A program made the position numbers and the translations under genes. Of a stretch of DNA of 64,000 nucleotides, positions 1 through 64,000 are shown piece by piece. Under the pieces are notes generated by a model, which saw nothing but the letters and a program-made list of their open reading frames with translations, was not told where the DNA came from and searched no databases. Source of the stretch: Nitrospirota bacterium (GTDB lineage: Bacteria > Nitrospirota > UBA9217); NCBI GenBank assembly GCA_035516175.1, contig DATJAO010000008.1, positions 1,604 through 65,603 on the forward strand, read 5' to 3'. The number at the start of each line of letters is the position of its first letter. Positions within the stretch are counted from its first letter, which is position 1.

Positions 1-295
1 TCATATGTAGTGACGTACAATTATCCTAACGCAGAAGACGCAGGAAATAGCAGCGTTCTTGGGGGGCTCGATTATATGGTGCTGGCTGTTCCCTGCGTCT
101 TCCACGGTTGTTGTCCGTCGGGACTCCGCCGTGTCTTCTAAGCGTTACTTAAACCTCATGGGATAATACGTATAACGCTTGCATCCTATCGAATATGTAA
201 AATGAAAGCATAAAGCTTGAGCTAGGTTCCGCTTAAGTCGGATAAGTGACCTCTTTTATTCCCCTTCTCTCACCAACCGAATTGTCCGTCAGTAT

Positions 296-472
296 TTAAC
301 CGTATGCTGAGAAATCCCTATCTTTGTGCCACTCCTTCCCCTGGATTTGATAGCGCCTTAGCCACTTATAAAACCATTGCTTCGATCGGTTGAGGCTGAC
401 ATAGATTGTCTTCGGCGACTCGCCTTGCAAAATGTACCGGCGAATTGCTGCTTTCCTGATTTCTTCTTCCAT
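296..472 (-). CDS. 58-aa helix-turn-helix protein resembling the N-terminal HTH part of an IS transposase (possible IS remnant)
   Basis: Hand translation of the minus strand gives MEEEIRKAAIRRYILQGESPKTIYVSLNRSKQWFYKWLRRYQIQGKEWHKDRDFSAYG-stop. The ATG is at 472-470, with AAGGAG 6 nt upstream. The ORF is below the ORF-track length cutoff. The pattern S..W.YKW..RY resembles IS481/IS630-type N-termini, but no catalytic domain follows. Confidence 0.4.
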   Translation of the reverse strand: MEEEIRKAAIRRYILQGESPKTIYVSLNRSKQWFYKWLRRYQIQGKEWHKDRDFSAYG

Positions 473-1355
473 ATTTGGCTCCTTGGATATTGGCCCGTAG
501 TGTCAAACTTATAACACTGAGATCACGAAAAACAGCTTAAATGCGGGGAGTTGCTGCGTCTCTGCCGTTCCTACGATTTCATCAAAAAGCCACATCTGCC
601 TAGTAATATAAGCTAATTCAATCATATTTTTGTTGCAATAGTGTGAAAGCTTCGTTAATTCTCTGTTAAATTTATCGAAGAGAACCCACACGAGGTTCGA
701 CGAGCTCTAGATTGTCGGGCTTTCTGTTACATTCCCATGTCAGCCAAGGACCATGAATTCTTGTATAAAAAAAGCCCGAATCCAGATAAGAACATTTTCT
801 TATCGGTGTTCATGGTCATTTGCCACTGCCTCGTCATAATTACCTGAACGCCATCGATTTTGTGTTCTACAAGAAAGTCCACGACCTTGTTAACAAGAGA
901 GCATATCCTCCCAAGCGAGCAGATCGGTATCCTGTAATAATCCTGTAACAAATAATATGTAATATGAGGTCGCCTAAGACGAGACGCGGTGAAGTTCATG
1001 AGTGAGAATCGAAAAGTGCATCTCGAAGATAACGTGTCGTAACCCAAATATCTAAGGACACGGCGGGGAGTTGGCTATGGTATAAATAGTAAAATGATAA
1101 TTGAGGCTTTTTTTGCTTCATTGCTTTAGTACGTCTTCTGGAAATTCTTCTCAGATTAGTGCAGAAATGCCTACCAAGGTGTTCTGTAAAATCCCGGTGG
1201 TTGTCGCTCAGAGTGATTTAATCGAAGCGTGCTATTCAATAGGAATCTGATAAAATCATAATTGCAGGGTCCACTGACACTGCAAACTGGGATGTTAAGA
1301 GCTTTTCCCCCGCTAATAAATTATTGGACGGGAAACGATTGAGTGGAGATAAAAC

Positions 1356-2177
1356 ATGATGAACGTAAAGGATAGAATCGGACGTATTCTTCCAAAAAAG
1401 CTAAAAGCAATTGTCCGACCGTATTATCAAATAACATACAGAACATTTGCATGGCTAGCCCGCGATAGGCCTTCGACGCTAGCTATCGGTTCTCTATGCG
1501 GATTTGAAGTCGCTTATCGAAAGAACACCGCAGATGAAGAAGTTATTGGGCACAGTTTTGACAATGATATTTTCTTCTCAGGAGTCCCAGAGTATCAACC
1601 TGAGGGGGGCCACGTGATCATAGATATCGGGGCTCACATCGGCACATTCTCCCTTCTATCGTCGGCTAAAATAGGATCTGGCAAGGTTTATGCTGTTGAA
1701 GCCAGTGAAGATACATTCAATCTCTTACGAATTAACGTCGCTCTAAATCAATGTACCAATATTTCAGTTCATCATTTAGCCATGGCAGACAAAGAAGGTA
1801 ACTGCATGCTTTACCATGATATCGGCAACTGGGGGCATTCTACTGTTTCAAAACATTTCAGGTCTAGTGAAACTGTAGAGTCTTGCACGTTGCCCACATT
1901 CTTAGAAAGGAATCTGATTAACGAATGCCATTTTATGAAACTGAATTGCGAAGGAGCGGAATTCCCTATTTTGCTGAGCACGCCAAAAAATATACTCCAG
2001 AGATTCGTTACCATATTAGTCCTTTATCACTGTGATTTATGGAAAAAAAATACAGAAGCTGATCTGATTTCTCACCTGGAATCCAGTGGTTTTAAATGCT
2101 CAATCCGGAATCGAACAGAAGTGCGTGGCTGGATCATTGCTACACGGACTGGACAAATTAGCAATGGCAAGAAATAA
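1356..2177 (+). CDS. FkbM-family SAM-dependent methyltransferase
   Basis: 273-aa ORF with GGAG 7 nt upstream of the ATG. Motifs seen: VIIDIGAHIGTFSL, KVYAVEASEDTFNLLRINV, ISVHHLAMADKEG. It is the only convincing plus-strand gene and converges on the EPS operon end. Confidence 0.8.
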   Translation: MMNVKDRIGRILPKKLKAIVRPYYQITYRTFAWLARDRPSTLAIGSLCGFEVAYRKNTADEEVIGHSFDNDIFFSGVPEYQPEGGHVIIDIGAHIGTFSLLSSAKIGSGKVYAVEASEDTFNLLRINVALNQCTNISVHHLAMADKEGNCMLYHDIGNWGHSTVSKHFRSSETVESCTLPTFLERNLINECHFMKLNCEGAEFPILLSTPKNILQRFVTILVLYHCDLWKKNTEADLISHLESSGFKCSIRNRTEVRGWIIATRTGQISNGKK

Positions 2178-2603
2178 GCCCCAATTGCCAAACCGCCGCA
2201 GTGGACGTGCCTCAGCTTCCGATCGTGCTTGATTCTGACTTCCAGGTGCGGCTGAGCGGCGAAGTTGATTCAATAGAAAGAAGAAACGCTAATAGAAAAA
2301 CGGACGATCTGGCTCTTATTACGGTGCTGATTGCTATGTCGATAAATAATGGGACTTAGGTGATTCGGGATGCCTTTATTCGCCTGCAACCTTGACAAGA
2401 TCGATCCATCGCCGGAAGCCTTGCCCTCGAGCTTCATTCCCGCCTGGTTCAGCTTGCCCCGGAAATAGTTCATGAGGCAGGTTCTACTCGGAATCAGTTG
2501 AGGCAATTCACAATGACGCCTTGGTGAATGACGACGAGCCTCCATCGTTCTGTTGCTCGTACTCTGCAGCCTTCATCAGATGGTTCTTCACTGTCCGCTG
2601 AGA

Positions 2604-2652
2604 TGAAAAAGCCCGAAACGAGATGCGAGCACATCTTTTCGCTTCGGGCTTG
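2604..2652 (-). terminator. Intrinsic terminator closing the minus-strand EPS operon
   Basis: Minus-strand RNA reads AAGCCCGAA-(24 nt, itself partly paired AGATG/CATCT)-TTCGGGCTT followed by TTTTC. It lies 45 nt downstream of the mini-ORF stop at 2697. Confidence 0.55.
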
Positions 2653-2696
2653 CTGGTGCCTCGGCAACGTACATGCAGATCAGTAAAGGACACCGA

Positions 2697-2834
2697 TCAT
2701 TTGTTCTTCAATATTTCTTCGAACTGCTCCACTCGCTCGACAGTCCCGCGGGCAAACTTGATTTTGATGGATCCCGTGAACTTCCTGTCCATGAGTATCT
2801 TGATGAAATCGATGATTTTCGTCAATTTGTCCAT
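2697..2834 (-). CDS. 45-aa DUF2292/YezD-like small protein (sub-threshold ORF, last gene of the array)
   Basis: Hand translation gives MDKLTKIIDFIKILMDRKFTGSIKIKFARGTVERVEQFEEILKNK-stop. GGAGAGG ends 7 nt before the ATG (2834-2832), and the ATG is 25 nt after the upstream gene's TAG. A terminator follows. About 47 percent ungapped identity over 40 aa to the N-terminus of the ORF at 61446-62549. Confidence 0.65.
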   Translation of the reverse strand: MDKLTKIIDFIKILMDRKFTGSIKIKFARGTVERVEQFEEILKNK

Positions 2835-2859
2835 CGCTCTGCCTCTCCAGTCATTGCCT

Positions 2860-3795
2860 CTAACAGCGGTTTAGAACCAACCCAAGTATCTTCTCCTTCG
2901 GAAAATACTGAAGCGCCTTCTTGACGTCGTCCATTGAGGTCTTGCCCGCTTGAACAACAACAAGGATCTTGTCGACAAGGGTCGCCATCGTGAGCGCGTC
3001 GGCGCCGGTCAGAATGGGTGGTACGTCGAAAATGATGTACCGATCGGGATAGCGCCCCTTCATGCCAGGTACTAGTTCCCGCATTCGGGGAGATCCGAGG
3101 ATCTCGGCGCTTTCATGAAGCAGGCGGCCGCCGGAAATAAGTGTTATTTTCTCTATGCCGGGCCAGGTTATTAGTTGAGAAACGGGCGTGTTGCCAATAA
3201 GGTAATCAATAAGCCCCTTGTCTCCCGGACACCCCAGGTACTTATGGATGCTTTGCTTTCTCAGATCACTGTCGACAAGCATGACCGTACGCTGGAAATC
3301 CCGCGCGATGGAGACGGCGAGATTTATTGCGGTGAGCGTTTTCCCCTCGCCCGGGAGTGCGCTCGTGACCATGAGCGTGTTGGTAAAAGGCTCCCTGGTC
3401 CGCTGCAGGACCTGCGTCCGCAATATCTCGAAGGATTGCTCCGCCGTCGGGTTGTCAAGACACGGGAGACACCGGTTCTTAGCCAGAAGCAACGGGTCCA
3501 GTATAACCATCCGGGACTTGTTATAAACCGGTGATACCCATCCGGCCAGGTTTTTGTCCTGATCGCTGGCATCGTTCCAAACGGAAGTTGGCGGTTCTTT
3601 TATTTTCTTGTTTCCGCCATTTCGCCTGATAAGATCCATCGTTTCCTTGATCTTTTTCGTCATCGATCCTCTCTTAGCCAGGTTTTTGTCCTGATCGGTG
3701 GCATCGTTCCAAACGGAAGGCGGCGGTTCTTTTCGTTCCTTGTTTCTGCCGTTTCGTCCGATAAGTTTCATCGTTTCCTTGATTCTCTGTATCAT
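2860..3795 (-). CDS. P-loop ATPase of the exopolysaccharide tyrosine-autokinase / EpsG (MinD-ParA-like) type
   Basis: Walker A SALPGEGKTLT, Walker A-prime MLVDSDLRK, and a C-terminal GLVLN motif. It lies next to the chain-length determinant. The start is ambiguous: ATGs at 3795 and 3663 (a duplicated 5' end), and the ORF maximum is 3816. Confidence 0.85.
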   Translation of the reverse strand: MIQRIKETMKLIGRNGRNKERKEPPPSVWNDATDQDKNLAKRGSMTKKIKETMDLIRRNGGNKKIKEPPTSVWNDASDQDKNLAGWVSPVYNKSRMVILDPLLLAKNRCLPCLDNPTAEQSFEILRTQVLQRTREPFTNTLMVTSALPGEGKTLTAINLAVSIARDFQRTVMLVDSDLRKQSIHKYLGCPGDKGLIDYLIGNTPVSQLITWPGIEKITLISGGRLLHESAEILGSPRMRELVPGMKGRYPDRYIIFDVPPILTGADALTMATLVDKILVVVQAGKTSMDDVKKALQYFPKEKILGLVLNRC

Positions 3796-3805
3796 CGATT
3801 CTCTC
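3545..3805. repeat. Tandem in-frame duplication, period 132 bp (2 x 44 codons), of the 5' end of the kinase-like gene including start codon and RBS
   Basis: Copy 3545-3673 aligns to copy 3677-3805 with about 19 mismatches in 129 nt (hand alignment). The protein repeats are MIQRIKETMKLIGRNGRNKERKEPPPSVWNDATDQDKNLA and MTKKIKETMDLIRRNGGNKKIKEPPTSVWNDASDQDKNLA. Each copy carries GAGAGRATCG-ATG. Confidence 0.9.
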
Positions 3806-3826
3806 CGTATAACCATCGTGAATTCT

Positions 3827-5398
3827 TTAAATAGGCATGTGCCTCAAGACACGCATAAAGAAGACATCCAAATCCATGAAAAAGAAATGGATTACTACAG
3901 TAATGACTATTATCAAGAGGAACGAAGAGACAACGGCTATTTTGAGCCGCTTCTTTTTACGCAGTTGGTCCTCGAAAGTTAAGATCTCCGGGATCTCCGT
4001 CAGGACAGGAAAAGGAAAGTTCTTTACCAAATCCTCCGCCTTCCGGGCAGAACGGTCGGATGCCTCCTGGAACGACGCAGTCCCCACTCCAGATCCGATG
4101 CCCAGAATGAGTCCGATAAGAAGAATGGCCTGACGGTTCGGCCGTACCGGTTTTTCCGGAAGTCTTGCCGGATCGATCAGCGTGAACCGTTCGCCCATCT
4201 GCTCCTTTTCCAAGCCATGGGCAACCTTGGATTCCATGTATTTTCTCATGAGATCGTCATATTTGGCTTGGGTATTGTTCCGCTCGACAGTCAACTTCTT
4301 GTACCCTTCCTCGACTTTGGGGGCCGCTTCCAGCCTGTGCCGGAAATCATTTTGTTTCCGATCGAGTTCTTCGAGCTGTTGCTTAATGGACTTGATCTCT
4401 GCCTGGACGCTGGCCAGTTGCGCAGCCAGCGCCACGTAGCCGGGATTGTCCGGTTTATCCTGCGCAGCAGTTTCGGTTGTTCTTGCCTGGAGCTTTTTTT
4501 CAAGATTGGCGATCTCCAGCTTGGTTTTGATCACATCGGGGTATTCCTCCGAATATCGCGCTTTCAGGCCGTTGAGAACGACGCGAAGTTCCTTGAGCCG
4601 TTCTTTGTCCTGATTGGTTGTGTCTGGCGCCATGGTCGCCAGCTCAGTCTGGTAATAGCTCTCTTTTTCCCGGAGAGACCTGAGCTGCTCGTTTAATTGG
4701 TCCCGGTTTCGTTCATTCCAGTCAAGGGATTGGAGGTTAAATTGGAGCAGTTCGGGCAGTGCCCGGCTATGCTGTTCTTTGTAGACCGCGATCTTTCTTT
4801 CCAGGTCGGCAAGCGTGGCTTGAACGGAATTCATTTCCTCCTCCAAGAACTTCGTCGTGCCTTCCGTCTGCTGGTCGACCACCTTCATATTCTCCTCGAG
4901 ATAGAGAGATGCGAGTTCGTTCGCGACTTGCTGAACCACTTGCGGATTATTGCCCTCGTAGGATACGGTAAAGGCAATGGCAGCTGTTGTTTTCTGTCCT
5001 GTCCTCCGATCGATGACGTCGGCCATCACGATATCGAACTTGATGTCCTTTTTCCGCATGTCGTCGATGATCTCTTCCGATGACAACCTGTTGCTTTTGT
5101 CAGCATACAGGTTGAAGCGGTGGATAATGTCGAGCAGTCGCGAAGAGCTCATGATCCGCTGGTTGATCTGCTGCAACCGCTGTTCAGCGTAGCTCGTCAC
5201 GGCCGCCATCACGTACTCGCGGGAGATCTCCTGTTCCTCGATGAGAATTGTGGACGTAGAACGATAAACAGGCTTCCAGAAATGAAGGACCAGCGCGGCA
5301 AGCAGAAGGATGACAAATGTGGGAACGCTGAGCGCCCAGCGTCGTCGTTTAACGATACTGACGATATCCCTGATACCTGTTATTTTGGACTCCTCCAT
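3827..5398 (-). CDS. Polysaccharide chain-length determinant (Wzz/GumC/EpsF-like PCP)
   Basis: N-terminal TM segment after IVSIVKRRRWAL, a long coiled-coil periplasmic region, a proline motif DPARLPEKPVRPNR, then a second TM segment LLIGLILGIGSG. Confidence 0.85.
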   Translation of the reverse strand: MEESKITGIRDIVSIVKRRRWALSVPTFVILLLAALVLHFWKPVYRSTSTILIEEQEISREYVMAAVTSYAEQRLQQINQRIMSSSRLLDIIHRFNLYADKSNRLSSEEIIDDMRKKDIKFDIVMADVIDRRTGQKTTAAIAFTVSYEGNNPQVVQQVANELASLYLEENMKVVDQQTEGTTKFLEEEMNSVQATLADLERKIAVYKEQHSRALPELLQFNLQSLDWNERNRDQLNEQLRSLREKESYYQTELATMAPDTTNQDKERLKELRVVLNGLKARYSEEYPDVIKTKLEIANLEKKLQARTTETAAQDKPDNPGYVALAAQLASVQAEIKSIKQQLEELDRKQNDFRHRLEAAPKVEEGYKKLTVERNNTQAKYDDLMRKYMESKVAHGLEKEQMGERFTLIDPARLPEKPVRPNRQAILLIGLILGIGSGVGTASFQEASDRSARKAEDLVKNFPFPVLTEIPEILTFEDQLRKKKRLKIAVVSSFLLIIVITVVIHFFFMDLDVFFMRVLRHMPI

Positions 5399-5409
5399 AA
5401 AGGCTCCTT

Positions 5410-6681
5410 CTATTTATACTGACTTGAGCTGCAATAGGGGAAACGAACGGTCAAAAGGATGAAGAACAAATCTCTATACGCCGTGCCCGATGCAATGTAG
5501 TCGATCCTCGTGTGCTCGTATGATGCTTCTAGTGCTAGGTCCCTTTCGCCGCTCATGCGGGCAAGGTCGTAGCGGATGACCGGCGATATGGTGACGTTGG
5601 TCTGTGTGAGGACATGAGCGGTAGTATATGTGGTGTACCCGGCCACCAGGACGGCCGATAGTTCACCAGTAATCTGATGCCTCGCCGTGAATGTTAAGGC
5701 TTGGCGCTGGGCCGGAGTCTGGTGTCCCGAAGCCAGGTAGGCCATAGTGAAATCCTGAATATAATGAAGCTCTGCGCCCGTGTATTCCCCCTGATAGCTC
5801 AGGGAAAGTTGACCCGTTCCAGCTGTTTCGGTATAGTCCTGTTGTTGGTTGCCGAAAGGAGCCAACTGGTTCACAAATATCTCAGTGTCTGTGCGGCGCA
5901 TGCCGCCATCCACGAGGATGGTCCAAGCCTTGCTGATATCGTATGAGAAACCGATGGTCCCCATGACATTGATGGTTTTCGAATCAGGAAAGAGATACTG
6001 GCTATATCCAGTGTTGATCCTGCCATTCACCCGAGGAAGGTCCTTGCTTAGATCGATGACAAGTCCCGCCTTCGCATCATGTGAGGTGTCACGATATTGC
6101 GGGATTTCATAGGAACTCCAGCCGAATTGGTACATGGCCGAAAGCGATGTCGTTTCTGTCATATGGTAGTCCATGGACGCCGAGGCTAAGATACTCTCCA
6201 CAGGCGTCGCTATAAGGGGCAGTGTTGTCGATGAGGAAGTATTTCCTCCACCGGTGTTCGAGTCATGGGTTGGAGGTAGTGAAGAAGAGCTAGTCGCTGA
6301 CCCAAGGCTTGGATTGGAGTCCTTTGCGTAGCCGGCTTCTGCTGAGACATTGAGCAGTGGTGTTGCGGAATATCGTATACTGCCGTTATAATGCTGATTG
6401 GTTGCATCAAGTTCCTCATTTCTGGAGTAAAGGAGCCTTTGCACCTGAAGTGACAGCAGGGAATCAAGCCGTACTGTCTTGTCGGTCATCGCAAATCCAA
6501 GCGATGGGATGGTGATATAATCCTTCCTGATATTGTCCGCGTCGGTGGCCAGCAGGATGTTGTTGTTATATTGCTCACTTATTGCCAGGGACGGAACATA
6601 ACAGATCTCATCACCCCGGACAATTGCCGGGCAGGCCAGCATGAGCATGATGAGCGTGACGAATCGCCTCACGCTCATCAT
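5410..6681 (-). CDS. Outer-membrane beta-barrel protein of the type associated with PEP-CTERM/EPS loci (EpsL-like)
   Basis: Signal peptide MMSVRRFVTLIMLMLACPAIVRG. Alternating hydrophobic beta-strand pattern rich in Y/T/S/G. Positioned between the exporter and the PCP gene, with a 4-nt overlap to the upstream gene. Confidence 0.55.
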   Translation of the reverse strand: MMSVRRFVTLIMLMLACPAIVRGDEICYVPSLAISEQYNNNILLATDADNIRKDYITIPSLGFAMTDKTVRLDSLLSLQVQRLLYSRNEELDATNQHYNGSIRYSATPLLNVSAEAGYAKDSNPSLGSATSSSSLPPTHDSNTGGGNTSSSTTLPLIATPVESILASASMDYHMTETTSLSAMYQFGWSSYEIPQYRDTSHDAKAGLVIDLSKDLPRVNGRINTGYSQYLFPDSKTINVMGTIGFSYDISKAWTILVDGGMRRTDTEIFVNQLAPFGNQQQDYTETAGTGQLSLSYQGEYTGAELHYIQDFTMAYLASGHQTPAQRQALTFTARHQITGELSAVLVAGYTTYTTAHVLTQTNVTISPVIRYDLARMSGERDLALEASYEHTRIDYIASGTAYRDLFFILLTVRFPYCSSSQYK

Positions 6682-7274
6682 GGTACTACGACAACATCGC
6701 CTCTTCTGAGATGGATGTTCTGCTCCAGGTGCTTTCCGTTCACGACCTCATCGTAATCGAAGGGGAATATGGTGGTCTCGTTTTTGCCATGACGTAATAT
6801 CCTGATCTTAGTCCCTTTCGCGAAAGCGTTGAGCCCCCCGGCCGTGGCTAGGGCTTGCAGGACATCCACGTCGACAACCATGAAAAACCTACCGGGATTG
6901 TTCACCTTGCCGATGACATAGATAACCAGGCTGTTGATCTGCTTTACATCGATATAAAGAACGACCGTCGGGACGAAGCGCTTTAGTTTGCCCTCCATCT
7001 CCGATTTCAACTCGAAAACGGTCTTGCCCGAAGCGGGGATATCCCCGATAAGAGGAAACGAGATGAACCCGTCAGGCCTGACCACGCAGGAACGTGTCAA
7101 TGCATCGTCCTTCCATACGGATATGTCCAGGACGTCACCTGGACCGATCTGATAGCCCTGTTCCACACTCGTAGCAGTCGGTGACGGGGCCGATTCGCTT
7201 GATCCCTCGGTCAGGGCCGGGATCGAGACACCCAGCAGACCGACCATCAACAGAGCCAGTATTGTGCGCGCCAT
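6678..7274 (-). CDS. Periplasmic polysaccharide export protein (Wza/OPX-like, short EpsE type)
   Basis: Signal peptide, Poly_export motif YQIGPGDVLDISVWKD, and an SLBB-like C-terminal part. Confidence 0.85.
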   Translation of the reverse strand: MARTILALLMVGLLGVSIPALTEGSSESAPSPTATSVEQGYQIGPGDVLDISVWKDDALTRSCVVRPDGFISFPLIGDIPASGKTVFELKSEMEGKLKRFVPTVVLYIDVKQINSLVIYVIGKVNNPGRFFMVVDVDVLQALATAGGLNAFAKGTKIRILRHGKNETTIFPFDYDEVVNGKHLEQNIHLRRGDVVVVP

Positions 7275-7307
7275 GTTTCCTGTGTTCCTCCTTGTTTTTA
7301 TTTTGGA

Positions 7308-9302
7308 TTAGCGAATTGCCGCCATCGTCTTCTCGGCCTCGTCCCTTCCAGGGAACGCTACTTTTGAAACGAGGGCCGTCTGCAAAAACTGCTTCGCCTT
7401 TTCCGGATTCCCGAGCCGATTGTACGCCATGCCAAGGTGGTAGTTAATGATCGGGTTCCCGGCGCTCCCGTCCTGTGCCTTTTTCAGCAACTCGACGGCC
7501 TGCTGCATATCACCCTTCCGGTAGTGGACCCAACCCAAGGTGTCTAACACCGTCGGATTGTCGGGATTCAGAGATCTCGCCTTCTCGGCAAGCGCAAGGG
7601 CACGGTCAAGGTCCTGTTTTCCACTGCCATACTCGCACAGAAGATAAGCCAGGTCGTTCGTCGTCGACCAGAGATCCGGTTGGATCTGCACGGCCTGTTC
7701 CATTTCGTTTATGGCCTTGCCCCATTTCTTCTGAGTACCGTAGAGGGCGCTCAGTTTGACGTAGATTGCCGGATTTTTTGGCGTGTGACGCTTGATTTCC
7801 AGGTACTCCCCTTCCGCCCTCCGCTCGTCCCCCGCGAGCAGCATCAGGTCTCCCAGATCGGCACGCGCGTCCAGGTCCATGGGATTCGCGGTCAGCAACT
7901 TGCGATACTGCGCTTCGGCATTCTTGAAATCCTTTTGTGCTGTATAGACGCGGGCCATGGCGCGGATCGTCTCGCGGAAGTCCGGTTCGATCTTTAATGC
8001 ATTCTGGAGTGTATCGAAGGCCAGCTTGTACTCCTTGTTCAGGAGATGAGCGTCTGCCAGTCCAACATAGCCGGGAATGAACTGCTGCCGTTCGTTTACC
8101 ACCGTCCTGAACGATGACACAGCCTGAAGAGCTTCCTGTTTCCTGAGATGAATGGTGCCGGCGATAAAGTTGGCATCGACGTTCTTCGGGCTTTCCTTGA
8201 TCACCTCGTCGACATACTTTTTCGCCTTGTCCAAGTCCTGGTGGGTAAGATAGTACTCAGCCAAGGAATTCTTGGCATGCAGAATGTTGGGATTTGCAGG
8301 GTCCCGATCCAACCCCAGGCATTCCTGCAGGACGGCAAGCCCCTGATCGGGGCGATTGTCTGCAAAGTAGAAAGCCCCAAGGACAAAACGGATAGTGAAA
8401 CTCTTTCCATTCTGCCGTATCCCTTCCTTTAATAATTCCTCGCCGTCGCTCGGCCTCTTTCTGGTGAAATAGAATTGGGCCGCCTGGACCCACCGGTCCT
8501 CCTTCTTGGGATCCGCCTGTACAAACGCTCGCAGCACATCCCTTGCCTGCTGCTCCCTGCCAGACTGCCAGTAGATCCCGGCCAGGCTGAGGCGATGCTG
8601 GGTCACCTCCGGTTCAAGCTCGATGACCTTCTGCACTTGGCTTACCGCCTCATCCATCCTATTCTTCTTTATATAAAAATCGGCAAGGCTAAGATACAGG
8701 GGAACGGCTTTCTGATTGTCCTTGATGCCATCCAACAGGACCCGCTCGACGTTCTGTGCGTCATTCTTCTGGGCATAGATCGAGGTCAGCATCAGGTAGC
8801 CCTCGGGTTTATGCACGTCGCGGCCCAGGACAGACTCGAAAAACTGGCGCGCCGCTTCCAACTCCTTTTTCTTCAGCAGTACTGCCCCTTTGAGGATGAG
8901 CGCGTCCTCGTAAGCTGGTTTGTTCTTGAGGACAAGTTCTGCCTTATTCATGGCATCATTGGCATTGCCGCCCGCCAGGAGGAACCATCCAACCTGAACC
9001 TGGGCCTCCCAGTGCTGGGGATTTAGCTCAACAGCCTTGGAAAAGCTGCCAGAAGCTGCGCGGGGGTCCCCGGACTTGAGAGCGGTCATTCCCAGCATGT
9101 AGTAGGCATCGGCATACTTAACATCTATCTGGATCGCGTTGCTGAATTCCAGCCTCGCTTTAGCGTACTCTCCTTTTTCATACAGCACCCTGCCCTTGTT
9201 GTAGAACTTGGCTTTTTTTTGCTCGGGCCCGCCACAGGACACAATCATCATAACTGCGAATAGCGCAACGGTTACCATGAACATCCGGTTCTTCATCCAC
9301 AT
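7308..9302 (-). CDS. TPR-repeat lipoprotein (PrsT-like, PEP-CTERM system associated)
   Basis: Lipobox MIVSCGG, then TPR repeats throughout (A..Y..G......A...F..A....P periodicity). The ATG at 9302 lies 9 nt after GGGGAG. The ORF maximum is 9311 (GTG). Confidence 0.75.
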   Translation of the reverse strand: MWMKNRMFMVTVALFAVMMIVSCGGPEQKKAKFYNKGRVLYEKGEYAKARLEFSNAIQIDVKYADAYYMLGMTALKSGDPRAASGSFSKAVELNPQHWEAQVQVGWFLLAGGNANDAMNKAELVLKNKPAYEDALILKGAVLLKKKELEAARQFFESVLGRDVHKPEGYLMLTSIYAQKNDAQNVERVLLDGIKDNQKAVPLYLSLADFYIKKNRMDEAVSQVQKVIELEPEVTQHRLSLAGIYWQSGREQQARDVLRAFVQADPKKEDRWVQAAQFYFTRKRPSDGEELLKEGIRQNGKSFTIRFVLGAFYFADNRPDQGLAVLQECLGLDRDPANPNILHAKNSLAEYYLTHQDLDKAKKYVDEVIKESPKNVDANFIAGTIHLRKQEALQAVSSFRTVVNERQQFIPGYVGLADAHLLNKEYKLAFDTLQNALKIEPDFRETIRAMARVYTAQKDFKNAEAQYRKLLTANPMDLDARADLGDLMLLAGDERRAEGEYLEIKRHTPKNPAIYVKLSALYGTQKKWGKAINEMEQAVQIQPDLWSTTNDLAYLLCEYGSGKQDLDRALALAEKARSLNPDNPTVLDTLGWVHYRKGDMQQAVELLKKAQDGSAGNPIINYHLGMAYNRLGNPEKAKQFLQTALVSKVAFPGRDEAEKTMAAIR

Positions 9303-9439
9303 GTTCAACACCTCCCCTTTTCCATAGCCGGTATCTAATAAACTGCGGCAATTGTTTACGTTTATCGGGTCATGTATCGTTCGGGCGATACCTGTTCGGT
9401 CCTGACCCGGATGGATCCGTACCCGCTGAAAACCCCTTG

Positions 9440-11083
9440 TCAGACTCCCACGTATCCCCGTACACCGAGGACCAGTGTTACCAAAAACGTCGCCGTCGCA
9501 AGGACATCAAAACTTTCCCGAAGCTCATTGATCAGCACTTCGTAGCCGAAGAAGAACACGATGATCTCCACTGCCAACAGTCCCAGGTTGAAATGCTGCA
9601 CAAGCTGACCCGTCAGGTTGGGTACGGTCACGGCAATGAAGATGATTAGAAAGTCCATGGTAGACATTCTGAATCCTTTCGATCGCCTCGAGAACTTGAC
9701 CGTGAGTATTATGAACAGCGCAATGATGCCGAAGCACAACCGGTAGAGGAATAGCGCCTGCTCGTTCATCCAGGAAGACCTTCCTTCCTCGATGCAATAG
9801 AGAACGAGGGGAATAGTCAGGTACAGCACCAGGCGCAGACACCCACCCAGGAATTTCTTCCCAGCAAAGAAGACTCCCAGGATCAACACGCTAGCGCAGA
9901 GGGCCGTGTTAGACACATAGACGGGAATCCGCGCTGGAATGAAGCAGGAGGCCAAAAAGAGGAGTGGGATGGCTAGCTTCGATACACCAAAGGATACCCT
10001 GATAACAAAGTAACTCTCCCTGATCTTCCGCAGCCAACCTTTGACCACCTTCTCGATCTCGGGAAAGCGCGGCAGCCGAAGGACCTTGCGGTCCGCCGCA
10101 GCGAACAGGCTTAGCATAGCCACGCAGAAACCACTATAGCCAGCCACGAGAAGCCAGTCGGAATAATATCTAAAGAAGATGGCTGACAGGATCATCAACG
10201 CCTGGATCAAATAGATGACGAACACTGCCTCGGAGTGGGAAAGCCCGAAGCTGATCAGTCGGTGATGAAAATGATTCTTGTCCGGTGAAAAAGGAGATCT
10301 CCCCTGGTTGATTCTCTGCACCATTACGGTCAGGGTATCGAGCACGGGAAGTCCGAGGATAATGAGAGGCAGTACCGGGCTCAAGGGAGTATTGCCTTGA
10401 GTCGTCTTGACCGCTAGTACGATAGCGGTGAACCCCAAAAGTTGACTTCCAGTATCTCCCATAAAGAGGCTGGCAGGATGGGTGTTGAACCGGAGAAATC
10501 CGAATATCGCCCCGGCCACGGCCATGGTTATGAGCAGGACCGTGTTGCTGCCATCGAGATAGGCGAGATAGCCTATGCAGCAGAAGCTTAGTAGCGAGAC
10601 CCCCCCAGCCAGTCCGTCGAGGCCGTCAGCCAGGTTCAGGGCGTTCGTGACGCCGACTATTACCACCAGCGAGAGCGCAATCTTCATCCATTCGGTCAGT
10701 TGCATCTCACCTGGCAGCAGGCTGCCAAGGGAACTGATCTTAAGCCCGCCATAGAATATGATAACCAGGGCTGCGAGGATCTGTCCGCCGAACTTCGTCT
10801 TGTAATTGAGCCCTTTCATATCGTCGATTAATCCGAAGAGTATCAGGATACTCGTTGCAGCTATAAAGGCACGCACGAACTCGTCAGCTATGGTCCAGAG
10901 AATGATGGGGATGAAGACACCGACGGCCATTGCTAGCCCCCCGATCCTCGGCACCGGCCGGACATGGATCTTCCGGGGGTTAGGAAGGTCCACAACCTGG
11001 TACCTGTCCGCAAACCTGATCATCATAGGTATCAGGCTGACGGTGATAAAAATGGAAATAAGAAGTGTCGAAAAATAAATCAT
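9440..11083 (-). CDS. GT4-family polyprenyl-phosphate N-acetylhexosamine-1-phosphate transferase (WecA/WbpL/MraY-like) with an extra C-terminal membrane region
   Basis: Motifs DDMKGL, NALNLADGLDGLAGG, FMGDTGSQLLGF and DKNHFHHRL. About 190 additional hydrophobic residues follow the catalytic core. Confidence 0.85.
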   Translation of the reverse strand: MIYFSTLLISIFITVSLIPMMIRFADRYQVVDLPNPRKIHVRPVPRIGGLAMAVGVFIPIILWTIADEFVRAFIAATSILILFGLIDDMKGLNYKTKFGGQILAALVIIFYGGLKISSLGSLLPGEMQLTEWMKIALSLVVIVGVTNALNLADGLDGLAGGVSLLSFCCIGYLAYLDGSNTVLLITMAVAGAIFGFLRFNTHPASLFMGDTGSQLLGFTAIVLAVKTTQGNTPLSPVLPLIILGLPVLDTLTVMVQRINQGRSPFSPDKNHFHHRLISFGLSHSEAVFVIYLIQALMILSAIFFRYYSDWLLVAGYSGFCVAMLSLFAAADRKVLRLPRFPEIEKVVKGWLRKIRESYFVIRVSFGVSKLAIPLLFLASCFIPARIPVYVSNTALCASVLILGVFFAGKKFLGGCLRLVLYLTIPLVLYCIEEGRSSWMNEQALFLYRLCFGIIALFIILTVKFSRRSKGFRMSTMDFLIIFIAVTVPNLTGQLVQHFNLGLLAVEIIVFFFGYEVLINELRESFDVLATATFLVTLVLGVRGYVGV

Positions 11084-11147
11084 ATGTATTGCCCAGCGAC
11101 AAAGAACAGAGGTATATATTGAACGTCGCTTATAACGATTAGGGTCC

Positions 11148-12746
11148 TTACGTACCCTGTGCCGGAATAAACTCGTTTAAAGTTGGTATAATGTCCTTTA
11201 CAAAACTTTGTAGTCTTATTTCTGCATCGTCAATCTTTTCAGATGAATATATCGGTGTTATCACGCGGATCAATGCGCCGTCCGTCCTCATTCTTACTAA
11301 GGCATCCCAAAAGTTATAAATCTTTATTTCATAAACGTTCGTCAAAATGCGGCCGCGTTGATTAAACCAGTAATACACCAATTGACTGCTCCCGCCCTTC
11401 TCCATTATGGCGCGCATAACGGTAATCGACGACGAAGATTCCCCGGACAAAGGTATGGTCAATGTTCCGGCCTCCTTGAAGATCCAGCCGCTGCCGGGCA
11501 AGCAGGTTTCAGGAGTATGAATGGATTTGCCTTTGCGCTGACTTTCATAATATGCTACGTATATATTGACGGGCGGGCTATTCGGTTTGGTGTAATTGAT
11601 GACTGTATAATCGGTAAATTCAAGCACATCGATAAATTCCTGACCCAAAAACTGGTGTGTGCCTTGCCAATCGCCAATCAGAAGCGGGAATTTGCTGAAC
11701 GACCGGGTGATTGGTTGTTTTTCTCTGAAATCGATAAAAGAATGTATACCTATTGTGACGGCAAGAAGAGAAGCTGCAACAATGAATTGAGGCTGTTTGA
11801 AGAAGACATTCGCATTTTTCTCAGCACGATTGTCTGCTTCCAAAGGAGCCGAATGTTCGCGAGCGGTCTTGACAGCAACTTTCTCCCTCATGAAATGTTC
11901 GTCAGGGAGCGGCAGAATCCTGCGCAATATCCAAACCTCTGCTAACAGGACACTGAGAGAGATCATGAAAATGGCCCAGCCCGAAAAATCATGAAAGAAC
12001 CCATCCGCAGCTGCGCGGCCTAGGACTGGATAAAGAACAGCCGTTAATACAATTCTGAGGCTATTGGTGATAATGGATAAGGGAATTGTTGAGAGTATGA
12101 TAATAACTCTCTTCCAAAGCGCTGCGTTGTAAAAATAAGCCATCATCAAGCCCAATAAGACAAGAGGGAAAAGGTATCGTAGTCCGCTGCACGCATCCAC
12201 AACTTGAAGTTGAGTGAACCCCAAATCAATAATATTCCCTTCCCGATATGCCGACATTCCTAGGAATTGAATCATGGTAACGCCGAGTTTCGACGACAGC
12301 AGCCTGAGGTTGAAAGTAAGCTTCGTATTCATGAAGTGCGGCAGCGGGAAGAGAAACAAAGATACGCAAATCGGGAAAGCCATGATTTTCAGTTTCTTCC
12401 ATCCTGCATGCGCCCAGAGAAGCCCTACGGAGACAAGCCACGAAGAAATATACATGGAAAAATATTCTCCGGCCAGTTCTCCGACCCAGAACAGGAGAAT
12501 ACCAAGTAGGACGACAATTAACCCAACCCAGGATGGCACACTTGGTACTTTTAGCCATGTATTCTTTTTCTCCCATATCAGGTAGAGAACAACTAGCGGA
12601 ACGAAGTAGCAATAGTTATAATCACCTCTGGCCCAATCATGTCCCACAAGCCAGCTATGCGAAGAATAATAAATTATGGACAGCAAGAGCCCATAAATAG
12701 CTCCATACCAAACGGCTTGTGACCTTGTCACAGGCATCATCTTCAA
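11148..12746 (-). CDS. Exosortase (EpsH family) fused to an EpsI-family domain
   Basis: Exosortase catalytic motifs VVDACSGLRYL, ITNSLRIVL and FHDFSGWAIF in a polytopic N-terminal half. The C-terminal half matches the EpsI pattern: FPLLIGDWQG, NIYVAYYESQRKGKSIHTPETCLPGSGW. Confidence 0.85.
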   Translation of the reverse strand: MKMMPVTRSQAVWYGAIYGLLLSIIYYSSHSWLVGHDWARGDYNYCYFVPLVVLYLIWEKKNTWLKVPSVPSWVGLIVVLLGILLFWVGELAGEYFSMYISSWLVSVGLLWAHAGWKKLKIMAFPICVSLFLFPLPHFMNTKLTFNLRLLSSKLGVTMIQFLGMSAYREGNIIDLGFTQLQVVDACSGLRYLFPLVLLGLMMAYFYNAALWKRVIIILSTIPLSIITNSLRIVLTAVLYPVLGRAAADGFFHDFSGWAIFMISLSVLLAEVWILRRILPLPDEHFMREKVAVKTAREHSAPLEADNRAEKNANVFFKQPQFIVAASLLAVTIGIHSFIDFREKQPITRSFSKFPLLIGDWQGTHQFLGQEFIDVLEFTDYTVINYTKPNSPPVNIYVAYYESQRKGKSIHTPETCLPGSGWIFKEAGTLTIPLSGESSSSITVMRAIMEKGGSSQLVYYWFNQRGRILTNVYEIKIYNFWDALVRMRTDGALIRVITPIYSSEKIDDAEIRLQSFVKDIIPTLNEFIPAQGT

Positions 12747-12758
12747 TTATCGCTCTCC

Positions 12759-13874
12759 TCAGAAATTATTTGAATCCTGCGGTCCAAATCCAGAAAGAAT
12801 GAACCAAATGCGCTCAGCGGCATGACCATCCCATTTTGGCGGTACTGAAGCATGCGCCTTCTTCTTAAGGCTCTCTCTATAGGCGTTTACTATGCGCGCC
12901 CGCGTTGTTCCAGAGAGCACATTTGTGCCTATCTTAACCGTGATAGGCCGCTCCGTATTGTCCCTGATCGTAACACACGGGATACTTAATGCCGTTGTCT
13001 CTTCCTGGAGCCCCCCACTGTCAGTAAAAACAACCTCGGCATCTTTCCAGAGGAAAAGTGATTCTATGAAGCCAAGGGGGGGCAAAAGAATAATCCGTTC
13101 AGAAAATTCTATATTGAATTGATCAGCCATCTTCTGCGTCCTCGGGTGAACCGGGAAAATGATAGGGAGGTTCTCGGCAATCTCATTAAGGGCGGAAACA
13201 ATGCCCTGAAACGTCTCACAATTGTCGACATTTGAAGGCCTATGCAGGGTCATAAAGGCGAATCTCTTTTGTTCTTGCTTCAGAGCATAAACGCCGAACT
13301 TCTGAGTATCGACTGTCCCATTGTTCAACTTGTCAACCTGATAAAGCAAGTTATCAATCATCACATTACCGACAAAATGAATACTCTCCTGCGGCTTCCC
13401 TTCCCTCAATAGGTTTTCGATCCCGCTTTCTTCGGTAACGAGAAAATCATCGGATATTGCATCCGTAACCATCCTATTGATCTCTTCCGGCATAGTAATG
13501 TCAAAGCTTCGAAGCCCGGCTTCAACATGAGCCACCCTGATTTGGAGCTTCTTCGCTGCAATGCTGCACGCCAGAGTGGAGTTTACGTCACCCACAACTA
13601 TGACCAGGTCCGGTTTCTCCGTCTCGCAGACGGCCTCGAACGCCGTCATGATTTTCGCCGTCTGCACCGCATGCGTACCGGACCCCACATTAAGAAAGTA
13701 ATCCGGCGCGGGCAATTCCAGGTCATCGAAAAAAGACTGCGACATTGCATAATCGTAATGCTGTCCGGTATGGACGATTTTGCACACGATCTCTTCGTGC
13801 TTTGTCGATTCGCGGTATATTGGCGCAATCTTCATGAAATTGGGCCGGGCCCCTGCAATGAGGTACACTTTCAT
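12759..13874 (-). CDS. wecB: UDP-N-acetylglucosamine 2-epimerase (non-hydrolysing)
   Basis: MKVYLIAGARPNFMKIAP, GDVNSTLA, HVEAGLRSFD, PEEINR and DSGGLQEE. The start is refined to the ATG at 13874; the ORF maximum of 14027 overlaps the upstream gene. Confidence 0.9.
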   Translation of the reverse strand: MKVYLIAGARPNFMKIAPIYRESTKHEEIVCKIVHTGQHYDYAMSQSFFDDLELPAPDYFLNVGSGTHAVQTAKIMTAFEAVCETEKPDLVIVVGDVNSTLACSIAAKKLQIRVAHVEAGLRSFDITMPEEINRMVTDAISDDFLVTEESGIENLLREGKPQESIHFVGNVMIDNLLYQVDKLNNGTVDTQKFGVYALKQEQKRFAFMTLHRPSNVDNCETFQGIVSALNEIAENLPIIFPVHPRTQKMADQFNIEFSERIILLPPLGFIESLFLWKDAEVVFTDSGGLQEETTALSIPCVTIRDNTERPITVKIGTNVLSGTTRARIVNAYRESLKKKAHASVPPKWDGHAAERIWFILSGFGPQDSNNF

Positions 13875-13906
13875 AGTAAACTCCGCTTGGCGTGGAATAG
13901 CCCGTA

Positions 13907-14674
13907 TTACGCCCTCGCTATGGTAAAGATGCCTTTCAATTTTTCGATGACCAAGAGAGCAACAAAAAGGGGCAGTAACCTTTGCCGCTTGAATCTTTTC
14001 GGCTCTGACAGCAGCCGGTAAAGCCATTCGGCGTTATACCGACACCAGATTTCCGGTGCACGTTTCACCTTTCCTGCAATAGTATCGAGAGTGCCGCCGA
14101 TACCCTGGCAGACTCGCACGTTCTTCAATGATTCTTTATTGGTGGCAAACCATTTTTCCTGCTTCGGAGATCCAAGAGCGATAAAAAGAACTGTCGCGCC
14201 CGAGTCATTGATCTGGCAGATCAAGTCGGCCATACCCTCATCCTTGACGTATCCGTTGGCCCGTCCTACGATCCGAAGCCCGTGAAAACGCTGTTCAAGA
14301 ACACAGCATGCCCTCGCATTCACTTCCTCACTGGCGCCGTACACGAAAACCCCATGGCCATCGCTCGCCGCCAGACTGCAGATATCAAAGATGAACTCTG
14401 ACCCGGGGATCCGTGAAAATCTTTTACCATGCAAAACTCTTGCAGCAAGGACCATTCCTATCCCGTCCGGCAGCAGAATATCCGCCTCCCTGTACGCGTC
14501 AAAAAGCACAGGATTTGCCGGTACCGAAAAATTCTTCTCCGGGTTGCTGGCAAACACGGCATGGGGCTTCGTACCGTGATCCAGGAACTGCTTCACCTTG
14601 TCCCGCGCCTCGTCTCGCGTCAGAGGATCAACCCAGATATTCAGAATCTTTAATCGCCCATTCGCATTCTGCAT
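13907..14674 (-). CDS. WecG/TagA/CpsF-family (GT26) glycosyltransferase
   Basis: LLPDGIGMVLAARVLHGKRFSRIPGSEF and LFIALGSPKQEKW. Start taken at MQNANGRLKILNIW. Confidence 0.85.
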   Translation of the reverse strand: MQNANGRLKILNIWVDPLTRDEARDKVKQFLDHGTKPHAVFASNPEKNFSVPANPVLFDAYREADILLPDGIGMVLAARVLHGKRFSRIPGSEFIFDICSLAASDGHGVFVYGASEEVNARACCVLEQRFHGLRIVGRANGYVKDEGMADLICQINDSGATVLFIALGSPKQEKWFATNKESLKNVRVCQGIGGTLDTIAGKVKRAPEIWCRYNAEWLYRLLSEPKRFKRQRLLPLFVALLVIEKLKGIFTIARA

Positions 14675-16599
14675 ATGACCTTCCCGATCTGTTCTGCTCC
14701 CCTCCTCATCCCTGTACAAATCACTGTAACGAATTCTGTTTCCGCAGGTTCACCCTTTACGGTCAGCGTAAGCACGGAACTGGCCTCCTTAATGCCATAC
14801 TGCGAAGAATGCCACCCCTGAATCGGATCTGTCCTGCCGCGGAGCAGATCGAATTCTTTTCCACCCATGAATCTCATAAACAGTACACAATCACCATGTT
14901 CAATCCTCCACAATCCATCTCCCTCTGGCTTGGCCACAGCATTCGGATGCAGATGCCAATTCAGTTCGAATTCATGGATCCCTCTCCCAGCGAAGCGGTC
15001 GCGGACAAGAAAAACCGAATCGTCTGCATGCCAAATCGCCCGCCGGTGGACAACAGGACGATCAAGCCGTACATATCCGTTGTGCTCAGCCTCGATGAGG
15101 AAAATTCCGTCCGACTTATCGTTATGAATGACGCGGACTGCGTAAGGCCGGCTCCAAACGAAAGCTGTCTCCTGATAAGCCTGGTCCTTCCCGTCGATCG
15201 TAACGGTATTATGCGCGCGAGTACTCTTGAAATGCTGTCGCCATTTTTGCTCTCCGTTGTATAGACAGGTTCCGGCATCCACGAGAAATCCCCGGTCTCC
15301 TATCGAAAGCGTCAGCGAAAGGGCGTCCGCATGGCCATGGTTATAGAGAGGCGGCATTCCGAGGGGGCCGTGATCGAAAGCCAGAAGACCTCTCAGTGGC
15401 GTTCTGATGACGGTATAACCTGCCTCGGGAAACGTCTTTACGATGCCGTCACCGCAAGCCTCCGGCTGCCGTTTCGGCCTCACGCCAGGTGCCACGGCAT
15501 GGCCGTCATCGCTGTCCCCGATTGATGGAAGGATTCCGCGTTCATCTCGGAAAAAGCCAAGGAATGTCTCGGCCCGGACGAGTCTTTGCTTCAGCGTGCT
15601 GCAATCCACAAGGGCATTCTTCTCGAGGAAATCGGTTGCCAGCCAGATGATATCGAGAACAAACCTGTGGTACGCGAAGGACTGCTCGATAGGACCGCCG
15701 TCGTCCAGGATCTGTCGATGCGCTTCCTTTTTGAAGAGCCGAACACCCGATTCCAGCCATTTCCGCCCTTCCTCGCTTTCCTGTAAGACAGCCCCGGCGA
15801 ACACAAGCCCCAGACATTCACATAGCGTGTGGTTTCCGAGAGATGAATAAAGCGAAAGGTTCCGCGACACCCACCACGCGTGTTCATAGAGGGCCTTAAT
15901 AATTTCCCGGTGCTCCATGGTTGTCAGATTGTCCAGAATCTTCAGTGCGTAATAAAACACGGGCATACGCAGACCGCACTCCATGGGAGACATATAGTGG
16001 GGTCCACGGAGAAAAGGGTTTTGACGTATCCATGTCAGAACAGCAGCCCGGGCAAAGGATTTGACAACACGAAGGTCTTGATGTCGTGGGTTCTGGTGGA
16101 TATGAATCAAGAGAATAGTCAGATGCTGCAGACGGGCAGGCTCCCAGACCATCCTGATATCTGGCTTTTCCGGGGTGAGCCGGATGTCAGCAAAATACGT
16201 TCCCCTCTGTTCCGCTTCGAATTGTTCGATGAGTTCTTTCTTTCCGTTCAATAAATAGGTCATGCCTCCGAGTATGGCCTCGATGACCGTTTCATCTGCT
16301 TCCATGACGAAAGAGGGCATCTGGAGATTTGGGGTCCTAGATCCATCCAACAGCGAGGCAGGGATCACCTTATTAAATGTTCCTGCACTGCTCCTCATAC
16401 GCCGGACCGTGAACGCCTGGTTGATCCGGTAGGATATTTCCTTGAGGGAAGCGTTTTTTATCCTGGCTGTGTAAGATTTAATGTTGCGGTTGGGAAGCAT
16501 CCCGTGCGATTCCTGCTCTTGATTATTATTGAAGTTGATATCCTGCGCCCTCCTTATGGTGGGTTGAGGAGGGTCCTTTGACCAGTTTGCTGCTCTCAC
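14650..16599 (-). CDS. Heparinase II/III-like (alginate-lyase fold) protein
   Basis: The YNHGHADALSLTL motif is typical of the heparinase II/III C-terminal domain, preceded by an alpha-rich N-terminal half. The start is either the GTG at 16599 (GTGA overlap with the upstream stop) or the ATG at 16500. Confidence 0.75.
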   Translation of the reverse strand: MRAANWSKDPPQPTIRRAQDINFNNNQEQESHGMLPNRNIKSYTARIKNASLKEISYRINQAFTVRRMRSSAGTFNKVIPASLLDGSRTPNLQMPSFVMEADETVIEAILGGMTYLLNGKKELIEQFEAEQRGTYFADIRLTPEKPDIRMVWEPARLQHLTILLIHIHQNPRHQDLRVVKSFARAAVLTWIRQNPFLRGPHYMSPMECGLRMPVFYYALKILDNLTTMEHREIIKALYEHAWWVSRNLSLYSSLGNHTLCECLGLVFAGAVLQESEEGRKWLESGVRLFKKEAHRQILDDGGPIEQSFAYHRFVLDIIWLATDFLEKNALVDCSTLKQRLVRAETFLGFFRDERGILPSIGDSDDGHAVAPGVRPKRQPEACGDGIVKTFPEAGYTVIRTPLRGLLAFDHGPLGMPPLYNHGHADALSLTLSIGDRGFLVDAGTCLYNGEQKWRQHFKSTRAHNTVTIDGKDQAYQETAFVWSRPYAVRVIHNDKSDGIFLIEAEHNGYVRLDRPVVHRRAIWHADDSVFLVRDRFAGRGIHEFELNWHLHPNAVAKPEGDGLWRIEHGDCVLFMRFMGGKEFDLLRGRTDPIQGWHSSQYGIKEASSVLTLTVKGEPAETEFVTVICTGMRRGAEQIGKVICRMRMGD

Positions 16600-18746
16600 A
16601 AATGGATGCTCATGCCCGTTCGCAGGGATTCCATTACTTTAAACGTGACCAGAGACGTGCTGTACAACTCTTCGAAAGGGATTGGCGCTTTTTGGCCCTT
16701 GATGACCGAATCCAGAAACGTTCTGACCTCCGACTTCTGCCCCTTGTCTTGGCTCAAGAGCCCTCGTTCCTTCTTTTTACCTCTGGAGTAAATGGCGAGA
16801 GTCTTGAAATCATCGATCACCGCTGTGCATCCATGTGCATAAATTTCAACTCGTTCCTTGGGCAACCCCTTGTCCCCGTTGGACAGGTACGAGATCGTGC
16901 CGATGGAACCGTTTTCATACGAGAGAGAAATGTTTACAACGTCCTGCAGGTTTCTTGCGTCCTTCATCGCTTGGGCATGAACGTGCACCGGTAGCGACCC
17001 GTTCATAAAGGTGAGGAAATCGACGAAATGACACACTTCACCGATGATGCGACCGCCTCCGATCTCGGGATCCTGCATCCAGGAGTCAGCCGGAACGGCA
17101 CCTGCGTTCACGCGGTATATCATGGCCATCGAGCCGCTGCCGAACTTATCCTTGATCATCATCGCCAATGGCGAGAACCGACGGTTGTATCCCACCATAA
17201 GCAAAGGTGAATGGTCAAGCGTGCGTAAGCAGTGGGCAATCTCTGCGAGTTCCGTCTCCCGCGTACAAAGCGGTTTCTCAAGGAAAACATGCTTTCCAGC
17301 CCTGAGGGCCTTCAGCACATAATCGGCGTGTGATTCATGGCGGGTGGCGATGAATACCGTGTTGATGTTTTCGGTCTCGAGGATATCCTGTTCGTTGCTT
17401 ACACAGAACTCGAAGCCGAATCGGTCCCCAACCGACCGGGACCCCGTGCCCGTCACCGTCATGACCCCAACAAGCTTCACCCTGTCATTTTGAGCTATAT
17501 TGGGCAGCAAATGACTTTGCGCGTAACTGCCGGCTCCAATAAATCCGATAAAAGCACCTTTAGCCTTAAGCACTAACCCGTGATCCCGGTTGATCATGAT
17601 TCTATTATTTTGGACTGGTCTGTTTACATCGTATTCGATCAGGATGCCGATCACAGGCTCCGCTTTCGACAGCATCATATCGTAGGCTGCCTGGGCGTCG
17701 TCAAGCTTGAACACGTGAGTCGTGAGGTAGCTTACGTCCATCTTTCCTGAGGAAAGCAGCTCCTGGAATGCTTCCATGTTACGTTTTTCTGTCCACCGGA
17801 CGTATGCCGCAGGGTAATCAATACCCTTCACCTCATACTGCGGATCGTAGCGGCCCGGGCCGTAAGAGCAGGACATTCTGACCTGCAGCTCTTTGCGGTA
17901 AAAGTAAGGGTCGCGATCAAAACCCGTAGGCACCGCGCCGACGACGACAATCGTACCTCTCTTGCGGGCGATGGCGCCGGCGAAATTTATCGGATCCAAG
18001 GTATCTGTCGCTGCCGTTATGATTACCCCGTCGCAGCCGATCCCCTGCGTGAATTGCAATATGAGATCTTCAATACCGTCCGCATTTCTCTGCAGCGCAA
18101 TATCAACGCAGTGCTTTCCAGCGGTTTCCACCATCGTTGGATCAATATCTATGCCAATGACCCGGATGCCCGAAGCCCTTAAAAGCAGCGATGAAAGCTG
18201 GCCCAGGAGGCCAAGACCGATAACGGCGCAGGTTTCACCCAGCCGGAGGTCAGCCTGCCTTACACCCTGCATGGCAATGGCGCCAAGCGTGTTGTATGCC
18301 GCCTGTCTCAGATCGGATTCCCTCTGAAGCTTCACGCAGAGGTTTACGGGCACGGATACAAACTCCGCATGTGAAGCCGTCAATCCCCCACACGCAACAT
18401 GATCCCCGATGGCGAACTCCGTTACACGCTCGCCAATACTGACTATCTCGCCGGAACTCGAATACCCGAGCGGCGAGTAAGCATCGAGCTTCTTCATAAC
18501 GGCACGATAGGCCTGAGTCAGGCCCTGGCTCTGGATGACATCCATGACCTGCCTGACCTGCTGCGGTCGTGCTTTTGCTTTCTCGATCAGACTGCTCCGT
18601 GCGGCCTTAACGGTGCTCGTGTCTGTACCTACACTGATGAGAGAATAGTGGTTTCTGACCAGAACATGGCCTGCCTGCTGGGCAGGCACGGGCACTTCAA
18701 GTATCTGCATTTTCCCGTCTTTTAGTGTTTGCGTGAGCTGATGCAT
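16596..18746 (-). CDS. Bi-domain oxidoreductase: zinc-type alcohol dehydrogenase domain plus Gfo/Idh/MocA domain
   Basis: N-terminal MDR/ADH-like domain (GDHVACGG, VIGLGLLGQL). C-terminal Rossmann IGFIGAGSYAQSHLLPNI plus a Gfo/Idh/MocA-like remainder. ATG at 18746, after AGGAAG. Confidence 0.8.
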   Translation of the reverse strand: MHQLTQTLKDGKMQILEVPVPAQQAGHVLVRNHYSLISVGTDTSTVKAARSSLIEKAKARPQQVRQVMDVIQSQGLTQAYRAVMKKLDAYSPLGYSSSGEIVSIGERVTEFAIGDHVACGGLTASHAEFVSVPVNLCVKLQRESDLRQAAYNTLGAIAMQGVRQADLRLGETCAVIGLGLLGQLSSLLLRASGIRVIGIDIDPTMVETAGKHCVDIALQRNADGIEDLILQFTQGIGCDGVIITAATDTLDPINFAGAIARKRGTIVVVGAVPTGFDRDPYFYRKELQVRMSCSYGPGRYDPQYEVKGIDYPAAYVRWTEKRNMEAFQELLSSGKMDVSYLTTHVFKLDDAQAAYDMMLSKAEPVIGILIEYDVNRPVQNNRIMINRDHGLVLKAKGAFIGFIGAGSYAQSHLLPNIAQNDRVKLVGVMTVTGTGSRSVGDRFGFEFCVSNEQDILETENINTVFIATRHESHADYVLKALRAGKHVFLEKPLCTRETELAEIAHCLRTLDHSPLLMVGYNRRFSPLAMMIKDKFGSGSMAMIYRVNAGAVPADSWMQDPEIGGGRIIGEVCHFVDFLTFMNGSLPVHVHAQAMKDARNLQDVVNISLSYENGSIGTISYLSNGDKGLPKERVEIYAHGCTAVIDDFKTLAIYSRGKKKERGLLSQDKGQKSEVRTFLDSVIKGQKAPIPFEELYSTSLVTFKVMESLRTGMSIHL

Positions 18747-18757
18747 ATGGCTTCCTT

Positions 18758-21190
18758 TTAAGGGTTTGATACCCAGCAAAAAGCACCTATGTTCAGGCTG
18801 CCGATATTTGTAGAACAGATTCCCGAGTTATCACAAAGTGAACTTACTGTCTCAGGCCATTGACCGGCACCGATACATGGAGAACCTGACTGCAAATGAA
18901 AGTTCCAGCCTGCAGCATTGACAAAAAGCGGATCGCCTTTATTGGCAGGGTTCTGTCCATTTAAATCGGAATAATTTCCCCATATTGAGCCGGTAAACCA
19001 GTTTGCTGATCCCGTCGCTGTCTGCCCTCCACCTACGCTGAGACTGACTATCCCCGCATTACTGACAATATTATTGCGGATATCGGAACCGACCTGATCC
19101 TGAATGCCATACGTCGGAGATCCATAGATGGTATTACCATAGATTTTGGTTTGATCGGCGCTGATGTAAATCTTCGATCCATTGACCACGTTGCCTTCAA
19201 CGATATTCCCGGATCCGGAGGAAACGGAAAGGCCATAGCTTGTTTGGCCTGAAAGAGTGTTGCTCACTATAGTATGACCACCGGCACCGGCATCCACAGA
19301 AATCGCCGCAAAGCCCGAGCTAGCAGTTATCCGATTTCCGCGTACGGTATCCCCGCTTTCTCCGGTGTGTAAAACCAATGCAGAAGTGTTCGGACCTCCG
19401 CTTAGGGTAAAGGTATTATCCAAAAATTTTACGCCCGAGGAATTTACAGCATATGTTTGCGCTGACCATCCTCCGCTAAGTGTGCCGGAAAACGAATTGC
19501 CGGCAATTACCGCATCATTAGCAGTATCCAAAGAAAGAAGAGAAACTAAATTATTCCCGCTCCCGTTTAATATATTGCCTCCAAACTGTAATCCGGAAAT
19601 ATGACCGGATGCCGCGCCTCCTGCCAGACTTACCAAACCCGACTGATTTATTCCTGCATTCACGATGCTGAGGTTCGTAAATGTCCAGTTGTGATGAGAC
19701 GTGGTAAGACCTGATGCGACATTTGTGCTGCCATCTATGGCGAATCCTGAAATACCGTAGGATGCAGTGCCGATCGTGCCGCCATTTATCGTAACGTTCG
19801 TTATGTAACAGGGCGTGGCAACATCCGGCAGACCGTAAAAACAGACGTGGTCTGACAGGATGATTCCATATGCATCTAGGGGAACCCACGACCAGGGAGA
19901 CGCATTATATAGGCGTAAACCAATATTATCAATATTGACGTTGCTGATCGTGACATTATTGATTCCACCTGAGCCATTCGCAATCAGTGCAATGCCGCTA
20001 TAACAATCTGAGATTGTGAGATTATTGACCGTTGTATTCTGGGAAGGGGCAGCCTCGGTATTGCTCCCGGGACCGTTATAATTGTCGGACTGGGATTCTA
20101 TATGAAACGCCGCCTCAGGTATAGCTGAAGTGCAGTGTTCGATATCGACATTACTTATGTTTGCATTATTCGTATTATACACAACCACCCCCGCATTTCC
20201 TACATTCGATGCAGTGATGTTGTCGATCTTCACACCGTCGTACGCGGCAATTGATACTCCTATATAATCCGCCCCGTTGATTACGATATCATGTATGTAC
20301 ATATTAGGTGTTGTCGTCAGCGCAGGCTCGATATACTGGTCATTTGTCGTAATGCCATATACACCGATAGCGTCTTGTGTAACACGAGCCATTCCGCCCG
20401 CGCTATATACGGAATCTAGTGTTCCGCCCGTGTCACTTAAACAGGAGCCCTTACTGTCCGTCGTTCTGCCCTGCAAGCCATTGAATGTGAATCCGGCTAT
20501 TTCTATATTAGGCCCCGGGCCGTTTGTGTTGTGATGATAAAGCCAGACACCTCCGCCGCCAACTTGTCCATGCCATTTGCAATAATTTGCACGCGATAAT
20601 TGCATAGTGAGAGCTGTCTTTCCTGCTCCACTGCCGATAATGCGCAGACGGTTTATAGGGTTTGTATCGTGATTTACGAAAATTGAGTCCCAATCCCAAC
20701 CATGGGGACCGCTGTCTGCGCTTTTGGCTGATCCGTAGTATCCTGCGGTGCCCGACACAGCCTGCGCATCGGACAGGCTATACCACGTTCCCGGCGGAAT
20801 ATATAATGTCCCGCAGAACTGCCCTTTCTCATCCGTCTTGGGCGTTGTTGGGCAAAGCATTTGCAACAGCATGCTGAGGTCATGCCAGTCAAGCGTTCCG
20901 GACCTGTCATAATCGCCAGCAATAATGCTATGAATTTTGCCGTCACCCACTGTGTCAAATATTCGGTACGTGAACAACAATGGATTCGCTGATACGGCTA
21001 TAGCCCTAACATGGGCCTCAGTATATCCGGTTTCAAGGATGGGAGGACTGGCATTTGTGTTCTGGTCGTTTGACACGTTCTGCCTTTCAGCTTGGCTGAT
21101 ACCACCGCCACCCGTACTACCTCCGCAGCCGGATGACAATATTGCAACCAGTATAAAATGCAAGAGTAAATTTAGCTGCCATCGTCTCAT
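18758..21190 (-). CDS. Secreted lipoprotein with right-handed parallel beta-helix repeats (pectate-lyase/NosD-like fold); candidate polysaccharide-modifying enzyme
   Basis: Lipobox AILSSGCGG after the ATG at 21190 (GGAGGG upstream). Long runs of N/G/S/T-rich ~22-aa repeats (e.g. NVTISNVNIDNIG, TFTNLSIVNAGIN, GNRITASSGFAAISV). N-terminal dockerin/EF-hand-like stretch GDYDRSGTLDWHDLSMLLQML. Confidence 0.7.
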   Translation of the reverse strand: MRRWQLNLLLHFILVAILSSGCGGSTGGGGISQAERQNVSNDQNTNASPPILETGYTEAHVRAIAVSANPLLFTYRIFDTVGDGKIHSIIAGDYDRSGTLDWHDLSMLLQMLCPTTPKTDEKGQFCGTLYIPPGTWYSLSDAQAVSGTAGYYGSAKSADSGPHGWDWDSIFVNHDTNPINRLRIIGSGAGKTALTMQLSRANYCKWHGQVGGGGVWLYHHNTNGPGPNIEIAGFTFNGLQGRTTDSKGSCLSDTGGTLDSVYSAGGMARVTQDAIGVYGITTNDQYIEPALTTTPNMYIHDIVINGADYIGVSIAAYDGVKIDNITASNVGNAGVVVYNTNNANISNVDIEHCTSAIPEAAFHIESQSDNYNGPGSNTEAAPSQNTTVNNLTISDCYSGIALIANGSGGINNVTISNVNIDNIGLRLYNASPWSWVPLDAYGIILSDHVCFYGLPDVATPCYITNVTINGGTIGTASYGISGFAIDGSTNVASGLTTSHHNWTFTNLSIVNAGINQSGLVSLAGGAASGHISGLQFGGNILNGSGNNLVSLLSLDTANDAVIAGNSFSGTLSGGWSAQTYAVNSSGVKFLDNTFTLSGGPNTSALVLHTGESGDTVRGNRITASSGFAAISVDAGAGGHTIVSNTLSGQTSYGLSVSSGSGNIVEGNVVNGSKIYISADQTKIYGNTIYGSPTYGIQDQVGSDIRNNIVSNAGIVSLSVGGGQTATGSANWFTGSIWGNYSDLNGQNPANKGDPLFVNAAGWNFHLQSGSPCIGAGQWPETVSSLCDNSGICSTNIGSLNIGAFCWVSNP

Positions 21191-21530
21191 GCTCGCCCTC
21201 CAGTGCTGCTGATAAAACGGACGGACTTTGATCTGACTCCCACTTGAGGTTGTCCGCCTAGCGGCCACAATGGTTGGTCACTTCCGTTTTTTCTTTATCC
21301 AACTTTAGATAGGACGAAGCGAAGCTTGCCTCGCATAGTCGTTTCAATCGAACGACGTAAGCGAGTTCAATGTTGGCCCGTTAGGACCAATTGCTTTCGG
21401 TCCTTGTTGAGAAGCTGATTCTCATTGTAATTGGAATAGTTTCATCCCTTCACTACTCGAAAGAAAATTTCGAACCTGTCCTGATAGACCGAACACTCAT
21501 TGACGTTGATCATGGCTTTGAAAGTGAATC

Positions 21531-21560
21531 TCCCCCAGCAGGAGCTGGGGGCATTTTTTA
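21531..21560 (+). terminator. Perfect intrinsic-terminator hairpin oriented for the plus strand, inside a 500-bp non-coding gap
   Basis: CCCCCAGC-AGGA-GCTGGGGG (8-bp GC-rich stem, 4-nt loop), followed by CATTTTTTA on the plus strand. On the minus strand the tail is only AGAUUCACUUUC. Confidence 0.5.
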
Positions 21561-21694
21561 TGTTACATGCAAAACTTAGCATGAGCCCCGCGGGCTGCCG
21601 CTCCATCACCAGACAGGAGTCTAGTGTTTTATGCGGCTCAATAAGATTCATTTCAGAGTCAGTTGTTCCATGAGAAATACCCTTTTTTGTTGAA

Positions 21695-23590
21695 CTAAAC
21701 ATTTTTAAACCAGTAGTTATGCCACAATGCCAAGTTCAGCAAATTCCATAATTTGAAACTGTTGAACCTTTTATTTCGCTCATGACTATTGAATATATTC
21801 TCAATATACGAAACGTTGAAAAGCTCTTTTATGAGGTTGCTGTCAAAGATGACGTCTCTGGCAAACTTTACTATTCTCGGCGTCACCATATTGGTTGCTG
21901 AACCGCAGAAACCCCATTTATTCCGGTATATAATTTCATGCGGCAGAATCCCCTCAGCCGCTTTCTTCAATATATATTTAAACGTACCATTTCTCTGCTT
22001 CATGGCTAGAGGAATGGTAAGAGCGAACTCCACAAGATCCTCATCCAGGAACGGGACTCGGGTCTCGATTGCATGGGCCATGCTCATCTTATCCACCCGC
22101 ATAAGCAACAACTCAGGAAGTCGATTCTTAAGCTCGATCTGGATGATCGAGGAAATAGAATCCGAGGAGAATCCCCCTGTCTTCAGTTGCTTTATATATG
22201 CACTGGAGAAGGTCTTGTCCCCGCAGGATTTAAGCAAAAGCCTTTTTTCCTCATCCCAAAAGGCGATCGCATTACCCGTGAAAAGTGGCTCATTGCAGCT
22301 TGCTCGACGGAACATGTCTGCTGCATAAGGAGTTAGCATATTCCGGGCTGTCCTATAGAAGCAGGATCTCAATACTGCCGGTGTCTCAAGGAAGTATTGA
22401 TAGAAATACCGGTTCACCCGGTCGAATTTATGATACATGCCATAACCGGCAAATATTTCATCACTGCCTTCCCCAATCTGGATTACCGGAGTTCCTGCGT
22501 CACGGGCCAGCTTTGACAGGTAGTAAAGTGGTACACACACGGGATCGGCAAGCGGCTCGTCCTGATAGTAGGGCAACTTCGGCAGAAAGGATATAAAGTC
22601 CATGTCGTTGATAAAGAGCTCATGGTGATCGGCTTTGAAATGTTGGGCTGTTCTATGCGCCGCGACGAATTCATTCGATGGATCGCCTTCAATGCCGACC
22701 GTGAACGCCTGAACAGGCCTATCCATGATCTCAGCCATTAGGGCAACATTGAGTGAGGAGTCAAGCCCTCCGCTGAGGAAAACACCGAAGGGAACATCGG
22801 AAACCATGCGGCGTGCGACAGCCTGCCTCAACAGCCTTCTCGTCTCCTCTATACAATCCTTCTCTGTGATATTGAAATTGTCCGGCCCAAACTTCGAGGG
22901 ATCCCAATACCGCACTCTTCTTGCATTGCCATTCTTTTCGAACTTCAGGTAAGTTCCCGCTTCCAGTTTCTGCACCCCGTGGAAGATGGTTCCCGGCGCT
23001 GGAGTATTCGCAAAGGTCAGGTAATGGAAAAGGCCCTGTTGATCAATCTTTTTCCCGAAATCCGGGAGCGCCAGGATGGCCTTAATCTCTGAGGCAAAAG
23101 CGACGATGCCGTTATCATTGCTGTAGTACAGAGGTTTGATGCCGAGACGGTCGCGCACCAGGGTCAACGAGTGGTCTTGTCTATCATAAAGCGCAAATGC
23201 GAACATGCCCCTGAAACATCTTAGCGCACCTTCGAGGCCCCATTCGTGGACCGCATGAAGGATGACCTCCGTATCGGTCTTTGATCGGAATGAATATTTT
23301 CCGGTCTTCTCCAGCTCCTCGCGAAGAGACTGAAAATTGAAGATTTCACCGTTGAACGTTACCCATAGACGACCATCGGCCGTACTCATGGGCTGTCGTC
23401 CAAGGGGGGAAAGATCGATTATTGACAGCCGTCGATGACCGAGACCCGCATAGAATCCACCTTCATTCGTTACATAAGTGCCCGCATCATCCGGTCCCCG
23501 ATGCTGCATTGTATCGCGCATCGCGGAGAGTTCAGCGGCAGAGAGCGACCAACCTGGCCTCGTGGAAAACACCCCGACTATGCCACACAT
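21695..23590 (-). CDS. asnB: Asparagine synthetase (glutamine-hydrolysing)-type amidotransferase of the kind associated with exosortase EPS loci
   Basis: N-terminal nucleophile MCGIVG and PP-loop FLSGGLDSS. 631 aa. Confidence 0.9.
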   Translation of the reverse strand: MCGIVGVFSTRPGWSLSAAELSAMRDTMQHRGPDDAGTYVTNEGGFYAGLGHRRLSIIDLSPLGRQPMSTADGRLWVTFNGEIFNFQSLREELEKTGKYSFRSKTDTEVILHAVHEWGLEGALRCFRGMFAFALYDRQDHSLTLVRDRLGIKPLYYSNDNGIVAFASEIKAILALPDFGKKIDQQGLFHYLTFANTPAPGTIFHGVQKLEAGTYLKFEKNGNARRVRYWDPSKFGPDNFNITEKDCIEETRRLLRQAVARRMVSDVPFGVFLSGGLDSSLNVALMAEIMDRPVQAFTVGIEGDPSNEFVAAHRTAQHFKADHHELFINDMDFISFLPKLPYYQDEPLADPVCVPLYYLSKLARDAGTPVIQIGEGSDEIFAGYGMYHKFDRVNRYFYQYFLETPAVLRSCFYRTARNMLTPYAADMFRRASCNEPLFTGNAIAFWDEEKRLLLKSCGDKTFSSAYIKQLKTGGFSSDSISSIIQIELKNRLPELLLMRVDKMSMAHAIETRVPFLDEDLVEFALTIPLAMKQRNGTFKYILKKAAEGILPHEIIYRNKWGFCGSATNMVTPRIVKFARDVIFDSNLIKELFNVSYIENIFNSHERNKRFNSFKLWNLLNLALWHNYWFKNV

Positions 23591-23873
23591 GGCGAAGCTC
23601 CAACGGTGAACGACGTCTTATCAGGTTCCTTCTGCATATAATCAAGAATGGACTTATTGGCTTTTATAAACATAACCCCTGGATAATTTAAGCTATCGCC
23701 TGCAGAATCATGAACGATAAGAATTGATAACCGTCTCATAATGAAGGTGTTTACCTCTATCGAGCCGCTTGGAACGCAGGGCAGACGGTTCCTTTCCACT
23801 ACATTGCATTGTGCGTGACCCACTCATAATAGCGAAGGTCTATGACTGACTTCCAGACCGCCCCACTCCACCG

Positions 23874-24044
23874 CTAGTAAGTCGCTGCCATACGTCCAGT
23901 GGACAAGAGGAAATCAGCTTTCTGAATGACCTGTAGATCTGTGGGTCGTCGGCAATTATGACCTTGCCCGTACCAAATGGTCGAGCACCCGCCGAAGAAG
24001 AGAGCTAAGAACCACAGGATGAATAATAAGACACTCCCAGTCAT
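23874..24044 (-). CDS. Candidate 56-aa secreted or lipoprotein-like peptide in an otherwise non-coding gap
   Basis: ATG at 24044-24042, with AGGAG 7 nt upstream. Sequence MTGSVLLFILWFLALFFGGCSTIWYGQGHNCRRPTDLQVIQKADFLLSTGRMAATY: a hydrophobic leader ending in GGC, with two Cys in the mature part. No homology recognised. Confidence 0.25.
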   Translation of the reverse strand: MTGSVLLFILWFLALFFGGCSTIWYGQGHNCRRPTDLQVIQKADFLLSTGRMAATY

Positions 24045-24198
24045 CAGACCGCTCCTCGTGTAATTCCAGCACTCAATTAGGTTTAGTCTGACCGTATCGC
24101 CCCGGTGAATCGATCTTAAAATGTCGTCCGGAAGCACTTCAGCAGAGCGGAATTATCGTAAGATGATTCCGCGACCACAGTGACCTTGCTTGACATAT

Positions 24199-25509
24199 CT
24201 AGCCTCCAGCCATTGCCGTTATCTCGTTCACCGCAGAGTGCTGCGAAGATTCGCTGTCAGCCGTTGGTTCGAGTCCATCAACCCCTCGCAGCGCCAGACC
24301 CACAAAGCCCCAAACAAATATCTGGTAACCCGGGTAGGCACCGGGGACCAGACCCAATGCATCAATCATCCACATGCCTACAAGCATGACCGCCATCGTG
24401 TTCAGCGGTGACGGCACACGTCCGCACTTGACCACAACGCGGATTGCCATGGCCCCCAGAAGCATCAGGTAGAGCATCAACCCAAAGATGCCGGTTCCGA
24501 GAAGAGCACGAATAAAATCATTGTGGGCTCCCGTATGAGAGGACCCATCGCCAACAAGTTGAAGAGCAATTGGCGCTTCAGCGAAGTTTTTCATCAAAAA
24601 TTTCCATCCTCCAATCCGCCCCTGGAACATCCTGTCAGTTTTTTCCTTTCCCTGCATTGCATTGATTTCCTTGGAGTAGACTGTATCCAGGGTTGAAAAC
24701 TGACTTTTCATGAGCAATGCCGCGGCTAGGATCAGTAATACTATCAAACCCAGTCGCATGAACTTTCGCTGGAATGCATTCCAGATAAGGAGCCATTCGG
24801 CAATGATAAGATAGCCTGCTTTGGAATAGATCCTGTAAACCGTAAACACCGAGACGGCCGTCAATACCAGCAGAAAGCTTCTCGATAGAAAACGAATACC
24901 CGACAGGAAGTAGAACCAATAAAGCGCCACCGCTGCTAACGTCTGGAAGCAGTAGAAGCGAAGAGTGTAGGCGTCGTGGTAGAAACCGATGTTCCTGACC
25001 AGCCCCCCGATTGTAGCCTCGGAACGTATCACACCTCCAAGGATATTCTGGTAAACCGACATGCCCAGCGGCGTTAGGCCAGCAGCAATGTGGGCGACCA
25101 ACAAAGCGTGGAAATCTTTTTTCGTTTTGAAAAATTCCTGAAAAAGAAAAAACCCTATGAATCCGTTAAATGCCCGGAAGAAATAATCCGTCGCCAATAA
25201 TAAGTCATTGCCTACCGTCATTATCACGGCTACGCCGAAAAGCTGAAAATAAATATAAAAGACCCAGAGCGTTGACAAAGGGGCTCGATGGAAGCCATGT
25301 TCCTGAGACATGATCATTTTGAAAAAAATCAGTGTAGGCAGCAGGACACCAAAGAGCTCCGGTGGCCTGATGCCGGCAATACCATATTTGTAATCGTAAA
25401 AGCAATCAATGACGGGCCTGATCAGGACTGCGACCAGAATCGCCTTCTTTGTATCCAGGAGCAAGGTAACGACAAAAACAAAAATTAAGAAATAGGGTAA
25501 GACTATCAT
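24199..25509 (-). CDS. O-antigen ligase/polymerase-like (Wzy_C domain) polytopic membrane protein
   Basis: About 10-12 TM segments. Motif SSHTGAHNDFIRALLGTGIFGL is typical of the O-antigen ligase family. Confidence 0.7.
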   Translation of the reverse strand: MIVLPYFLIFVFVVTLLLDTKKAILVAVLIRPVIDCFYDYKYGIAGIRPPELFGVLLPTLIFFKMIMSQEHGFHRAPLSTLWVFYIYFQLFGVAVIMTVGNDLLLATDYFFRAFNGFIGFFLFQEFFKTKKDFHALLVAHIAAGLTPLGMSVYQNILGGVIRSEATIGGLVRNIGFYHDAYTLRFYCFQTLAAVALYWFYFLSGIRFLSRSFLLVLTAVSVFTVYRIYSKAGYLIIAEWLLIWNAFQRKFMRLGLIVLLILAAALLMKSQFSTLDTVYSKEINAMQGKEKTDRMFQGRIGGWKFLMKNFAEAPIALQLVGDGSSHTGAHNDFIRALLGTGIFGLMLYLMLLGAMAIRVVVKCGRVPSPLNTMAVMLVGMWMIDALGLVPGAYPGYQIFVWGFVGLALRGVDGLEPTADSESSQHSAVNEITAMAGG

Positions 25510-25516
25510 CTGGAAT

Positions 25517-26644
25517 TTATCTTCTTTTTATGCATTTTTCTAATATACTGCAGAGGTTTTCCTCAAAATGCCCCAGCGTATATTGGGACAGATATCGTTC
25601 CCTGCCGGCTTTCCCCATTCGTTCTCGCAAACCCCGATCAGTTAGCAGCAATGCCAGTCGATCAGCCACTATCAGCGGATTCAGGCGGGGAACAAGAAAA
25701 CCGGTCACACTATCCTGAATCATATCCGGGATTGCACCTTCATACGTGGCAAGCACCGGCAGACCATGGCCCATTGCTTCCAGAACTACGAGCGGATAGG
25801 CATCGTTATAGGTCGGAAAGGCCATGATATCTGCCTCTGCAAAGGTTCGCCACTTGTCATCGCCGTATCGAGGACCACAGAATTCTGTCAGCTCCTGCAA
25901 CTGATTCTCGTGCAAGATTTTGCCGAACTCAGTTTCCACCGCCTTTGACTCCCAGGCACCGGCAAAAGAAGCGCGAAACGGGACGCCCCGCTGCTTCAAT
26001 AATTTAAGCGCCTCCAGCAGGATAAAAATCCCTTTGTTCACGAACAGATTGGAGAAGAAGAGGATGCGCGGCACCCCATCCCTGTGTACGGTGTCGGTTT
26101 CCCGTCCTTTTAACGGATCTACTATGCCGTTGGCCAGAAAATGGCACTGCTTGCGTTTCACCACCTGGGAAGCGTCCTCGTAGAGCGATGGTGAGAGCAG
26201 TACTACCTGGGCTCCTTGAAATGCCCATGTATAGAGAGCCTTTTTCAGCGGGCCTGTCATTGCCTGGGCAATCCCCTTTCCATGCAAGTGGTAAAGGCGA
26301 CGGGCTCCACAAAGCTTCATGATCGCCACATAGAGCAGGTCCCGATAGAAAGCTCTGCCATTTGGAGTCAAAGTGAAATAAACGAGTTCCGGCCGGCGCA
26401 CAAGGCAGTGCCGGGCAAGATCCCTCACTTGGGAAACGATCAGGAGAAGCTTAGCTGGCCGCAGTTTGCCAATATCTTCGATCGATGAGGCGCTCTTCAG
26501 TGGCAACACTTCGAGTTGGAAATGTTCCCTCAGCAAATGTGAATTCACTACCTGCTCACCCATGATTGTTACGCCATTCACAGGCGGGGGGAGATGGGCC
26601 ATGCAAAGTATCAACGGTTTCCCGTAACTTGCAATTTTCGCCAT
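25517..26644 (-). CDS. GT4-family glycosyltransferase
   Basis: C-terminal GT-B motif DAYPLVVLEAMGHGLPVLATYEGAIPDMIQDSVTGFLV. Confidence 0.8.
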   Translation of the reverse strand: MAKIASYGKPLILCMAHLPPPVNGVTIMGEQVVNSHLLREHFQLEVLPLKSASSIEDIGKLRPAKLLLIVSQVRDLARHCLVRRPELVYFTLTPNGRAFYRDLLYVAIMKLCGARRLYHLHGKGIAQAMTGPLKKALYTWAFQGAQVVLLSPSLYEDASQVVKRKQCHFLANGIVDPLKGRETDTVHRDGVPRILFFSNLFVNKGIFILLEALKLLKQRGVPFRASFAGAWESKAVETEFGKILHENQLQELTEFCGPRYGDDKWRTFAEADIMAFPTYNDAYPLVVLEAMGHGLPVLATYEGAIPDMIQDSVTGFLVPRLNPLIVADRLALLLTDRGLRERMGKAGRERYLSQYTLGHFEENLCSILEKCIKRR

Positions 26645-26650
26645 GGTCGT

Positions 26651-27775
26651 TCAGCCCGCCTGCCTGCTCGAGGCGGTGCAAAATCCCCGTTCGGCATGAA
26701 TTGCCGCCAGGAAAGCGTTCATGCTCCGCTCCACGGAGAACTCCCGAGCAATTTCGAGGGAAGCGGCAGCCATGCGCAGCAATTCTGTGCGCGGAAGGGC
26801 GAGAATCCGCTCTAATGTCCGGAACAGTACAACTACGGAGTTGGACGGCACCACGCAGCCGTTACCACGGACTGCCTCCGGATAGTTCCCCACGCCATCC
26901 GACACGACAAGAACGTTTCCGGTGAAAAGTCCCTCGACAACGGCCAGCGGATTGTTGTCGTGGAGCGACGGCAGAACGAAGAGGTGACTCTCCTGGAAAT
27001 GACGGGCATAGGTTTCCTGTTCACAGAACCCCGTCATTTCGATACCGTATGCCTGATAAGCTGAAATATCGAGCGGTCCGGTTCCCATCACCCTGAGGAG
27101 ACAGGTCTTGCGCAACTCCGGATGATTCTTCAGCAGTAGGGCGTACGCCTCCAGCAGCAGCAGAATCCCTTTTCGCTCGATGAGCGATCCGCTGAACGTC
27201 AGGATGAGCCGCTCATTGGCAAACTTTTTCGACAGCTCTTCTGTCGTAAGTCGGAAACGCCCTTCTTCAATCGTATTGGGGGCATAGTGGAAGGATGCAC
27301 GCGGCAGATAGTGCCTGATGTATTCCTCCGACAAGCATCCCGGTACGATGAAGCTTTGTGCTCTTCGATAGATTGCCTGGCGGAGCTGACCCTTGAGGAA
27401 TGAGACCTTCCCCTCTGTAGCCGGGGTTGCCTCGCTCCAGATGGCATAGCGGATCGTACGTTTCAAGGCATACAGAAACGCGGCAATGCCGCCGCTGTCG
27501 GGGGCGCAGATGATCATGTCCGGTCTAATCCGCTCCAGGTCTTTCATGAGGGAAAACGGCAGTTCCAGATTCCGCTCGTAGCCAGCCCCGATACTGATGC
27601 AGCGGGCCTCAACTTCGGCAAAATCGCGGTCGGCAAAGGCGCTCCATCGGCGACGCGCCTCTGGCTTGCCATAATATACTAGTGTAAGGTCTACCCCCGG
27701 ATCCCGGGCAATGGCATTGAAGAGCGGCACTCGGTAGGGGGTGAGATATTTCTGAAGGATGACCACTTTCTTCAC
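26651..27775 (-). CDS. GT4-family glycosyltransferase
   Basis: GT-B architecture: LILTFSGSLIERKGILLLLEAY and DNNPLAVVEGLFTGNVLVVSD. Confidence 0.75.
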   Translation of the reverse strand: MKKVVILQKYLTPYRVPLFNAIARDPGVDLTLVYYGKPEARRRWSAFADRDFAEVEARCISIGAGYERNLELPFSLMKDLERIRPDMIICAPDSGGIAAFLYALKRTIRYAIWSEATPATEGKVSFLKGQLRQAIYRRAQSFIVPGCLSEEYIRHYLPRASFHYAPNTIEEGRFRLTTEELSKKFANERLILTFSGSLIERKGILLLLEAYALLLKNHPELRKTCLLRVMGTGPLDISAYQAYGIEMTGFCEQETYARHFQESHLFVLPSLHDNNPLAVVEGLFTGNVLVVSDGVGNYPEAVRGNGCVVPSNSVVVLFRTLERILALPRTELLRMAAASLEIAREFSVERSMNAFLAAIHAERGFCTASSRQAG

Positions 27776-27790
27776 ACGATTCTCCCTGAT

Positions 27791-29593
27791 TCATTCCATA
27801 CGATCTGGCGGTCGGCTCGCCCGGCTAAAAGGACCGCCTGCCAACATCTCCACCTGTTCATCGCTTAACATGGAATAAAGGTAGATCCCCAGCCCTTTTC
27901 CCCACCGTTCTCGAACATATTCCACCGAGCTTCGCAGCTGATCTGCCGGCTTCGGCTGCGGCAAGCCGCTCTTCCAGTCATGATTGGAAATCAACAGCAC
28001 CAGCTTATGGGGGTCGCGAAACTGAGCCATTGCCAAATGATGACGCTCCACGTCAGGCGGATCGGCATACTCCATATCGAACACAACGTCCACGAGTCCG
28101 GAATTGGCCCAGCGCGCCTCCTGGCGCCCTTCCTGGTTCGGGTACGATTGAGGATTGCCGTCTACACTGAGGATACAACCGGGACGCAGCTCTCTGACGC
28201 GTTGACTTATTTCCCGCACAACCGCCTCTACCGCAGTGTCCTGCCATTCCTGAAGATGAGGTTCCAGAGTTCCGTCCGCATTGGGGTGGGCGACATCGTG
28301 AACCAGGTCACGGTCGTATCGTACCCGATAGTCGGTTACGCACGATGTACAACGGCAGGTCCCCATTGTTCTGATGTAATCGAGATTGATGCCGTCAACC
28401 GGATAGCGTTTCGCCACATCAGTGATCAACCCGATGACGAAGCGTTGGAAGGCCGACCGGTGCAGATCAAAGGCATCGGCCGGCGTCGCCGCACTGAAAA
28501 ACTCGCCATGTTCGCGGCTGAACTCCTTCTCCCTGAGGGTCACCGTCAACCAGGGGTGGACTTGGATGCCGTTTTCGTGGGCGATGCTGATCAGCCGCGC
28601 CAGGGGATCCCTGCCGGCAAACTGCTGGTTCCGAGCCGCTGCTATAAGGCTTGTCGGGTAGCGGGCGCCATTGCCATGCCAGACGCAGGGGATGTAGACA
28701 TTAAAGCCGGCCTTCTTGATTCTCTGGATGATCTCCCGGGCCCCTTTCTCGGTCTGCCAGCCGATTCCCTCGTCGAAGATGGCCCGCCACTCCGATAACG
28801 AGCCATCCTTGTGCACCGGTAATTCGCGCCGGACCGGTTTTTGGTGCTCATAGAGAGCACGAATTTCTTGATCGGTAAGGGTTCGTCGGACGAACGCCAG
28901 TTCAGCGAAATCAACATCGGCCCAGCGCCCGTTTGCGAGCGGAGTTCCCTGGTCTGAGCCGAGATAGAGCTCCTTTCCAGGTCGATATCCCCCGGTATAG
29001 CGCGTATCCTGCGCCGCTAGTATCCCATTCACATAGAGTCGAATATATCCGGGGGTTCCGCTCTTCCAGACAGCGGTTAAATGAGTCCACTCCCCTTTTT
29101 CATACCGGATCTTCCTGGCCATGTTGGAGTAATCCTGATTATTGCCGATTAGATAGGTAAGCCCGGCCCCGTTCGGCTCCCACCAGCCTCGGGAAAAGGT
29201 AAAATAGCCCATTTTACCGTCCTGCCAAGGGAAAGAAAGAAAAGTGTGTGATGCCTTGTCGCTCTCATCCCAGTGTGGACGGACCCAGAACGATACACAC
29301 CCTGCTGCAGGGTCGATGAACCGAGCGGTATCGAGCGTCAGGAATTCTCCCTTGTTCAACCGGAGGACCGTCCCAAAAAAGCCGTCGGCAACTATGCTGC
29401 CGGGCTGTTTACGGATGGTTCCGACTATATTTTCGGGCAACTCCCCTTTCGGCAAGACCTGCATTGCGCCAGTGCCGGCGGGCAAGTCCCACGCGCCAGC
29501 CCACGCAGGGCCGCAGAAGGCTAGCAAAATCACGAGCAGTGGCAGCAAGCCGCCATATCCCAGCGCATAACTCACTGAACGAGAGACTCTCAT
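27791..29593 (-). CDS. Secreted LamG (concanavalin-like) domain protein fused to a GHL10/DUF187-type glycoside-hydrolase-like TIM barrel
   Basis: Signal peptide LLAFCGPAWAG. LamG-like N-terminal half (CVSFWVRP, WTHLTAVW, LYVNG, FAELAFVRRTL). C-terminal FNVYIPCVWHGNGARYPTS, IQVHPWLTV, GINLDYIR. Confidence 0.65.
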   Translation of the reverse strand: MRVSRSVSYALGYGGLLPLLVILLAFCGPAWAGAWDLPAGTGAMQVLPKGELPENIVGTIRKQPGSIVADGFFGTVLRLNKGEFLTLDTARFIDPAAGCVSFWVRPHWDESDKASHTFLSFPWQDGKMGYFTFSRGWWEPNGAGLTYLIGNNQDYSNMARKIRYEKGEWTHLTAVWKSGTPGYIRLYVNGILAAQDTRYTGGYRPGKELYLGSDQGTPLANGRWADVDFAELAFVRRTLTDQEIRALYEHQKPVRRELPVHKDGSLSEWRAIFDEGIGWQTEKGAREIIQRIKKAGFNVYIPCVWHGNGARYPTSLIAAARNQQFAGRDPLARLISIAHENGIQVHPWLTVTLREKEFSREHGEFFSAATPADAFDLHRSAFQRFVIGLITDVAKRYPVDGINLDYIRTMGTCRCTSCVTDYRVRYDRDLVHDVAHPNADGTLEPHLQEWQDTAVEAVVREISQRVRELRPGCILSVDGNPQSYPNQEGRQEARWANSGLVDVVFDMEYADPPDVERHHLAMAQFRDPHKLVLLISNHDWKSGLPQPKPADQLRSSVEYVRERWGKGLGIYLYSMLSDEQVEMLAGGPFSRASRPPDRME

Positions 29594-29599
29594 GTTGAT

Positions 29600-30772
29600 C
29601 TAGGTCTCCTGCTCGGTACGGTTGAGTGCACTGCGACTAAGCACCATCTTCAATTCCCTGGCCAACATCCTCCAGTCCAGAGCCTGTTCCGCCGACTTTC
29701 GGGCATTATCTCCCAGTCGGTGGCACAATGCCCGGTCGTCATAGAGTCTTACGATCTGCTTCTCCATTTCTTCCCACGACTCCGCCACCAGTCCGCAGTC
29801 CCAGGCAGTCAGGAACTTACGCGTATGCCCCAGATTCGTCGACAGAATCGGAATTCCGGCAGCCGCATACGTGGCGAGTTTGCTTATTGAGACCCTACTC
29901 CACCAATCACTGACGGGATAGGGGATGATCCCTGCATCCGCGCGGTTAGACAATATCTCCATATATTCCCGATAAGTGAGCCCGGTGAGCACTTTCAGCC
30001 AGGACCGGTTCGGCAGGTCCAGTGTCCCGTCCAGCCGTCCACAGCAGAGCAGCTCGACAGGGCGGATCGCATTTACCTTTTCGATACAGGAAAATAGTTC
30101 CCGAGCTCCTCTGTCGACCGAAAGGACGCCCCCGTAACAGATTGCGAAACCTGCGTGGTGCGGCCTCCGCGCAACAGGTCGGACCTCGGCGACGTTCAAC
30201 CCCATCGGAATGACGTGGAATGCCTGAATATCGAGTTGATGTTGCGTTTGCAGGTACTCTCCCATTTCAGGGGCATTCGTGATGACATGTTCCGCCGAGC
30301 GGAGCAACGCCTTTTCCTGGATGCGCCGCAAAAACAGCATGACCCTCTTTTTCACTCCGCTGCCTACGAACATATCGATCATCATAAGGGGTGGGTCGAT
30401 GAAATCAACGACGACTCGCACCATCCCGGTCGCTTTCATTGCTCGTAGCAGCAAAACTGTAACTGCCGAAGTAACGAAGGCACTGGTCCTCAACAAGGGA
30501 TAGGCAATGACCAACGTCGTCTGCCGCTTCCCGAAACAGGCCCGCATTAGCTCACTCATCAAGAAACAAACGATCGTACTGCTGCTCGTTATTAGTTCGT
30601 CTCCTTTTTTTTCGCGTAGGCAGGAGTCAGCCAGAGAATACCAGGCCGTCCGAAACGATGCGTCTCCATCCTGGAACAGCTTCCCGTACAGACCTTTATA
30701 TCTCTCGCACCACGGCCCCAGACCCGATGTTTCATTCGGGTAAAATTCGGTTATGAAGGTGAGCCGTTTCAT
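29600..30772 (-). CDS. Glycosyltransferase-like protein (GT1/GT4-type C-terminal domain)
   Basis: SISKLATYAAAGIPILSTNLGHTRKFLTAWDCGLV resembles the GT-B nucleotide-sugar-binding half. The N-terminal half is divergent. Confidence 0.55.
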   Translation of the reverse strand: MKRLTFITEFYPNETSGLGPWCERYKGLYGKLFQDGDASFRTAWYSLADSCLREKKGDELITSSSTIVCFLMSELMRACFGKRQTTLVIAYPLLRTSAFVTSAVTVLLLRAMKATGMVRVVVDFIDPPLMMIDMFVGSGVKKRVMLFLRRIQEKALLRSAEHVITNAPEMGEYLQTQHQLDIQAFHVIPMGLNVAEVRPVARRPHHAGFAICYGGVLSVDRGARELFSCIEKVNAIRPVELLCCGRLDGTLDLPNRSWLKVLTGLTYREYMEILSNRADAGIIPYPVSDWWSRVSISKLATYAAAGIPILSTNLGHTRKFLTAWDCGLVAESWEEMEKQIVRLYDDRALCHRLGDNARKSAEQALDWRMLARELKMVLSRSALNRTEQET

Positions 30773-33119
30773 GGGGATTTTTCATTCCTCCCTGTTTAGT
30801 TACGAGTCTGTGCAACGAGTTGATGATCATGTCGTTCTTTACCCGGCAATCGAAGCGCTCGTCATACCGCGCTGCATTCAGGGCAAGAGTAGTGCGCAGT
30901 TGCTTATCCCGATACAGTAGGAGGATTTTCTCCGCCAGGTCGCGGGCATCACCCGCGCGAAACAGCAGGCCGCTGACACCGTGCTCGATGATGCGCCTGA
31001 TACCCGCGATATTTGAGGCAACCACCGGTCGCCCCAGTGAAAAGTACTCCAGAACCTTTATCGGATAGGTCTGGGCCAGGTCAGGCACGTCTTTAAACGG
31101 CACTACGCAGACCGTAGTGCCCCTTATGATCTCAAAAAGTTTATCATGCTCGACATAATCGATGAACCTGACCCGTGTTAAGCCCTGCAATTTTGTGACC
31201 TGTACCCTAACATGTGGCGGAATTTGGCCGATAATAGTCAGCACAAGGCCGGGAATCACGTCTTTCAGAAGGGTGAATGCATCAGCCAGCGTATCCAGCC
31301 CCATTTGCAGCGTATAACTGCTCCGCATGCACAGTATTGAAAAATCATTGTGGGGATAATTATCGACGGCCAGTTGAAGAGAGTTGTTCTCCTGAGAGAT
31401 TGCATTGAAACAGAGAAGCATCTTCTCGTCCGGAATACCGAAATAGTGAAGTTCAAAATCAGGAATAATTGAGACAATGAACCCGTCTGCTGAACGGTAA
31501 GCGTATTTCATGACGCTGCGGATCAGTCGCAAATGCAAAAAGTGCATTATCCCTCGGCCTCGCTCAACACGTATCGGGATATCCCACACATCCACAACCC
31601 AACGGCACCGGGTCAGCAGCCTGGCAAAAAGCCCGCATACCCCCAGGAAGGAAGGCCCGCTAATCACAATATCAACGCGGCCATTCTTTCTTTTCCTTAA
31701 AAAAAACAAAACGGCATGGACTATGTACGACGTGTTTCCAGGCCGCGGGGAATTTAGCACAGCGGTCCCTGTCGGGACTGCGCTGGAATAGTCAGCTCCA
31801 TATGGAGCCAGTATGGTAAGGTTTGTCTTACGGCTCAGGAAGTAGGCGCGCTGATAATAGTTCATGTTCGCATCGCCGGGTTTCGGTCGTGCGGGACAGA
31901 CAAATACTACGTTCAGCCCGTTTTGCGACGTTCCCTCCCCGGAGACGTCGCCGGATGAGCATATATTTTCGCATATTTTGATCAACCTATCCACGATACA
32001 CTGGTTTTTTAATTTACCATCGAATTTCTCGTTGTATACTTTAGCGTTCGTAGAAATATACTTTCTTAACTTTTCGTTATGTATCAATGTTTCGATTTTT
32101 TCTGCAAGCTCAATATGATTTCCTGGCGTGAACAATAACCCGTTGTAGCCATCATCAATCATTTCAGATATTCCTTTGATACGAGCAGCTACCAGGATTT
32201 TCCCCTGGGTAAGATATTCCATTACCTTCGCTGGATATGTCTGAGCTAAATCCTCAACATCTCTCCAAGGAATAACGCAACAATCGACTTCATTAATCAA
32301 CTTCATGAGTTCGGGATGTTTCATAAATCCGGTGAAAGTAACACGCGTCGATGCCCTTAATGTAGTTATCGATTTTTCGACGTCCTCATCTATAGTTCCT
32401 ACTATCCATAATCTTATATTGGGAATTTTTTTTTCCAGAATGCTGAAGGCATCGCCAAGTACATCAAGACCCATATTTCTGTTATGATTGCTCCTCATAC
32501 ACAACAACCGGAATGGCAAATTCTCATTTTTGGGCTGATAATCAGGAGGATTTTCAGGCACACATATTGTAGTTTGCCACTGCAGTATCTTTTCTTGTGG
32601 GACTCGAAAATATCTGAACCCCATATCCGGCCTGATGCCCACAATAAAGAGATCGGCCGAACGATAAAGATGGCGGAAAAGCGCCTTGGTCAGCTGGTTT
32701 TTCAGCAGCTTGAAGGGCTTGGTGCCGAGATAGCGTAAAGGGATGTCCCAGACGTCAACCACCCAAGGCAGCGCAAATGCCACCTTGGCCACGAAACCGA
32801 CTAGGCCGATTACAGACGGCTCGGTAATTACCACCACAGCTGGCCGCCGATTTTTTTTCATGCTCAACCAGCGGATAGCTTCAATTATCACCCCCATTTT
32901 GCCGGGGAAACAGCTATTGACCACGACTGTTCCGATATCGGCATGCTCAGAGAAATCTGCCCCTTTTGGACAAATAACGATCAGCTCCGTAATCCGGCTC
33001 AGAAAATGAACCCGCATAATGTGTTCGAAATTTTTCCCTTCACGTCCTAGGGAGCTTGTGATGAATATGACTCTGGGTGGATTTTTCATATTCCGTTCTA
33101 CGTTTCTTTTTACGGCCAT
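30732..33119 (-). CDS. Fused double glycosyltransferase (two tandem GT4-like modules in one 795-aa ORF)
   Basis: The two halves align: VIFITSSLGREGKNFEHIMRVHFLSRITELIVICPKGADFSEHADIGTVVVNS with VVFVCPARPKPGDANMNYYQRAYFLSRKTNLTILAPYGADYSSAVPTGTAVLNS. Both halves end in DLAQTYP.KV(M/L)EY...G. Confidence 0.75.
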   Translation of the reverse strand: MAVKRNVERNMKNPPRVIFITSSLGREGKNFEHIMRVHFLSRITELIVICPKGADFSEHADIGTVVVNSCFPGKMGVIIEAIRWLSMKKNRRPAVVVITEPSVIGLVGFVAKVAFALPWVVDVWDIPLRYLGTKPFKLLKNQLTKALFRHLYRSADLFIVGIRPDMGFRYFRVPQEKILQWQTTICVPENPPDYQPKNENLPFRLLCMRSNHNRNMGLDVLGDAFSILEKKIPNIRLWIVGTIDEDVEKSITTLRASTRVTFTGFMKHPELMKLINEVDCCVIPWRDVEDLAQTYPAKVMEYLTQGKILVAARIKGISEMIDDGYNGLLFTPGNHIELAEKIETLIHNEKLRKYISTNAKVYNEKFDGKLKNQCIVDRLIKICENICSSGDVSGEGTSQNGLNVVFVCPARPKPGDANMNYYQRAYFLSRKTNLTILAPYGADYSSAVPTGTAVLNSPRPGNTSYIVHAVLFFLRKRKNGRVDIVISGPSFLGVCGLFARLLTRCRWVVDVWDIPIRVERGRGIMHFLHLRLIRSVMKYAYRSADGFIVSIIPDFELHYFGIPDEKMLLCFNAISQENNSLQLAVDNYPHNDFSILCMRSSYTLQMGLDTLADAFTLLKDVIPGLVLTIIGQIPPHVRVQVTKLQGLTRVRFIDYVEHDKLFEIIRGTTVCVVPFKDVPDLAQTYPIKVLEYFSLGRPVVASNIAGIRRIIEHGVSGLLFRAGDARDLAEKILLLYRDKQLRTTLALNAARYDERFDCRVKNDMIINSLHRLVTKQGGMKNPHETAHLHNRILPE

Positions 33120-33471
33120 TTATAAATTATATTTTCCTGATCGCTGCATTTTTCGCCTATTTTGAGCGCACCCCTGCCGTGAGGATTGGTTTATGATCGG
33201 CGGTCCGTTTTCTTCCATCGCGTCGTATGAATTCTGCCGATCAGCAGACTGGCCATATGCGGATGTTATACGCAAGCGCGCTCCGGCAAATCTTCGCATC
33301 GAAAATGCGCCTTCTTTTTCGATAAGTTGAGAGAGAAAATATAGACTCTAACCAGTAATTTGAACTGTTCATTATGGCCATTTACTAAAGGTAGCAATTT
33401 AAAGTGCTTTCTCTTCCAGAGCATTGCCTGTGAGTCTTCAATTTTCAGCAACTCATTCTCCTTGTAGACGT

Positions 33472-34518
33472 TTATGTCGTAATCTTATCCAGTATGGGCA
33501 TGTGGGGGAAAACCTCTCTTTTTACGAATATTGGAACTATCAGTCCTGCCGATAAAAGTAAAAGAGCAATCCATATGAAATTTTCACCATCCAATGTAGT
33601 AAATTTGAGCAAAATCGCTTTTACTAAACCCATGCTTATAGTGTTCATAAGATATATCGGAAAAGAAAATAATCCCAGTGTGTTCAATATCCTGAATGAT
33701 GACGTAACCGGGAGCCTTACGAAAGCATGAATGGCAGGAATCGCGATTAGACCAAGCCAGGTTGCATCTCTATCAGGATGCAAAATGAAAAGACCGACCG
33801 CAAAAACACCCAGCCATAACCAGCGAAACTCATCGATGGCAAAGATATATCGTGTCCACGATGATACGATTACCCCTCCTAGAACAAAATACAATAGATG
33901 ATAAAAAACCTCATGCATTGCAAAAATATGGGGTACCGGCACAAAATGTATGATGAATGCCAATAAAAAGATGATCCATAGTTTGCGGGCTGTCACCAGC
34001 ATAAGGAGAGGAACCAAAGCATTTAACAGAAACAGAGCGTAAATGTACCAAAGGAATGAAGCAGCGCTGCTATCCGTTGGAACATAAAAGACCTTGAGTA
34101 TTTCACAAAACGATTTAGGCGGATTATCGACATAGAAAAAATGCATTGCCAAGACTTTTCCTATTGCTACTATTATAGAAAACAAAAAAAATGCGGGCAT
34201 CAGTCGCATAAACTTTTTTCTGATAAAGCTTAAATAATCTTTCACGGAAGAGATGTCTGGACAGGTCAGAAAGAATACAACTCCGCTCAGGAACATGAAA
34301 AATGACATATGGAAGCTATATATATATTCTCTAAGCGTCTGATACCATGCAGCCTCGGCAGGAATTCCGACGGCGACAATATGCCCGGTAACAACGAGGA
34401 ATATGGCTATCCCTTTTCCTCTATCTATATCCTCAAGCCTCTTTTTCCCCATCAACAATACATTATAACGAATATGGAAATTTGCTAACAACCCGACCAG
34501 CCTATACTTGTCGAACAT
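33472..34518 (-). CDS. Acyltransferase family 3 membrane O-acyltransferase
   Basis: DIDRGKGIAIFLVVTGHIV motif, then about 9-10 TM segments. AT-rich gene. Confidence 0.8.
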   Translation of the reverse strand: MFDKYRLVGLLANFHIRYNVLLMGKKRLEDIDRGKGIAIFLVVTGHIVAVGIPAEAAWYQTLREYIYSFHMSFFMFLSGVVFFLTCPDISSVKDYLSFIRKKFMRLMPAFFLFSIIVAIGKVLAMHFFYVDNPPKSFCEILKVFYVPTDSSAASFLWYIYALFLLNALVPLLMLVTARKLWIIFLLAFIIHFVPVPHIFAMHEVFYHLLYFVLGGVIVSSWTRYIFAIDEFRWLWLGVFAVGLFILHPDRDATWLGLIAIPAIHAFVRLPVTSSFRILNTLGLFSFPIYLMNTISMGLVKAILLKFTTLDGENFIWIALLLLSAGLIVPIFVKREVFPHMPILDKITT

Positions 34519-34550
34519 TTCATTCCATCCTCTTTAATCCGATGGCAGGT

Positions 34551-35909
34551 TCAGGCTGTAATTTCGACAACCTTTTTTCTATTGAGTTGTGACCTGTATA
34601 CTAAAAATAAAACGAGCGCACTCTGGAACAGGTAGGCAATGAGCCGAGCAGCGACGAGACCAGCAGCCCCCCGATCAATTAGCAGCTCAGTCATTATAAT
34701 AAAGAGGAGGGCCCAGCAAAGATTCAGGAAAAAAGCAATCCAGAGACGCCCCTCAGCATTCAGCGACTGACTGACTGGGGACACTATCGCCACAAGTCCT
34801 GCGGTTACAATGGAGATAACCAGCACCGGCCAAGCAGGAGCAAAGCCGGCTCCATAGAGTGACAGCAGCCAGGGACTCGCAATTGATATAACCAGAACCA
34901 GTGGCACAACCACAAAGGCATTAGCCAACACCGTTATTTTCAGTATCCGGCGTGAACGGGCGTTGTCGCCGGCCCCTACCGACTCCGCCAGCATCGGTAA
35001 GACTACCTGCCCCAGAAGGCCGGGGAGGAACATAACTAGGCCGAACCACTGGTTGGTGGCATTGAAGATCCCCATCTGGGCATAACCGCCGGGTTTATTT
35101 ACGAGTATAGCACTGCAAACCCATCCAACCGGCCCGAACAGTGTACTTGCCAGAACCGCAGGCAGGCTGAAGCTTTTGAGAACCGCCAGCTCCCGCCAGA
35201 CGCCTGTAAAACTGAAAGGCACACCAGCCTTGGCTGCTTCTCGTCTCACCGCCAGATGGGTAACCAGCCAGCCAAACGCGCCGCTCGCTACCAGTGACCA
35301 AACCGCTCCGTACAGACCACCGAGGAGAACACCGCATACCATGAAGATAAAAGTTGCGATGCCCGACTGCAGATTAACCCATGCAATGGTCCTGAACGCA
35401 TGGAATCCGGCGAGTGAGCCTGTCTGTGCACCATTCAGTGAGATCAGGAAGAAATACAACGCGCTTATCCGCAACAGACTGCTAAGATGTGGGGCAGCCA
35501 GGGTTTGTGATGCCACCCATGGGGCGAAAATAGCCAGGCATACGGCCAACAACATGCTTGAAGCAAATGACACGATGCCGGACAGGGCCATTATTCGGCC
35601 GGCCCGCTCTGAGTCTTTTTCGCGGTTTTCGGCAATGTGCTTGGTGGCCGTTAGGCCGAGGCCGTAGGCAATAATGGCACTCAGGCTCACTACAGTGCCC
35701 TGAATAATACCGAATTCTCCAAAACCTTCCTTGCCCAGACGTCGTGCCAACAGAATAGCAGCAAGAAGCGAGAGTCCGCGGGCCGAAAGTGTGCCGACCA
35801 AACTCCAGAAAGTCCCGCTGGCTAGACGGTAACCGAGGGGAGATACCCGGACACGGGCCACAAACAGGGCAACGAATGGCGGCATATAACGAATAAACAG
35901 CGTCTTCAC
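34551..35909 (-). CDS. Wzx-like polysaccharide flippase (MOP superfamily)
   Basis: 452 aa, about 12-14 TM segments, with the glycine/alanine-rich helices typical of polysaccharide biosynthesis (PST) proteins. Confidence 0.75.
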   Translation of the reverse strand: MKTLFIRYMPPFVALFVARVRVSPLGYRLASGTFWSLVGTLSARGLSLLAAILLARRLGKEGFGEFGIIQGTVVSLSAIIAYGLGLTATKHIAENREKDSERAGRIMALSGIVSFASSMLLAVCLAIFAPWVASQTLAAPHLSSLLRISALYFFLISLNGAQTGSLAGFHAFRTIAWVNLQSGIATFIFMVCGVLLGGLYGAVWSLVASGAFGWLVTHLAVRREAAKAGVPFSFTGVWRELAVLKSFSLPAVLASTLFGPVGWVCSAILVNKPGGYAQMGIFNATNQWFGLVMFLPGLLGQVVLPMLAESVGAGDNARSRRILKITVLANAFVVVPLVLVISIASPWLLSLYGAGFAPAWPVLVISIVTAGLVAIVSPVSQSLNAEGRLWIAFFLNLCWALLFIIMTELLIDRGAAGLVAARLIAYLFQSALVLFLVYRSQLNRKKVVEITA

Positions 35910-35933
35910 TTTGTTATCTTCTCCGTTCTCCGC

Positions 35934-36611
35934 CTAGGCGTATCGAGAGAAATTCGCCGCAGGTCGCGTGAGGCCCGTTTCGCCGAATAGGAATTGAAGC
36001 TTGTCGTGCGCCATAATCTCATAAGCAAAAAACCAGCATATTTTCACCGATTCTGAAAGCATCCAGTAAATCCGCTGTTTGACCTGGAACAGTTTACCAT
36101 CAGGTGTTTCCACTCGTGCCGGAATACAGGCAATGGCATATTTTGCATCACCGAAAACCCTTTGGGCTATTAGCCTGATTCGTCGCATATGATACTCAGA
36201 ACTAACGAAGACAGCAGATTTCAAACCATAGTCATCCATGAGTCTCTTTGCAGCCAATATCTCGACATGGGTATCTTCAAAGTACGGTTTATAGGAGAGT
36301 CTTTTCCTCCGGTCATAAAACAGCGCAATCTCTTCGTCGGTGATTCCTTTGATATCTGAGAGTTGCTTTGCGGTGACAGGGAATACCTTCATGTAGGCCG
36401 GGACGATCAAATACCGAGCCCTGCATTCGACGGCAACCTGGCAGGCTTTCCGCCGGCGCGCAACAAATTCTGGACCAACTAAGAGAATCACGGCATCCGC
36501 AGGACGGGGCGAATCGGAATAGGCTAGATACCCCGGCAGGAGCAGAAGAATGACCAGCGCCAGCAGGAGGAGGATCGACAGAAGATAGCGTATAACTTTT
36601 TTTTCTCTCAC
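35934..36611 (-). CDS. DUF218 (YdcF/ElyC/SanA-like) protein
   Basis: N-terminal TM segment, then DAVILLVG, ARYLIVPA and VFVSSEYHMRRIRL motifs. GTG start. Confidence 0.7.
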   Translation of the reverse strand: MREKKVIRYLLSILLLLALVILLLLPGYLAYSDSPRPADAVILLVGPEFVARRRKACQVAVECRARYLIVPAYMKVFPVTAKQLSDIKGITDEEIALFYDRRKRLSYKPYFEDTHVEILAAKRLMDDYGLKSAVFVSSEYHMRRIRLIAQRVFGDAKYAIACIPARVETPDGKLFQVKQRIYWMLSESVKICWFFAYEIMAHDKLQFLFGETGLTRPAANFSRYA

Positions 36612-36770
36612 TTGATCGATCGCCGATCCTGTAGCTTTTTTACGATTCCATCAAGCAGGTCATGCAACACGGACAAACCGTAAATATCTCTATTCAGAGA
36701 AATGACCAAACGGGCGCATGATATGCTCTTGTTTCGTTACGATATAATGAATACTTGCTGTCAGCGTAAA

Positions 36771-37739
36771 CTATAGCCACAGGTCACGTAGGGCACTCGT
36801 ATATCCAGTTGAAAACCGGTTGTACCGAAATAGCAAGAATTCCCTGCCTACCGGTATGACTCTGAGCATCCGCTGACGGGGCAGATTGGCCCTGAACAGC
36901 ATGTGCCGGATCTTATGCCTGATCAAATGCACAAGTGTATCATTCCCGCCGACCCTGGCTATGATATGCCGATAGGCGACATCATATTTCTCCGCCCAAA
37001 CGTTGAACACGTCAAACCCGAAACGCCTTGCACCGTCTGCTAATACCCGGAATGTCTTTTCTCTTGCTCCCACTTGATTGTGTTGATGTTGCCGGTAAAG
37101 CAGCAAAGGATCTTCAATCAGGCCCACACGCGCGACAGCGGAGACAATCAGGGCTAGCCACTCGTCATGGAGCCAGGAATCCGGAAAAGGGAGCAGCAAG
37201 TCGAGGTATCTCCTAGAAAACGCCATCGTCGCCCCGGTAACGACATTGTTCTTGAGGATGACCCTGAAACCGTCGCCACGGCGAACCCTGCGCTGCAAAT
37301 CGCCGGTAAACCGCACTTGCTGCCAAAGCCTGAAATCCAGAGGCCGCTTCTTCGCATCAACTACTTCTGCATCGCTGAAAACCAGCCCCAATGGCGGATT
37401 CCAAACGAATTCCTTTTCGATAGATGCGAGCTTATGGCAAAGCCAGACATCATCCTGGTCCGAACATACGATAATATCGCCGGAACAGTTCATAAACGCC
37501 TTTTCAAAGTTCTTGGTGATCCCCAGGTTCTCCTCATTAATGATCAGCTTCACGGGGAAACCGGCTGCTTTCGCAAATTCACGAACTAATTGGACGGAAC
37601 CATCCTCGGAACCATCGTCCACGACAACCAGTTCGTCGGGCCGGCGACCCTGCCGGGCAATGCTTTCAAGCTGCTCGCCGAGGAACGCCTCGCCATTATA
37701 ACTACACAGGGCAACGCTGATCTTTAATGGCTGCGCCAC
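36771..37739 (-). CDS. GT2-family glycosyltransferase
   Basis: ISVALCSYNGEAFLGEQLESI, VVVDDGSEDGS and CSDQDDVW (DxD region). Confidence 0.85.
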   Translation of the reverse strand: MAQPLKISVALCSYNGEAFLGEQLESIARQGRRPDELVVVDDGSEDGSVQLVREFAKAAGFPVKLIINEENLGITKNFEKAFMNCSGDIIVCSDQDDVWLCHKLASIEKEFVWNPPLGLVFSDAEVVDAKKRPLDFRLWQQVRFTGDLQRRVRRGDGFRVILKNNVVTGATMAFSRRYLDLLLPFPDSWLHDEWLALIVSAVARVGLIEDPLLLYRQHQHNQVGAREKTFRVLADGARRFGFDVFNVWAEKYDVAYRHIIARVGGNDTLVHLIRHKIRHMLFRANLPRQRMLRVIPVGREFLLFRYNRFSTGYTSALRDLWL

Positions 37740-37885
37740 ATACCCCCCTCTGAATCAGCCAAACCTTTCCTCAACCGGCCTTTTTGCAAGATTGCCGTGC
37801 GCAAGACAGCCCGCAGCACCAACCATAACGGAAGAAAGAGTGTGTCAGATATAAGCCTAGCAGGGAAACGCTCATTCGAAATGCT

Positions 37886-39181
37886 TTACGCCCTGTAACA
37901 GAGTCCGTTATTTCCGCTGACCAGATTGCGCGAATCAACGATCGGAATGCCGAATGAGAGCAGATCCAGTGATCGGTATTCGTCATGCGCCGTTGCAATC
38001 AGCAACAGGTCGTAATCACCCGTAATAGGCATGGAACGGCGCCCGGCGAATCTGGCATGTTCACGCGTTTTGTGTATAACAGGAATGAAGGGATCATGGT
38101 AATCGACAATGGCACCCACCTCTTCCAGCTTTTCCATAAGTCGATACGAGGGTGATTCCCGGTCGTCGTCCACGTTGGACTTGTAGGCCAAGCCGAGGAT
38201 CATGATACGAGAGCCCTTGACCGGTTTGCCTGCTTCGTTCAGAGCCATCATCACCTTGCCGATGACGTAGTCGGGCATTCCGGTATTGATTTCACCGGCC
38301 AATTCGATAAAGCGGGTATTGAAGTCGAATTCACGCGCTTTCCATGTCAGATAGAAGGGATCGATGGGGATGCAATGACCGCCGAGCCCCGGCCCGGGAT
38401 AAAAGGCCTGGAAACCGAACGGTTTCGTTTTTGCCGCTTCAATCACCTCCCAGATATCTATTCCCATCCGGTCAAAGAGGATTTTCAACTCGTTCACTAG
38501 GGCGATATTGACGGAACGGTAGATGTTCTCAAGAAGCTTAGCAGACTCGGCCACCCTGGTTGATGAGACAGGGACGGTCCTTTGTACGATACATTCATAT
38601 AGTTGCTTTGCCGCTTCGAGACACTTCTGAGTGTAGCCTCCCACCACCTTGGGGATATTCCGGACACTGAAGTTGCCGTTGTTATTCGGGTCCTCACGCT
38701 CAGGAGAAAAGGCAAGGTAAAAATCTTCTCCTGCCTTCAACCCCGTTGTTTCCAGGATGCCTCTGACAAGCTCGTCAGTCGTTCCCGGATAAGTCGTCGA
38801 TTCCAGGATGACCATCTGATTTTTTCGCAGGGTCTTGGAAATCGCTTTTACCGTTTCCACAACATAGGTCATATCCGGTTCACGATTTTTGTTCAGAGGC
38901 GTAGGAACCGTAATGAGAATACAGTCAACATCCTTCAAAAGCTGAAAATCCGATGAAGCGATAAATCGGCCTGATAAAGCATCCTGAAATCTCAAAAGGT
39001 CGATGTGATGGATATAGCTTTTCCCCTGATTTAACGATTCGATCTTGGCTTTATCGATATCGAAACCGGTCACGTTGAATCCGGCCTTGCAGAACTCAAT
39101 GACCAGAGGAAGTCCCACGTAACCTAGACCAATAATGCCGACACGGGCCTCCCTGCGATTAATTTTTTCTATGAGGCTCAT
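37886..39181 (-). CDS. Nucleotide-sugar 6-dehydrogenase (UDP-GlcNAc/UDP-ManNAc dehydrogenase-like, WbpA/TviB/WecC class)
   Basis: Rossmann VGIIGLGYVGLPL and catalytic-Cys motif GGHCIPIDP. 431 aa. Confidence 0.9.
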   Translation of the reverse strand: MSLIEKINRREARVGIIGLGYVGLPLVIEFCKAGFNVTGFDIDKAKIESLNQGKSYIHHIDLLRFQDALSGRFIASSDFQLLKDVDCILITVPTPLNKNREPDMTYVVETVKAISKTLRKNQMVILESTTYPGTTDELVRGILETTGLKAGEDFYLAFSPEREDPNNNGNFSVRNIPKVVGGYTQKCLEAAKQLYECIVQRTVPVSSTRVAESAKLLENIYRSVNIALVNELKILFDRMGIDIWEVIEAAKTKPFGFQAFYPGPGLGGHCIPIDPFYLTWKAREFDFNTRFIELAGEINTGMPDYVIGKVMMALNEAGKPVKGSRIMILGLAYKSNVDDDRESPSYRLMEKLEEVGAIVDYHDPFIPVIHKTREHARFAGRRSMPITGDYDLLLIATAHDEYRSLDLLSFGIPIVDSRNLVSGNNGLCYRA

Positions 39182-39259
39182 GTGTTTCCTCCCATGACAA
39201 ATTGCTTTTCTCTGAATCTATGAACGTATTCAAGAAAAAAAAGAAGAGTGGGAAAACTA

Positions 39260-39848
39260 TCATTTCTTTATGTATTCCGGGGCAATAAACATCCAGTCTG
39301 CCAGATCCATATCCCGGACCGCTGTCGGATTCCGTTCGTAACGGGTCGGATCATACGAGAATAACCAGGATTGCTCTGCTAAACCTTCTCGCAAATCATA
39401 TGTAACCTTCTCATTGATACGAAGAACTTACTATGATGGCTGTGGCAAGGCCCAGGTCATCCATTATTCTCTTTGCTTCCAATGCTTCAATATGCTTTTT
39501 TATAATAGGCTTTGTAATAGGCGAGCTGCCGTATTTTCAAGAGTTTTTTACTGACCTTAAAATCCGGGGTGAGGCGCGTAACAGCCAGCCAGACGCCATC
39601 TCATGGAATCCACCTAAGGCCGGAACAAGCAGGTATCGAGCATGCCCTTCACTCAACAGGTCTTCAACTTCTTTTTCCCTCGTCTGATTATCACCACTAG
39701 AAAGAAGCATGACCACATCCGATATAATAGGCCTGTCGGCGTAGACCAGGTAGCGAGGGGCATAATGAAGGAACAGCCTAACAAAAATTATTGATGCTGA
39801 GAATATCAGTACAAGCGATTTATTCTGTTCGGCATCCCTTTTCCTGAA
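39260..39848 (-). pseudogene. Decayed paralog of the DUF218 gene at 35934-36611
   Basis: Hand translation gives ...[41 protein letters not shown]...GHARYLLVPALGG...VKNS-TGA(39537-39539, in frame)-KYGSS...EALEAKRIMDDLGLATAIIVSSSYQ-stop. Homology then continues in other frames (MRRLHMICEKV, then ...YDPTRYE...DLADWMFIAPEYIKK-stop). No ATG/GTG/TTG start is present. It is colinear with the intact paralog (ARYLIVPA...LAAKRLMDDYGLKSAVFVSSEYHMRRIRLIAQRV). Confidence 0.65.
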
Positions 39849-40518
39849 TCACTCAACGGTAACGCTCTTCGCCAGATTACGCGCTGGTCCACATCGGTCC
39901 CCTTAAGGACCGCGATATGATAGGTGAGCTGCTGGAGTGGCACCGAGAGCACCAGCGGCAGAAGATCCTCGGGCACATGAGGTATCGCAATGCTCGCATC
40001 GGCCTTCCGGGTTATTTCATGGTCTCCCTCGGTGCAAATTACAATCACGCGACCGCCCCGTGGGATGACTTCCTCCATGTTGGAGACGACCTTGTCAAAA
40101 TGGCGGTCCCGTGGAGCCAGAACAACCACTGGCACATTTTCATCGATCAGTGCGGTCGGGCCGTGCTTCATCTCGCCGGCAGGATATCCCTCTGCGTGGA
40201 TATAGGACAGTTCCTTCAGCTTGAGCGCTCCTTCAAGCGCAATGGGATAACTCATGCCACGGCCCAGGTAGAGGAAATCCCGGGCGTGGTAAAAACGATG
40301 TGCAAGCTTTTCCACCTTCCGGTCGAGTTTGGTAGTCTCCTCCATGATAAGCGGAAGATGCGCGAGGGCATTGACCAGCTCCGCACGACCCTGGCCTCTT
40401 CGCCCTTGATGGTGCAGATACCAGCCGAGTCGTATGCCCGGTACTCCAGCTTTTTTAAACCCTCGAAGATGATCGGAGTGGCATCTTTGTTGCCGATATA
40501 TCCTACAATTCCGCACAT
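39849..40518 (-). pseudogene. glmS: Glutamine-fructose-6-phosphate aminotransferase remnant (internal deletion plus 3' frameshift)
   Basis: N-terminus [46 protein letters not shown] joins, out of frame near 40380, directly to the last ~180 aa of GlmS ([37 protein letters not shown]...[13 protein letters not shown]). Restoring one C near 39884 gives the canonical end [14 protein letters not shown]. About 670 bp remain, against about 1.8 kb for an intact glmS. Confidence 0.8.
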
Positions 40519-40521
40519 GGA

Positions 40522-41511
40522 TCAGGACGCCACCTTTTGCGTGATCTTCTGTTCCCATTTCCAGGCATCAGCAACGATCGACCGCAGGTCATTGTATCGG
40601 GGCCTCCATCCGAGCAGATGCCGGATATTGTCCGCCTTTGCAACAAGAACGGCCGGATCACCCGGGCGTCGCGGCGCCTCCCTGACAGGAAAATCAACTC
40701 TGGTGATGTCCTTCATGACCCGTATCACTTCCCTGACGCTGCTCCCATGGCCATAGCCCACATTCAGCACAACGGACTTGCCGCCGGACTCAAGGTAGGA
40801 TAGTGCGTCCGAATGTGCCGCTGCCAGGTCCTCTACATGGATATAGTCGCGTATCCCCGTCCCATCTGGTGTCTGATAGTCCGTACCGAAGATGGAAACC
40901 CCTTCCCTCATTCCGAGTGCTGTCTGGCAGCAGACCTTGATGAGGTGGGTTGCATCCGGTGTCCGTTGCCCCATGCGCATCAAAGGGTCCGCCCCGGCGA
41001 CATTGAAATAGCGAAGCGCGACGTAGGTCATGCCATGGGCAAAGGCGGTGTCACGCAGCATCCACTCGCTCATCAGCTTGGATGTGCCATAGGGGTTGAT
41101 CGGGATCGTTGCAGTGTCCTCGGATGCAACCCCCTGTTCCGGCATTCCATATACCGCAGCCGTACTAGAAAAGATAAAATATTCTACGGCAAACCTGCTG
41201 CAGAGTGTCAACAGGTTCAACGTATTGCGCGTATTGTTGCTGTAATACTTGAGCGGTTTCGCGACTGATTCAGGCGCCACAATGGAAGCGGCAAAGTGGA
41301 GAACGGCCTGAAAGCGGTGACGTTGGAAAACCGCCTCCGCTGCCGCATCATCGGCGAGATCGCCAACGACCAGTTCCACCCCGGGCACGACGGCATCGGC
41401 AGAACCCGTGGAAAGGTTGTCGTAGACCACTACGTCATGACCTTGCTCATGGAGCTGCCGGACAACGTGGCTGCCGATATAGCCCGCGCCGCCTGTTATT
41501 AATATCTTCAT
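40522..41511 (-). CDS. galE: UDP-glucose 4-epimerase
   Basis: [24 protein letters not shown] and [20 protein letters not shown]. The start is refined to the ATG at 41511; the ORF maximum is 41658. Confidence 0.9.
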
Positions 41512-41739
41512 CTGATTCTCCCTGACAGCTGATATGATTTTGAATGTTCGACGTTCTGCGCAGGAAATAGTGGGTGCGCCCAGTGATTCTCTCCTGGAGA
41601 GGACCGACAGCCGGGAAGCTTTTGGCAATGCTCCGCCCTCTCGGTCACAGGGCTTCAAAAAAAGACCGGGAAGGCAACGGGCAGATACCCTTGTTACGCC
41701 TGCGGATTGAGAGCGGTTCCGGAGACGGTCAGTCCGCCC

Positions 41740-42243
41740 TTACGCCGCCTCGACATCATCCGCGCTCATTTTGACTGCCACACTTCTCCCGAGCAGTTCC
41801 ATGCTCACGAGAAATACATGCTGATCTTGCTTCTGCTTCAACACTCCCCGAGCGCCCCGGAACACACCTTTCATCACCCGCACCGGCATCCCTTCCTGCA
41901 GATGAGGATAGATGTCGATTCTTTCCCCGCTTCCGAGAAGGATCTTCAGGGAGTCGATCTCTTCAGGCGCCACCGGTGTAGGATGTCCGGGAGCAAGCGA
42001 GATGAACATCACCGTACCCCTTGTTTTGATCACATTCTGGAATTCATCGGGTTCCGGGGCGATGGAGACGAAAAGATACCCGGGGAACAGAGGCACTTCC
42101 ACCTGCTTCTTCCGGTCATTCCATTGATTCAGCCGGGTTACGGAAGGAAGAAAGGTCTCTATACCCTTCCGCCGAAGTTCGCCGGAAACAACGAATTCGT
42201 GCCTCGATCTTACGTACAATGCATACCAGTTGGTCTGTGTCAT
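41740..42243 (-). CDS. NusG-paralog transcription antiterminator (RfaH/UpxY-like)
   Basis: NGN-domain start NWYALYVRSRHEFVV..L...GIETFLP and a C-terminal KOW GMPVRVMKGVFRGARGVLKQK. It sits at the head of the EPS genes, with a 228-nt leader downstream. Confidence 0.85.
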   Translation of the reverse strand: MTQTNWYALYVRSRHEFVVSGELRRKGIETFLPSVTRLNQWNDRKKQVEVPLFPGYLFVSIAPEPDEFQNVIKTRGTVMFISLAPGHPTPVAPEEIDSLKILLGSGERIDIYPHLQEGMPVRVMKGVFRGARGVLKQKQDQHVFLVSMELLGRSVAVKMSADDVEAA

Positions 42244-42303
42244 AGCGGATACCTTCCGTAACGGTCCGATGCTCTAGAGCGTCCGGCCCGGCTCCCGGTT
42301 GCG

Positions 42304-43317
42304 TCAGGGCCTCTTTGCGGCGCTCATCTCTTCGGTGAGAAGGACCTCCACCGATGCCTTCTCGCGCAGGGTCTTTGCGTACAGATCGGCATCCTGTTTT
42401 GCTTTTTCCTGGACCAAATGCTGACGGAGCTGTTCCTTGACGACGTCATAGGCCAGGATGGTCTCCGGCTTTCGGTCCACCATCTTGAACAGGTGGAACC
42501 CGTAACTTGTCTCGATGATATCACTTGTTTCCCCCGCTTTCAGTTTGAAGACGGCGTTCTCGAGCTGCGCATCCAGTTGCCCCCTCCTGATATATCCCAG
42601 GTCGCCGCCGTTCTTGCTGGTCGGGCCGTCGGACTGCTCCCGTGCCAGAGCCGCAAAATCCTGGCCTTTCTTCAGGTTCTTCAGGATCTGTTCGGCCTTT
42701 CTTCGCGCTTCCTGTTTCCGGACATCATCCCATTTGGGATCGGACTGGACCAGGATATGGCTGACCCGTGCCTGCAGCGGCTGCTTGAAGAGGCCAAGGT
42801 GGCTTTCGTAATAGCTGACCATCTCGGCGTCGGTCACAGTGACCTTAGCGACGAATTGTCGATCCACATACTGCTGCAGGGAGCTGTTCCTCTCCAGTTG
42901 CGACCGCAGCGCTTCCTCGGTCATGTTTCTCCGGCTCAGCTCATTCTTAAATTCAGCCTCGGTCGGGAACTGCTGTTTGAGCACCGAGATCTCTCTGGTG
43001 ACAGCACTCTCATCAGGCTTGATCCCTGCTTTGCGGCTATCCTGGTAAAGGAGCTCCCGCCGGATCATGCTTTCCAGCACTTCCGTCCGGATTGACGTGA
43101 CCTGGTTGCAGGTGAGCGGTCGTCCGGTACCCAGAAAGGTCTTCTGAATCAGGAAGACTTCCCCATCAAATTCCTTCCGCTCGATGGGAATGCCATTCAC
43201 AAGGGCGACTCGATCCGCGTTCGATTCCGCCTTCTTGGCTTCTCCCCAAACGGGCGAGGTCATGGTCATTCCTATGGCAAAGAGCACTGCGATCCGAAAA
43301 CTGATAATCTTGGTCAT
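42304..43317 (-). CDS. Periplasmic parvulin-type peptidyl-prolyl isomerase (SurA/EpsD-like)
   Basis: Signal peptide, a SurA-like N-terminal chaperone region, and a parvulin domain VSHILVQ...GGDLGYIRRGQL...SYGFHLFKMVDRK. Confidence 0.85.
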   Translation of the reverse strand: MTKIISFRIAVLFAIGMTMTSPVWGEAKKAESNADRVALVNGIPIERKEFDGEVFLIQKTFLGTGRPLTCNQVTSIRTEVLESMIRRELLYQDSRKAGIKPDESAVTREISVLKQQFPTEAEFKNELSRRNMTEEALRSQLERNSSLQQYVDRQFVAKVTVTDAEMVSYYESHLGLFKQPLQARVSHILVQSDPKWDDVRKQEARRKAEQILKNLKKGQDFAALAREQSDGPTSKNGGDLGYIRRGQLDAQLENAVFKLKAGETSDIIETSYGFHLFKMVDRKPETILAYDVVKEQLRQHLVQEKAKQDADLYAKTLREKASVEVLLTEEMSAAKRP

Positions 43318-43332
43318 GTTAAGGTGCCTCCA

Positions 43333-44001
43333 TCATTTTTGAGTAATCTTCTTCTGGTCGATCTCTTCCTGGTACTGGCTTGTCAGTTGCTCAAGTTCCA
43401 CCTTCCGTACCTGCGTTAACGGCTCCTTCTCGAGGAGTACCGCGCCAAGACCCTTGTCCTTGTATTTTTTGACGAGTTCCTCGGCGATTTGGGCAAGCTC
43501 GGCATTGTTCGAGGAGCAGGTGCTGAGATCTCTAGTCGTCCTTTTCAGGTCCGCCTGAAAGGCCTGCTTCTCACTAGCAGTCTTTTTCAATTCACGGTCC
43601 AGGTCCTTGCCGTTCCTAAGCGCTTCCTGAAGCTCCTGCTTTGTTTTGGCCGTCGTTTCATCGGCTGCTTTGATCCTCATGTCCAGTTTCTGCACCTGCA
43701 CGGTGAGCGTTCTTACCCGGCCGCTCAGGGTTCCTGTTTTCTTCTGCTCGTTCATCAGCGAATCCTGCAGTTTATTCGCATCATCCCGGCATTTCTGCTC
43801 GAGCGTAATGGTGGCCTCGGCCTTTTCCTCGGACATCTTCTTCTGGATAAATGCTATCTTCTTGTCCTTCTCCTTGATCTTGTCCTGGCAGATCTTTTGT
43901 TCCTTATTCACCTGCATCTGTCCGACACCCAGTCCTATGAGCAGCCCAGCCGCCATGGCGACCGCTGGAAGGATCAACTTTTGTATCGCTGATATTTTCA
44001 T
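43333..44001 (-). CDS. Membrane-anchored periplasmic coiled-coil protein, function unknown
   Basis: ATG at 44001. TM segment LILPAVAMAAGLLIGLGVG, then about 190 aa of heptad-like, K/E/Q-rich sequence. Confidence 0.6.
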   Translation of the reverse strand: MKISAIQKLILPAVAMAAGLLIGLGVGQMQVNKEQKICQDKIKEKDKKIAFIQKKMSEEKAEATITLEQKCRDDANKLQDSLMNEQKKTGTLSGRVRTLTVQVQKLDMRIKAADETTAKTKQELQEALRNGKDLDRELKKTASEKQAFQADLKRTTRDLSTCSSNNAELAQIAEELVKKYKDKGLGAVLLEKEPLTQVRKVELEQLTSQYQEEIDQKKITQK

Positions 44002-44064
44002 GTTTCCCCCAGTGTCATTCGAGATCAACGAGATCCCCGGAACCAGGAATGTATTTTGAAAACG

Positions 44065-45780
44065 TTAGAATCGCGCGTTGACGTCCACTTGCAACACGTC
44101 AATTGCCAGCGGCGGTCCGCTGATCTCGTTCGCAGTCAGCCATCGAGCCCTAAGCCAATAATTCTTTGCCAGACCGAGATCTGCACCCAGGATCCATCCC
44201 TTTGCATTGGTTCCGCCAAGATGAAAGTCGGGATCCGTAAATGCATCTACAACAGCGTCGGCACCCAAGCGCTTATACGAGGCATACATTCTCCACTGCT
44301 TTTTTTCCTGGATGGTCGGATAGCCCACGGTGATCCCGAACTGCTCGCCTATGACGTCCTTCACTGTGTTAGGGTTCCCTGTCCGCTCAATGACATCGTT
44401 CAAGATGAAGCCGATATTCTTAACATAATCCCCGTTGAACACAACATGAACAGGATCCCAGAACCCGATATCGAGGATCCCAGTCAAGTTCACCTCCTCG
44501 TATTCCGGAGCCAAAGCAAGCACAGTAACGTTCGGATCAGAGCTGATATTGAAGAGCGTGTTGCCCTTTTGTTGGAACAAAGGTGCCGTCCAGTTCGTAT
44601 CACCAGGGTTGGACGGAGAATTCGGAATACCCGTGATGTTCTTGTAGTCGTAGTAGGCCGCGCCGATCTTCACGGAGACGCCCTTCTTGTCCGTGCTTTC
44701 AAGGCCCGTTTGCCCTCCCAAGAGCCACTTGTTATGCGCACTGAAGTCATATTGCTGCAGGGGGAATGCTCCGGCGGTCAAAAAGGGAGCCCAGGATTCC
44801 GTCGCCGTGTTCTTCACTTTCACGACCAACCCTTCGAAGTTCAGATCTGGGGCCCATACCAGATCGGAAGACAGCCATGGATTGGGCATGCGACCTCCGT
44901 ACAGAGTGAGGGCCTTCCAAGGTTGCCACTTGATATAGGCAAGATCGAACACGACACTGCCCTTATTCATGTAATTGCCCATGGTGTTGTTTTCCGACAC
45001 AGGGTTCGACGTGGTCCCCGTGGACAATCGAATGACCACTTCCACATGATCATCCACTTGTGCCTCTGCCCCAAAACGCACCCTGTACTTGAAACGGGAC
45101 GTGTTGTTCTGCGTATTCATGAGCTGAGTCGGGTTGGAAGGCGATGCCAGCAGGGCGTTGTTCGAATCAAAACGGTCAGCTTCATACCGCAGCCGGATGT
45201 CGCCGCCGAAACGGAGCCGCTTGTCCTTTTCCTTCAAGGCCCAGTTCACTTTCCAAATCTCCCGGTACAGTTCATCCATGACATCCTGTCTCACTTCCTC
45301 CTCAACCTTCTTGCGGACATCCTCAGTCACTTGAGCGGTTATCTGCTCAATTAACTCTCTCTCATGGGCCTTCTGGGCAGCGTGTGCCTCCTCAGTGTCG
45401 GTAGTCCCTGTCCGTTTGGTGCTCAGTACTGAAGACTGAACAGGCGCGGATGTGACTACCTCGGGCTGATGTGCCTCCTGAGCTGCGGCCGTCCCCTTCC
45501 CTCCGGTGTTCGGGGCCGCCGCCTGCGAGGGAGATGGTGCAGCCTTATCAGGTTTCTTCGCAGCCGTCTCCTTCGCCCGATCGACGGGTTCTGTTCGTGA
45601 CTGCAGGGGCGTCATGGCAACGTCGCTCTGGGACGGCGTGCTCTCGTGCCTGATCGTCACCGGCTTGGGACGTGCGCAGCCGATAGTTACAAGCAGCAAG
45701 AGTGCCGCAATGCCGCAGGTGATATGTTTTCCCATCCCCGCCAGGAATGTTGATACCAGAAGCCGAGCAATCTCTCTCAT
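44065..45780 (-). CDS. Lipidated outer-membrane porin-like beta-barrel with a long low-complexity linker and a coiled-coil segment
   Basis: Lipobox LLLLVTIGCA. About 130 aa of P/A/T/S/Q-rich linker. Helical ELIEQITAQVTEDVRKKVEEEVRQDVMDELYREIW. Then a beta-barrel-like region starting RFGGDIRLRYE and ending ...VDVNARF (C-terminal F). The start is ambiguous (45804, 45780 or 45735). Confidence 0.65.
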   Translation of the reverse strand: MREIARLLVSTFLAGMGKHITCGIAALLLLVTIGCARPKPVTIRHESTPSQSDVAMTPLQSRTEPVDRAKETAAKKPDKAAPSPSQAAAPNTGGKGTAAAQEAHQPEVVTSAPVQSSVLSTKRTGTTDTEEAHAAQKAHERELIEQITAQVTEDVRKKVEEEVRQDVMDELYREIWKVNWALKEKDKRLRFGGDIRLRYEADRFDSNNALLASPSNPTQLMNTQNNTSRFKYRVRFGAEAQVDDHVEVVIRLSTGTTSNPVSENNTMGNYMNKGSVVFDLAYIKWQPWKALTLYGGRMPNPWLSSDLVWAPDLNFEGLVVKVKNTATESWAPFLTAGAFPLQQYDFSAHNKWLLGGQTGLESTDKKGVSVKIGAAYYDYKNITGIPNSPSNPGDTNWTAPLFQQKGNTLFNISSDPNVTVLALAPEYEEVNLTGILDIGFWDPVHVVFNGDYVKNIGFILNDVIERTGNPNTVKDVIGEQFGITVGYPTIQEKKQWRMYASYKRLGADAVVDAFTDPDFHLGGTNAKGWILGADLGLAKNYWLRARWLTANEISGPPLAIDVLQVDVNARF

Positions 45781-45924
45781 ATATGTATTCCGGATTCCTC
45801 TCATATGATTGTGTGTGAACCGTTCATTACAATAACGGCAGTTGTTTATTTTTCTTCCGTCATTATCCGCATTGCTTCGATTCTATCCATCTCAAGACGC
45901 TCTTCTGGTTCCCTGCCGGCTGCA

Positions 45925-46635
45925 TCAGCCCTGAGACGTGATCCTGATGTTCATCGTCCGCGGCATGCCCTCGGGCGGCGGCTCGCTGATCCGGAGAGAA
46001 CGGAGAGAATCGATAATTGCCTCATCCATTCGGGTGTTTCCTGACGAACCGATGATCCGGTAATCAATGACCTTGCCTTCCATGTCAACGCTCACCCTGA
46101 CGACGGCCTGAAGCTTGCCCTTGGGGATCCCGCCTTCCTCATCCAGGTGCTTCATGACCTTCTTCCTGAGTTCCGTCGTCACGATCTGGGTATATCCGGT
46201 GAACTTTGACAGGAGAGAGAGACTCCCGGCCCCCGATCCACCGGCAAGAAGGCTTCTGCCCCCCTTCTTCCCGACAAGGCCGAAGTTATCGCTTCCTGCT
46301 CCGCCCTCGGCATCAACACCCAGACTGTCTCCCGCCGGCGTGTTGTCCGGGTTTTCGTTCTGGGGGGTCTGCGCCTCGTTCATTTCCGGATTGATGATTT
46401 CTTCTTTCTTCGGAATCTCTTTGACCTCCTCGGGTTCGGGAGGCTTTTCCTTGATCACCGGCGGCTTGAGCAGCGTGATAGTGGCTATCGTGTCCTTCTT
46501 TCGCGGTTCGCCCCCGGACATGAACGTTTTGACGATATACACGCCCGCGCCAACCAGAAGGACAAACACGGCGATGAGGATCCATGAAATCGATTGTTTT
46601 TCTTCATCGTCGGACATGTTTCGTATCCAAATCAC
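45925..46635 (-). CDS. tonB: TonB-family energy transducer
   Basis: N-terminal TM segment WILIAVFVLLVGAGVYIV, a Pro/Glu/Lys-rich spacer KPPVIKEKPPEPEEVKEIPKKEE, and a C-terminal TonB domain GKLQAVVRVSVDMEGKVIDYRIIGSSGNTRMDEAIIDSL. The start is uncertain (GTG 46635 or ATG 46617). Confidence 0.8.
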   Translation of the reverse strand: MIWIRNMSDDEEKQSISWILIAVFVLLVGAGVYIVKTFMSGGEPRKKDTIATITLLKPPVIKEKPPEPEEVKEIPKKEEIINPEMNEAQTPQNENPDNTPAGDSLGVDAEGGAGSDNFGLVGKKGGRSLLAGGSGAGSLSLLSKFTGYTQIVTTELRKKVMKHLDEEGGIPKGKLQAVVRVSVDMEGKVIDYRIIGSSGNTRMDEAIIDSLRSLRISEPPPEGMPRTMNIRITSQG

Positions 46636-46759
46636 AAACTACAAATTAGGAAAAAGGCAAGCACCAAACTGTAAATATCAAATAAATTCCAATAGACACA
46701 GGCCAGATTTTTGGTCGTTTGGTCATTAAAATTTAGAGCTTATTTGTGATTTGGTGCTT
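46629..46759. repeat. AT-rich spacer with crossing inverted repeats and TTTGGTS direct repeats between exbD and tonB
   Basis: AAATCACAAA (46629-46638) and AAGCACCAAA (46659-46668) are both complementary to the compact element TTTGTGATTTGGTGCTT (46743-46759). TTTGGTC-G-TTTGGTC lies at about 46710-46724. Confidence 0.5.
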
Positions 46760-46807
46760 ATTACTTGGAATTTCTTTGTTATTTGCCTGCTTATCTTATC
46801 TCCTGTT

Positions 46808-47224
46808 TCACTTCACCAGCTTCTGAGTCACCAGTCCGAGCTGAGTGATCTCAAGGCGTTGCAGGAGGTCCAGCACGTTGATGACGCTCTCGTAGGAGAT
46901 CTTCCTATCGCCCCGGATGACTACCGGAAAATTGGGGTCCGCGCCTTTGTACTGACGGAGCCTTATCTCCAGTTCTCCCAGGGTCACGGGAAAACTATCA
47001 AGATAGATCGTCCCGTCCCCGGTGATGGTGATTGCCCTGGTTGTGGATTTGACCTTGCTCGCGGCAGCGCTCGCTTTGGGAAGGTTGACACTGATCCCCT
47101 GCACGGACGCCGTCACGACGATCATGAACACCAGCAGGAGATTCCAGGCTAGGTCCAGCATGGGGACCACATTGATCTGGTCGTATATTTCATGGTCATC
47201 ATAGGGGTTTTTCCCGCGACGCAT
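46808..47224 (-). CDS. exbD: ExbD/TolR-family biopolymer transport protein
   Basis: INVVPMLDLAWNLLLVFMIV TM motif. The ATG at 47224 lies 1 nt after the upstream TAA (47226-47228). Confidence 0.85.
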   Translation of the reverse strand: MRRGKNPYDDHEIYDQINVVPMLDLAWNLLLVFMIVVTASVQGISVNLPKASAAASKVKSTTRAITITGDGTIYLDSFPVTLGELEIRLRQYKGADPNFPVVIRGDRKISYESVINVLDLLQRLEITQLGLVTQKLVK

Positions 47225-47225
47225 C

Positions 47226-49055
47226 TTATTTTTCCCCTTCCAGCTTGAGGATGAATCTCTCGATAAAGACATTCACATCGGCGTTCATGTCCTTGATACG
47301 GCTCGTGATGTAGCTGCTGGCAAACAATGAAGGGATCGCGACCAGGAGCCCAGCCAGCGTGCAGGAGAGGGCCGAGGCGACGCCCGGCGCTATGGCGGCC
47401 AGATTCGCTTCACCGCTCTCGGCCAGTCCGGCAAAAGTGTTCATGACGCCCCAGACCGTCCCGAGTAGCCCCAGGAACGGTCCGCCGGCGACGCTCATGT
47501 TCATAACGACCATGCCCGCGGACAGCTTTCTGCTTTCATACATGGCTTCTATTTCGACAGCCGCCTTGAAACCGTTCATGGCTTTCTCGGACAATCCTTT
47601 TCCTGCCTCGAAGGCTTCTCCCTTTTTACCGATATGAATCTTCAGTTCTTCGCATCCGGCCCGGTAGACCCGGTAGAGAGGCGATCCATGGAAGTCGTGC
47701 TCTTTTTCAACCAAGGAAAATGGATGCTCCTGATCGTGGAAGGACTGGGTAAAAGTCTGATTGACCTTTTTGGCACGGTTCAGCTTCGCGATCTTCTCCC
47801 GGAATATATACACTGACGAGAAGCCCATGATCACCAGCACCCCGATGATCAGCCAGCCATCGAGGGTAATGGTCCTTATGATGACCCTCATCAGATGGAT
47901 GGTGAGGGATTCGCCGCTACCGCTGCCCGATTCCTCCTCCAGATAGGACGTCAACATGCCGTCCTGTCCCTGGCTCTGGAATGCGGCCTTGATCCAGCCA
48001 GCGGTCCTGACGTTGTTCGACAACTGGATTTCATCAAGGTCTCCGATGAATGCATTGCCTCCTTTCGCCGCTCCGCCGATGACGATGTCCGCAGAGGGCG
48101 CCGGGATAGCCCTGTTCAATGTGCTCGTAGAGGCTTCCTGGCCGTCCAGATACAGGGTGACCCGTTTTTCCGGGTCCACTACCACGGCGAGCTGCTGCCA
48201 GCGATTCGGGGTCAAAGCCGCTGTTTTCGGCGTTTCTGTCACCGGTCCTTTACCGTACCCCAGGCTGCAGTATGCATTCCCGTCGTCGATGCCGATCACG
48301 ATTGACTGGATCCCGTCGTCCCAGGAGAACAGTTGAGCGCTGCCCGAGGGTTGGTTCAGACGGACCCAGGAGGAGAAGGTAAATCCCTTGGTAAAGTTGA
48401 CCGACGGCGATCTGGCGATTGTCATTTGTCCGCCGGTAGTTACGCTGAACTGCGCACCGCTCCCCAGAACGGATGGGATCCCCAGTTTGCCCGTAAAACC
48501 TGTTGCATGGTTGGCGTAAGCCGTCGCATCGCGCGGATTGCCATCCTTTTCCGCCAGGTGATACACGGCCACGTAGTTCAAATCGTATGTGCCGCCCGCG
48601 TCCTGGCCGTCCGGGGCGGCAGCATTGCCGTAATACATCCAGATCGAATCCTGGGCTGAGCCAGCGGAGATACGGGGGATCTTAACCCAGATCAGCGCCA
48701 TCTCTTCTGCGGGATCGAACTTTTCGATGTGATATTTCAGAGGAGTCTTGTCGTCGCTGGTCACAAACCGGATGTCCGATCCGTCCGCCTTGGCATTGGA
48801 GAAACTGAAATTTCCCGTATTGAGACGAATGGGCACCGGCACATCGTTCAGGCTCTCATTGATGTCGGCGGCCTTCGCTGAGGTATCGAACTGTATCTTC
48901 TTACGCTGCTGCCACTTCCCGTCCCACCAGGCATGTGCGTTCGTCGCAACCAGCAGACTGATCATGACCATCGCACCCCCGGCAAGGATCATTCTGGTGA
49001 TTGCATATCTCGATACAAATGTCGATCTCCTGTTCATAGACACGGTTGTTTTCAT
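47226..49055 (-). CDS. DUF2341 + LamG periplasmic domain fused to a MotA/TolQ/ExbB proton-channel domain
   Basis: Signal anchor, then a DUF2341-like segment WWDGKWQQRKKIQFDT...DVPVPIRL...GSDIRFVTSDDKTPLKYHIEKFD...ALIWVKIP...IWMYYGN. A LamG-like segment follows (FTFSSWVRL...LYLDG...FIGDLDEIQLS). The C-terminal channel is GGPFLGLLGTVWGVMNTFAGL...APGVASALSCTLAGLLVAIPSLF. Its ATG (49055-49053) overlaps the TpsA TGA (49054-49052). Confidence 0.85.
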   Translation of the reverse strand: MKTTVSMNRRSTFVSRYAITRMILAGGAMVMISLLVATNAHAWWDGKWQQRKKIQFDTSAKAADINESLNDVPVPIRLNTGNFSFSNAKADGSDIRFVTSDDKTPLKYHIEKFDPAEEMALIWVKIPRISAGSAQDSIWMYYGNAAAPDGQDAGGTYDLNYVAVYHLAEKDGNPRDATAYANHATGFTGKLGIPSVLGSGAQFSVTTGGQMTIARSPSVNFTKGFTFSSWVRLNQPSGSAQLFSWDDGIQSIVIGIDDGNAYCSLGYGKGPVTETPKTAALTPNRWQQLAVVVDPEKRVTLYLDGQEASTSTLNRAIPAPSADIVIGGAAKGGNAFIGDLDEIQLSNNVRTAGWIKAAFQSQGQDGMLTSYLEEESGSGSGESLTIHLMRVIIRTITLDGWLIIGVLVIMGFSSVYIFREKIAKLNRAKKVNQTFTQSFHDQEHPFSLVEKEHDFHGSPLYRVYRAGCEELKIHIGKKGEAFEAGKGLSEKAMNGFKAAVEIEAMYESRKLSAGMVVMNMSVAGGPFLGLLGTVWGVMNTFAGLAESGEANLAAIAPGVASALSCTLAGLLVAIPSLFASSYITSRIKDMNADVNVFIERFILKLEGEK

Positions 49056-52000
49056 TCCTCCTTCTTCTTGTCATCCTTATTGTTATCATCCTTATTGTTA
49101 TCATCCTCTTCAACAAAATCGATCACTTTTACTTCCAGCCACTTCGCGATGATGTCCTCGACCATCTGCGACGCCTGCACCTTTGCCGCGGTCAATCCGG
49201 ATGCATCCGCGGTCAGTTGGCTGGTCTGGGTTGCGCTTGTGGTGCCTGTGAGAGCCCCTAGCGAGGCGCTTCCCTCCGACGCCTGGGGCAAGCCAACGGA
49301 CCCCGCGGAAAAGTTTATGTTCGAGGCGTTGTTCACCTGAAGCGCAGCCAGGGTTATCTTTCCTCCCGCAATCCCCGCCTCGCCCGCATCGATGACCCCC
49401 GTGGGAGCAAAGAGATGGACGTTGCCCGGAATCGGTGCGTTCTCCCCGTAAGTCAATGCCCGGATGCCGCTGCCCACCGCGGGGGGAGTGAACACCTTCC
49501 TGTAAACGCCCGGCGCGCCCGGGACAGGGACGAGCTTCGGCGGAGAAGCACTGACTGCCGTTCTTGATCCTCTACCCGCGTTGATGCTTCCCTGGTCGCT
49601 CCAAACCGTTATGTCTCCGAAGGTAGCCTTGCCGCTTTGGATATCGTCGGCCGTAATACCGTTGTCGATCATGTCCTGCAGAGAAAAGAATGTCATAACA
49701 CGCGATTCCTGAACGTTGACGTCCTTGACCGTAAAAATATTGATCGCGCCGCCATTTGCGGTCGTAATGCCGCTCGTAGTATTTACTGCGGTTGCACTAG
49801 GCAGAGCGGTCTTGCCGAGGTTCAAGTCGCCATTGGCGATGATGGAAATGTCGGACGCCGCGTTTGAGGTGGATATCTGCGATGAGGTCATGTTGATGTC
49901 GCCGGGGCCGGACGGCTTTCCCAGGAGCGGTTCGATCGTATCCTGCCGGGTCGTTTGCAGCAACTGGTCTGCCTCATCCCGGCTGCCTTGCGCCATGAGT
50001 TTGGCGTATTGGTCGCCGGCATCTCGAATCGTCTTGAAGAAGGCCTCTATATCCGCCGACGACTGATCGAACCCGTATCCCGACAAAACAACAAGGCTGC
50101 TCCTGCCCGTAGCCCCTGTCGCCAATGCGGGATTATTACCATTACCGATCTCCTGAATTCCTCCTGAGAGCGAACCCAGATCTATGCTGCCGCCTGCCTG
50201 GATAAGGAAAGTGCCCGGCCCGCCCTGGATCAGACCGCCTTGTGCCGCTGAATCGGACGCCTTGACGTATTGCATAGAAATATCCCGTCCCGCCTGGATC
50301 ATGGAGATATCATCTGGGGCGATGTTCTGCCCCTCGTAGGTAATATTCGTGATGTCCCGGCCTGCCGTTACTTCGGCTTTCTTCGGCAACATGAGATTCA
50401 GCCCCGTGATATCCCTGTCCGCATGTATCTCTATGGCTGTTGGGTCACCCGTATGCAGCGGCCCGTCCTCGGGAACCGACATGGATTGGTCTATTGGATT
50501 GTAGATGCCGTGTCTGTTGACGACAGTACGTGATGCAATCCAACCACCTTTCTGGTCAGTGTCCCCGTAGACATAGAACAGTCCGTACCAGTTATTGGGC
50601 GCCATGTCCGATACGAGTATCCGCGCGGAGCGCTGGCCTCCACTGCCATTGTTAACCTGTCCTATCACATCGCCCCCGGCGTGCAGGATGAGGTTCCCAT
50701 CGGAAGCCGAGGCGAGCGTAAAATCATTCAGGAGCAAAATGTCTCCCCCTGCAACAACATTCACATTCGCAGGCAGGACACGCTCGTAAATCTGGGACGC
50801 AACCGGGTTCGCATAAAAGGGCGATCTGCCGGCAAGCGTTATATCAGTTCCCGCCTTCAGGCTTATTGTCGTCTCAGGTGTGTAGGATAAATACACAAAG
50901 TTCGATGCCCTGTACTGATCGATTTCATCGCTTGCCAGAGAGGGGTTCAGTATTGCGCCGATCTGCATCTCTCCCTGGGCGGTCACATTCATCTTGCTGT
51001 TAAAAAGCTCAATCTGCGCCCGGTCATTTTCTAAAGAGGCGGGATTATAAGCCCCAAAGTTTCCCTGAGCATGGATTTCCGCCCGCCCGGCCTCGTCAGT
51101 TGACCCATGATTCAGGAACCTGCCATTGATATCCCCGCCGGAATAGATCGTAAGGTCTCCTGCGCCAAATGTCCCTGCCTGGGCAAGGAAGTCGCCTCCG
51201 GTGCGGACGGAAAGGTTTCCACCGCCCATGGTTGACAGGCCGGCAGTACCATACAAGTAGTCAGCTGAAAAAAGCCCGTACGTGGAGGGATGTGAATTAA
51301 TAGTGACATCTATCGGTGAAAAATAATCCCAGGCACCGCCGTCTGCGGTAACCCACATCCCGGAGCTGTTCAGCTTGCCCGCGTTTCCGCCCACGCTCAG
51401 CGTGACATTTCCGCCGTTGTCGTACCTCCAGTAATAGGTACCATTGAGATCTGATTGTTGTATTGCGGTTTTGTTGAAAGGCTGTCCCGTTGCCGGGTCT
51501 ATTGGCGTCGGATCCAGAGGACTCGTTCCCACGGCATCTGTGGATGTGAGCTGTCCTGTAGTGCGGATTGCGCCGGCACCGGGATTGTTGTAGTCACCTC
51601 CGGCAAGGAGGTTCAGGTTCCGGCCCACGCTTATGTCGATGTCGCCCGTAGCTGTTTGAATAGCGCCGGCCACGCTGAGGTCACGCCCCACGTTTCCCCG
51701 AATCGACCCGCTGAAGGACGCCAGATTATAGTACATCGCGGGACTTATCATATAGTTGGGGTAAACGTAAGCAATCTGCGGTCCCGTTCCTATAAACGTA
51801 TCTCCACCTGAGGCAAAAAGAATAGGAGCGCTCTCGGTGTAAACCACTGTGTTATTAGCGATCGTCAGAGCCCCGGTGCCCATACTGTTCACTGCCAGGG
51901 GATCGGCGCTCGAGGTGTCAGCTCCCGCTGCCAGGTTGAAGCCCCAGGAATTTCGTCCCGAAGGCAGAGAGGTGACGGGGTTGTTCCCGGATGCCGCATA

Positions 52001-55000
52001 CGCGGGATAGTCCGTTAGATTGTTGTTGATGTTGAGGTTTCCCTTCGCGCGGAGGGACAGTACTCCGGGATTCGTGTCAGCGCCCAAGAGGGACATCTCT
52101 ATGGGTGCATCGATCGTTATATCGCCGCCGGAATTGACCACTTCGATCCCGGGGAGAAGATGGAACGATGAAGAACCTGCGGGCGCGGCCCCCTGGAGCC
52201 GGCCCACGGCGGTGTTCGCCGCGTCATAGGACGCGGCTTCGTTGAGCCAGGTTTGGAATTGTGTGCTTGTTAAAAGGGAGGGGACCGAGTAATCGTACCT
52301 CTTTACGGCCTCGGCATAGACCGATGCTGCTCCCTGCAGGGTCCCTCCCAGGTTTATCTTCACATCGGTGACGTTACGCTGCGCCCTAAGATAGATCGTG
52401 CCGCCCGTACCTCCTGCGCCCCCGGACACGTCGATCGTCCCATTGACATTGATCCACCCTTGCAAGGGATCAGTGCCAGCGTAAGCGGTGCTGAGAAGAA
52501 CGCTACCGCCGGAAGAGCCTGCCGCGGCATTGGTGGCATTGACGCTGCCGCCGGACTGGATGGTCAGGTTGTTCGCGGCGTACAGTTCGACACTGCCGCC
52601 ATCCGTCGCGATGATTTGTCCAGCGATATTAATCTGTCCATTGGATGTGGATGTGTCGTCTACCGTCAATTTGATATGACGAGCCTGCAGGATCTGTCCT
52701 GAGGCGATATCGATGTTCCCGGTCCTTGCCCATAGATCGAGGCTCTCGGTGAAACCACCCGAGGCGAGGCGGCTGTTCAGCCCTGCGAGATCGTTGATCT
52801 GGTCCGTGTGGAGAATGAAAGATCCGCCTTGCCCTATTCGGACGATATCCCCCTGGCTGTCAACCGTATTTTTTGCCGTACCCTTAAGATCACCGTTGAT
52901 CAAGACGCCTCCCAGGGGCGCCTGGAGGCTGATTGTTCCTGCGTCGCCCTGGGAATCTGCCGATACATCGATCAATGACGCCGGCTTCACGGTAGCGCCG
53001 TTGGCATCGACAGCTGCGCCTTCCATGACAATGCCGCCGTTAATGGAGTTCAGGAACACCTGTCCTCCCGGAGCGTCAGCGGTGCCCTGTGCGAGGATTT
53101 GGCTGCCGCTACGCAGCGTGACGCCGTCCGCCTGTCCGGGACCTGTTGCCGAAAGCCTGACAGTACCGCCGTCCACCCGGATCACACCGCCCTGATCAAT
53201 CGATCTTCCCTGGAACTCCAGCGTGCCTCCGGGTGATGAAGTCGTGCCTGGTGTCCCGCCGCTGTTGGTTATGGTGATGGACCCCGTGGGGCTCGGATTG
53301 TTCTGGTCGTTGAGGTAATTGGCGCCCGTATAGACCGTAAACTGCGTGGCGGTAACTGCTGTTGTGGTCGTACCGTTTGAATTATTGGCTGTCTTGGTCG
53401 TACTGGCAGTCGTGATGCGGGCGGCGCCGATAAGCAGGTCCGCGTTTCCGGTGGTCAGGCTGCCCATTCCTATGAAGGTGAGATCGTTCTTGCTGTTAAG
53501 ACCAATGGTGGAAAAACCTCCAAAGAGGACATCTCCGGTGCCGATGTTGATCTGATCGGCGTTCACCGTAAAGGCTCCTGCATTCGCTGTGGTGACGGCG
53601 GCTGAGGAAGTTCCCGTATTGGTAAGATTGACGGTCGGGGCAGTCAGGGTCACCGAGGCGCCGCCACTGTTGACGCCAGTTATCTGTGCCGCATTAAGCG
53701 TCAGGCTCTTGCCGGCGGAAAGAGCAGAGCCGCCCGTAAAATCGGTCCTGAACTGAATATCATTCTTACTGATGAGGCTGATGTCACTGAAAGTCGAGAA
53801 CCGGTTCCACAGCGTTCCTGTCAGGTACAGGCCCACGTCGGTCGGCGCCTTCCCGTTGTCTCCGCCGAAGAATATAACCGTGCTTTTCAGCGTCAGGCTG
53901 CCACTGTCGGACTTGAGCTCGCCCGAAATGTCCTTTACGTCATTCACATCCAAGGTGATGCTTTGGGAGGCGTACACGGAAGCACCGGAAGCGATCGCGA
54001 GCTCGCCGGGAGTGGAAAGAGAGATCCGGTCAGTTCCGCTCATTCCCGTGGTGGTCTGGACAACGCCAAGCTTTGCACCGGACTCAACGGTCACCGCCTG
54101 GTTCGCGCTCAGGGTAAGAACATCAGCATCCAGCGCTGCGCCTGACCTGACAGTCACGCTGTTCGTATTGCCGTTCCCCAGGTCGACCTCGCTGAAGCCC
54201 TTGCCTGACAGGCTGTCGGCTGATACGTTCATGGTCCCCTGCGTGATGCCGGCAGCTGCAAGGGGCGTCCCGAACTGAAAGTCGGCCGGCAAAGGCGATG
54301 CGGCAGACGACTGCACGAAAACGTCCGTTGCGGCGAGGCTGATCTTGCCGCCCTGATAACCGCTCAGCGCCGCGGCGTTGAGTTTGCCGTCGAGAACCGT
54401 TGTATTTCCTGCGATTATTATGTCGCCCGCATTGCCGGATACAAATGAGTCCGGCTTCACATAGCTCCCCTCCGTCGCAATGACCTCGGCCGCGGTCCGA
54501 ACGCTGTACACCTGCGGCCGTGTGCTCTTTATCGATGTATCCGCGATAGCCGTGAATCCGACAGTAAGGGGGTACCCGTCTATTGACAGCGCTCCTGGCC
54601 CCGGGAGGGAAGTGGTCGACTGCGCCTCGATAATGTACGCCCCAGGCATGAACGCGAACCGTGCATTCTGGGGATCCTTTGCATCCAGAGGGAGCAGGGT
54701 ATACAATCCTGCGCTGAGGCCTCCCCCGCCTTGGAGATATACCGTGGTACCCGGCATCGGAAAGGAATCCGCTTTAAACACGATATAGCGTCCAGATTTC
54801 GTGAGCGGATCAACGGAACCTTGCACTCCTGGCTGGAACGTGTACGCAAATACCGAACCGCCCCCGGAAACATCGATCACGGACCCCTCCCGGGCAATGA
54901 CTTCGTCGGCATTCATGGTGATGCTTTTCTGGGGAAGACTGTCTTGCGTGAATAACGATGCTGAGCCGGACTGAACGTTCGGGTTGGCCTTATCCTGAAC

Positions 55001-58000
55001 GAGCCAAAGGTTGTTCGAATCGATCGCGCCGTAATTTACATCAAAATCCGGGCTCCCTGCAGTCGTCAAAACACTGCCGTCGTCAAGATAGATTCGTTTT
55101 CCCGGCGCGCTAAGCGTGATGGTCCCCATCGGCGCCGCAACTGTCACGTCTTTTTTCAACTCGATCCCGCCGAGGCCCTCGATAGTCAGGTTACCGCCCG
55201 CTGAATAGATGGGTGTGTCAACGGCGTTGTCTGTGTTCCCGACGGTGTGCTGCAGAGTTACTTTTCCATTGGCATGCACGGTGTAGTCAGAGTATATACT
55301 GGGATAGATATTGTTCCCGTATGACCTGGTTGTATTTGAATAGAAGGCACCCGGATATAGGCGTGCCGCATCAAGTACGAGGTTGCCCGTTGTTCGGAGT
55401 GTACCGGGATAGACCGCCGTTGCCTTGGAACAATCGCCACCCACGCAATTATTGTCATACAAAACCTGGCTCAGCCGGATGTCCCGGTCGGTCTGCAGGG
55501 TTACATCCCGGAATCCATCGAGTTGAATGTCGCCGATGACATCGATAAAGCCGCTGTGCAGTGCGCCCGAAGGATCGGTCCATCCTCCGGCCAGAGTAAG
55601 GCTGCCGGCCGCCGGCATTACCGGCTGCGTCTCTACAGGGGGAGACATTTTCGAACTGTTCGTCAAGACGATCCAGGGTGAGCTGAGCGTGACCGTGTTT
55701 CCGGCGCCGATGATATTCGGCGCATCAAGTGTCAGCTTCCTGGGGATAACGTAACTTATGCCGCCGCCGTCGAAATTAAGAGTGGCATTGCTCCTGAACG
55801 TCAGATCGTCGAAGCCTGTGGAAAGAAAATAGCCGATATAGTCGCTGATGGACATCTCGTTGGCCTTGGCAATACTGGACGGGTCCGGGTACGTATAGGT
55901 CATTGCGAGCGTGCCCCCGCTGATGCCGCTCAGACCATTCAGTTGCGCTCTATTTGCGACGATGGCGCCTTTCAAATCCGGAACCCCCCCGTAGGTCAAG
56001 GAGACACTCCCGGGACTGCCCGCTGTTTCATATGTGCTGATTTTTCCGTCTGAAAGGACCGAATTCTGGACCATATCTGAACCCGAAACATCTATCAGTG
56101 CCGTGGCAGCGATGGTCAAATTTCCGGTATTAACGGCATTCAATATCGGAGTGGCGATGAGGGACACGGTACCGCCATTAATGGGTTGATAGTTAATCGG
56201 GTTACCATTCGGTGTCGATGACGGATTGGGCCGGTTGTACCCATTTGCCAGAATGCTGGCGCTGTCCCCGATCAGAAGATTGCCGCCCGTTGCCGTTATA
56301 GTAATATTCCCGGCCCGCGAATCCAGTTCCCCGTACACGGTCACGTTCGGCCCAGACAGGGATATGGAGCTGGAACTACCGGTTGTTCCGGGCGTGGTTT
56401 GGACAACAGCTCCGTCGGAGACAGAAAGTTTCGGTGCATTGGGATCTGAAATAGAACGCAGGTTATTGGTAAAAAGTCCGCTGCTGCCGCCAAATGGAAC
56501 CCCGGCGCTTGCGACAAATTTTGACGGACCGGCCATATATAATTGGGCATCGTCAAGCTGGATCAGGTCCGGTTTTCCCGGCACACTATCCCCGGTCAGA
56601 ACCTGTCCATCTATTGTCGCGCGGGTTCCGGATCCGGAATTCAGCGGGTTATTCAGCCTGTACGGCGATGGGCCGAATTTTGAGTCCTTATCGATTATGA
56701 CATCGTTAACGCTGTTGAGCGTGATGCTGGTGAAACCTGTGCTCTTTAATAGATCATCGGGAAGATACAACACGCCTTTCATGTCAGCCGGGGGTTGTGA
56801 TCGGGACGGATCGGCGGACAGCGGATCAAAGTCGTTCCAGGTGTAGTTCCCGGGAATCGAGGATGCAGGAGCCACGGTAATGTTCGGCGCTGCCAGCTGT
56901 ATTTGGCCACCACTGAGATTTCCGTTCGGATCGGCGAGCGCATAGCCTCTGATATCTCCATCCAGCTGGATATTCGCGCCTTGAATGCTCAACGACCCTG
57001 CATTCCCTCCGGTGATATTGCCCTTTTGGTTGATGGTGTAACCGCCGCTCACATCCACAATTGCGCCCGTTTGGATGAAGACGCCGGCCCCCTGATCCGT
57101 ATTATCCTTGATCACGATAGTCCCGCCGTTCACGCGGCCGGAACCAAGAACGTCATTTCCATTTGTACCGGTCTGGCTGTTATCGATCCGCTCCCCTGAT
57201 GTGTCAAGAACGCTTTTTTTCCCGAGGATAATCCTCTCGCTAAGACCGTTGGGGAGTGATACAGGGTTAGGATTGAGATTGCCGGAGCTATCACGCTCAC
57301 CCGTGGAATTCTGAACGGCGAACAAGGTAATGGTTCCTCCCGGTACAGTGATATCGCCTTCGTGATCGATTAATCGGGTACTTGCTGTGAACGACCCGCC
57401 CGGCTGAAGCGTAAGGGCTGCATCAACAGCCGTCGAAATGGTCAGGTCTGCGGTGAGATTCACCGCGCCCAGGTGCGCATCGTTCAGGATCTTGGCTGAT
57501 ACCAGCGTGGTTTGCCCGGCTGGCAACGGAATTCCCGTCGCATGGTCCGTTTGAGTATCTGTTTCAGAAACTACCGCGATATTCGATGTCCCCATTATCG
57601 ATAGCGATCCTGCTTGCGGCATTTCGAGGCCACGCGTTTTGGAAAGCATCAGGGCTTCATTATAATCATTGGCCGTAGAATAATTACTTTGCATGGTCAA
57701 GGCATTTTGGTACGTGCCGCGTGTCACACTGCCGTTCAGCTGCCCGTTCAGAACGATCATGGGCGCTTTGAGAGAAAGCGAGCCTGCGTCGCCGCCTGTG
57801 GTATAGCCGTTAACATACGTCATAACCGGCGACGCCCCGCCATAGTAAAGACCTGTGTAGGACTCCTGGATGCCGAAGCGATTGTAGATCTTTTCGTAGT
57901 TACCCAGGATCGCGTTGTATTGGATATCCTCAGGAGCATTGCTGATGTCATAGATTTTCGTGCCTGACAGCAATTTCGTTGTGTTTACCAGGCCGGCCTG

Positions 58001-59674
58001 ATATTGGATGGCGCCGCCTGAAAAATCGAGCGAGGCCCCTTGCTTGATGTCGATACCGCCGTTGGCCGCGGTTATGCTGATGTTTCCGGTTTGGGGCTGA
58101 TAGACCCAATAGTCTGGCACTTGGCCCGTTGGATCATGCACCAAGTACTTTCTTATATCCCCGCCAATGAGCCGCTCCTGCGCCGTCTTGTCTTGTGTCA
58201 GCAGGGTTTGTGAGATATCCCCTATGGCGGACCCTGAAGCGAGTGTGGTCGTAATTTTCGCCCCCTGCAGTACTCCGCCCTTCTGATCGTATGCGTCCCT
58301 GAGTTCGACGCTGTTTAGTGCAAAATTCGAGAGGACCGCCACCGGGAGGTCCGCCTTGACGCCGCTCACATCGATGCCGCTGGTCGATTCCATGGTGACC
58401 TGGTTGGCGGCCATTAGCGTAACATTCCCTGCCGGCGCAATAATCTTCCCCCCGAGATCGATTTGCAATGCGGCAGTGTTGCTGATCAAACCTCCTATAA
58501 ACACATTCGGCTGGATATCAAAGGTATCGCTCACCGTGCGGGGCTGGCCTGTCTGCGGGTCCAGCGAGTCGTCGACGGGCAGTTCGACACTGCTGTCCGC
58601 GCCTGTGGTGATTTTGTTCGCGGCCCTCAGTTCCACCTGGCCTTTATTGTTTTGAAAGGCAGTCACGGAGCGGATGACGCCCCATTGTTCGACGTTGTTG
58701 CCGTACATGCCGACCAAGCCGCCGTCGGCGTGCAATATCCCACCTTCCTGGTTCACGGCCTTGCCGAACGTCGCATCAGTGCTCTTGGGCGCGTTAATGA
58801 AGTCATCGTTGATCAAGACATAATAGCCCGATCTCGAAAGATCGTTTGAACCGGGCGACATCAATGTCACGTCCGTGCCTGCTGCAAGACCGATCTGCCC
58901 TGCGGGCGCATTAATGGTGCCGAAGTTTTCAACGCGGGGAGCCATGAGAAAAACGTATCCGCCGTTTGCAGCGTTGATCTCCCCGAAATTCGAGAGCGCG
59001 GCTAACGTGTCCGGGCTGCTCAGGTTCTGGTAGTTTTCCAGTATGAAGTGGAGGATATTGTTCAGAAAGTCGCTATCATGAATGTTGAGCGCAGAGGCTA
59101 TCAGGCTGTTCACGTTCACCGTCGAACCGGGCCCGAACAGGATCCCGTTCTGGTTGATGAGGTAGATCTTGCCGTCCGCCGACAGTTTTCCGTAGATCTG
59201 GCTGGGATTGGCGTCCCAGATGCGGTTGAGAGCCGCCCAGCTTGCATTTCCCTGCTGATTGAAATAGACCGACGAGTTGCTGCCGATATTGAATGTTTGC
59301 CAGTTTATGATCGCGTTCTGCTGGTTCTGATACACCGTGACCTGGCCGCTATCGGCATTGCCGCTGGTCTCGATGCCTTGATTTCCCTTGCTGGTATCGA
59401 GTCCCGTGTTGTTGCCCGGTAACACGACCGGGACTTCATTGGCCGGTACAGCGGGAACCAAAGCCTTGTTGTAAAAGCCGGGGATGGCCAGTGGTGCATT
59501 GCTCGGTGCCCCGGGAACAGTCGCCGCAGGTGCAGCCATGACCGGCGGTCGCACGGCAACCGATCCCCCAAATCCGGGGATAGAAACGACGGACCCGGCA
59601 AGTGCTGATTGGGGGAACAGAATGAGCGCGCAGCACAACAGGCGAAGCAGGGTCTGAACAATGTCGGTCTTCAT
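49052..59674 (-). CDS. Giant (3540-aa) filamentous-haemagglutinin-like TpsA exoprotein
   Basis: Signal peptide. TPS domain: VTVYQNQQNAIINWQTFNIGSNSSVYFNQ...ALNRIWDANPSQIYGKLSADGKIYLINQNGILFGPGSTVNV. Thousands of residues of G/N/S/T/A-rich beta-helix-type repeats. Acidic/lysine tail EEDDNNKDDNNKDDKKKEE. Encoded next to a TpsB gene. Confidence 0.9.
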   Translation of the reverse strand: MKTDIVQTLLRLLCCALILFPQSALAGSVVSIPGFGGSVAVRPPVMAAPAATVPGAPSNAPLAIPGFYNKALVPAVPANEVPVVLPGNNTGLDTSKGNQGIETSGNADSGQVTVYQNQQNAIINWQTFNIGSNSSVYFNQQGNASWAALNRIWDANPSQIYGKLSADGKIYLINQNGILFGPGSTVNVNSLIASALNIHDSDFLNNILHFILENYQNLSSPDTLAALSNFGEINAANGGYVFLMAPRVENFGTINAPAGQIGLAAGTDVTLMSPGSNDLSRSGYYVLINDDFINAPKSTDATFGKAVNQEGGILHADGGLVGMYGNNVEQWGVIRSVTAFQNNKGQVELRAANKITTGADSSVELPVDDSLDPQTGQPRTVSDTFDIQPNVFIGGLISNTAALQIDLGGKIIAPAGNVTLMAANQVTMESTSGIDVSGVKADLPVAVLSNFALNSVELRDAYDQKGGVLQGAKITTTLASGSAIGDISQTLLTQDKTAQERLIGGDIRKYLVHDPTGQVPDYWVYQPQTGNISITAANGGIDIKQGASLDFSGGAIQYQAGLVNTTKLLSGTKIYDISNAPEDIQYNAILGNYEKIYNRFGIQESYTGLYYGGASPVMTYVNGYTTGGDAGSLSLKAPMIVLNGQLNGSVTRGTYQNALTMQSNYSTANDYNEALMLSKTRGLEMPQAGSLSIMGTSNIAVVSETDTQTDHATGIPLPAGQTTLVSAKILNDAHLGAVNLTADLTISTAVDAALTLQPGGSFTASTRLIDHEGDITVPGGTITLFAVQNSTGERDSSGNLNPNPVSLPNGLSERIILGKKSVLDTSGERIDNSQTGTNGNDVLGSGRVNGGTIVIKDNTDQGAGVFIQTGAIVDVSGGYTINQKGNITGGNAGSLSIQGANIQLDGDIRGYALADPNGNLSGGQIQLAAPNITVAPASSIPGNYTWNDFDPLSADPSRSQPPADMKGVLYLPDDLLKSTGFTSITLNSVNDVIIDKDSKFGPSPYRLNNPLNSGSGTRATIDGQVLTGDSVPGKPDLIQLDDAQLYMAGPSKFVASAGVPFGGSSGLFTNNLRSISDPNAPKLSVSDGAVVQTTPGTTGSSSSISLSGPNVTVYGELDSRAGNITITATGGNLLIGDSASILANGYNRPNPSSTPNGNPINYQPINGGTVSLIATPILNAVNTGNLTIAATALIDVSGSDMVQNSVLSDGKISTYETAGSPGSVSLTYGGVPDLKGAIVANRAQLNGLSGISGGTLAMTYTYPDPSSIAKANEMSISDYIGYFLSTGFDDLTFRSNATLNFDGGGISYVIPRKLTLDAPNIIGAGNTVTLSSPWIVLTNSSKMSPPVETQPVMPAAGSLTLAGGWTDPSGALHSGFIDVIGDIQLDGFRDVTLQTDRDIRLSQVLYDNNCVGGDCSKATAVYPGTLRTTGNLVLDAARLYPGAFYSNTTRSYGNNIYPSIYSDYTVHANGKVTLQHTVGNTDNAVDTPIYSAGGNLTIEGLGGIELKKDVTVAAPMGTITLSAPGKRIYLDDGSVLTTAGSPDFDVNYGAIDSNNLWLVQDKANPNVQSGSASLFTQDSLPQKSITMNADEVIAREGSVIDVSGGGSVFAYTFQPGVQGSVDPLTKSGRYIVFKADSFPMPGTTVYLQGGGGLSAGLYTLLPLDAKDPQNARFAFMPGAYIIEAQSTTSLPGPGALSIDGYPLTVGFTAIADTSIKSTRPQVYSVRTAAEVIATEGSYVKPDSFVSGNAGDIIIAGNTTVLDGKLNAAALSGYQGGKISLAATDVFVQSSAASPLPADFQFGTPLAAAGITQGTMNVSADSLSGKGFSEVDLGNGNTNSVTVRSGAALDADVLTLSANQAVTVESGAKLGVVQTTTGMSGTDRISLSTPGELAIASGASVYASQSITLDVNDVKDISGELKSDSGSLTLKSTVIFFGGDNGKAPTDVGLYLTGTLWNRFSTFSDISLISKNDIQFRTDFTGGSALSAGKSLTLNAAQITGVNSGGASVTLTAPTVNLTNTGTSSAAVTTANAGAFTVNADQINIGTGDVLFGGFSTIGLNSKNDLTFIGMGSLTTGNADLLIGAARITTASTTKTANNSNGTTTTAVTATQFTVYTGANYLNDQNNPSPTGSITITNSGGTPGTTSSPGGTLEFQGRSIDQGGVIRVDGGTVRLSATGPGQADGVTLRSGSQILAQGTADAPGGQVFLNSINGGIVMEGAAVDANGATVKPASLIDVSADSQGDAGTISLQAPLGGVLINGDLKGTAKNTVDSQGDIVRIGQGGSFILHTDQINDLAGLNSRLASGGFTESLDLWARTGNIDIASGQILQARHIKLTVDDTSTSNGQINIAGQIIATDGGSVELYAANNLTIQSGGSVNATNAAAGSSGGSVLLSTAYAGTDPLQGWINVNGTIDVSGGAGGTGGTIYLRAQRNVTDVKINLGGTLQGAASVYAEAVKRYDYSVPSLLTSTQFQTWLNEAASYDAANTAVGRLQGAAPAGSSSFHLLPGIEVVNSGGDITIDAPIEMSLLGADTNPGVLSLRAKGNLNINNNLTDYPAYAASGNNPVTSLPSGRNSWGFNLAAGADTSSADPLAVNSMGTGALTIANNTVVYTESAPILFASGGDTFIGTGPQIAYVYPNYMISPAMYYNLASFSGSIRGNVGRDLSVAGAIQTATGDIDISVGRNLNLLAGGDYNNPGAGAIRTTGQLTSTDAVGTSPLDPTPIDPATGQPFNKTAIQQSDLNGTYYWRYDNGGNVTLSVGGNAGKLNSSGMWVTADGGAWDYFSPIDVTINSHPSTYGLFSADYLYGTAGLSTMGGGNLSVRTGGDFLAQAGTFGAGDLTIYSGGDINGRFLNHGSTDEAGRAEIHAQGNFGAYNPASLENDRAQIELFNSKMNVTAQGEMQIGAILNPSLASDEIDQYRASNFVYLSYTPETTISLKAGTDITLAGRSPFYANPVASQIYERVLPANVNVVAGGDILLLNDFTLASASDGNLILHAGGDVIGQVNNGSGGQRSARILVSDMAPNNWYGLFYVYGDTDQKGGWIASRTVVNRHGIYNPIDQSMSVPEDGPLHTGDPTAIEIHADRDITGLNLMLPKKAEVTAGRDITNITYEGQNIAPDDISMIQAGRDISMQYVKASDSAAQGGLIQGGPGTFLIQAGGSIDLGSLSGGIQEIGNGNNPALATGATGRSSLVVLSGYGFDQSSADIEAFFKTIRDAGDQYAKLMAQGSRDEADQLLQTTRQDTIEPLLGKPSGPGDINMTSSQISTSNAASDISIIANGDLNLGKTALPSATAVNTTSGITTANGGAINIFTVKDVNVQESRVMTFFSLQDMIDNGITADDIQSGKATFGDITVWSDQGSINAGRGSRTAVSASPPKLVPVPGAPGVYRKVFTPPAVGSGIRALTYGENAPIPGNVHLFAPTGVIDAGEAGIAGGKITLAALQVNNASNINFSAGSVGLPQASEGSASLGALTGTTSATQTSQLTADASGLTAAKVQASQMVEDIIAKWLEVKVIDFVEEDDNNKDDNNKDDKKKEE
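49071..49108. repeat. 15-bp tandem repeat (2.5 copies) encoding the DDNNK repeats of the TpsA C-terminal tail
   Basis: TCATCCTTATTGTTA at 49071-49085 and again at 49086-49100, then a partial copy TCATCCTC. Confidence 0.85.
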
Positions 59675-59756
59675 GGTTGCCTCCCGTACACCAGACGATG
59701 CCTTTCCTTCTCTTAATTGTGGATACCATTAACAGGACAATGTCACTCTTTTTTGA

Positions 59757-59787
59757 GGGATATCAACAAATATCTTATGATGTCAAG
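59757..59787 (-). promoter_or_regulatory. Candidate sigma70-type promoter in the tpsB-tpsA gap
   Basis: Minus strand reads CTTGACA-(15-17 nt)-TGATATCC. The -35 TTGACA is perfect (59786-59781) and the -10 is weak. About 85 nt upstream of the TpsA ATG. Confidence 0.25.
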
Positions 59788-59841
59788 AGGACGATATCAG
59801 CCCCGGGAATCGCTAACTGGGTCAGCAAAGAACATCCCCGC

Positions 59842-61449
59842 TCAGAACAGGGCTCTTACTTTGAAATAGGACCTCTGGTCATGCTTTTCGGTCTGGTCCG
59901 TGGCGCGCAGCGCCACGGACCAGTCCAGTTCATACTCCAGATTCTTCGCTATCGAACCTCGTATTCCGGCGCCTGACCCCGACAATCTAATGCTATTATC
60001 CTGGCCGGGCAACGCCTCTTTGATCGTCAGCGACGCGAAGTCATAGAAGATAAAAGGGCTTATTTGAACCTTCTTTCCCATCGCGGTCCGTCCAAGAGGG
60101 TCAGGAAAGGAAAGTTCAAACATCCCATGCAGCGCATTATCGCCTAGTACCTCGCTTTCCTTATACCCCCGTACGCTTTCCATCCCGCCCGCAGTGTACT
60201 GCTCGCTGTTGATAAGCGGCTGATCGGCTACCTGGCCGTCCACTTTCAAAGATAGGTTCATGCCCCAAGTCAGTTTCTGCATGCGCAGCGCGCTTGCTGT
60301 GAAGACGAGGTAGTTCGCAGATGCCTTGTAGCGGCTGGTCTCGAACTTCATTTCTTGATTGCTGGATGACCGGAAGTTCATGTTCAATCCTGCGCCAAAC
60401 TGGCTCATCCCACCCCATTTATCCGGTAAAGAAGAGCTGTAGGAAAACGAAAACGGTGTATATTGAACCGGGATATCTTCCGTTGTCGTCTGTGCAATTT
60501 CTGTTGTAGTCGGTGTTGTCTGGTGTATGCTTTTGTAATCGAGACCCAGAGTAAGCGTATGAGAATACAATTGGTACTCGGGCAGCATCACAACATAGCG
60601 CGTGCCGAAGATATCCCCTTTTCCCACTATTTGGAAGCCTTCGCCGAATGCGGTATTGCTATTCGACCATATGCCGTAAAACGCCCACTGGTCGTCCTTT
60701 TGCCACGGCGCAGGCAACGTATAGGAGGCGCTCAACGCCTGCACCTGATCCGCATTCTGCGGCGATATCTGGTACTGAAAGGAAAGGGAATGCTCACGCT
60801 GCCAGAGATTGTCATAGTGGATTGCCGCATTGAGCCGCAACGGCTCCGTGTCAGGGCTCGCCCGGTTGTTCAGTTCCAGAAACCCGTGCAGGGGAAGATG
60901 ATCCTCCACCCTGAGTTCAACATCGATAGTCCCCACTTCCTTGCCTGGCGACATCACTGGTTCCACCTTTAAATCCTGGCTTCTGTTCAGCTGCGAAAGC
61001 TCCTGTTGGACCTGAGGCAGGTAGAGGATGGCACCAGGCGTGAAGGACGGCAGGTCCTTCAACATCTTTTCCCTGGTAAAATACCGGTTGCCAGTGACCT
61101 TCACCCTGCCGATCCGGCTCTCGATCACCTGCAGTTTGACGATGCCGTCTTGCAGGGTCTGTTCCGGGATGTTCACCATCACGGCCGGATACCCGGCATC
61201 GTGGTATTTCTTTTCCAGCGAATCGCGCGCCTTTTCCACATCCGCCGCGGTCCTGTTGGAACCGGTGTACAGGATGACCGCGGTGCGAATCTGGTCATCG
61301 GTGAACAGAGTGTTGCCGGTCACCTCGAAAGCCTTGATCGCGAAGCCTGCTTCGCCGGTTTCTTCGGCGATACCCGGTCGGGACAGGATAGCCGTGCATA
61401 CCATGACCATGACCATTACTCGAATGAGAAGCCGACCAATCGTTTTCAC
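59842..61449 (-). CDS. ShlB/FhaC/HecB-family TpsB outer-membrane transporter (POTRA plus beta-barrel)
   Basis: Signal peptide, POTRA start FAIKAFEVTGNTLFTDDQI, a barrel, and a C-terminal ...YFKVRALF. The GTG start overlaps the upstream TGA (GTGA at 61446-61449). Confidence 0.9.
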   Translation of the reverse strand: MKTIGRLLIRVMVMVMVCTAILSRPGIAEETGEAGFAIKAFEVTGNTLFTDDQIRTAVILYTGSNRTAADVEKARDSLEKKYHDAGYPAVMVNIPEQTLQDGIVKLQVIESRIGRVKVTGNRYFTREKMLKDLPSFTPGAILYLPQVQQELSQLNRSQDLKVEPVMSPGKEVGTIDVELRVEDHLPLHGFLELNNRASPDTEPLRLNAAIHYDNLWQREHSLSFQYQISPQNADQVQALSASYTLPAPWQKDDQWAFYGIWSNSNTAFGEGFQIVGKGDIFGTRYVVMLPEYQLYSHTLTLGLDYKSIHQTTPTTTEIAQTTTEDIPVQYTPFSFSYSSSLPDKWGGMSQFGAGLNMNFRSSSNQEMKFETSRYKASANYLVFTASALRMQKLTWGMNLSLKVDGQVADQPLINSEQYTAGGMESVRGYKESEVLGDNALHGMFELSFPDPLGRTAMGKKVQISPFIFYDFASLTIKEALPGQDNSIRLSGSGAGIRGSIAKNLEYELDWSVALRATDQTEKHDQRSYFKVRALF

Positions 61450-62543
61450 CTAGTGGTAGTCTCGCTCGTCCGGAGATTAGCATCTGCAATTTTTTCCACG
61501 GTCACATCGCAGAGCAGCGTTTCGCCTCCAAAAGCGTTTCCAAAGTCCACTGTGAAGCTCTTATCGTCAACGTAGGAAATCCGCCCGACCATGCCTGTCG
61601 CGCGGACGAGCGCGCCTTTGCGCGCATCGATGTCCAGTATGTAATTATCGCCCTCTTCCCTGATGCGGCCCGGACCGAAAAGGGTCTCTTTGGTCCCCGG
61701 TGTGACGAAAATCTTGATCGTTACGTCCTTGTCCGAAATCGACTCCACTTTGCCAGGAAAATCGGTATCGTAAGTATATGCCTGTCCGATCTCAGGAGTT
61801 TGGTTCGTCAGGTACTCGTAGGTGTGCTTTTGCATTACGACCACTTTGGGTTGCGTGCGGACCCGATTCAGACGCGCGAGATATTTCTCGGGAACAGATG
61901 GCACGGCATCCTCGGACTTGATCTCTGCCGTGCGCCTCTCGCCCTCCTTCATGCCGACAATCGCCTGCCCGAGTTGATTCTGGATTTCGTCTTCGAAGGA
62001 ACGCTCGCTGAAAGGCGTCAGCTCCGGCCGCTTCGCCTCCGCAGGGCTTATTGCGGAGAGTGACAGGGGACCAGACTCCAACCGCTGCACATAAATATTC
62101 GATTTAGGCAGGTTATCCGCGACATGATCAGTTGCGGCCGCAACATCACCAGACGGGAGCCGGCACAAATAACGAATGGACGCCGTATCTCCGGGCTGTA
62201 TCAGTCTTTCCGTGGCTGCCGCGGGAGCGTGATCTGCCTGCAGCATCTGATGCGTTCCCGTGGCGGCGCATCCCGCAATAGTCCAGACACTAACGAAGAT
62301 AGGAAGCAGCCACTGGAGCATTATCGGCATATCATTCTTATCCGGTAACTCCTGCTGAATATCCTTTTCCCTGCAGACTTGGATCAAGGCCTTATCCGCA
62401 ACAACGACGTGCGTGAGCTCGAACTCCTCCGATTTTTCGATCCGGCCGAGACTTCCCTGGCTGAAATTGATCTTGATGTAGCCGTTGAACTTCCCTTCCA
62501 TAAGCATTTTGATCGTTTCGCTCAGTCTTTTCAGCTTTTCCAT
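61446..62543 (-). CDS. Bitopic protein: N-terminal DUF2292/YezD-like domain, TM/lipobox segment, periplasmic SlyD/FKBP-like PPIase domains
   Basis: ATG at 62543 after GAGGTG. N-terminus MEKLKRLSETIKMLMEGKFNGYIKINFSQGSLGRIEKSEEFE. Hydrophobic segment LQWLLPIFVSVWTIAGCAATG. FKBP-like GDTASIRYLCRLPSGDV, MKEGERRTAEI and VDFGNAFGGETLLCDVTVEKI (cf. the SlyD DxNHPLAGxxLxFxVxV pattern). Confidence 0.6.
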   Translation of the reverse strand: MEKLKRLSETIKMLMEGKFNGYIKINFSQGSLGRIEKSEEFELTHVVVADKALIQVCREKDIQQELPDKNDMPIMLQWLLPIFVSVWTIAGCAATGTHQMLQADHAPAAATERLIQPGDTASIRYLCRLPSGDVAAATDHVADNLPKSNIYVQRLESGPLSLSAISPAEAKRPELTPFSERSFEDEIQNQLGQAIVGMKEGERRTAEIKSEDAVPSVPEKYLARLNRVRTQPKVVVMQKHTYEYLTNQTPEIGQAYTYDTDFPGKVESISDKDVTIKIFVTPGTKETLFGPGRIREEGDNYILDIDARKGALVRATGMVGRISYVDDKSFTVDFGNAFGGETLLCDVTVEKIADANLRTSETTTR

Positions 62544-63107
62544 GGGCACCTCGAGGTTGGGAACAACAGTTGAATTATCCTTAAATCGGAATTTGGACGG
62601 TGATGAGCTATAGGTATATGCGTATAAATCTAAAGTATTTGAAATAAAAGAGGATTCATCTTGCTATTGAATCTTTTAATAATTCAACGAAATCTTTCTT
62701 AATGCTGTATCTGTGTTTATCCATTTGTTCTGCGTCCTAACTGCTTTTTTGTTTTGAATTATCAGTATTTGGTAGCAGGTTATCATCTTGGGAAGCTCAA
62801 AAGAGGACTTAAGAATTGCGGGCTTCCCGGTCGTTGATGCGCAATGCATCAATTCAGCAAAGTACCCTTTGTTTAGGTTTTTTAATTTATCAATTTATTG
62901 TTACGGCCGTATTACAATTAGAAGAAGATTTGATGAAAACGAGTCTTTTTTCTTATTTAAACACCTAAGTTGCAGTCCCCAGGCCGGGCACATACCGATA
63001 AAAGGATTTTAACGGTATTCATTTCGTCTAATACAACCTGCGCCTGGCAGCTTTCAACTTTCGTCATCGTTACGCCCTGGTTCTAACTGCATCATCCATC
63101 TGGATAT

Positions 63108-63138
63108 GCAAAAAGAATCGGGGCCATCCCGGGCCCCT
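63108..63138 (-). terminator. Intrinsic terminator after the DsbC-like gene
   Basis: Minus-strand GGGGCC-CGGGAT-GGCCCC followed by GATTCTTTTTG. It lies 16 nt downstream of the stop at 63154. Confidence 0.65.
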
Positions 63139-63153
63139 ATCAGAAAAGAATTC

Positions 63154-63942
63154 TTATCTGTTTCCGGCGTCGACCAGCGTCATTACCTCTTCTGCGGACA
63201 TACCATGCCTGATTTTTCCGTCAGCGAAAATGATGGTCGGCGTCCCTTGCACTCCCAGCGATTGCCCGAGCTTTACGGTCTCATCCACTGCTGGGGAAGT
63301 GCAGGCTGCCTTTGGGATGTCCTTTTTTGCATAGGCATCCTCGAGCATCTTGACGGCCTTGTCATTGTCCTTTTCGCAAATTATGGCCATTGATTTTTCG
63401 CGTGCTTTGGGGTGAATGGACGAAAGGGGGAAGAGCTTGACGTAAAATACGATGTCCTTCCGCTTCTCGATCACTTTCTTGATCTCATCGTGGAACTTGA
63501 TGCAGTACGGGCAATCTGGATCGGTGAACACAAAGATCCTGTTTTTTGCCTTCGGGTCACCAACTATGATCGAACCCTGAAGTGGAACTTTAGATATGTC
63601 CACCTTGTTGATTTCGTCAAACTTTTCCTGGGTTAGATTCACCTTTGTGGCAAGATTGACTATCGCACCCTGAACAAGATATTTTTTCGCCGAATCCAGA
63701 TACATGACAGACTTGTTTCCGCCGTTCATGGAAACAGCTACCTCCCAAAGCCCTTCGATCGGTGTCTTTTCCACGGAAAGGATCATCACATCCGGCGCAA
63801 ACTCCTTCAGGACTTCTCTGACGCTTTCCTTGCTGGGAGCTGCTGCTTCGGCCGATGTTGCCTGCGGTACACGGTATATCCCCAGAGCTAATGAAACCAC
63901 GCATGCTGCAATAGCAATAAATCGAATCTTTCTTGAACCCAT
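63154..63942 (-). CDS. DsbC/DsbG-like periplasmic thiol:disulfide isomerase
   Basis: Signal peptide, an N-terminal dimerisation-like domain, and a thioredoxin fold with FTDPDCPYCIKFH and a C-terminal GTPTIIF (cis-Pro loop). Confidence 0.85.
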   Translation of the reverse strand: MGSRKIRFIAIAACVVSLALGIYRVPQATSAEAAAPSKESVREVLKEFAPDVMILSVEKTPIEGLWEVAVSMNGGNKSVMYLDSAKKYLVQGAIVNLATKVNLTQEKFDEINKVDISKVPLQGSIIVGDPKAKNRIFVFTDPDCPYCIKFHDEIKKVIEKRKDIVFYVKLFPLSSIHPKAREKSMAIICEKDNDKAVKMLEDAYAKKDIPKAACTSPAVDETVKLGQSLGVQGTPTIIFADGKIRHGMSAEEVMTLVDAGNR

Positions 63943-64000
63943 TGTAAGTCCTCCCTGCAGCCGTAGTTATTGAGTAAACCTCTTTATTTTTTTACCTTCA

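Follow-up and report, generated by a model that had tools for sequence, protein, structure and literature searches.

A Nitrospirota TPS module that combines a giant fibre with its own Tol/Ton-type motor and a predicted stalked porin

Gene content of the module

The 64,000-nucleotide stretch of Nitrospirota DNA analyzed here (the window) carries a conserved nine-gene module for a giant two-partner-secreted (TPS) fibre, together with a dedicated proton-driven Tol/Ton-type motor and a predicted stalked outer-membrane porin. Every gene of the module lies on the minus strand. In order, they encode a probable lipoprotein, tpsB, tpsA, a DUF2341+LamG+ExbB fusion, ExbD, a TonB-like protein, a Porin_5 protein, a coiled-coil protein, and finally a SurA-type PPIase. 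A first-pass annotation of this DNA had delimited the system to 44065-62549; the genes it listed are as described, but the module reaches further and also includes the SurA_N+PpiC gene at 43317-42304.

The first gene, a 367-amino-acid ORF (61446..62549) known from ORF calling and translation, encodes a probable lipoprotein whose likely start, MPIMLQW..., lies at about residue 74 of the ORF and is accompanied by the lipobox IAGC. Its stop overlaps the GTG of tpsB (GTGA), and homologues occur upstream of tpsB at loci L008, L013, L065, and L075. Its initial designation as an FKBP protein proved weak: the C-terminal part shows a partial, FKBP/SlyD-like match (NCBIfam SlyD PRK15095, E 8e-5), but this is below cut-off, Pfam FKBP_C yields E 0.083, and no Pfam family matches at E<0.01.

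TpsB, an Omp85-family transporter of 535 amino acids (59842..61449), contains POTRA_2 (residues 36-110, E 1.8e-15) and ShlB (residues 173-498, E 2.3e-22) domains in Pfam. Its residue 30 aligns with residue 48 of CdiB (6WIM). Since the mature protein starts right at POTRA1, TpsB has neither an H1 plug helix nor a linker. The partner TpsA is a giant beta-helical exoprotein of 3540 amino acids (49052..59674; Pfam TPS domain and DUF3739, NCBIfam TIGR01901). Its TPS secretion domain (residues 105-350; 58625..59362; PF05860, E 1.5e-24) has the NPNGI motif in the variant form NQNGI. Across phyla, TpsA is best conserved in its last ~300 amino acids, a C-terminal module with DUF3739 at its core (residues 3353-3463; 49286..49618; PF12545, E 9.4e-31) that aligns with 33-66% identity across phyla, Stutzerimonas included. 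A motif search and alignment of the C-terminus located the terminal strand motif WLEVKVIDF (residues 3512-3520; 49115..49141), followed by a 20-residue acidic/lysine tail. In 118 of 151 TpsA C-termini, the generalized motif [WFY][LIVFM][DE..]V[KR..]V[IL]xF occurs at a median distance of 13 residues from the terminus, with an acidic tail behind it. The ~300-amino-acid DUF3739 module ending in a WLDVKVIDF strand and an acidic tail is the defining trait of the module's TpsA. WLEVKVIDF also resembles the TolA box of TolB, EVRIVID, a short-motif similarity that could be due to chance.

The motor begins with the 609-amino-acid fusion protein (47226..49055), annotated using Pfam, AlphaFold2, Foldseek, and NCBIfam. 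It consists of a signal peptide, a periplasmic DUF2341 and LamG beta-sandwich part of ~340 amino acids, a Gly/Ser linker, and a TolQ/ExbB-type three-helix proton-channel subunit (DUF2341, 4e-20; Laminin_G_3, 1.2e-22; MotA_ExbB, 1.8e-25). The AlphaFold2 model of the single chain (pLDDT 91.7) matched TolQ in Foldseek (TM 0.81-0.87) as well as the lectin-like jelly roll of clostridial neurotoxin Hc. The adjacent ExbD/TolR-type subunit (138 amino acids; 46808..47224; Pfam ExbD, E 6e-26) has its ATG 1 nt beyond the TAA of the fusion gene, confirming the initial observation, and retains the transmembrane Asp in VPMLDLAW, which we take to be the equivalent of D25 in E. coli ExbD. By NCBIfam model scores, the motor appears closer to TolQR than to ExbBD, with 119.6 bits for tolQ versus 79.5 for exbB in the fusion and 84.9 bits for tolR versus 65.2 for ExbD_2 in the second subunit. 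The TonB/TolA-like protein (45925..46635; Pfam TonB_2, E 2e-10; TonB_C, 3.6e-5) likely starts at ATG 46617; its TM helix at the N-terminus is followed by a short spacer rich in Pro, Lys, and Glu, a conserved motif rich in Gly, and a TonB fold at the C-terminus. Searches against PDB sequences gave no match.

The first-pass annotation had noted that the ATG of the fusion gene overlaps the TGA of tpsA. The ATGA is present at 49055-49052, but the overlap is not conserved: alternative in-frame starts exist at GTG 49043 and ATG 49037, called orthologues (P0003, P0017) start at the equivalent of Met7, and orthologue starts lie 14-25 nt downstream. The ATGA is therefore real in the sequence, yet probably neither the true nor a conserved start. 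With gaps from -20 nt to >1 kb across loci, and with tpsB instead of tpsA ahead of the motor in some of them, the translational coupling and stoichiometric co-expression proposed on the basis of this overlap are unsupported or overstated.

The Porin_5 outer-membrane protein (44065..45804; PF16930, E 2e-126) likely starts at ATG 45735 and carries the lipobox VTIGC, behind which come a disordered N-terminal region, a helix of ~59 residues that forms the stalk, and a barrel of 16 strands. In the single-chain AlphaFold2 model (pLDDT 75.5), helix 115-173 precedes 16 long strands, and the top Foldseek matches were structures of the outer-membrane attachment porin OmpM1 (8BYT/8BYM/8BYS, E 1.6e-15, TM 0.72-0.75). 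The model is thus that of a stalked 16-strand barrel resembling OmpM. Porin_5 contains neither a plug domain nor a conserved TonB box, and its N-terminal region differs among clades. Next follows the gene for a coiled-coil protein of 231 amino acids (43333..44028), membrane-anchored or secreted, with a conserved C-terminal region of ~70 amino acids and a weak coiled-coil match as its sole Pfam match. The last gene (42304..43317) encodes a parvulin-type periplasmic chaperone/PPIase with SurA_N and PpiC domains (Rotamase, 1.5e-27; SurA_N_3, 5e-14).

Conservation of the TPS-motor linkage

The combination of TPS and motor genes recurs in ~130 independent loci. With the fusion gene as anchor, tpsA or tpsB lies directly upstream in 72 of 73 informative genomic loci, i.e., those with enough upstream sequence; the immediate neighbor is the TpsA C-terminus in 67, TpsB in 5, and neither in 1. 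When the TpsA C-terminus serves as an independent anchor, the motor adjoins tpsA in ~53 of 62 metagenomic loci and is absent nearby for ~9 TpsA genes. Among all 80 fusion-anchored loci, many of them truncated, ExbD is found in 78, TonB in 74, and Porin_5 in 64, with the coiled-coil gene downstream of Porin_5 in 41 and the SurA_N+PpiC gene after it in 34. The linkage spans Nitrospirota, Thermodesulfobacteriota (Desulfobacterota), NC10, and Gamma- and Betaproteobacteria despite rearrangements of gene order; in five loci and in pseudomonads, tpsB rather than tpsA precedes the motor. One locus, L165, has a fusion-ExbD-TonB set with neither TPS nor Porin_5 genes within 10 kb.

The constant partners of TpsB/TpsA are a TolQR/ExbBD-type motor, a TonB/TolA-like coupler, Porin_5, the coiled-coil protein, and the parvulin chaperone, and the TPS-motor linkage is far above chance. 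A merely rare adjacency of the motor and TPS genes, which the first-pass annotation had named as grounds for rejecting its idea, is decisively contradicted by these counts. The absence of a nearby TonB-dependent receptor, pointed out at the outset, also stands: the window has 14 ORFs of at least 500 amino acids, and Plug and TonB_dep_Rec domains are missing from all of them; nor is such a receptor among the Pfam families matched by at least 3 of 51 large flanking ORFs. The conserved adjacency, together with the lack of a conserved receptor neighbor, makes it very likely that motor and fibre are linked in function.

A related locus in pseudomonads

Stutzerimonas encodes homologues of all eight core proteins in the same order as the module, including TpsB (32% identity, E 1.7e-91), a TonB4-like protein (26%, E 2.7e-4), p216 as homologue of the coiled-coil protein (BLASTP E 5e-7), and a rotamase (27%, E 3e-14). 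This order corresponds to the published map of P. aeruginosa PA0690-PA0699 (pdtA, pdtB, exbB2, exbD2, tonB4, porin, PpiC; PMC2729926, PMC7035377). The coiled-coil gene is the counterpart of the pseudomonad 216-amino-acid gene in the PA0697 position, and the SurA_N+PpiC gene that of PA0699. As early as 2009, TPS, exbBD, and PA0696 were described as associated with one another across bacteria (PMC2729926), so that the "new system type" initially suggested for the Nitrospirota locus was an overstatement. The P. aeruginosa motor, exbB2-exbD2-tonB4, has been termed "still uncharacterized" (PMC7035377), and the sole phenotype reported for tonB4 (PA0695) and PA0696 mutants is an unchanged virulence in zebrafish (PMC2729926).

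Possible roles of the motor

We interpret the locus as the Nitrospirota version of a widespread "Pdt-type" TPS module, in which the proton-motive-force-driven motor somewhat more probably than not works on the conserved C-terminus of TpsA. Sec would carry the giant TpsA over the inner membrane, dedicated PPIase chaperones would hold it unfolded, and it would pass through the H1-less TpsB with the N-terminus leading. The C-terminal module might then remain at or near the periplasmic face and be engaged by periplasmic parts of the motor, either by beta-strand augmentation of the TonB/TolA-like C-domain on the TpsA terminal strand, by contacts with the five LamG domains of an ExbB pentamer, or both. 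Work done by the proton-motive force on this end would most likely hold or tension the fibre, followed by controlled release or completion of export, with the stalked porin as a putative outer-membrane anchor point of the complex.

This reading draws on the domain assignments of all parts, the synteny from both anchors and the collinear Stutzerimonas homologues, the conservation of the TpsA C-terminal module and its terminal motif, the retained ExbD Asp, the confident TolQ-like fold, the OmpM-like porin with its long periplasmic helix, the H1-less TpsB, and the missing receptor in window and flanks. Against it, TonB/TolA motors pull inward, and an outward push on a fibre is not obvious. The motor set of L165 and the ~9 TpsA genes without a nearby motor likewise count against it, as does the reconstitution of TPS secretion without external energy (PMC5422565), and the literature searched contains no experiment tying the motor to TpsA.

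Alternatively, secreted TpsA might bind an extracellular substrate whose uptake the motor energizes via Porin_5 as a novel plug-less TonB-dependent importer. Import is the usual job of ExbB-ExbD-TonB, HxuA/HxuB/HxuC provides a known pairing of a TPS protein with a TonB-dependent transporter (PMC5422565, PMC4873976), phosphate starvation acts as an inducer of the Pseudomonas locus, which lies beside a secreted alkaline phosphatase system (PMC2729926, PMC7035377), and Porin_5, with its N-terminal periplasmic extension, is the only other outer-membrane protein of the module. We nevertheless regard such nutrient capture as unlikely: besides having no plug or conserved TonB box and a clade-dependent N-terminal region, Porin_5 models like the tethering porin OmpM1 and general porins, the genes conserved in the module include none for a periplasmic binding protein or an inner-membrane transporter, the Nitrospirota module adjoins exopolysaccharide rather than nutrient genes, and the tightest co-occurrence, that with the TpsA C-terminal module, would go unexplained.

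The higher TolQ/TolR scores, the TolQ fold match, and the attachment porin as closest structural match of Porin_5 would also suit a Tol-Pal-like tether, in which motor, TolA-like protein, porin lipoprotein, and coiled-coil protein stabilize the outer membrane at sites where the huge fibre (and exopolysaccharide) is produced, without acting on TpsA. The gene order (Q-like, R-like, A-like, outer-membrane lipoprotein, coiled-coil) parallels the operon order tolQ-tolR-tolA-(tolB)-pal-cpoB. This reading seems improbable, as Pfam detects no TolB, OmpA/Pal-type, or SLH peptidoglycan-binding domain in the module and a general envelope role would not call for a strict tie to a single TpsA subfamily with its C-terminal motif.

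Still less probable is a LamG motor that handles exopolysaccharide (export, anchoring, or modification), with the TPS fibre as a co-regulated matrix adhesin. Carbohydrate binding is common among LamG/concanavalin-type domains, in line with the lectin-like Foldseek matches, and an UpxY-type antiterminator and a large exosortase/EPS locus follow the module in the window and in Nitrospirota relatives; polysaccharide genes also follow at L167, and a Wzz gene is close to the Stutzerimonas locus. Many Geobacteraceae, Syntrophobacteraceae, and Pseudomonas loci, however, have no adjoining EPS genes, and the partners that stay constant are TpsA/TpsB and Porin_5 rather than any EPS gene. A chance or merely regulatory neighborhood of uncoupled TPS pair and motor, for which the unconserved ATGA, intergenic gaps >1 kb in some lineages, and uninformative promoter and terminator scans might speak, is nearly refuted by the counts of syntenic loci, which hold for both anchors and across all lineages named above despite rearrangements.

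While the arrangement itself was already known, the present analysis adds the OmpM-like stalked porin model, the H1-less TpsB, the WLDVKVIDF strand and acidic tail of TpsA, and motor scores closer to TolQR.

Gene content of the module

Domain calls with Pfam and NCBIfam on the ORFs of the window define a row of minus-strand genes in which a two-partner secretion (TPS) pair is followed by a complete motor gene set, a porin, a coiled-coil protein and a PPIase. The row opens with a 367-aa ORF (62549-61446) without a Pfam match and continues with tpsB (61449-59842; Pfam POTRA_2 and ShlB), tpsA (59674-49052), whose 3540-aa product carries a TPS domain at residues 105-350 and DUF3739 at residues 3353-3463, and a gene (49055-47226) for a 609-aa protein that joins DUF2341 and Laminin_G_3 to MotA_ExbB, referred to here as the fusion protein. 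Genes for ExbD (47224-46808; Pfam), a TonB-like protein with TonB_2/TonB_C (46635-45925), a Porin_5 protein (45804-44065; Pfam, E 2e-126) and a coiled-coil protein (44028-43333) follow. A PPIase with SurA_N and PpiC rotamase domains (43317-42304), which lay outside the coordinates of the first-pass annotation, is also part of the module. The gene set and order reported there were confirmed, with corrections to a start codon, an FKBP call and the extent of the module, and the ATG of exbD could be read directly in the sequence at the reported position, 1 nt past the fusion-gene stop.

The same annotation had argued from an ATGA overlap that tpsA and the fusion gene are translationally coupled. 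The overlap is present at 49055-49052 but is not conserved among related junctions. The fusion gene has three in-frame candidate starts, ATG 49055, GTG 49043 and ATG 49037, and its sole Shine-Dalgarno-like sequence, GGAGG at 49061-49057, lies 1, 13 and 19 nt from these, respectively. Orthologues P0003 and P0017 are called from the equivalent of the third start (MDRR..., where the window has MNRR...). Close relatives show no overlap; GGAGGA comes after their tpsA stop, with a GTG/ATG pair 18-24 nt beyond, and junction spacing among related loci ranges from -20 nt to more than 1 kb. Together, the junction survey and the orthologue start sites rule out translational coupling as a conserved trait, and the argument from the overlap was dropped.

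The first gene of the row probably starts at an internal Met, which would give a lipoprotein signal ending in IAGC. What survives of its assignment as an FKBP is a weak likeness, with a partial SlyD match below cut-off (E 8e-5) and an E of 0.08 for Pfam FKBP_C. Internal starts are also likelier than the called ORF starts for the TonB-like protein and the porin; a sequence identical to the latter is recorded in a Nitrospirota metagenome-assembled genome. Within the otherwise tightly packed row, an AT-rich non-coding spacer of ca. 170-190 nt (46636-46807) separates exbD from the TonB-like gene and contains no Rfam family and no convincing promoter or terminator. Across 41.5-61.4 kb, a promoter and terminator scan returned counts equal to the shuffled expectation and hence does not inform the operon structure, and a scan of 41-64 kb found no Rfam families. 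We also considered an anti-phage defence system such as Zorya (ZorAB) and rejected it, as PADLOC gave no match for the six module proteins scanned.

Conservation of the linkage between TpsA and the motor

The association of the fusion gene with TPS genes, first read in this one genome, was examined in two independent surveys and proved to be real and strongly conserved. Survey A compared a fusion-protein alignment with one genome per GTDB species; of 403 relatives, the best 80 were fetched with 10-kb flanks, and the window proteins were searched against the six-frame ORFs of these loci. The TpsA C-terminus lay immediately 5' of the fusion gene in 67 of the 80 loci and TpsB in a further 5, while neither was found upstream in one locus and the upstream sequence was too short to tell in 7. 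On the 3' side, where many contigs end early, ExbD was present in 78/80, the TonB-like protein in 74/80, Porin_5 in 64/80, the coiled-coil gene in 41/80 and the PPIase in 34/80. The hosts comprise Nitrospirota, Thermodesulfovibrionia, Smithella, Syntrophobacteraceae, Syntrophorhabdales, Geobacteraceae, Desulfuromonadales, Desulfobacterales and NC10.

Survey B took the opposite starting point, an alignment of the last 340 TpsA residues, against metagenome contigs (519 relatives, 80 fetched), with counts made on the 62 loci that have at least 2.5 kb downstream. The fusion gene was scored directly 3' of tpsA in 46 of these, and the filter had missed it in three more: L112, which was checked by eye, and L124 and L153, which were counted on the same ExbD-TonB-Porin_5 pattern. 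In two loci tpsB and then the fusion gene follow, and in another two the lipoprotein gene and tpsB lie at the locus edge. Roughly 9 of the 62 contain an orphan TpsA. Rhodopseudomonas and Janthinobacterium have several tpsA genes per genome and a single motor cluster (PMC2729926), an arrangement that may explain these orphans. The co-occurrence of the TpsA C-terminal module with the motor is tight.

Among more distant fusion proteins, those of loci L166 and L167 (34-39% identity) again lie within TPS/Porin_5 clusters. At L165 (10001-13019), a 36%-identical fusion gene with exbD and a TonB_2 protein gene stands behind a GGDEF/EAL gene. Neither a TPS gene nor Porin_5 lies within 10 kb of this fusion gene, and the link of the motor family to TPS is therefore not exclusive. 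Across 1.8 billion representative proteins, ca. 100 50%-identity clusters of full-length fusion proteins of about 600 aa were obtained. Among the matches listed, pseudomonads that commonly carry the fusion include P. fluorescens, chlororaphis, koreensis, putida, syringae, otitidis, tohonis and solani; it is common in Achromobacter as well. The DUF2341-LamG unit is also repeated in tandem, 3 to 22 times, in giant proteins (P0121-P0268; 1500-7900 aa), the 7264-aa P0121 having 22 matched stretches.

Relationship to the Pdt locus of pseudomonads

One of the clusters of ca. 600-aa fusion proteins includes WP_312341246.1 from Stutzerimonas nitrititolerans. Its contig encodes, in order, TpsA (4231 aa, TPS and DUF3739), a DUF772 protein, a small ORF, TpsB, the DUF2341-LamG-ExbB fusion, ExbD, a 247-aa TonB-like protein, Porin_5, a 216-aa protein, YbjN, a PpiC rotamase, a 161-aa protein and LysR. 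In P. aeruginosa, the region PA0690-PA0701 has been described as pdtA, phdA, pdtB, exbB2, exbD2 and tonB4, followed by PA0696 ("putative outer membrane porin"), PA0697, PA0698 (YbjN family), PA0699 (PpiC-type PPIase) and a LysR regulator (PMC7035377). The two orders agree gene for gene, P. aeruginosa being compared through this published gene list and sequences being compared with Stutzerimonas and other Pseudomonas proteins; judging from its relatives, PA0693 would carry DUF2341.

All eight core proteins of the window have BLASTP homologues in the Stutzerimonas locus: TpsB (32% identity, E 1.7e-91), the TpsA C-terminus (32%, E 4.7e-25), the periplasmic (32%, E 1.7e-59) and membrane (31%, E 5e-29) parts of the fusion protein, ExbD (46%, E 3.9e-36), the TonB-like protein (26%, E 2.7e-4), Porin_5 (30%, E 1e-67), the C-terminus of the coiled-coil protein (24%, E 5e-7) and, against the rotamase, the PPIase (27%, E 3e-14). 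Both loci thus combine a giant TpsA bearing TPS and DUF3739 domains with TpsB, the fusion protein, ExbD, a TonB-like protein, Porin_5 and a parvulin PPIase, and a small helical protein of pseudomonads resembles the coiled-coil protein of the window. They differ in order, with tpsB-tpsA and then the motor in the window, whereas pseudomonads have tpsA, a transposase-like gene, tpsB and the motor. In addition, the YbjN and LysR genes are absent from the window, which instead has an extra FKBP-like lipoprotein gene, a lipidated porin and an abutting exosortase/exopolysaccharide (EPS) locus.

The proposal that the module represents a new system type could not be sustained, because it is the same cluster as Pdt/ExbB2-TonB4, known since 2009; the association of TPS, ExbBD and PA0696 had already been noted then (PMC2729926). 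Our literature search found nothing tying exbB2/tonB4 to PdtA secretion and no later work on the TPS-motor association. A Caulobacter YjbI/ExbD paper that it returned concerns antibiotic uptake and is unrelated.

In P. aeruginosa the pdtA locus belongs to the VreI/PUMA3 and PhoB regulons (PMC2729926, PMC7035377). No sigma or anti-sigma genes indicating ECF control of the VreA-VreI-VreR type were found among the window ORFs scanned. At L166 (5930-21794; 34% identical), genes for a small TonB_C protein, an ECF sigma factor and a FecR-like anti-sigma factor precede those for TpsB, the fusion protein, ExbD, a TonB-like protein and Porin_5, with tpsA last. At this locus a PUMA3-like regulatory module is joined to the cluster.

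The TpsA fibre and its transporter

The TPS domain of TpsA (PF05860, E 1.5e-24; TIGR01901, E 2.7e-21) contains YLINQNGILFGPG, and DUF3739 (PF12545, E 9.4e-31) lies within the last ca. 300 residues, which the alignment identifies as the best conserved part of the protein. A terminal motif, [W/F/Y]-L-[D/E]-V-[K/R]-V-[I/L]-x-F, is present in 118 of 151 TpsA C-termini at a median of 13 residues from the end and is followed by an acidic tail. The strand EVKVID of the window TpsA resembles EVRIVID at the N-terminus of E. coli TolB, a sequence that we confirmed; this TolB segment, the TolA box, binds TolA by strand addition. We treat the resemblance, which is one of short primary sequence, as a lead only.

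TpsB (POTRA_2, E 1.8e-15; ShlB, E 2.3e-22) has PDB matches to CdiB and FhaC. Its mature part begins at POTRA1 directly after a 28-residue signal peptide, query residue 30 being aligned to CdiB residue 48. The H1 plug helix and linker, which FhaC and CdiB possess, are absent from the TpsB of the window and likewise from that of Stutzerimonas. With classical TPS systems (FhaB/FhaC, CdiA/CdiB, ShlA/ShlB) the module shares an NPNG-type TPS domain, a ShlB-type Omp85 protein with POTRA domains and adjacent genes, and, like the FhaB prodomain, its conserved TpsA C-terminal region could remain in the periplasm; its TpsA is set apart by DUF3739 and by the WLDVKVIDF terminus. By their domain matches, two candidate PPIase-type chaperones flank the module, one parvulin/SurA-like and one weakly FKBP-like, and they recall the parvulin Par27, which assists FHA in Bordetella. 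Classical TPS needs no accessory motor and is regarded as energy-independent (PMC5422565).

Motor and porin

The motor is intact, as judged from the ExbD Asp and a TolQ-like fold. In the model of the fusion protein (pLDDT 91.7), a signal helix precedes a beta-sandwich of two parts (residues 50-376), which a short Gly/Ser linker joins to a helical bundle. In this predicted structure, the bundle superposes on TolQ with TM 0.81-0.87, and the sandwich matches the lectin-like jelly rolls of clostridial neurotoxin receptor-binding domains and of trans-sialidase. Besides the Pfam matches to MotA_ExbB and ExbD, NCBIfam scores for TolQ/TolR exceed those for ExbB/ExbD in the fusion protein and ExbD, the best matches (tolQ, 119.6 bits against a cut-off of 221; tolR, 84.9 against 127) both being below cut-off. 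The transmembrane Asp of ExbD lies in VPMLDLAW, and we take it to be the equivalent of E. coli D25. The TonB-like protein matches TonB_2 (E 2e-10), TonB_C at its cut-off, TIGR01352 (E 6e-9) and NCBIfam tolA_full (E 0.0018), and its Pro-rich spacer reads KPPVIKEKPPEPEEVKEIPKKEE; a comparison with PDB sequences gave no significant match.

The Porin_5 protein was modelled with AlphaFold2 (pLDDT 75.5) as a disordered N-terminal stretch of ca. 100 residues, a single helix of about 59 residues (115-173) and 16 long strands. Its best Foldseek matches are to OmpM1, an outer-membrane attachment porin from Veillonella parvula (PDB 8BYT, 8BYM and 8BYS; E 1.6e-15, TM 0.72-0.75), ahead of general porins and AlgE. 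As in OmpM1, a 16-strand barrel would follow a long N-terminal helix reaching into the periplasm, in this model of a single chain; the two proteins differ in that sequence identity is only 16% and in that Porin_5, for which Porin_5 is the sole Pfam match, has no SLH domain. The N-terminal tip varies between clades. Window-clade porins have a lipobox followed by "PKPVTIxHE", the tip of the window porin being a lipidated, disordered segment, and in other clades a plain signal peptide is combined with 1-4 tandem copies of a ca. 20-residue motif, "ALVdLLKxKGVISxEEAxxF". These copies, reminiscent of SHOCT-type short helical domains, precede the stalk helix within the N-terminal ca. 100-250 residues of most Porin_5 proteins outside the window clade (L006-L079), and the window porin has lost them; some long versions carry the further Pfam family PF27542. 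A putative TonB box in the window porin, "PEVVTSAPV", was discarded after it aligned with an unrelated repeat motif in a 60-sequence alignment and proved not to be conserved. The clade-specific "PKPVTIxHE" is a weak lead as a TonB box.

Proposed role of the motor

Protein export by type V secretion, to which two-partner secretion belongs, is the standard textbook example of passage through the outer membrane with no source of energy. A review of TPS repeats that no external energy drives type V secretion and does not mention a TPS-motor association (PMC5422565). The surveys reveal a subfamily of giant TpsA fibres, including the virulence-associated PdtA of an opportunistic pathogen, that in at least five major lineages is linked to a proton motor of its own, and this subfamily is therefore the best natural place to test for an exception to the energy-free rule. 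They also turn a one-genome curiosity into parts that are testable in tractable Pseudomonas, namely the TpsA C-terminal module, LamG-ExbB, the OmpM-like porin and the H1-less TpsB. Resolving the role of the motor would provide a function for DUF2341, DUF3739, Porin_5 and P. aeruginosa exbB2-exbD2-tonB4.

On balance, we lean slightly towards a motor that serves the fibre. It would act through the TpsA C-terminus, gripped by the TonB/TolA-like protein and/or the LamG ring, with the stalked porin as a possible outer-membrane anchor. Since Tol/Ton motors pull inward, PMF-dependent holding or tensioning, followed by controlled release or completed export, would be favoured over pushing the chain out. 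A more specific version envisages a PMF-powered type Vb system in which the TonB/TolA-like protein would grip the WLDVKVIDF strand of TpsA as TolA grips the TolB N-terminus and, jointly with the stalked porin and the ring of LamG domains on the ExbB pentamer, would mechanically hold, tension and release the fibre or complete its export. We regard this version as tentative and rather doubtful; if true, it would give two-partner secretion its first energised example and Tol/Ton motors a third way of working. As precedents, motors of the TolQR/ExbBD type with TonB-like proteins power surface machines or protein export, and not nutrient import, in Myxococcus, in Agl-Glt gliding and Nfs and in Oar-dependent PopC secretion. 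These systems have no TPS pair, DUF2341-LamG fusion or Porin_5, and they are likened to the module by function only.

Alternatively, the module could be an uptake system comparable to the Hxu haem system (HxuA/HxuB/HxuC), which also links a TPS pair genetically to a TonB-dependent step (PMC5422565), with Porin_5 acting as a plug-less TonB-gated channel. The module does share an ExbB-type channel, the ExbD transmembrane Asp, and a Pro-rich spacer with a TonB C-terminal fold with Ton systems. It departs from them in the 340-aa periplasmic domain on its ExbB and in HMM scores that favour TolQ/TolR, and a plug plus 22-strand receptor is found neither in the window nor conserved nearby. The first-pass annotation had noted the missing receptor, and indeed none of the 14 window ORFs of at least 500 aa matches Plug or TonB_dep_Rec. 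Neither family is among those matched by at least 3 of the 51 large flanking ORFs of 160 related loci that are unrelated to the module genes, and the sole such case noted is a receptor fragment 8 kb upstream at L166. We consider an uptake function unlikely.

A Tol-Pal-like tether without contact to TpsA appears to us about equally improbable. In its favour are the TolQ-like fold and scores, the coupler of TolA/TonB type, an outer-membrane lipoprotein and a coiled-coil protein encoded in the relative order seen in Tol-Pal, and the TolA-box-like strand of TpsA. A TolB beta-propeller and a Pal/OmpA peptidoglycan-binding domain are absent from all module genes by Pfam and NCBIfam, and the module differs from Tol-Pal in having a 16-strand porin as its outer-membrane partner and in its link to a secreted fibre, where Tol-Pal is linked to cell division.

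Service to the adjoining exopolysaccharide pathway, to which the conserved position of the intervening antiterminator gene (described below) might point, is a still poorer candidate, the EPS neighbour being a feature that distinguishes the window from the Pdt locus of pseudomonads. That the TPS pair and the motor have no functional link is very hard to reconcile with the counts of both surveys and is the least credible reading.

Genomic surroundings

Between the module and the EPS genes lies a gene for a UpxY-family NusG-like antiterminator (42243-41740, minus strand; NF033644, E 2.6e-36). Its position is kept in the Nitrospirota relatives L001-L003, L085-L087, L093, L094, L099, L110 and L133, which points to a larger unit, conserved in this clade, that comprises both the fibre module and the EPS locus; at L013, the antiterminator gene instead lies upstream of the lipoprotein-tpsB genes. 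Downstream of it, an exosortase-type exopolysaccharide locus extends from 41658 to 2860, all on the minus strand. It encodes a LamG plus GHL10 protein (29593-27791), an asparagine synthase (23590-21695), an 836-aa beta-helix protein (21268-18758), a heparinase II/III-like protein (16599-14650), an EpsH exosortase fused to DUF3485 (12746-11148), a 667-aa TPR protein (9311-7308) and Wzz/GNVR with a ParA-like kinase (5398-2860), along with many glycosyltransferases, a flippase and a Wzy.

A 250-aa minus-strand ORF at 39806-40558, abutted by a galE-like epimerase gene, ends like the C-terminal sugar-isomerase (SIS) half of GlmS, while its first ca. 60 residues look unrelated to GlmS; a glmS that was truncated or frameshifted is one possible reading. 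The flanks of related loci contain full SIS/GATase genes. On the other side, a minus-strand gene for a DsbC-type disulfide isomerase (63154-63942; DsbC_N and thioredoxin-like) lies ca. 600-800 nt 5' of the first gene of the module, separated from it by a lower-GC spacer.

A TPR-repeat protein of ca. 620 aa recurs a few kb 3' of the module at L011, L021, L026, L028, L033, L034, L036 and other loci, and also at L164 (18109-19983). Of the 51 large flanking ORFs, 17 encode this protein, several of them matching TPR_Slam or BTAD-type families, and it may be a further accessory component in Deltaproteobacteria-type loci.
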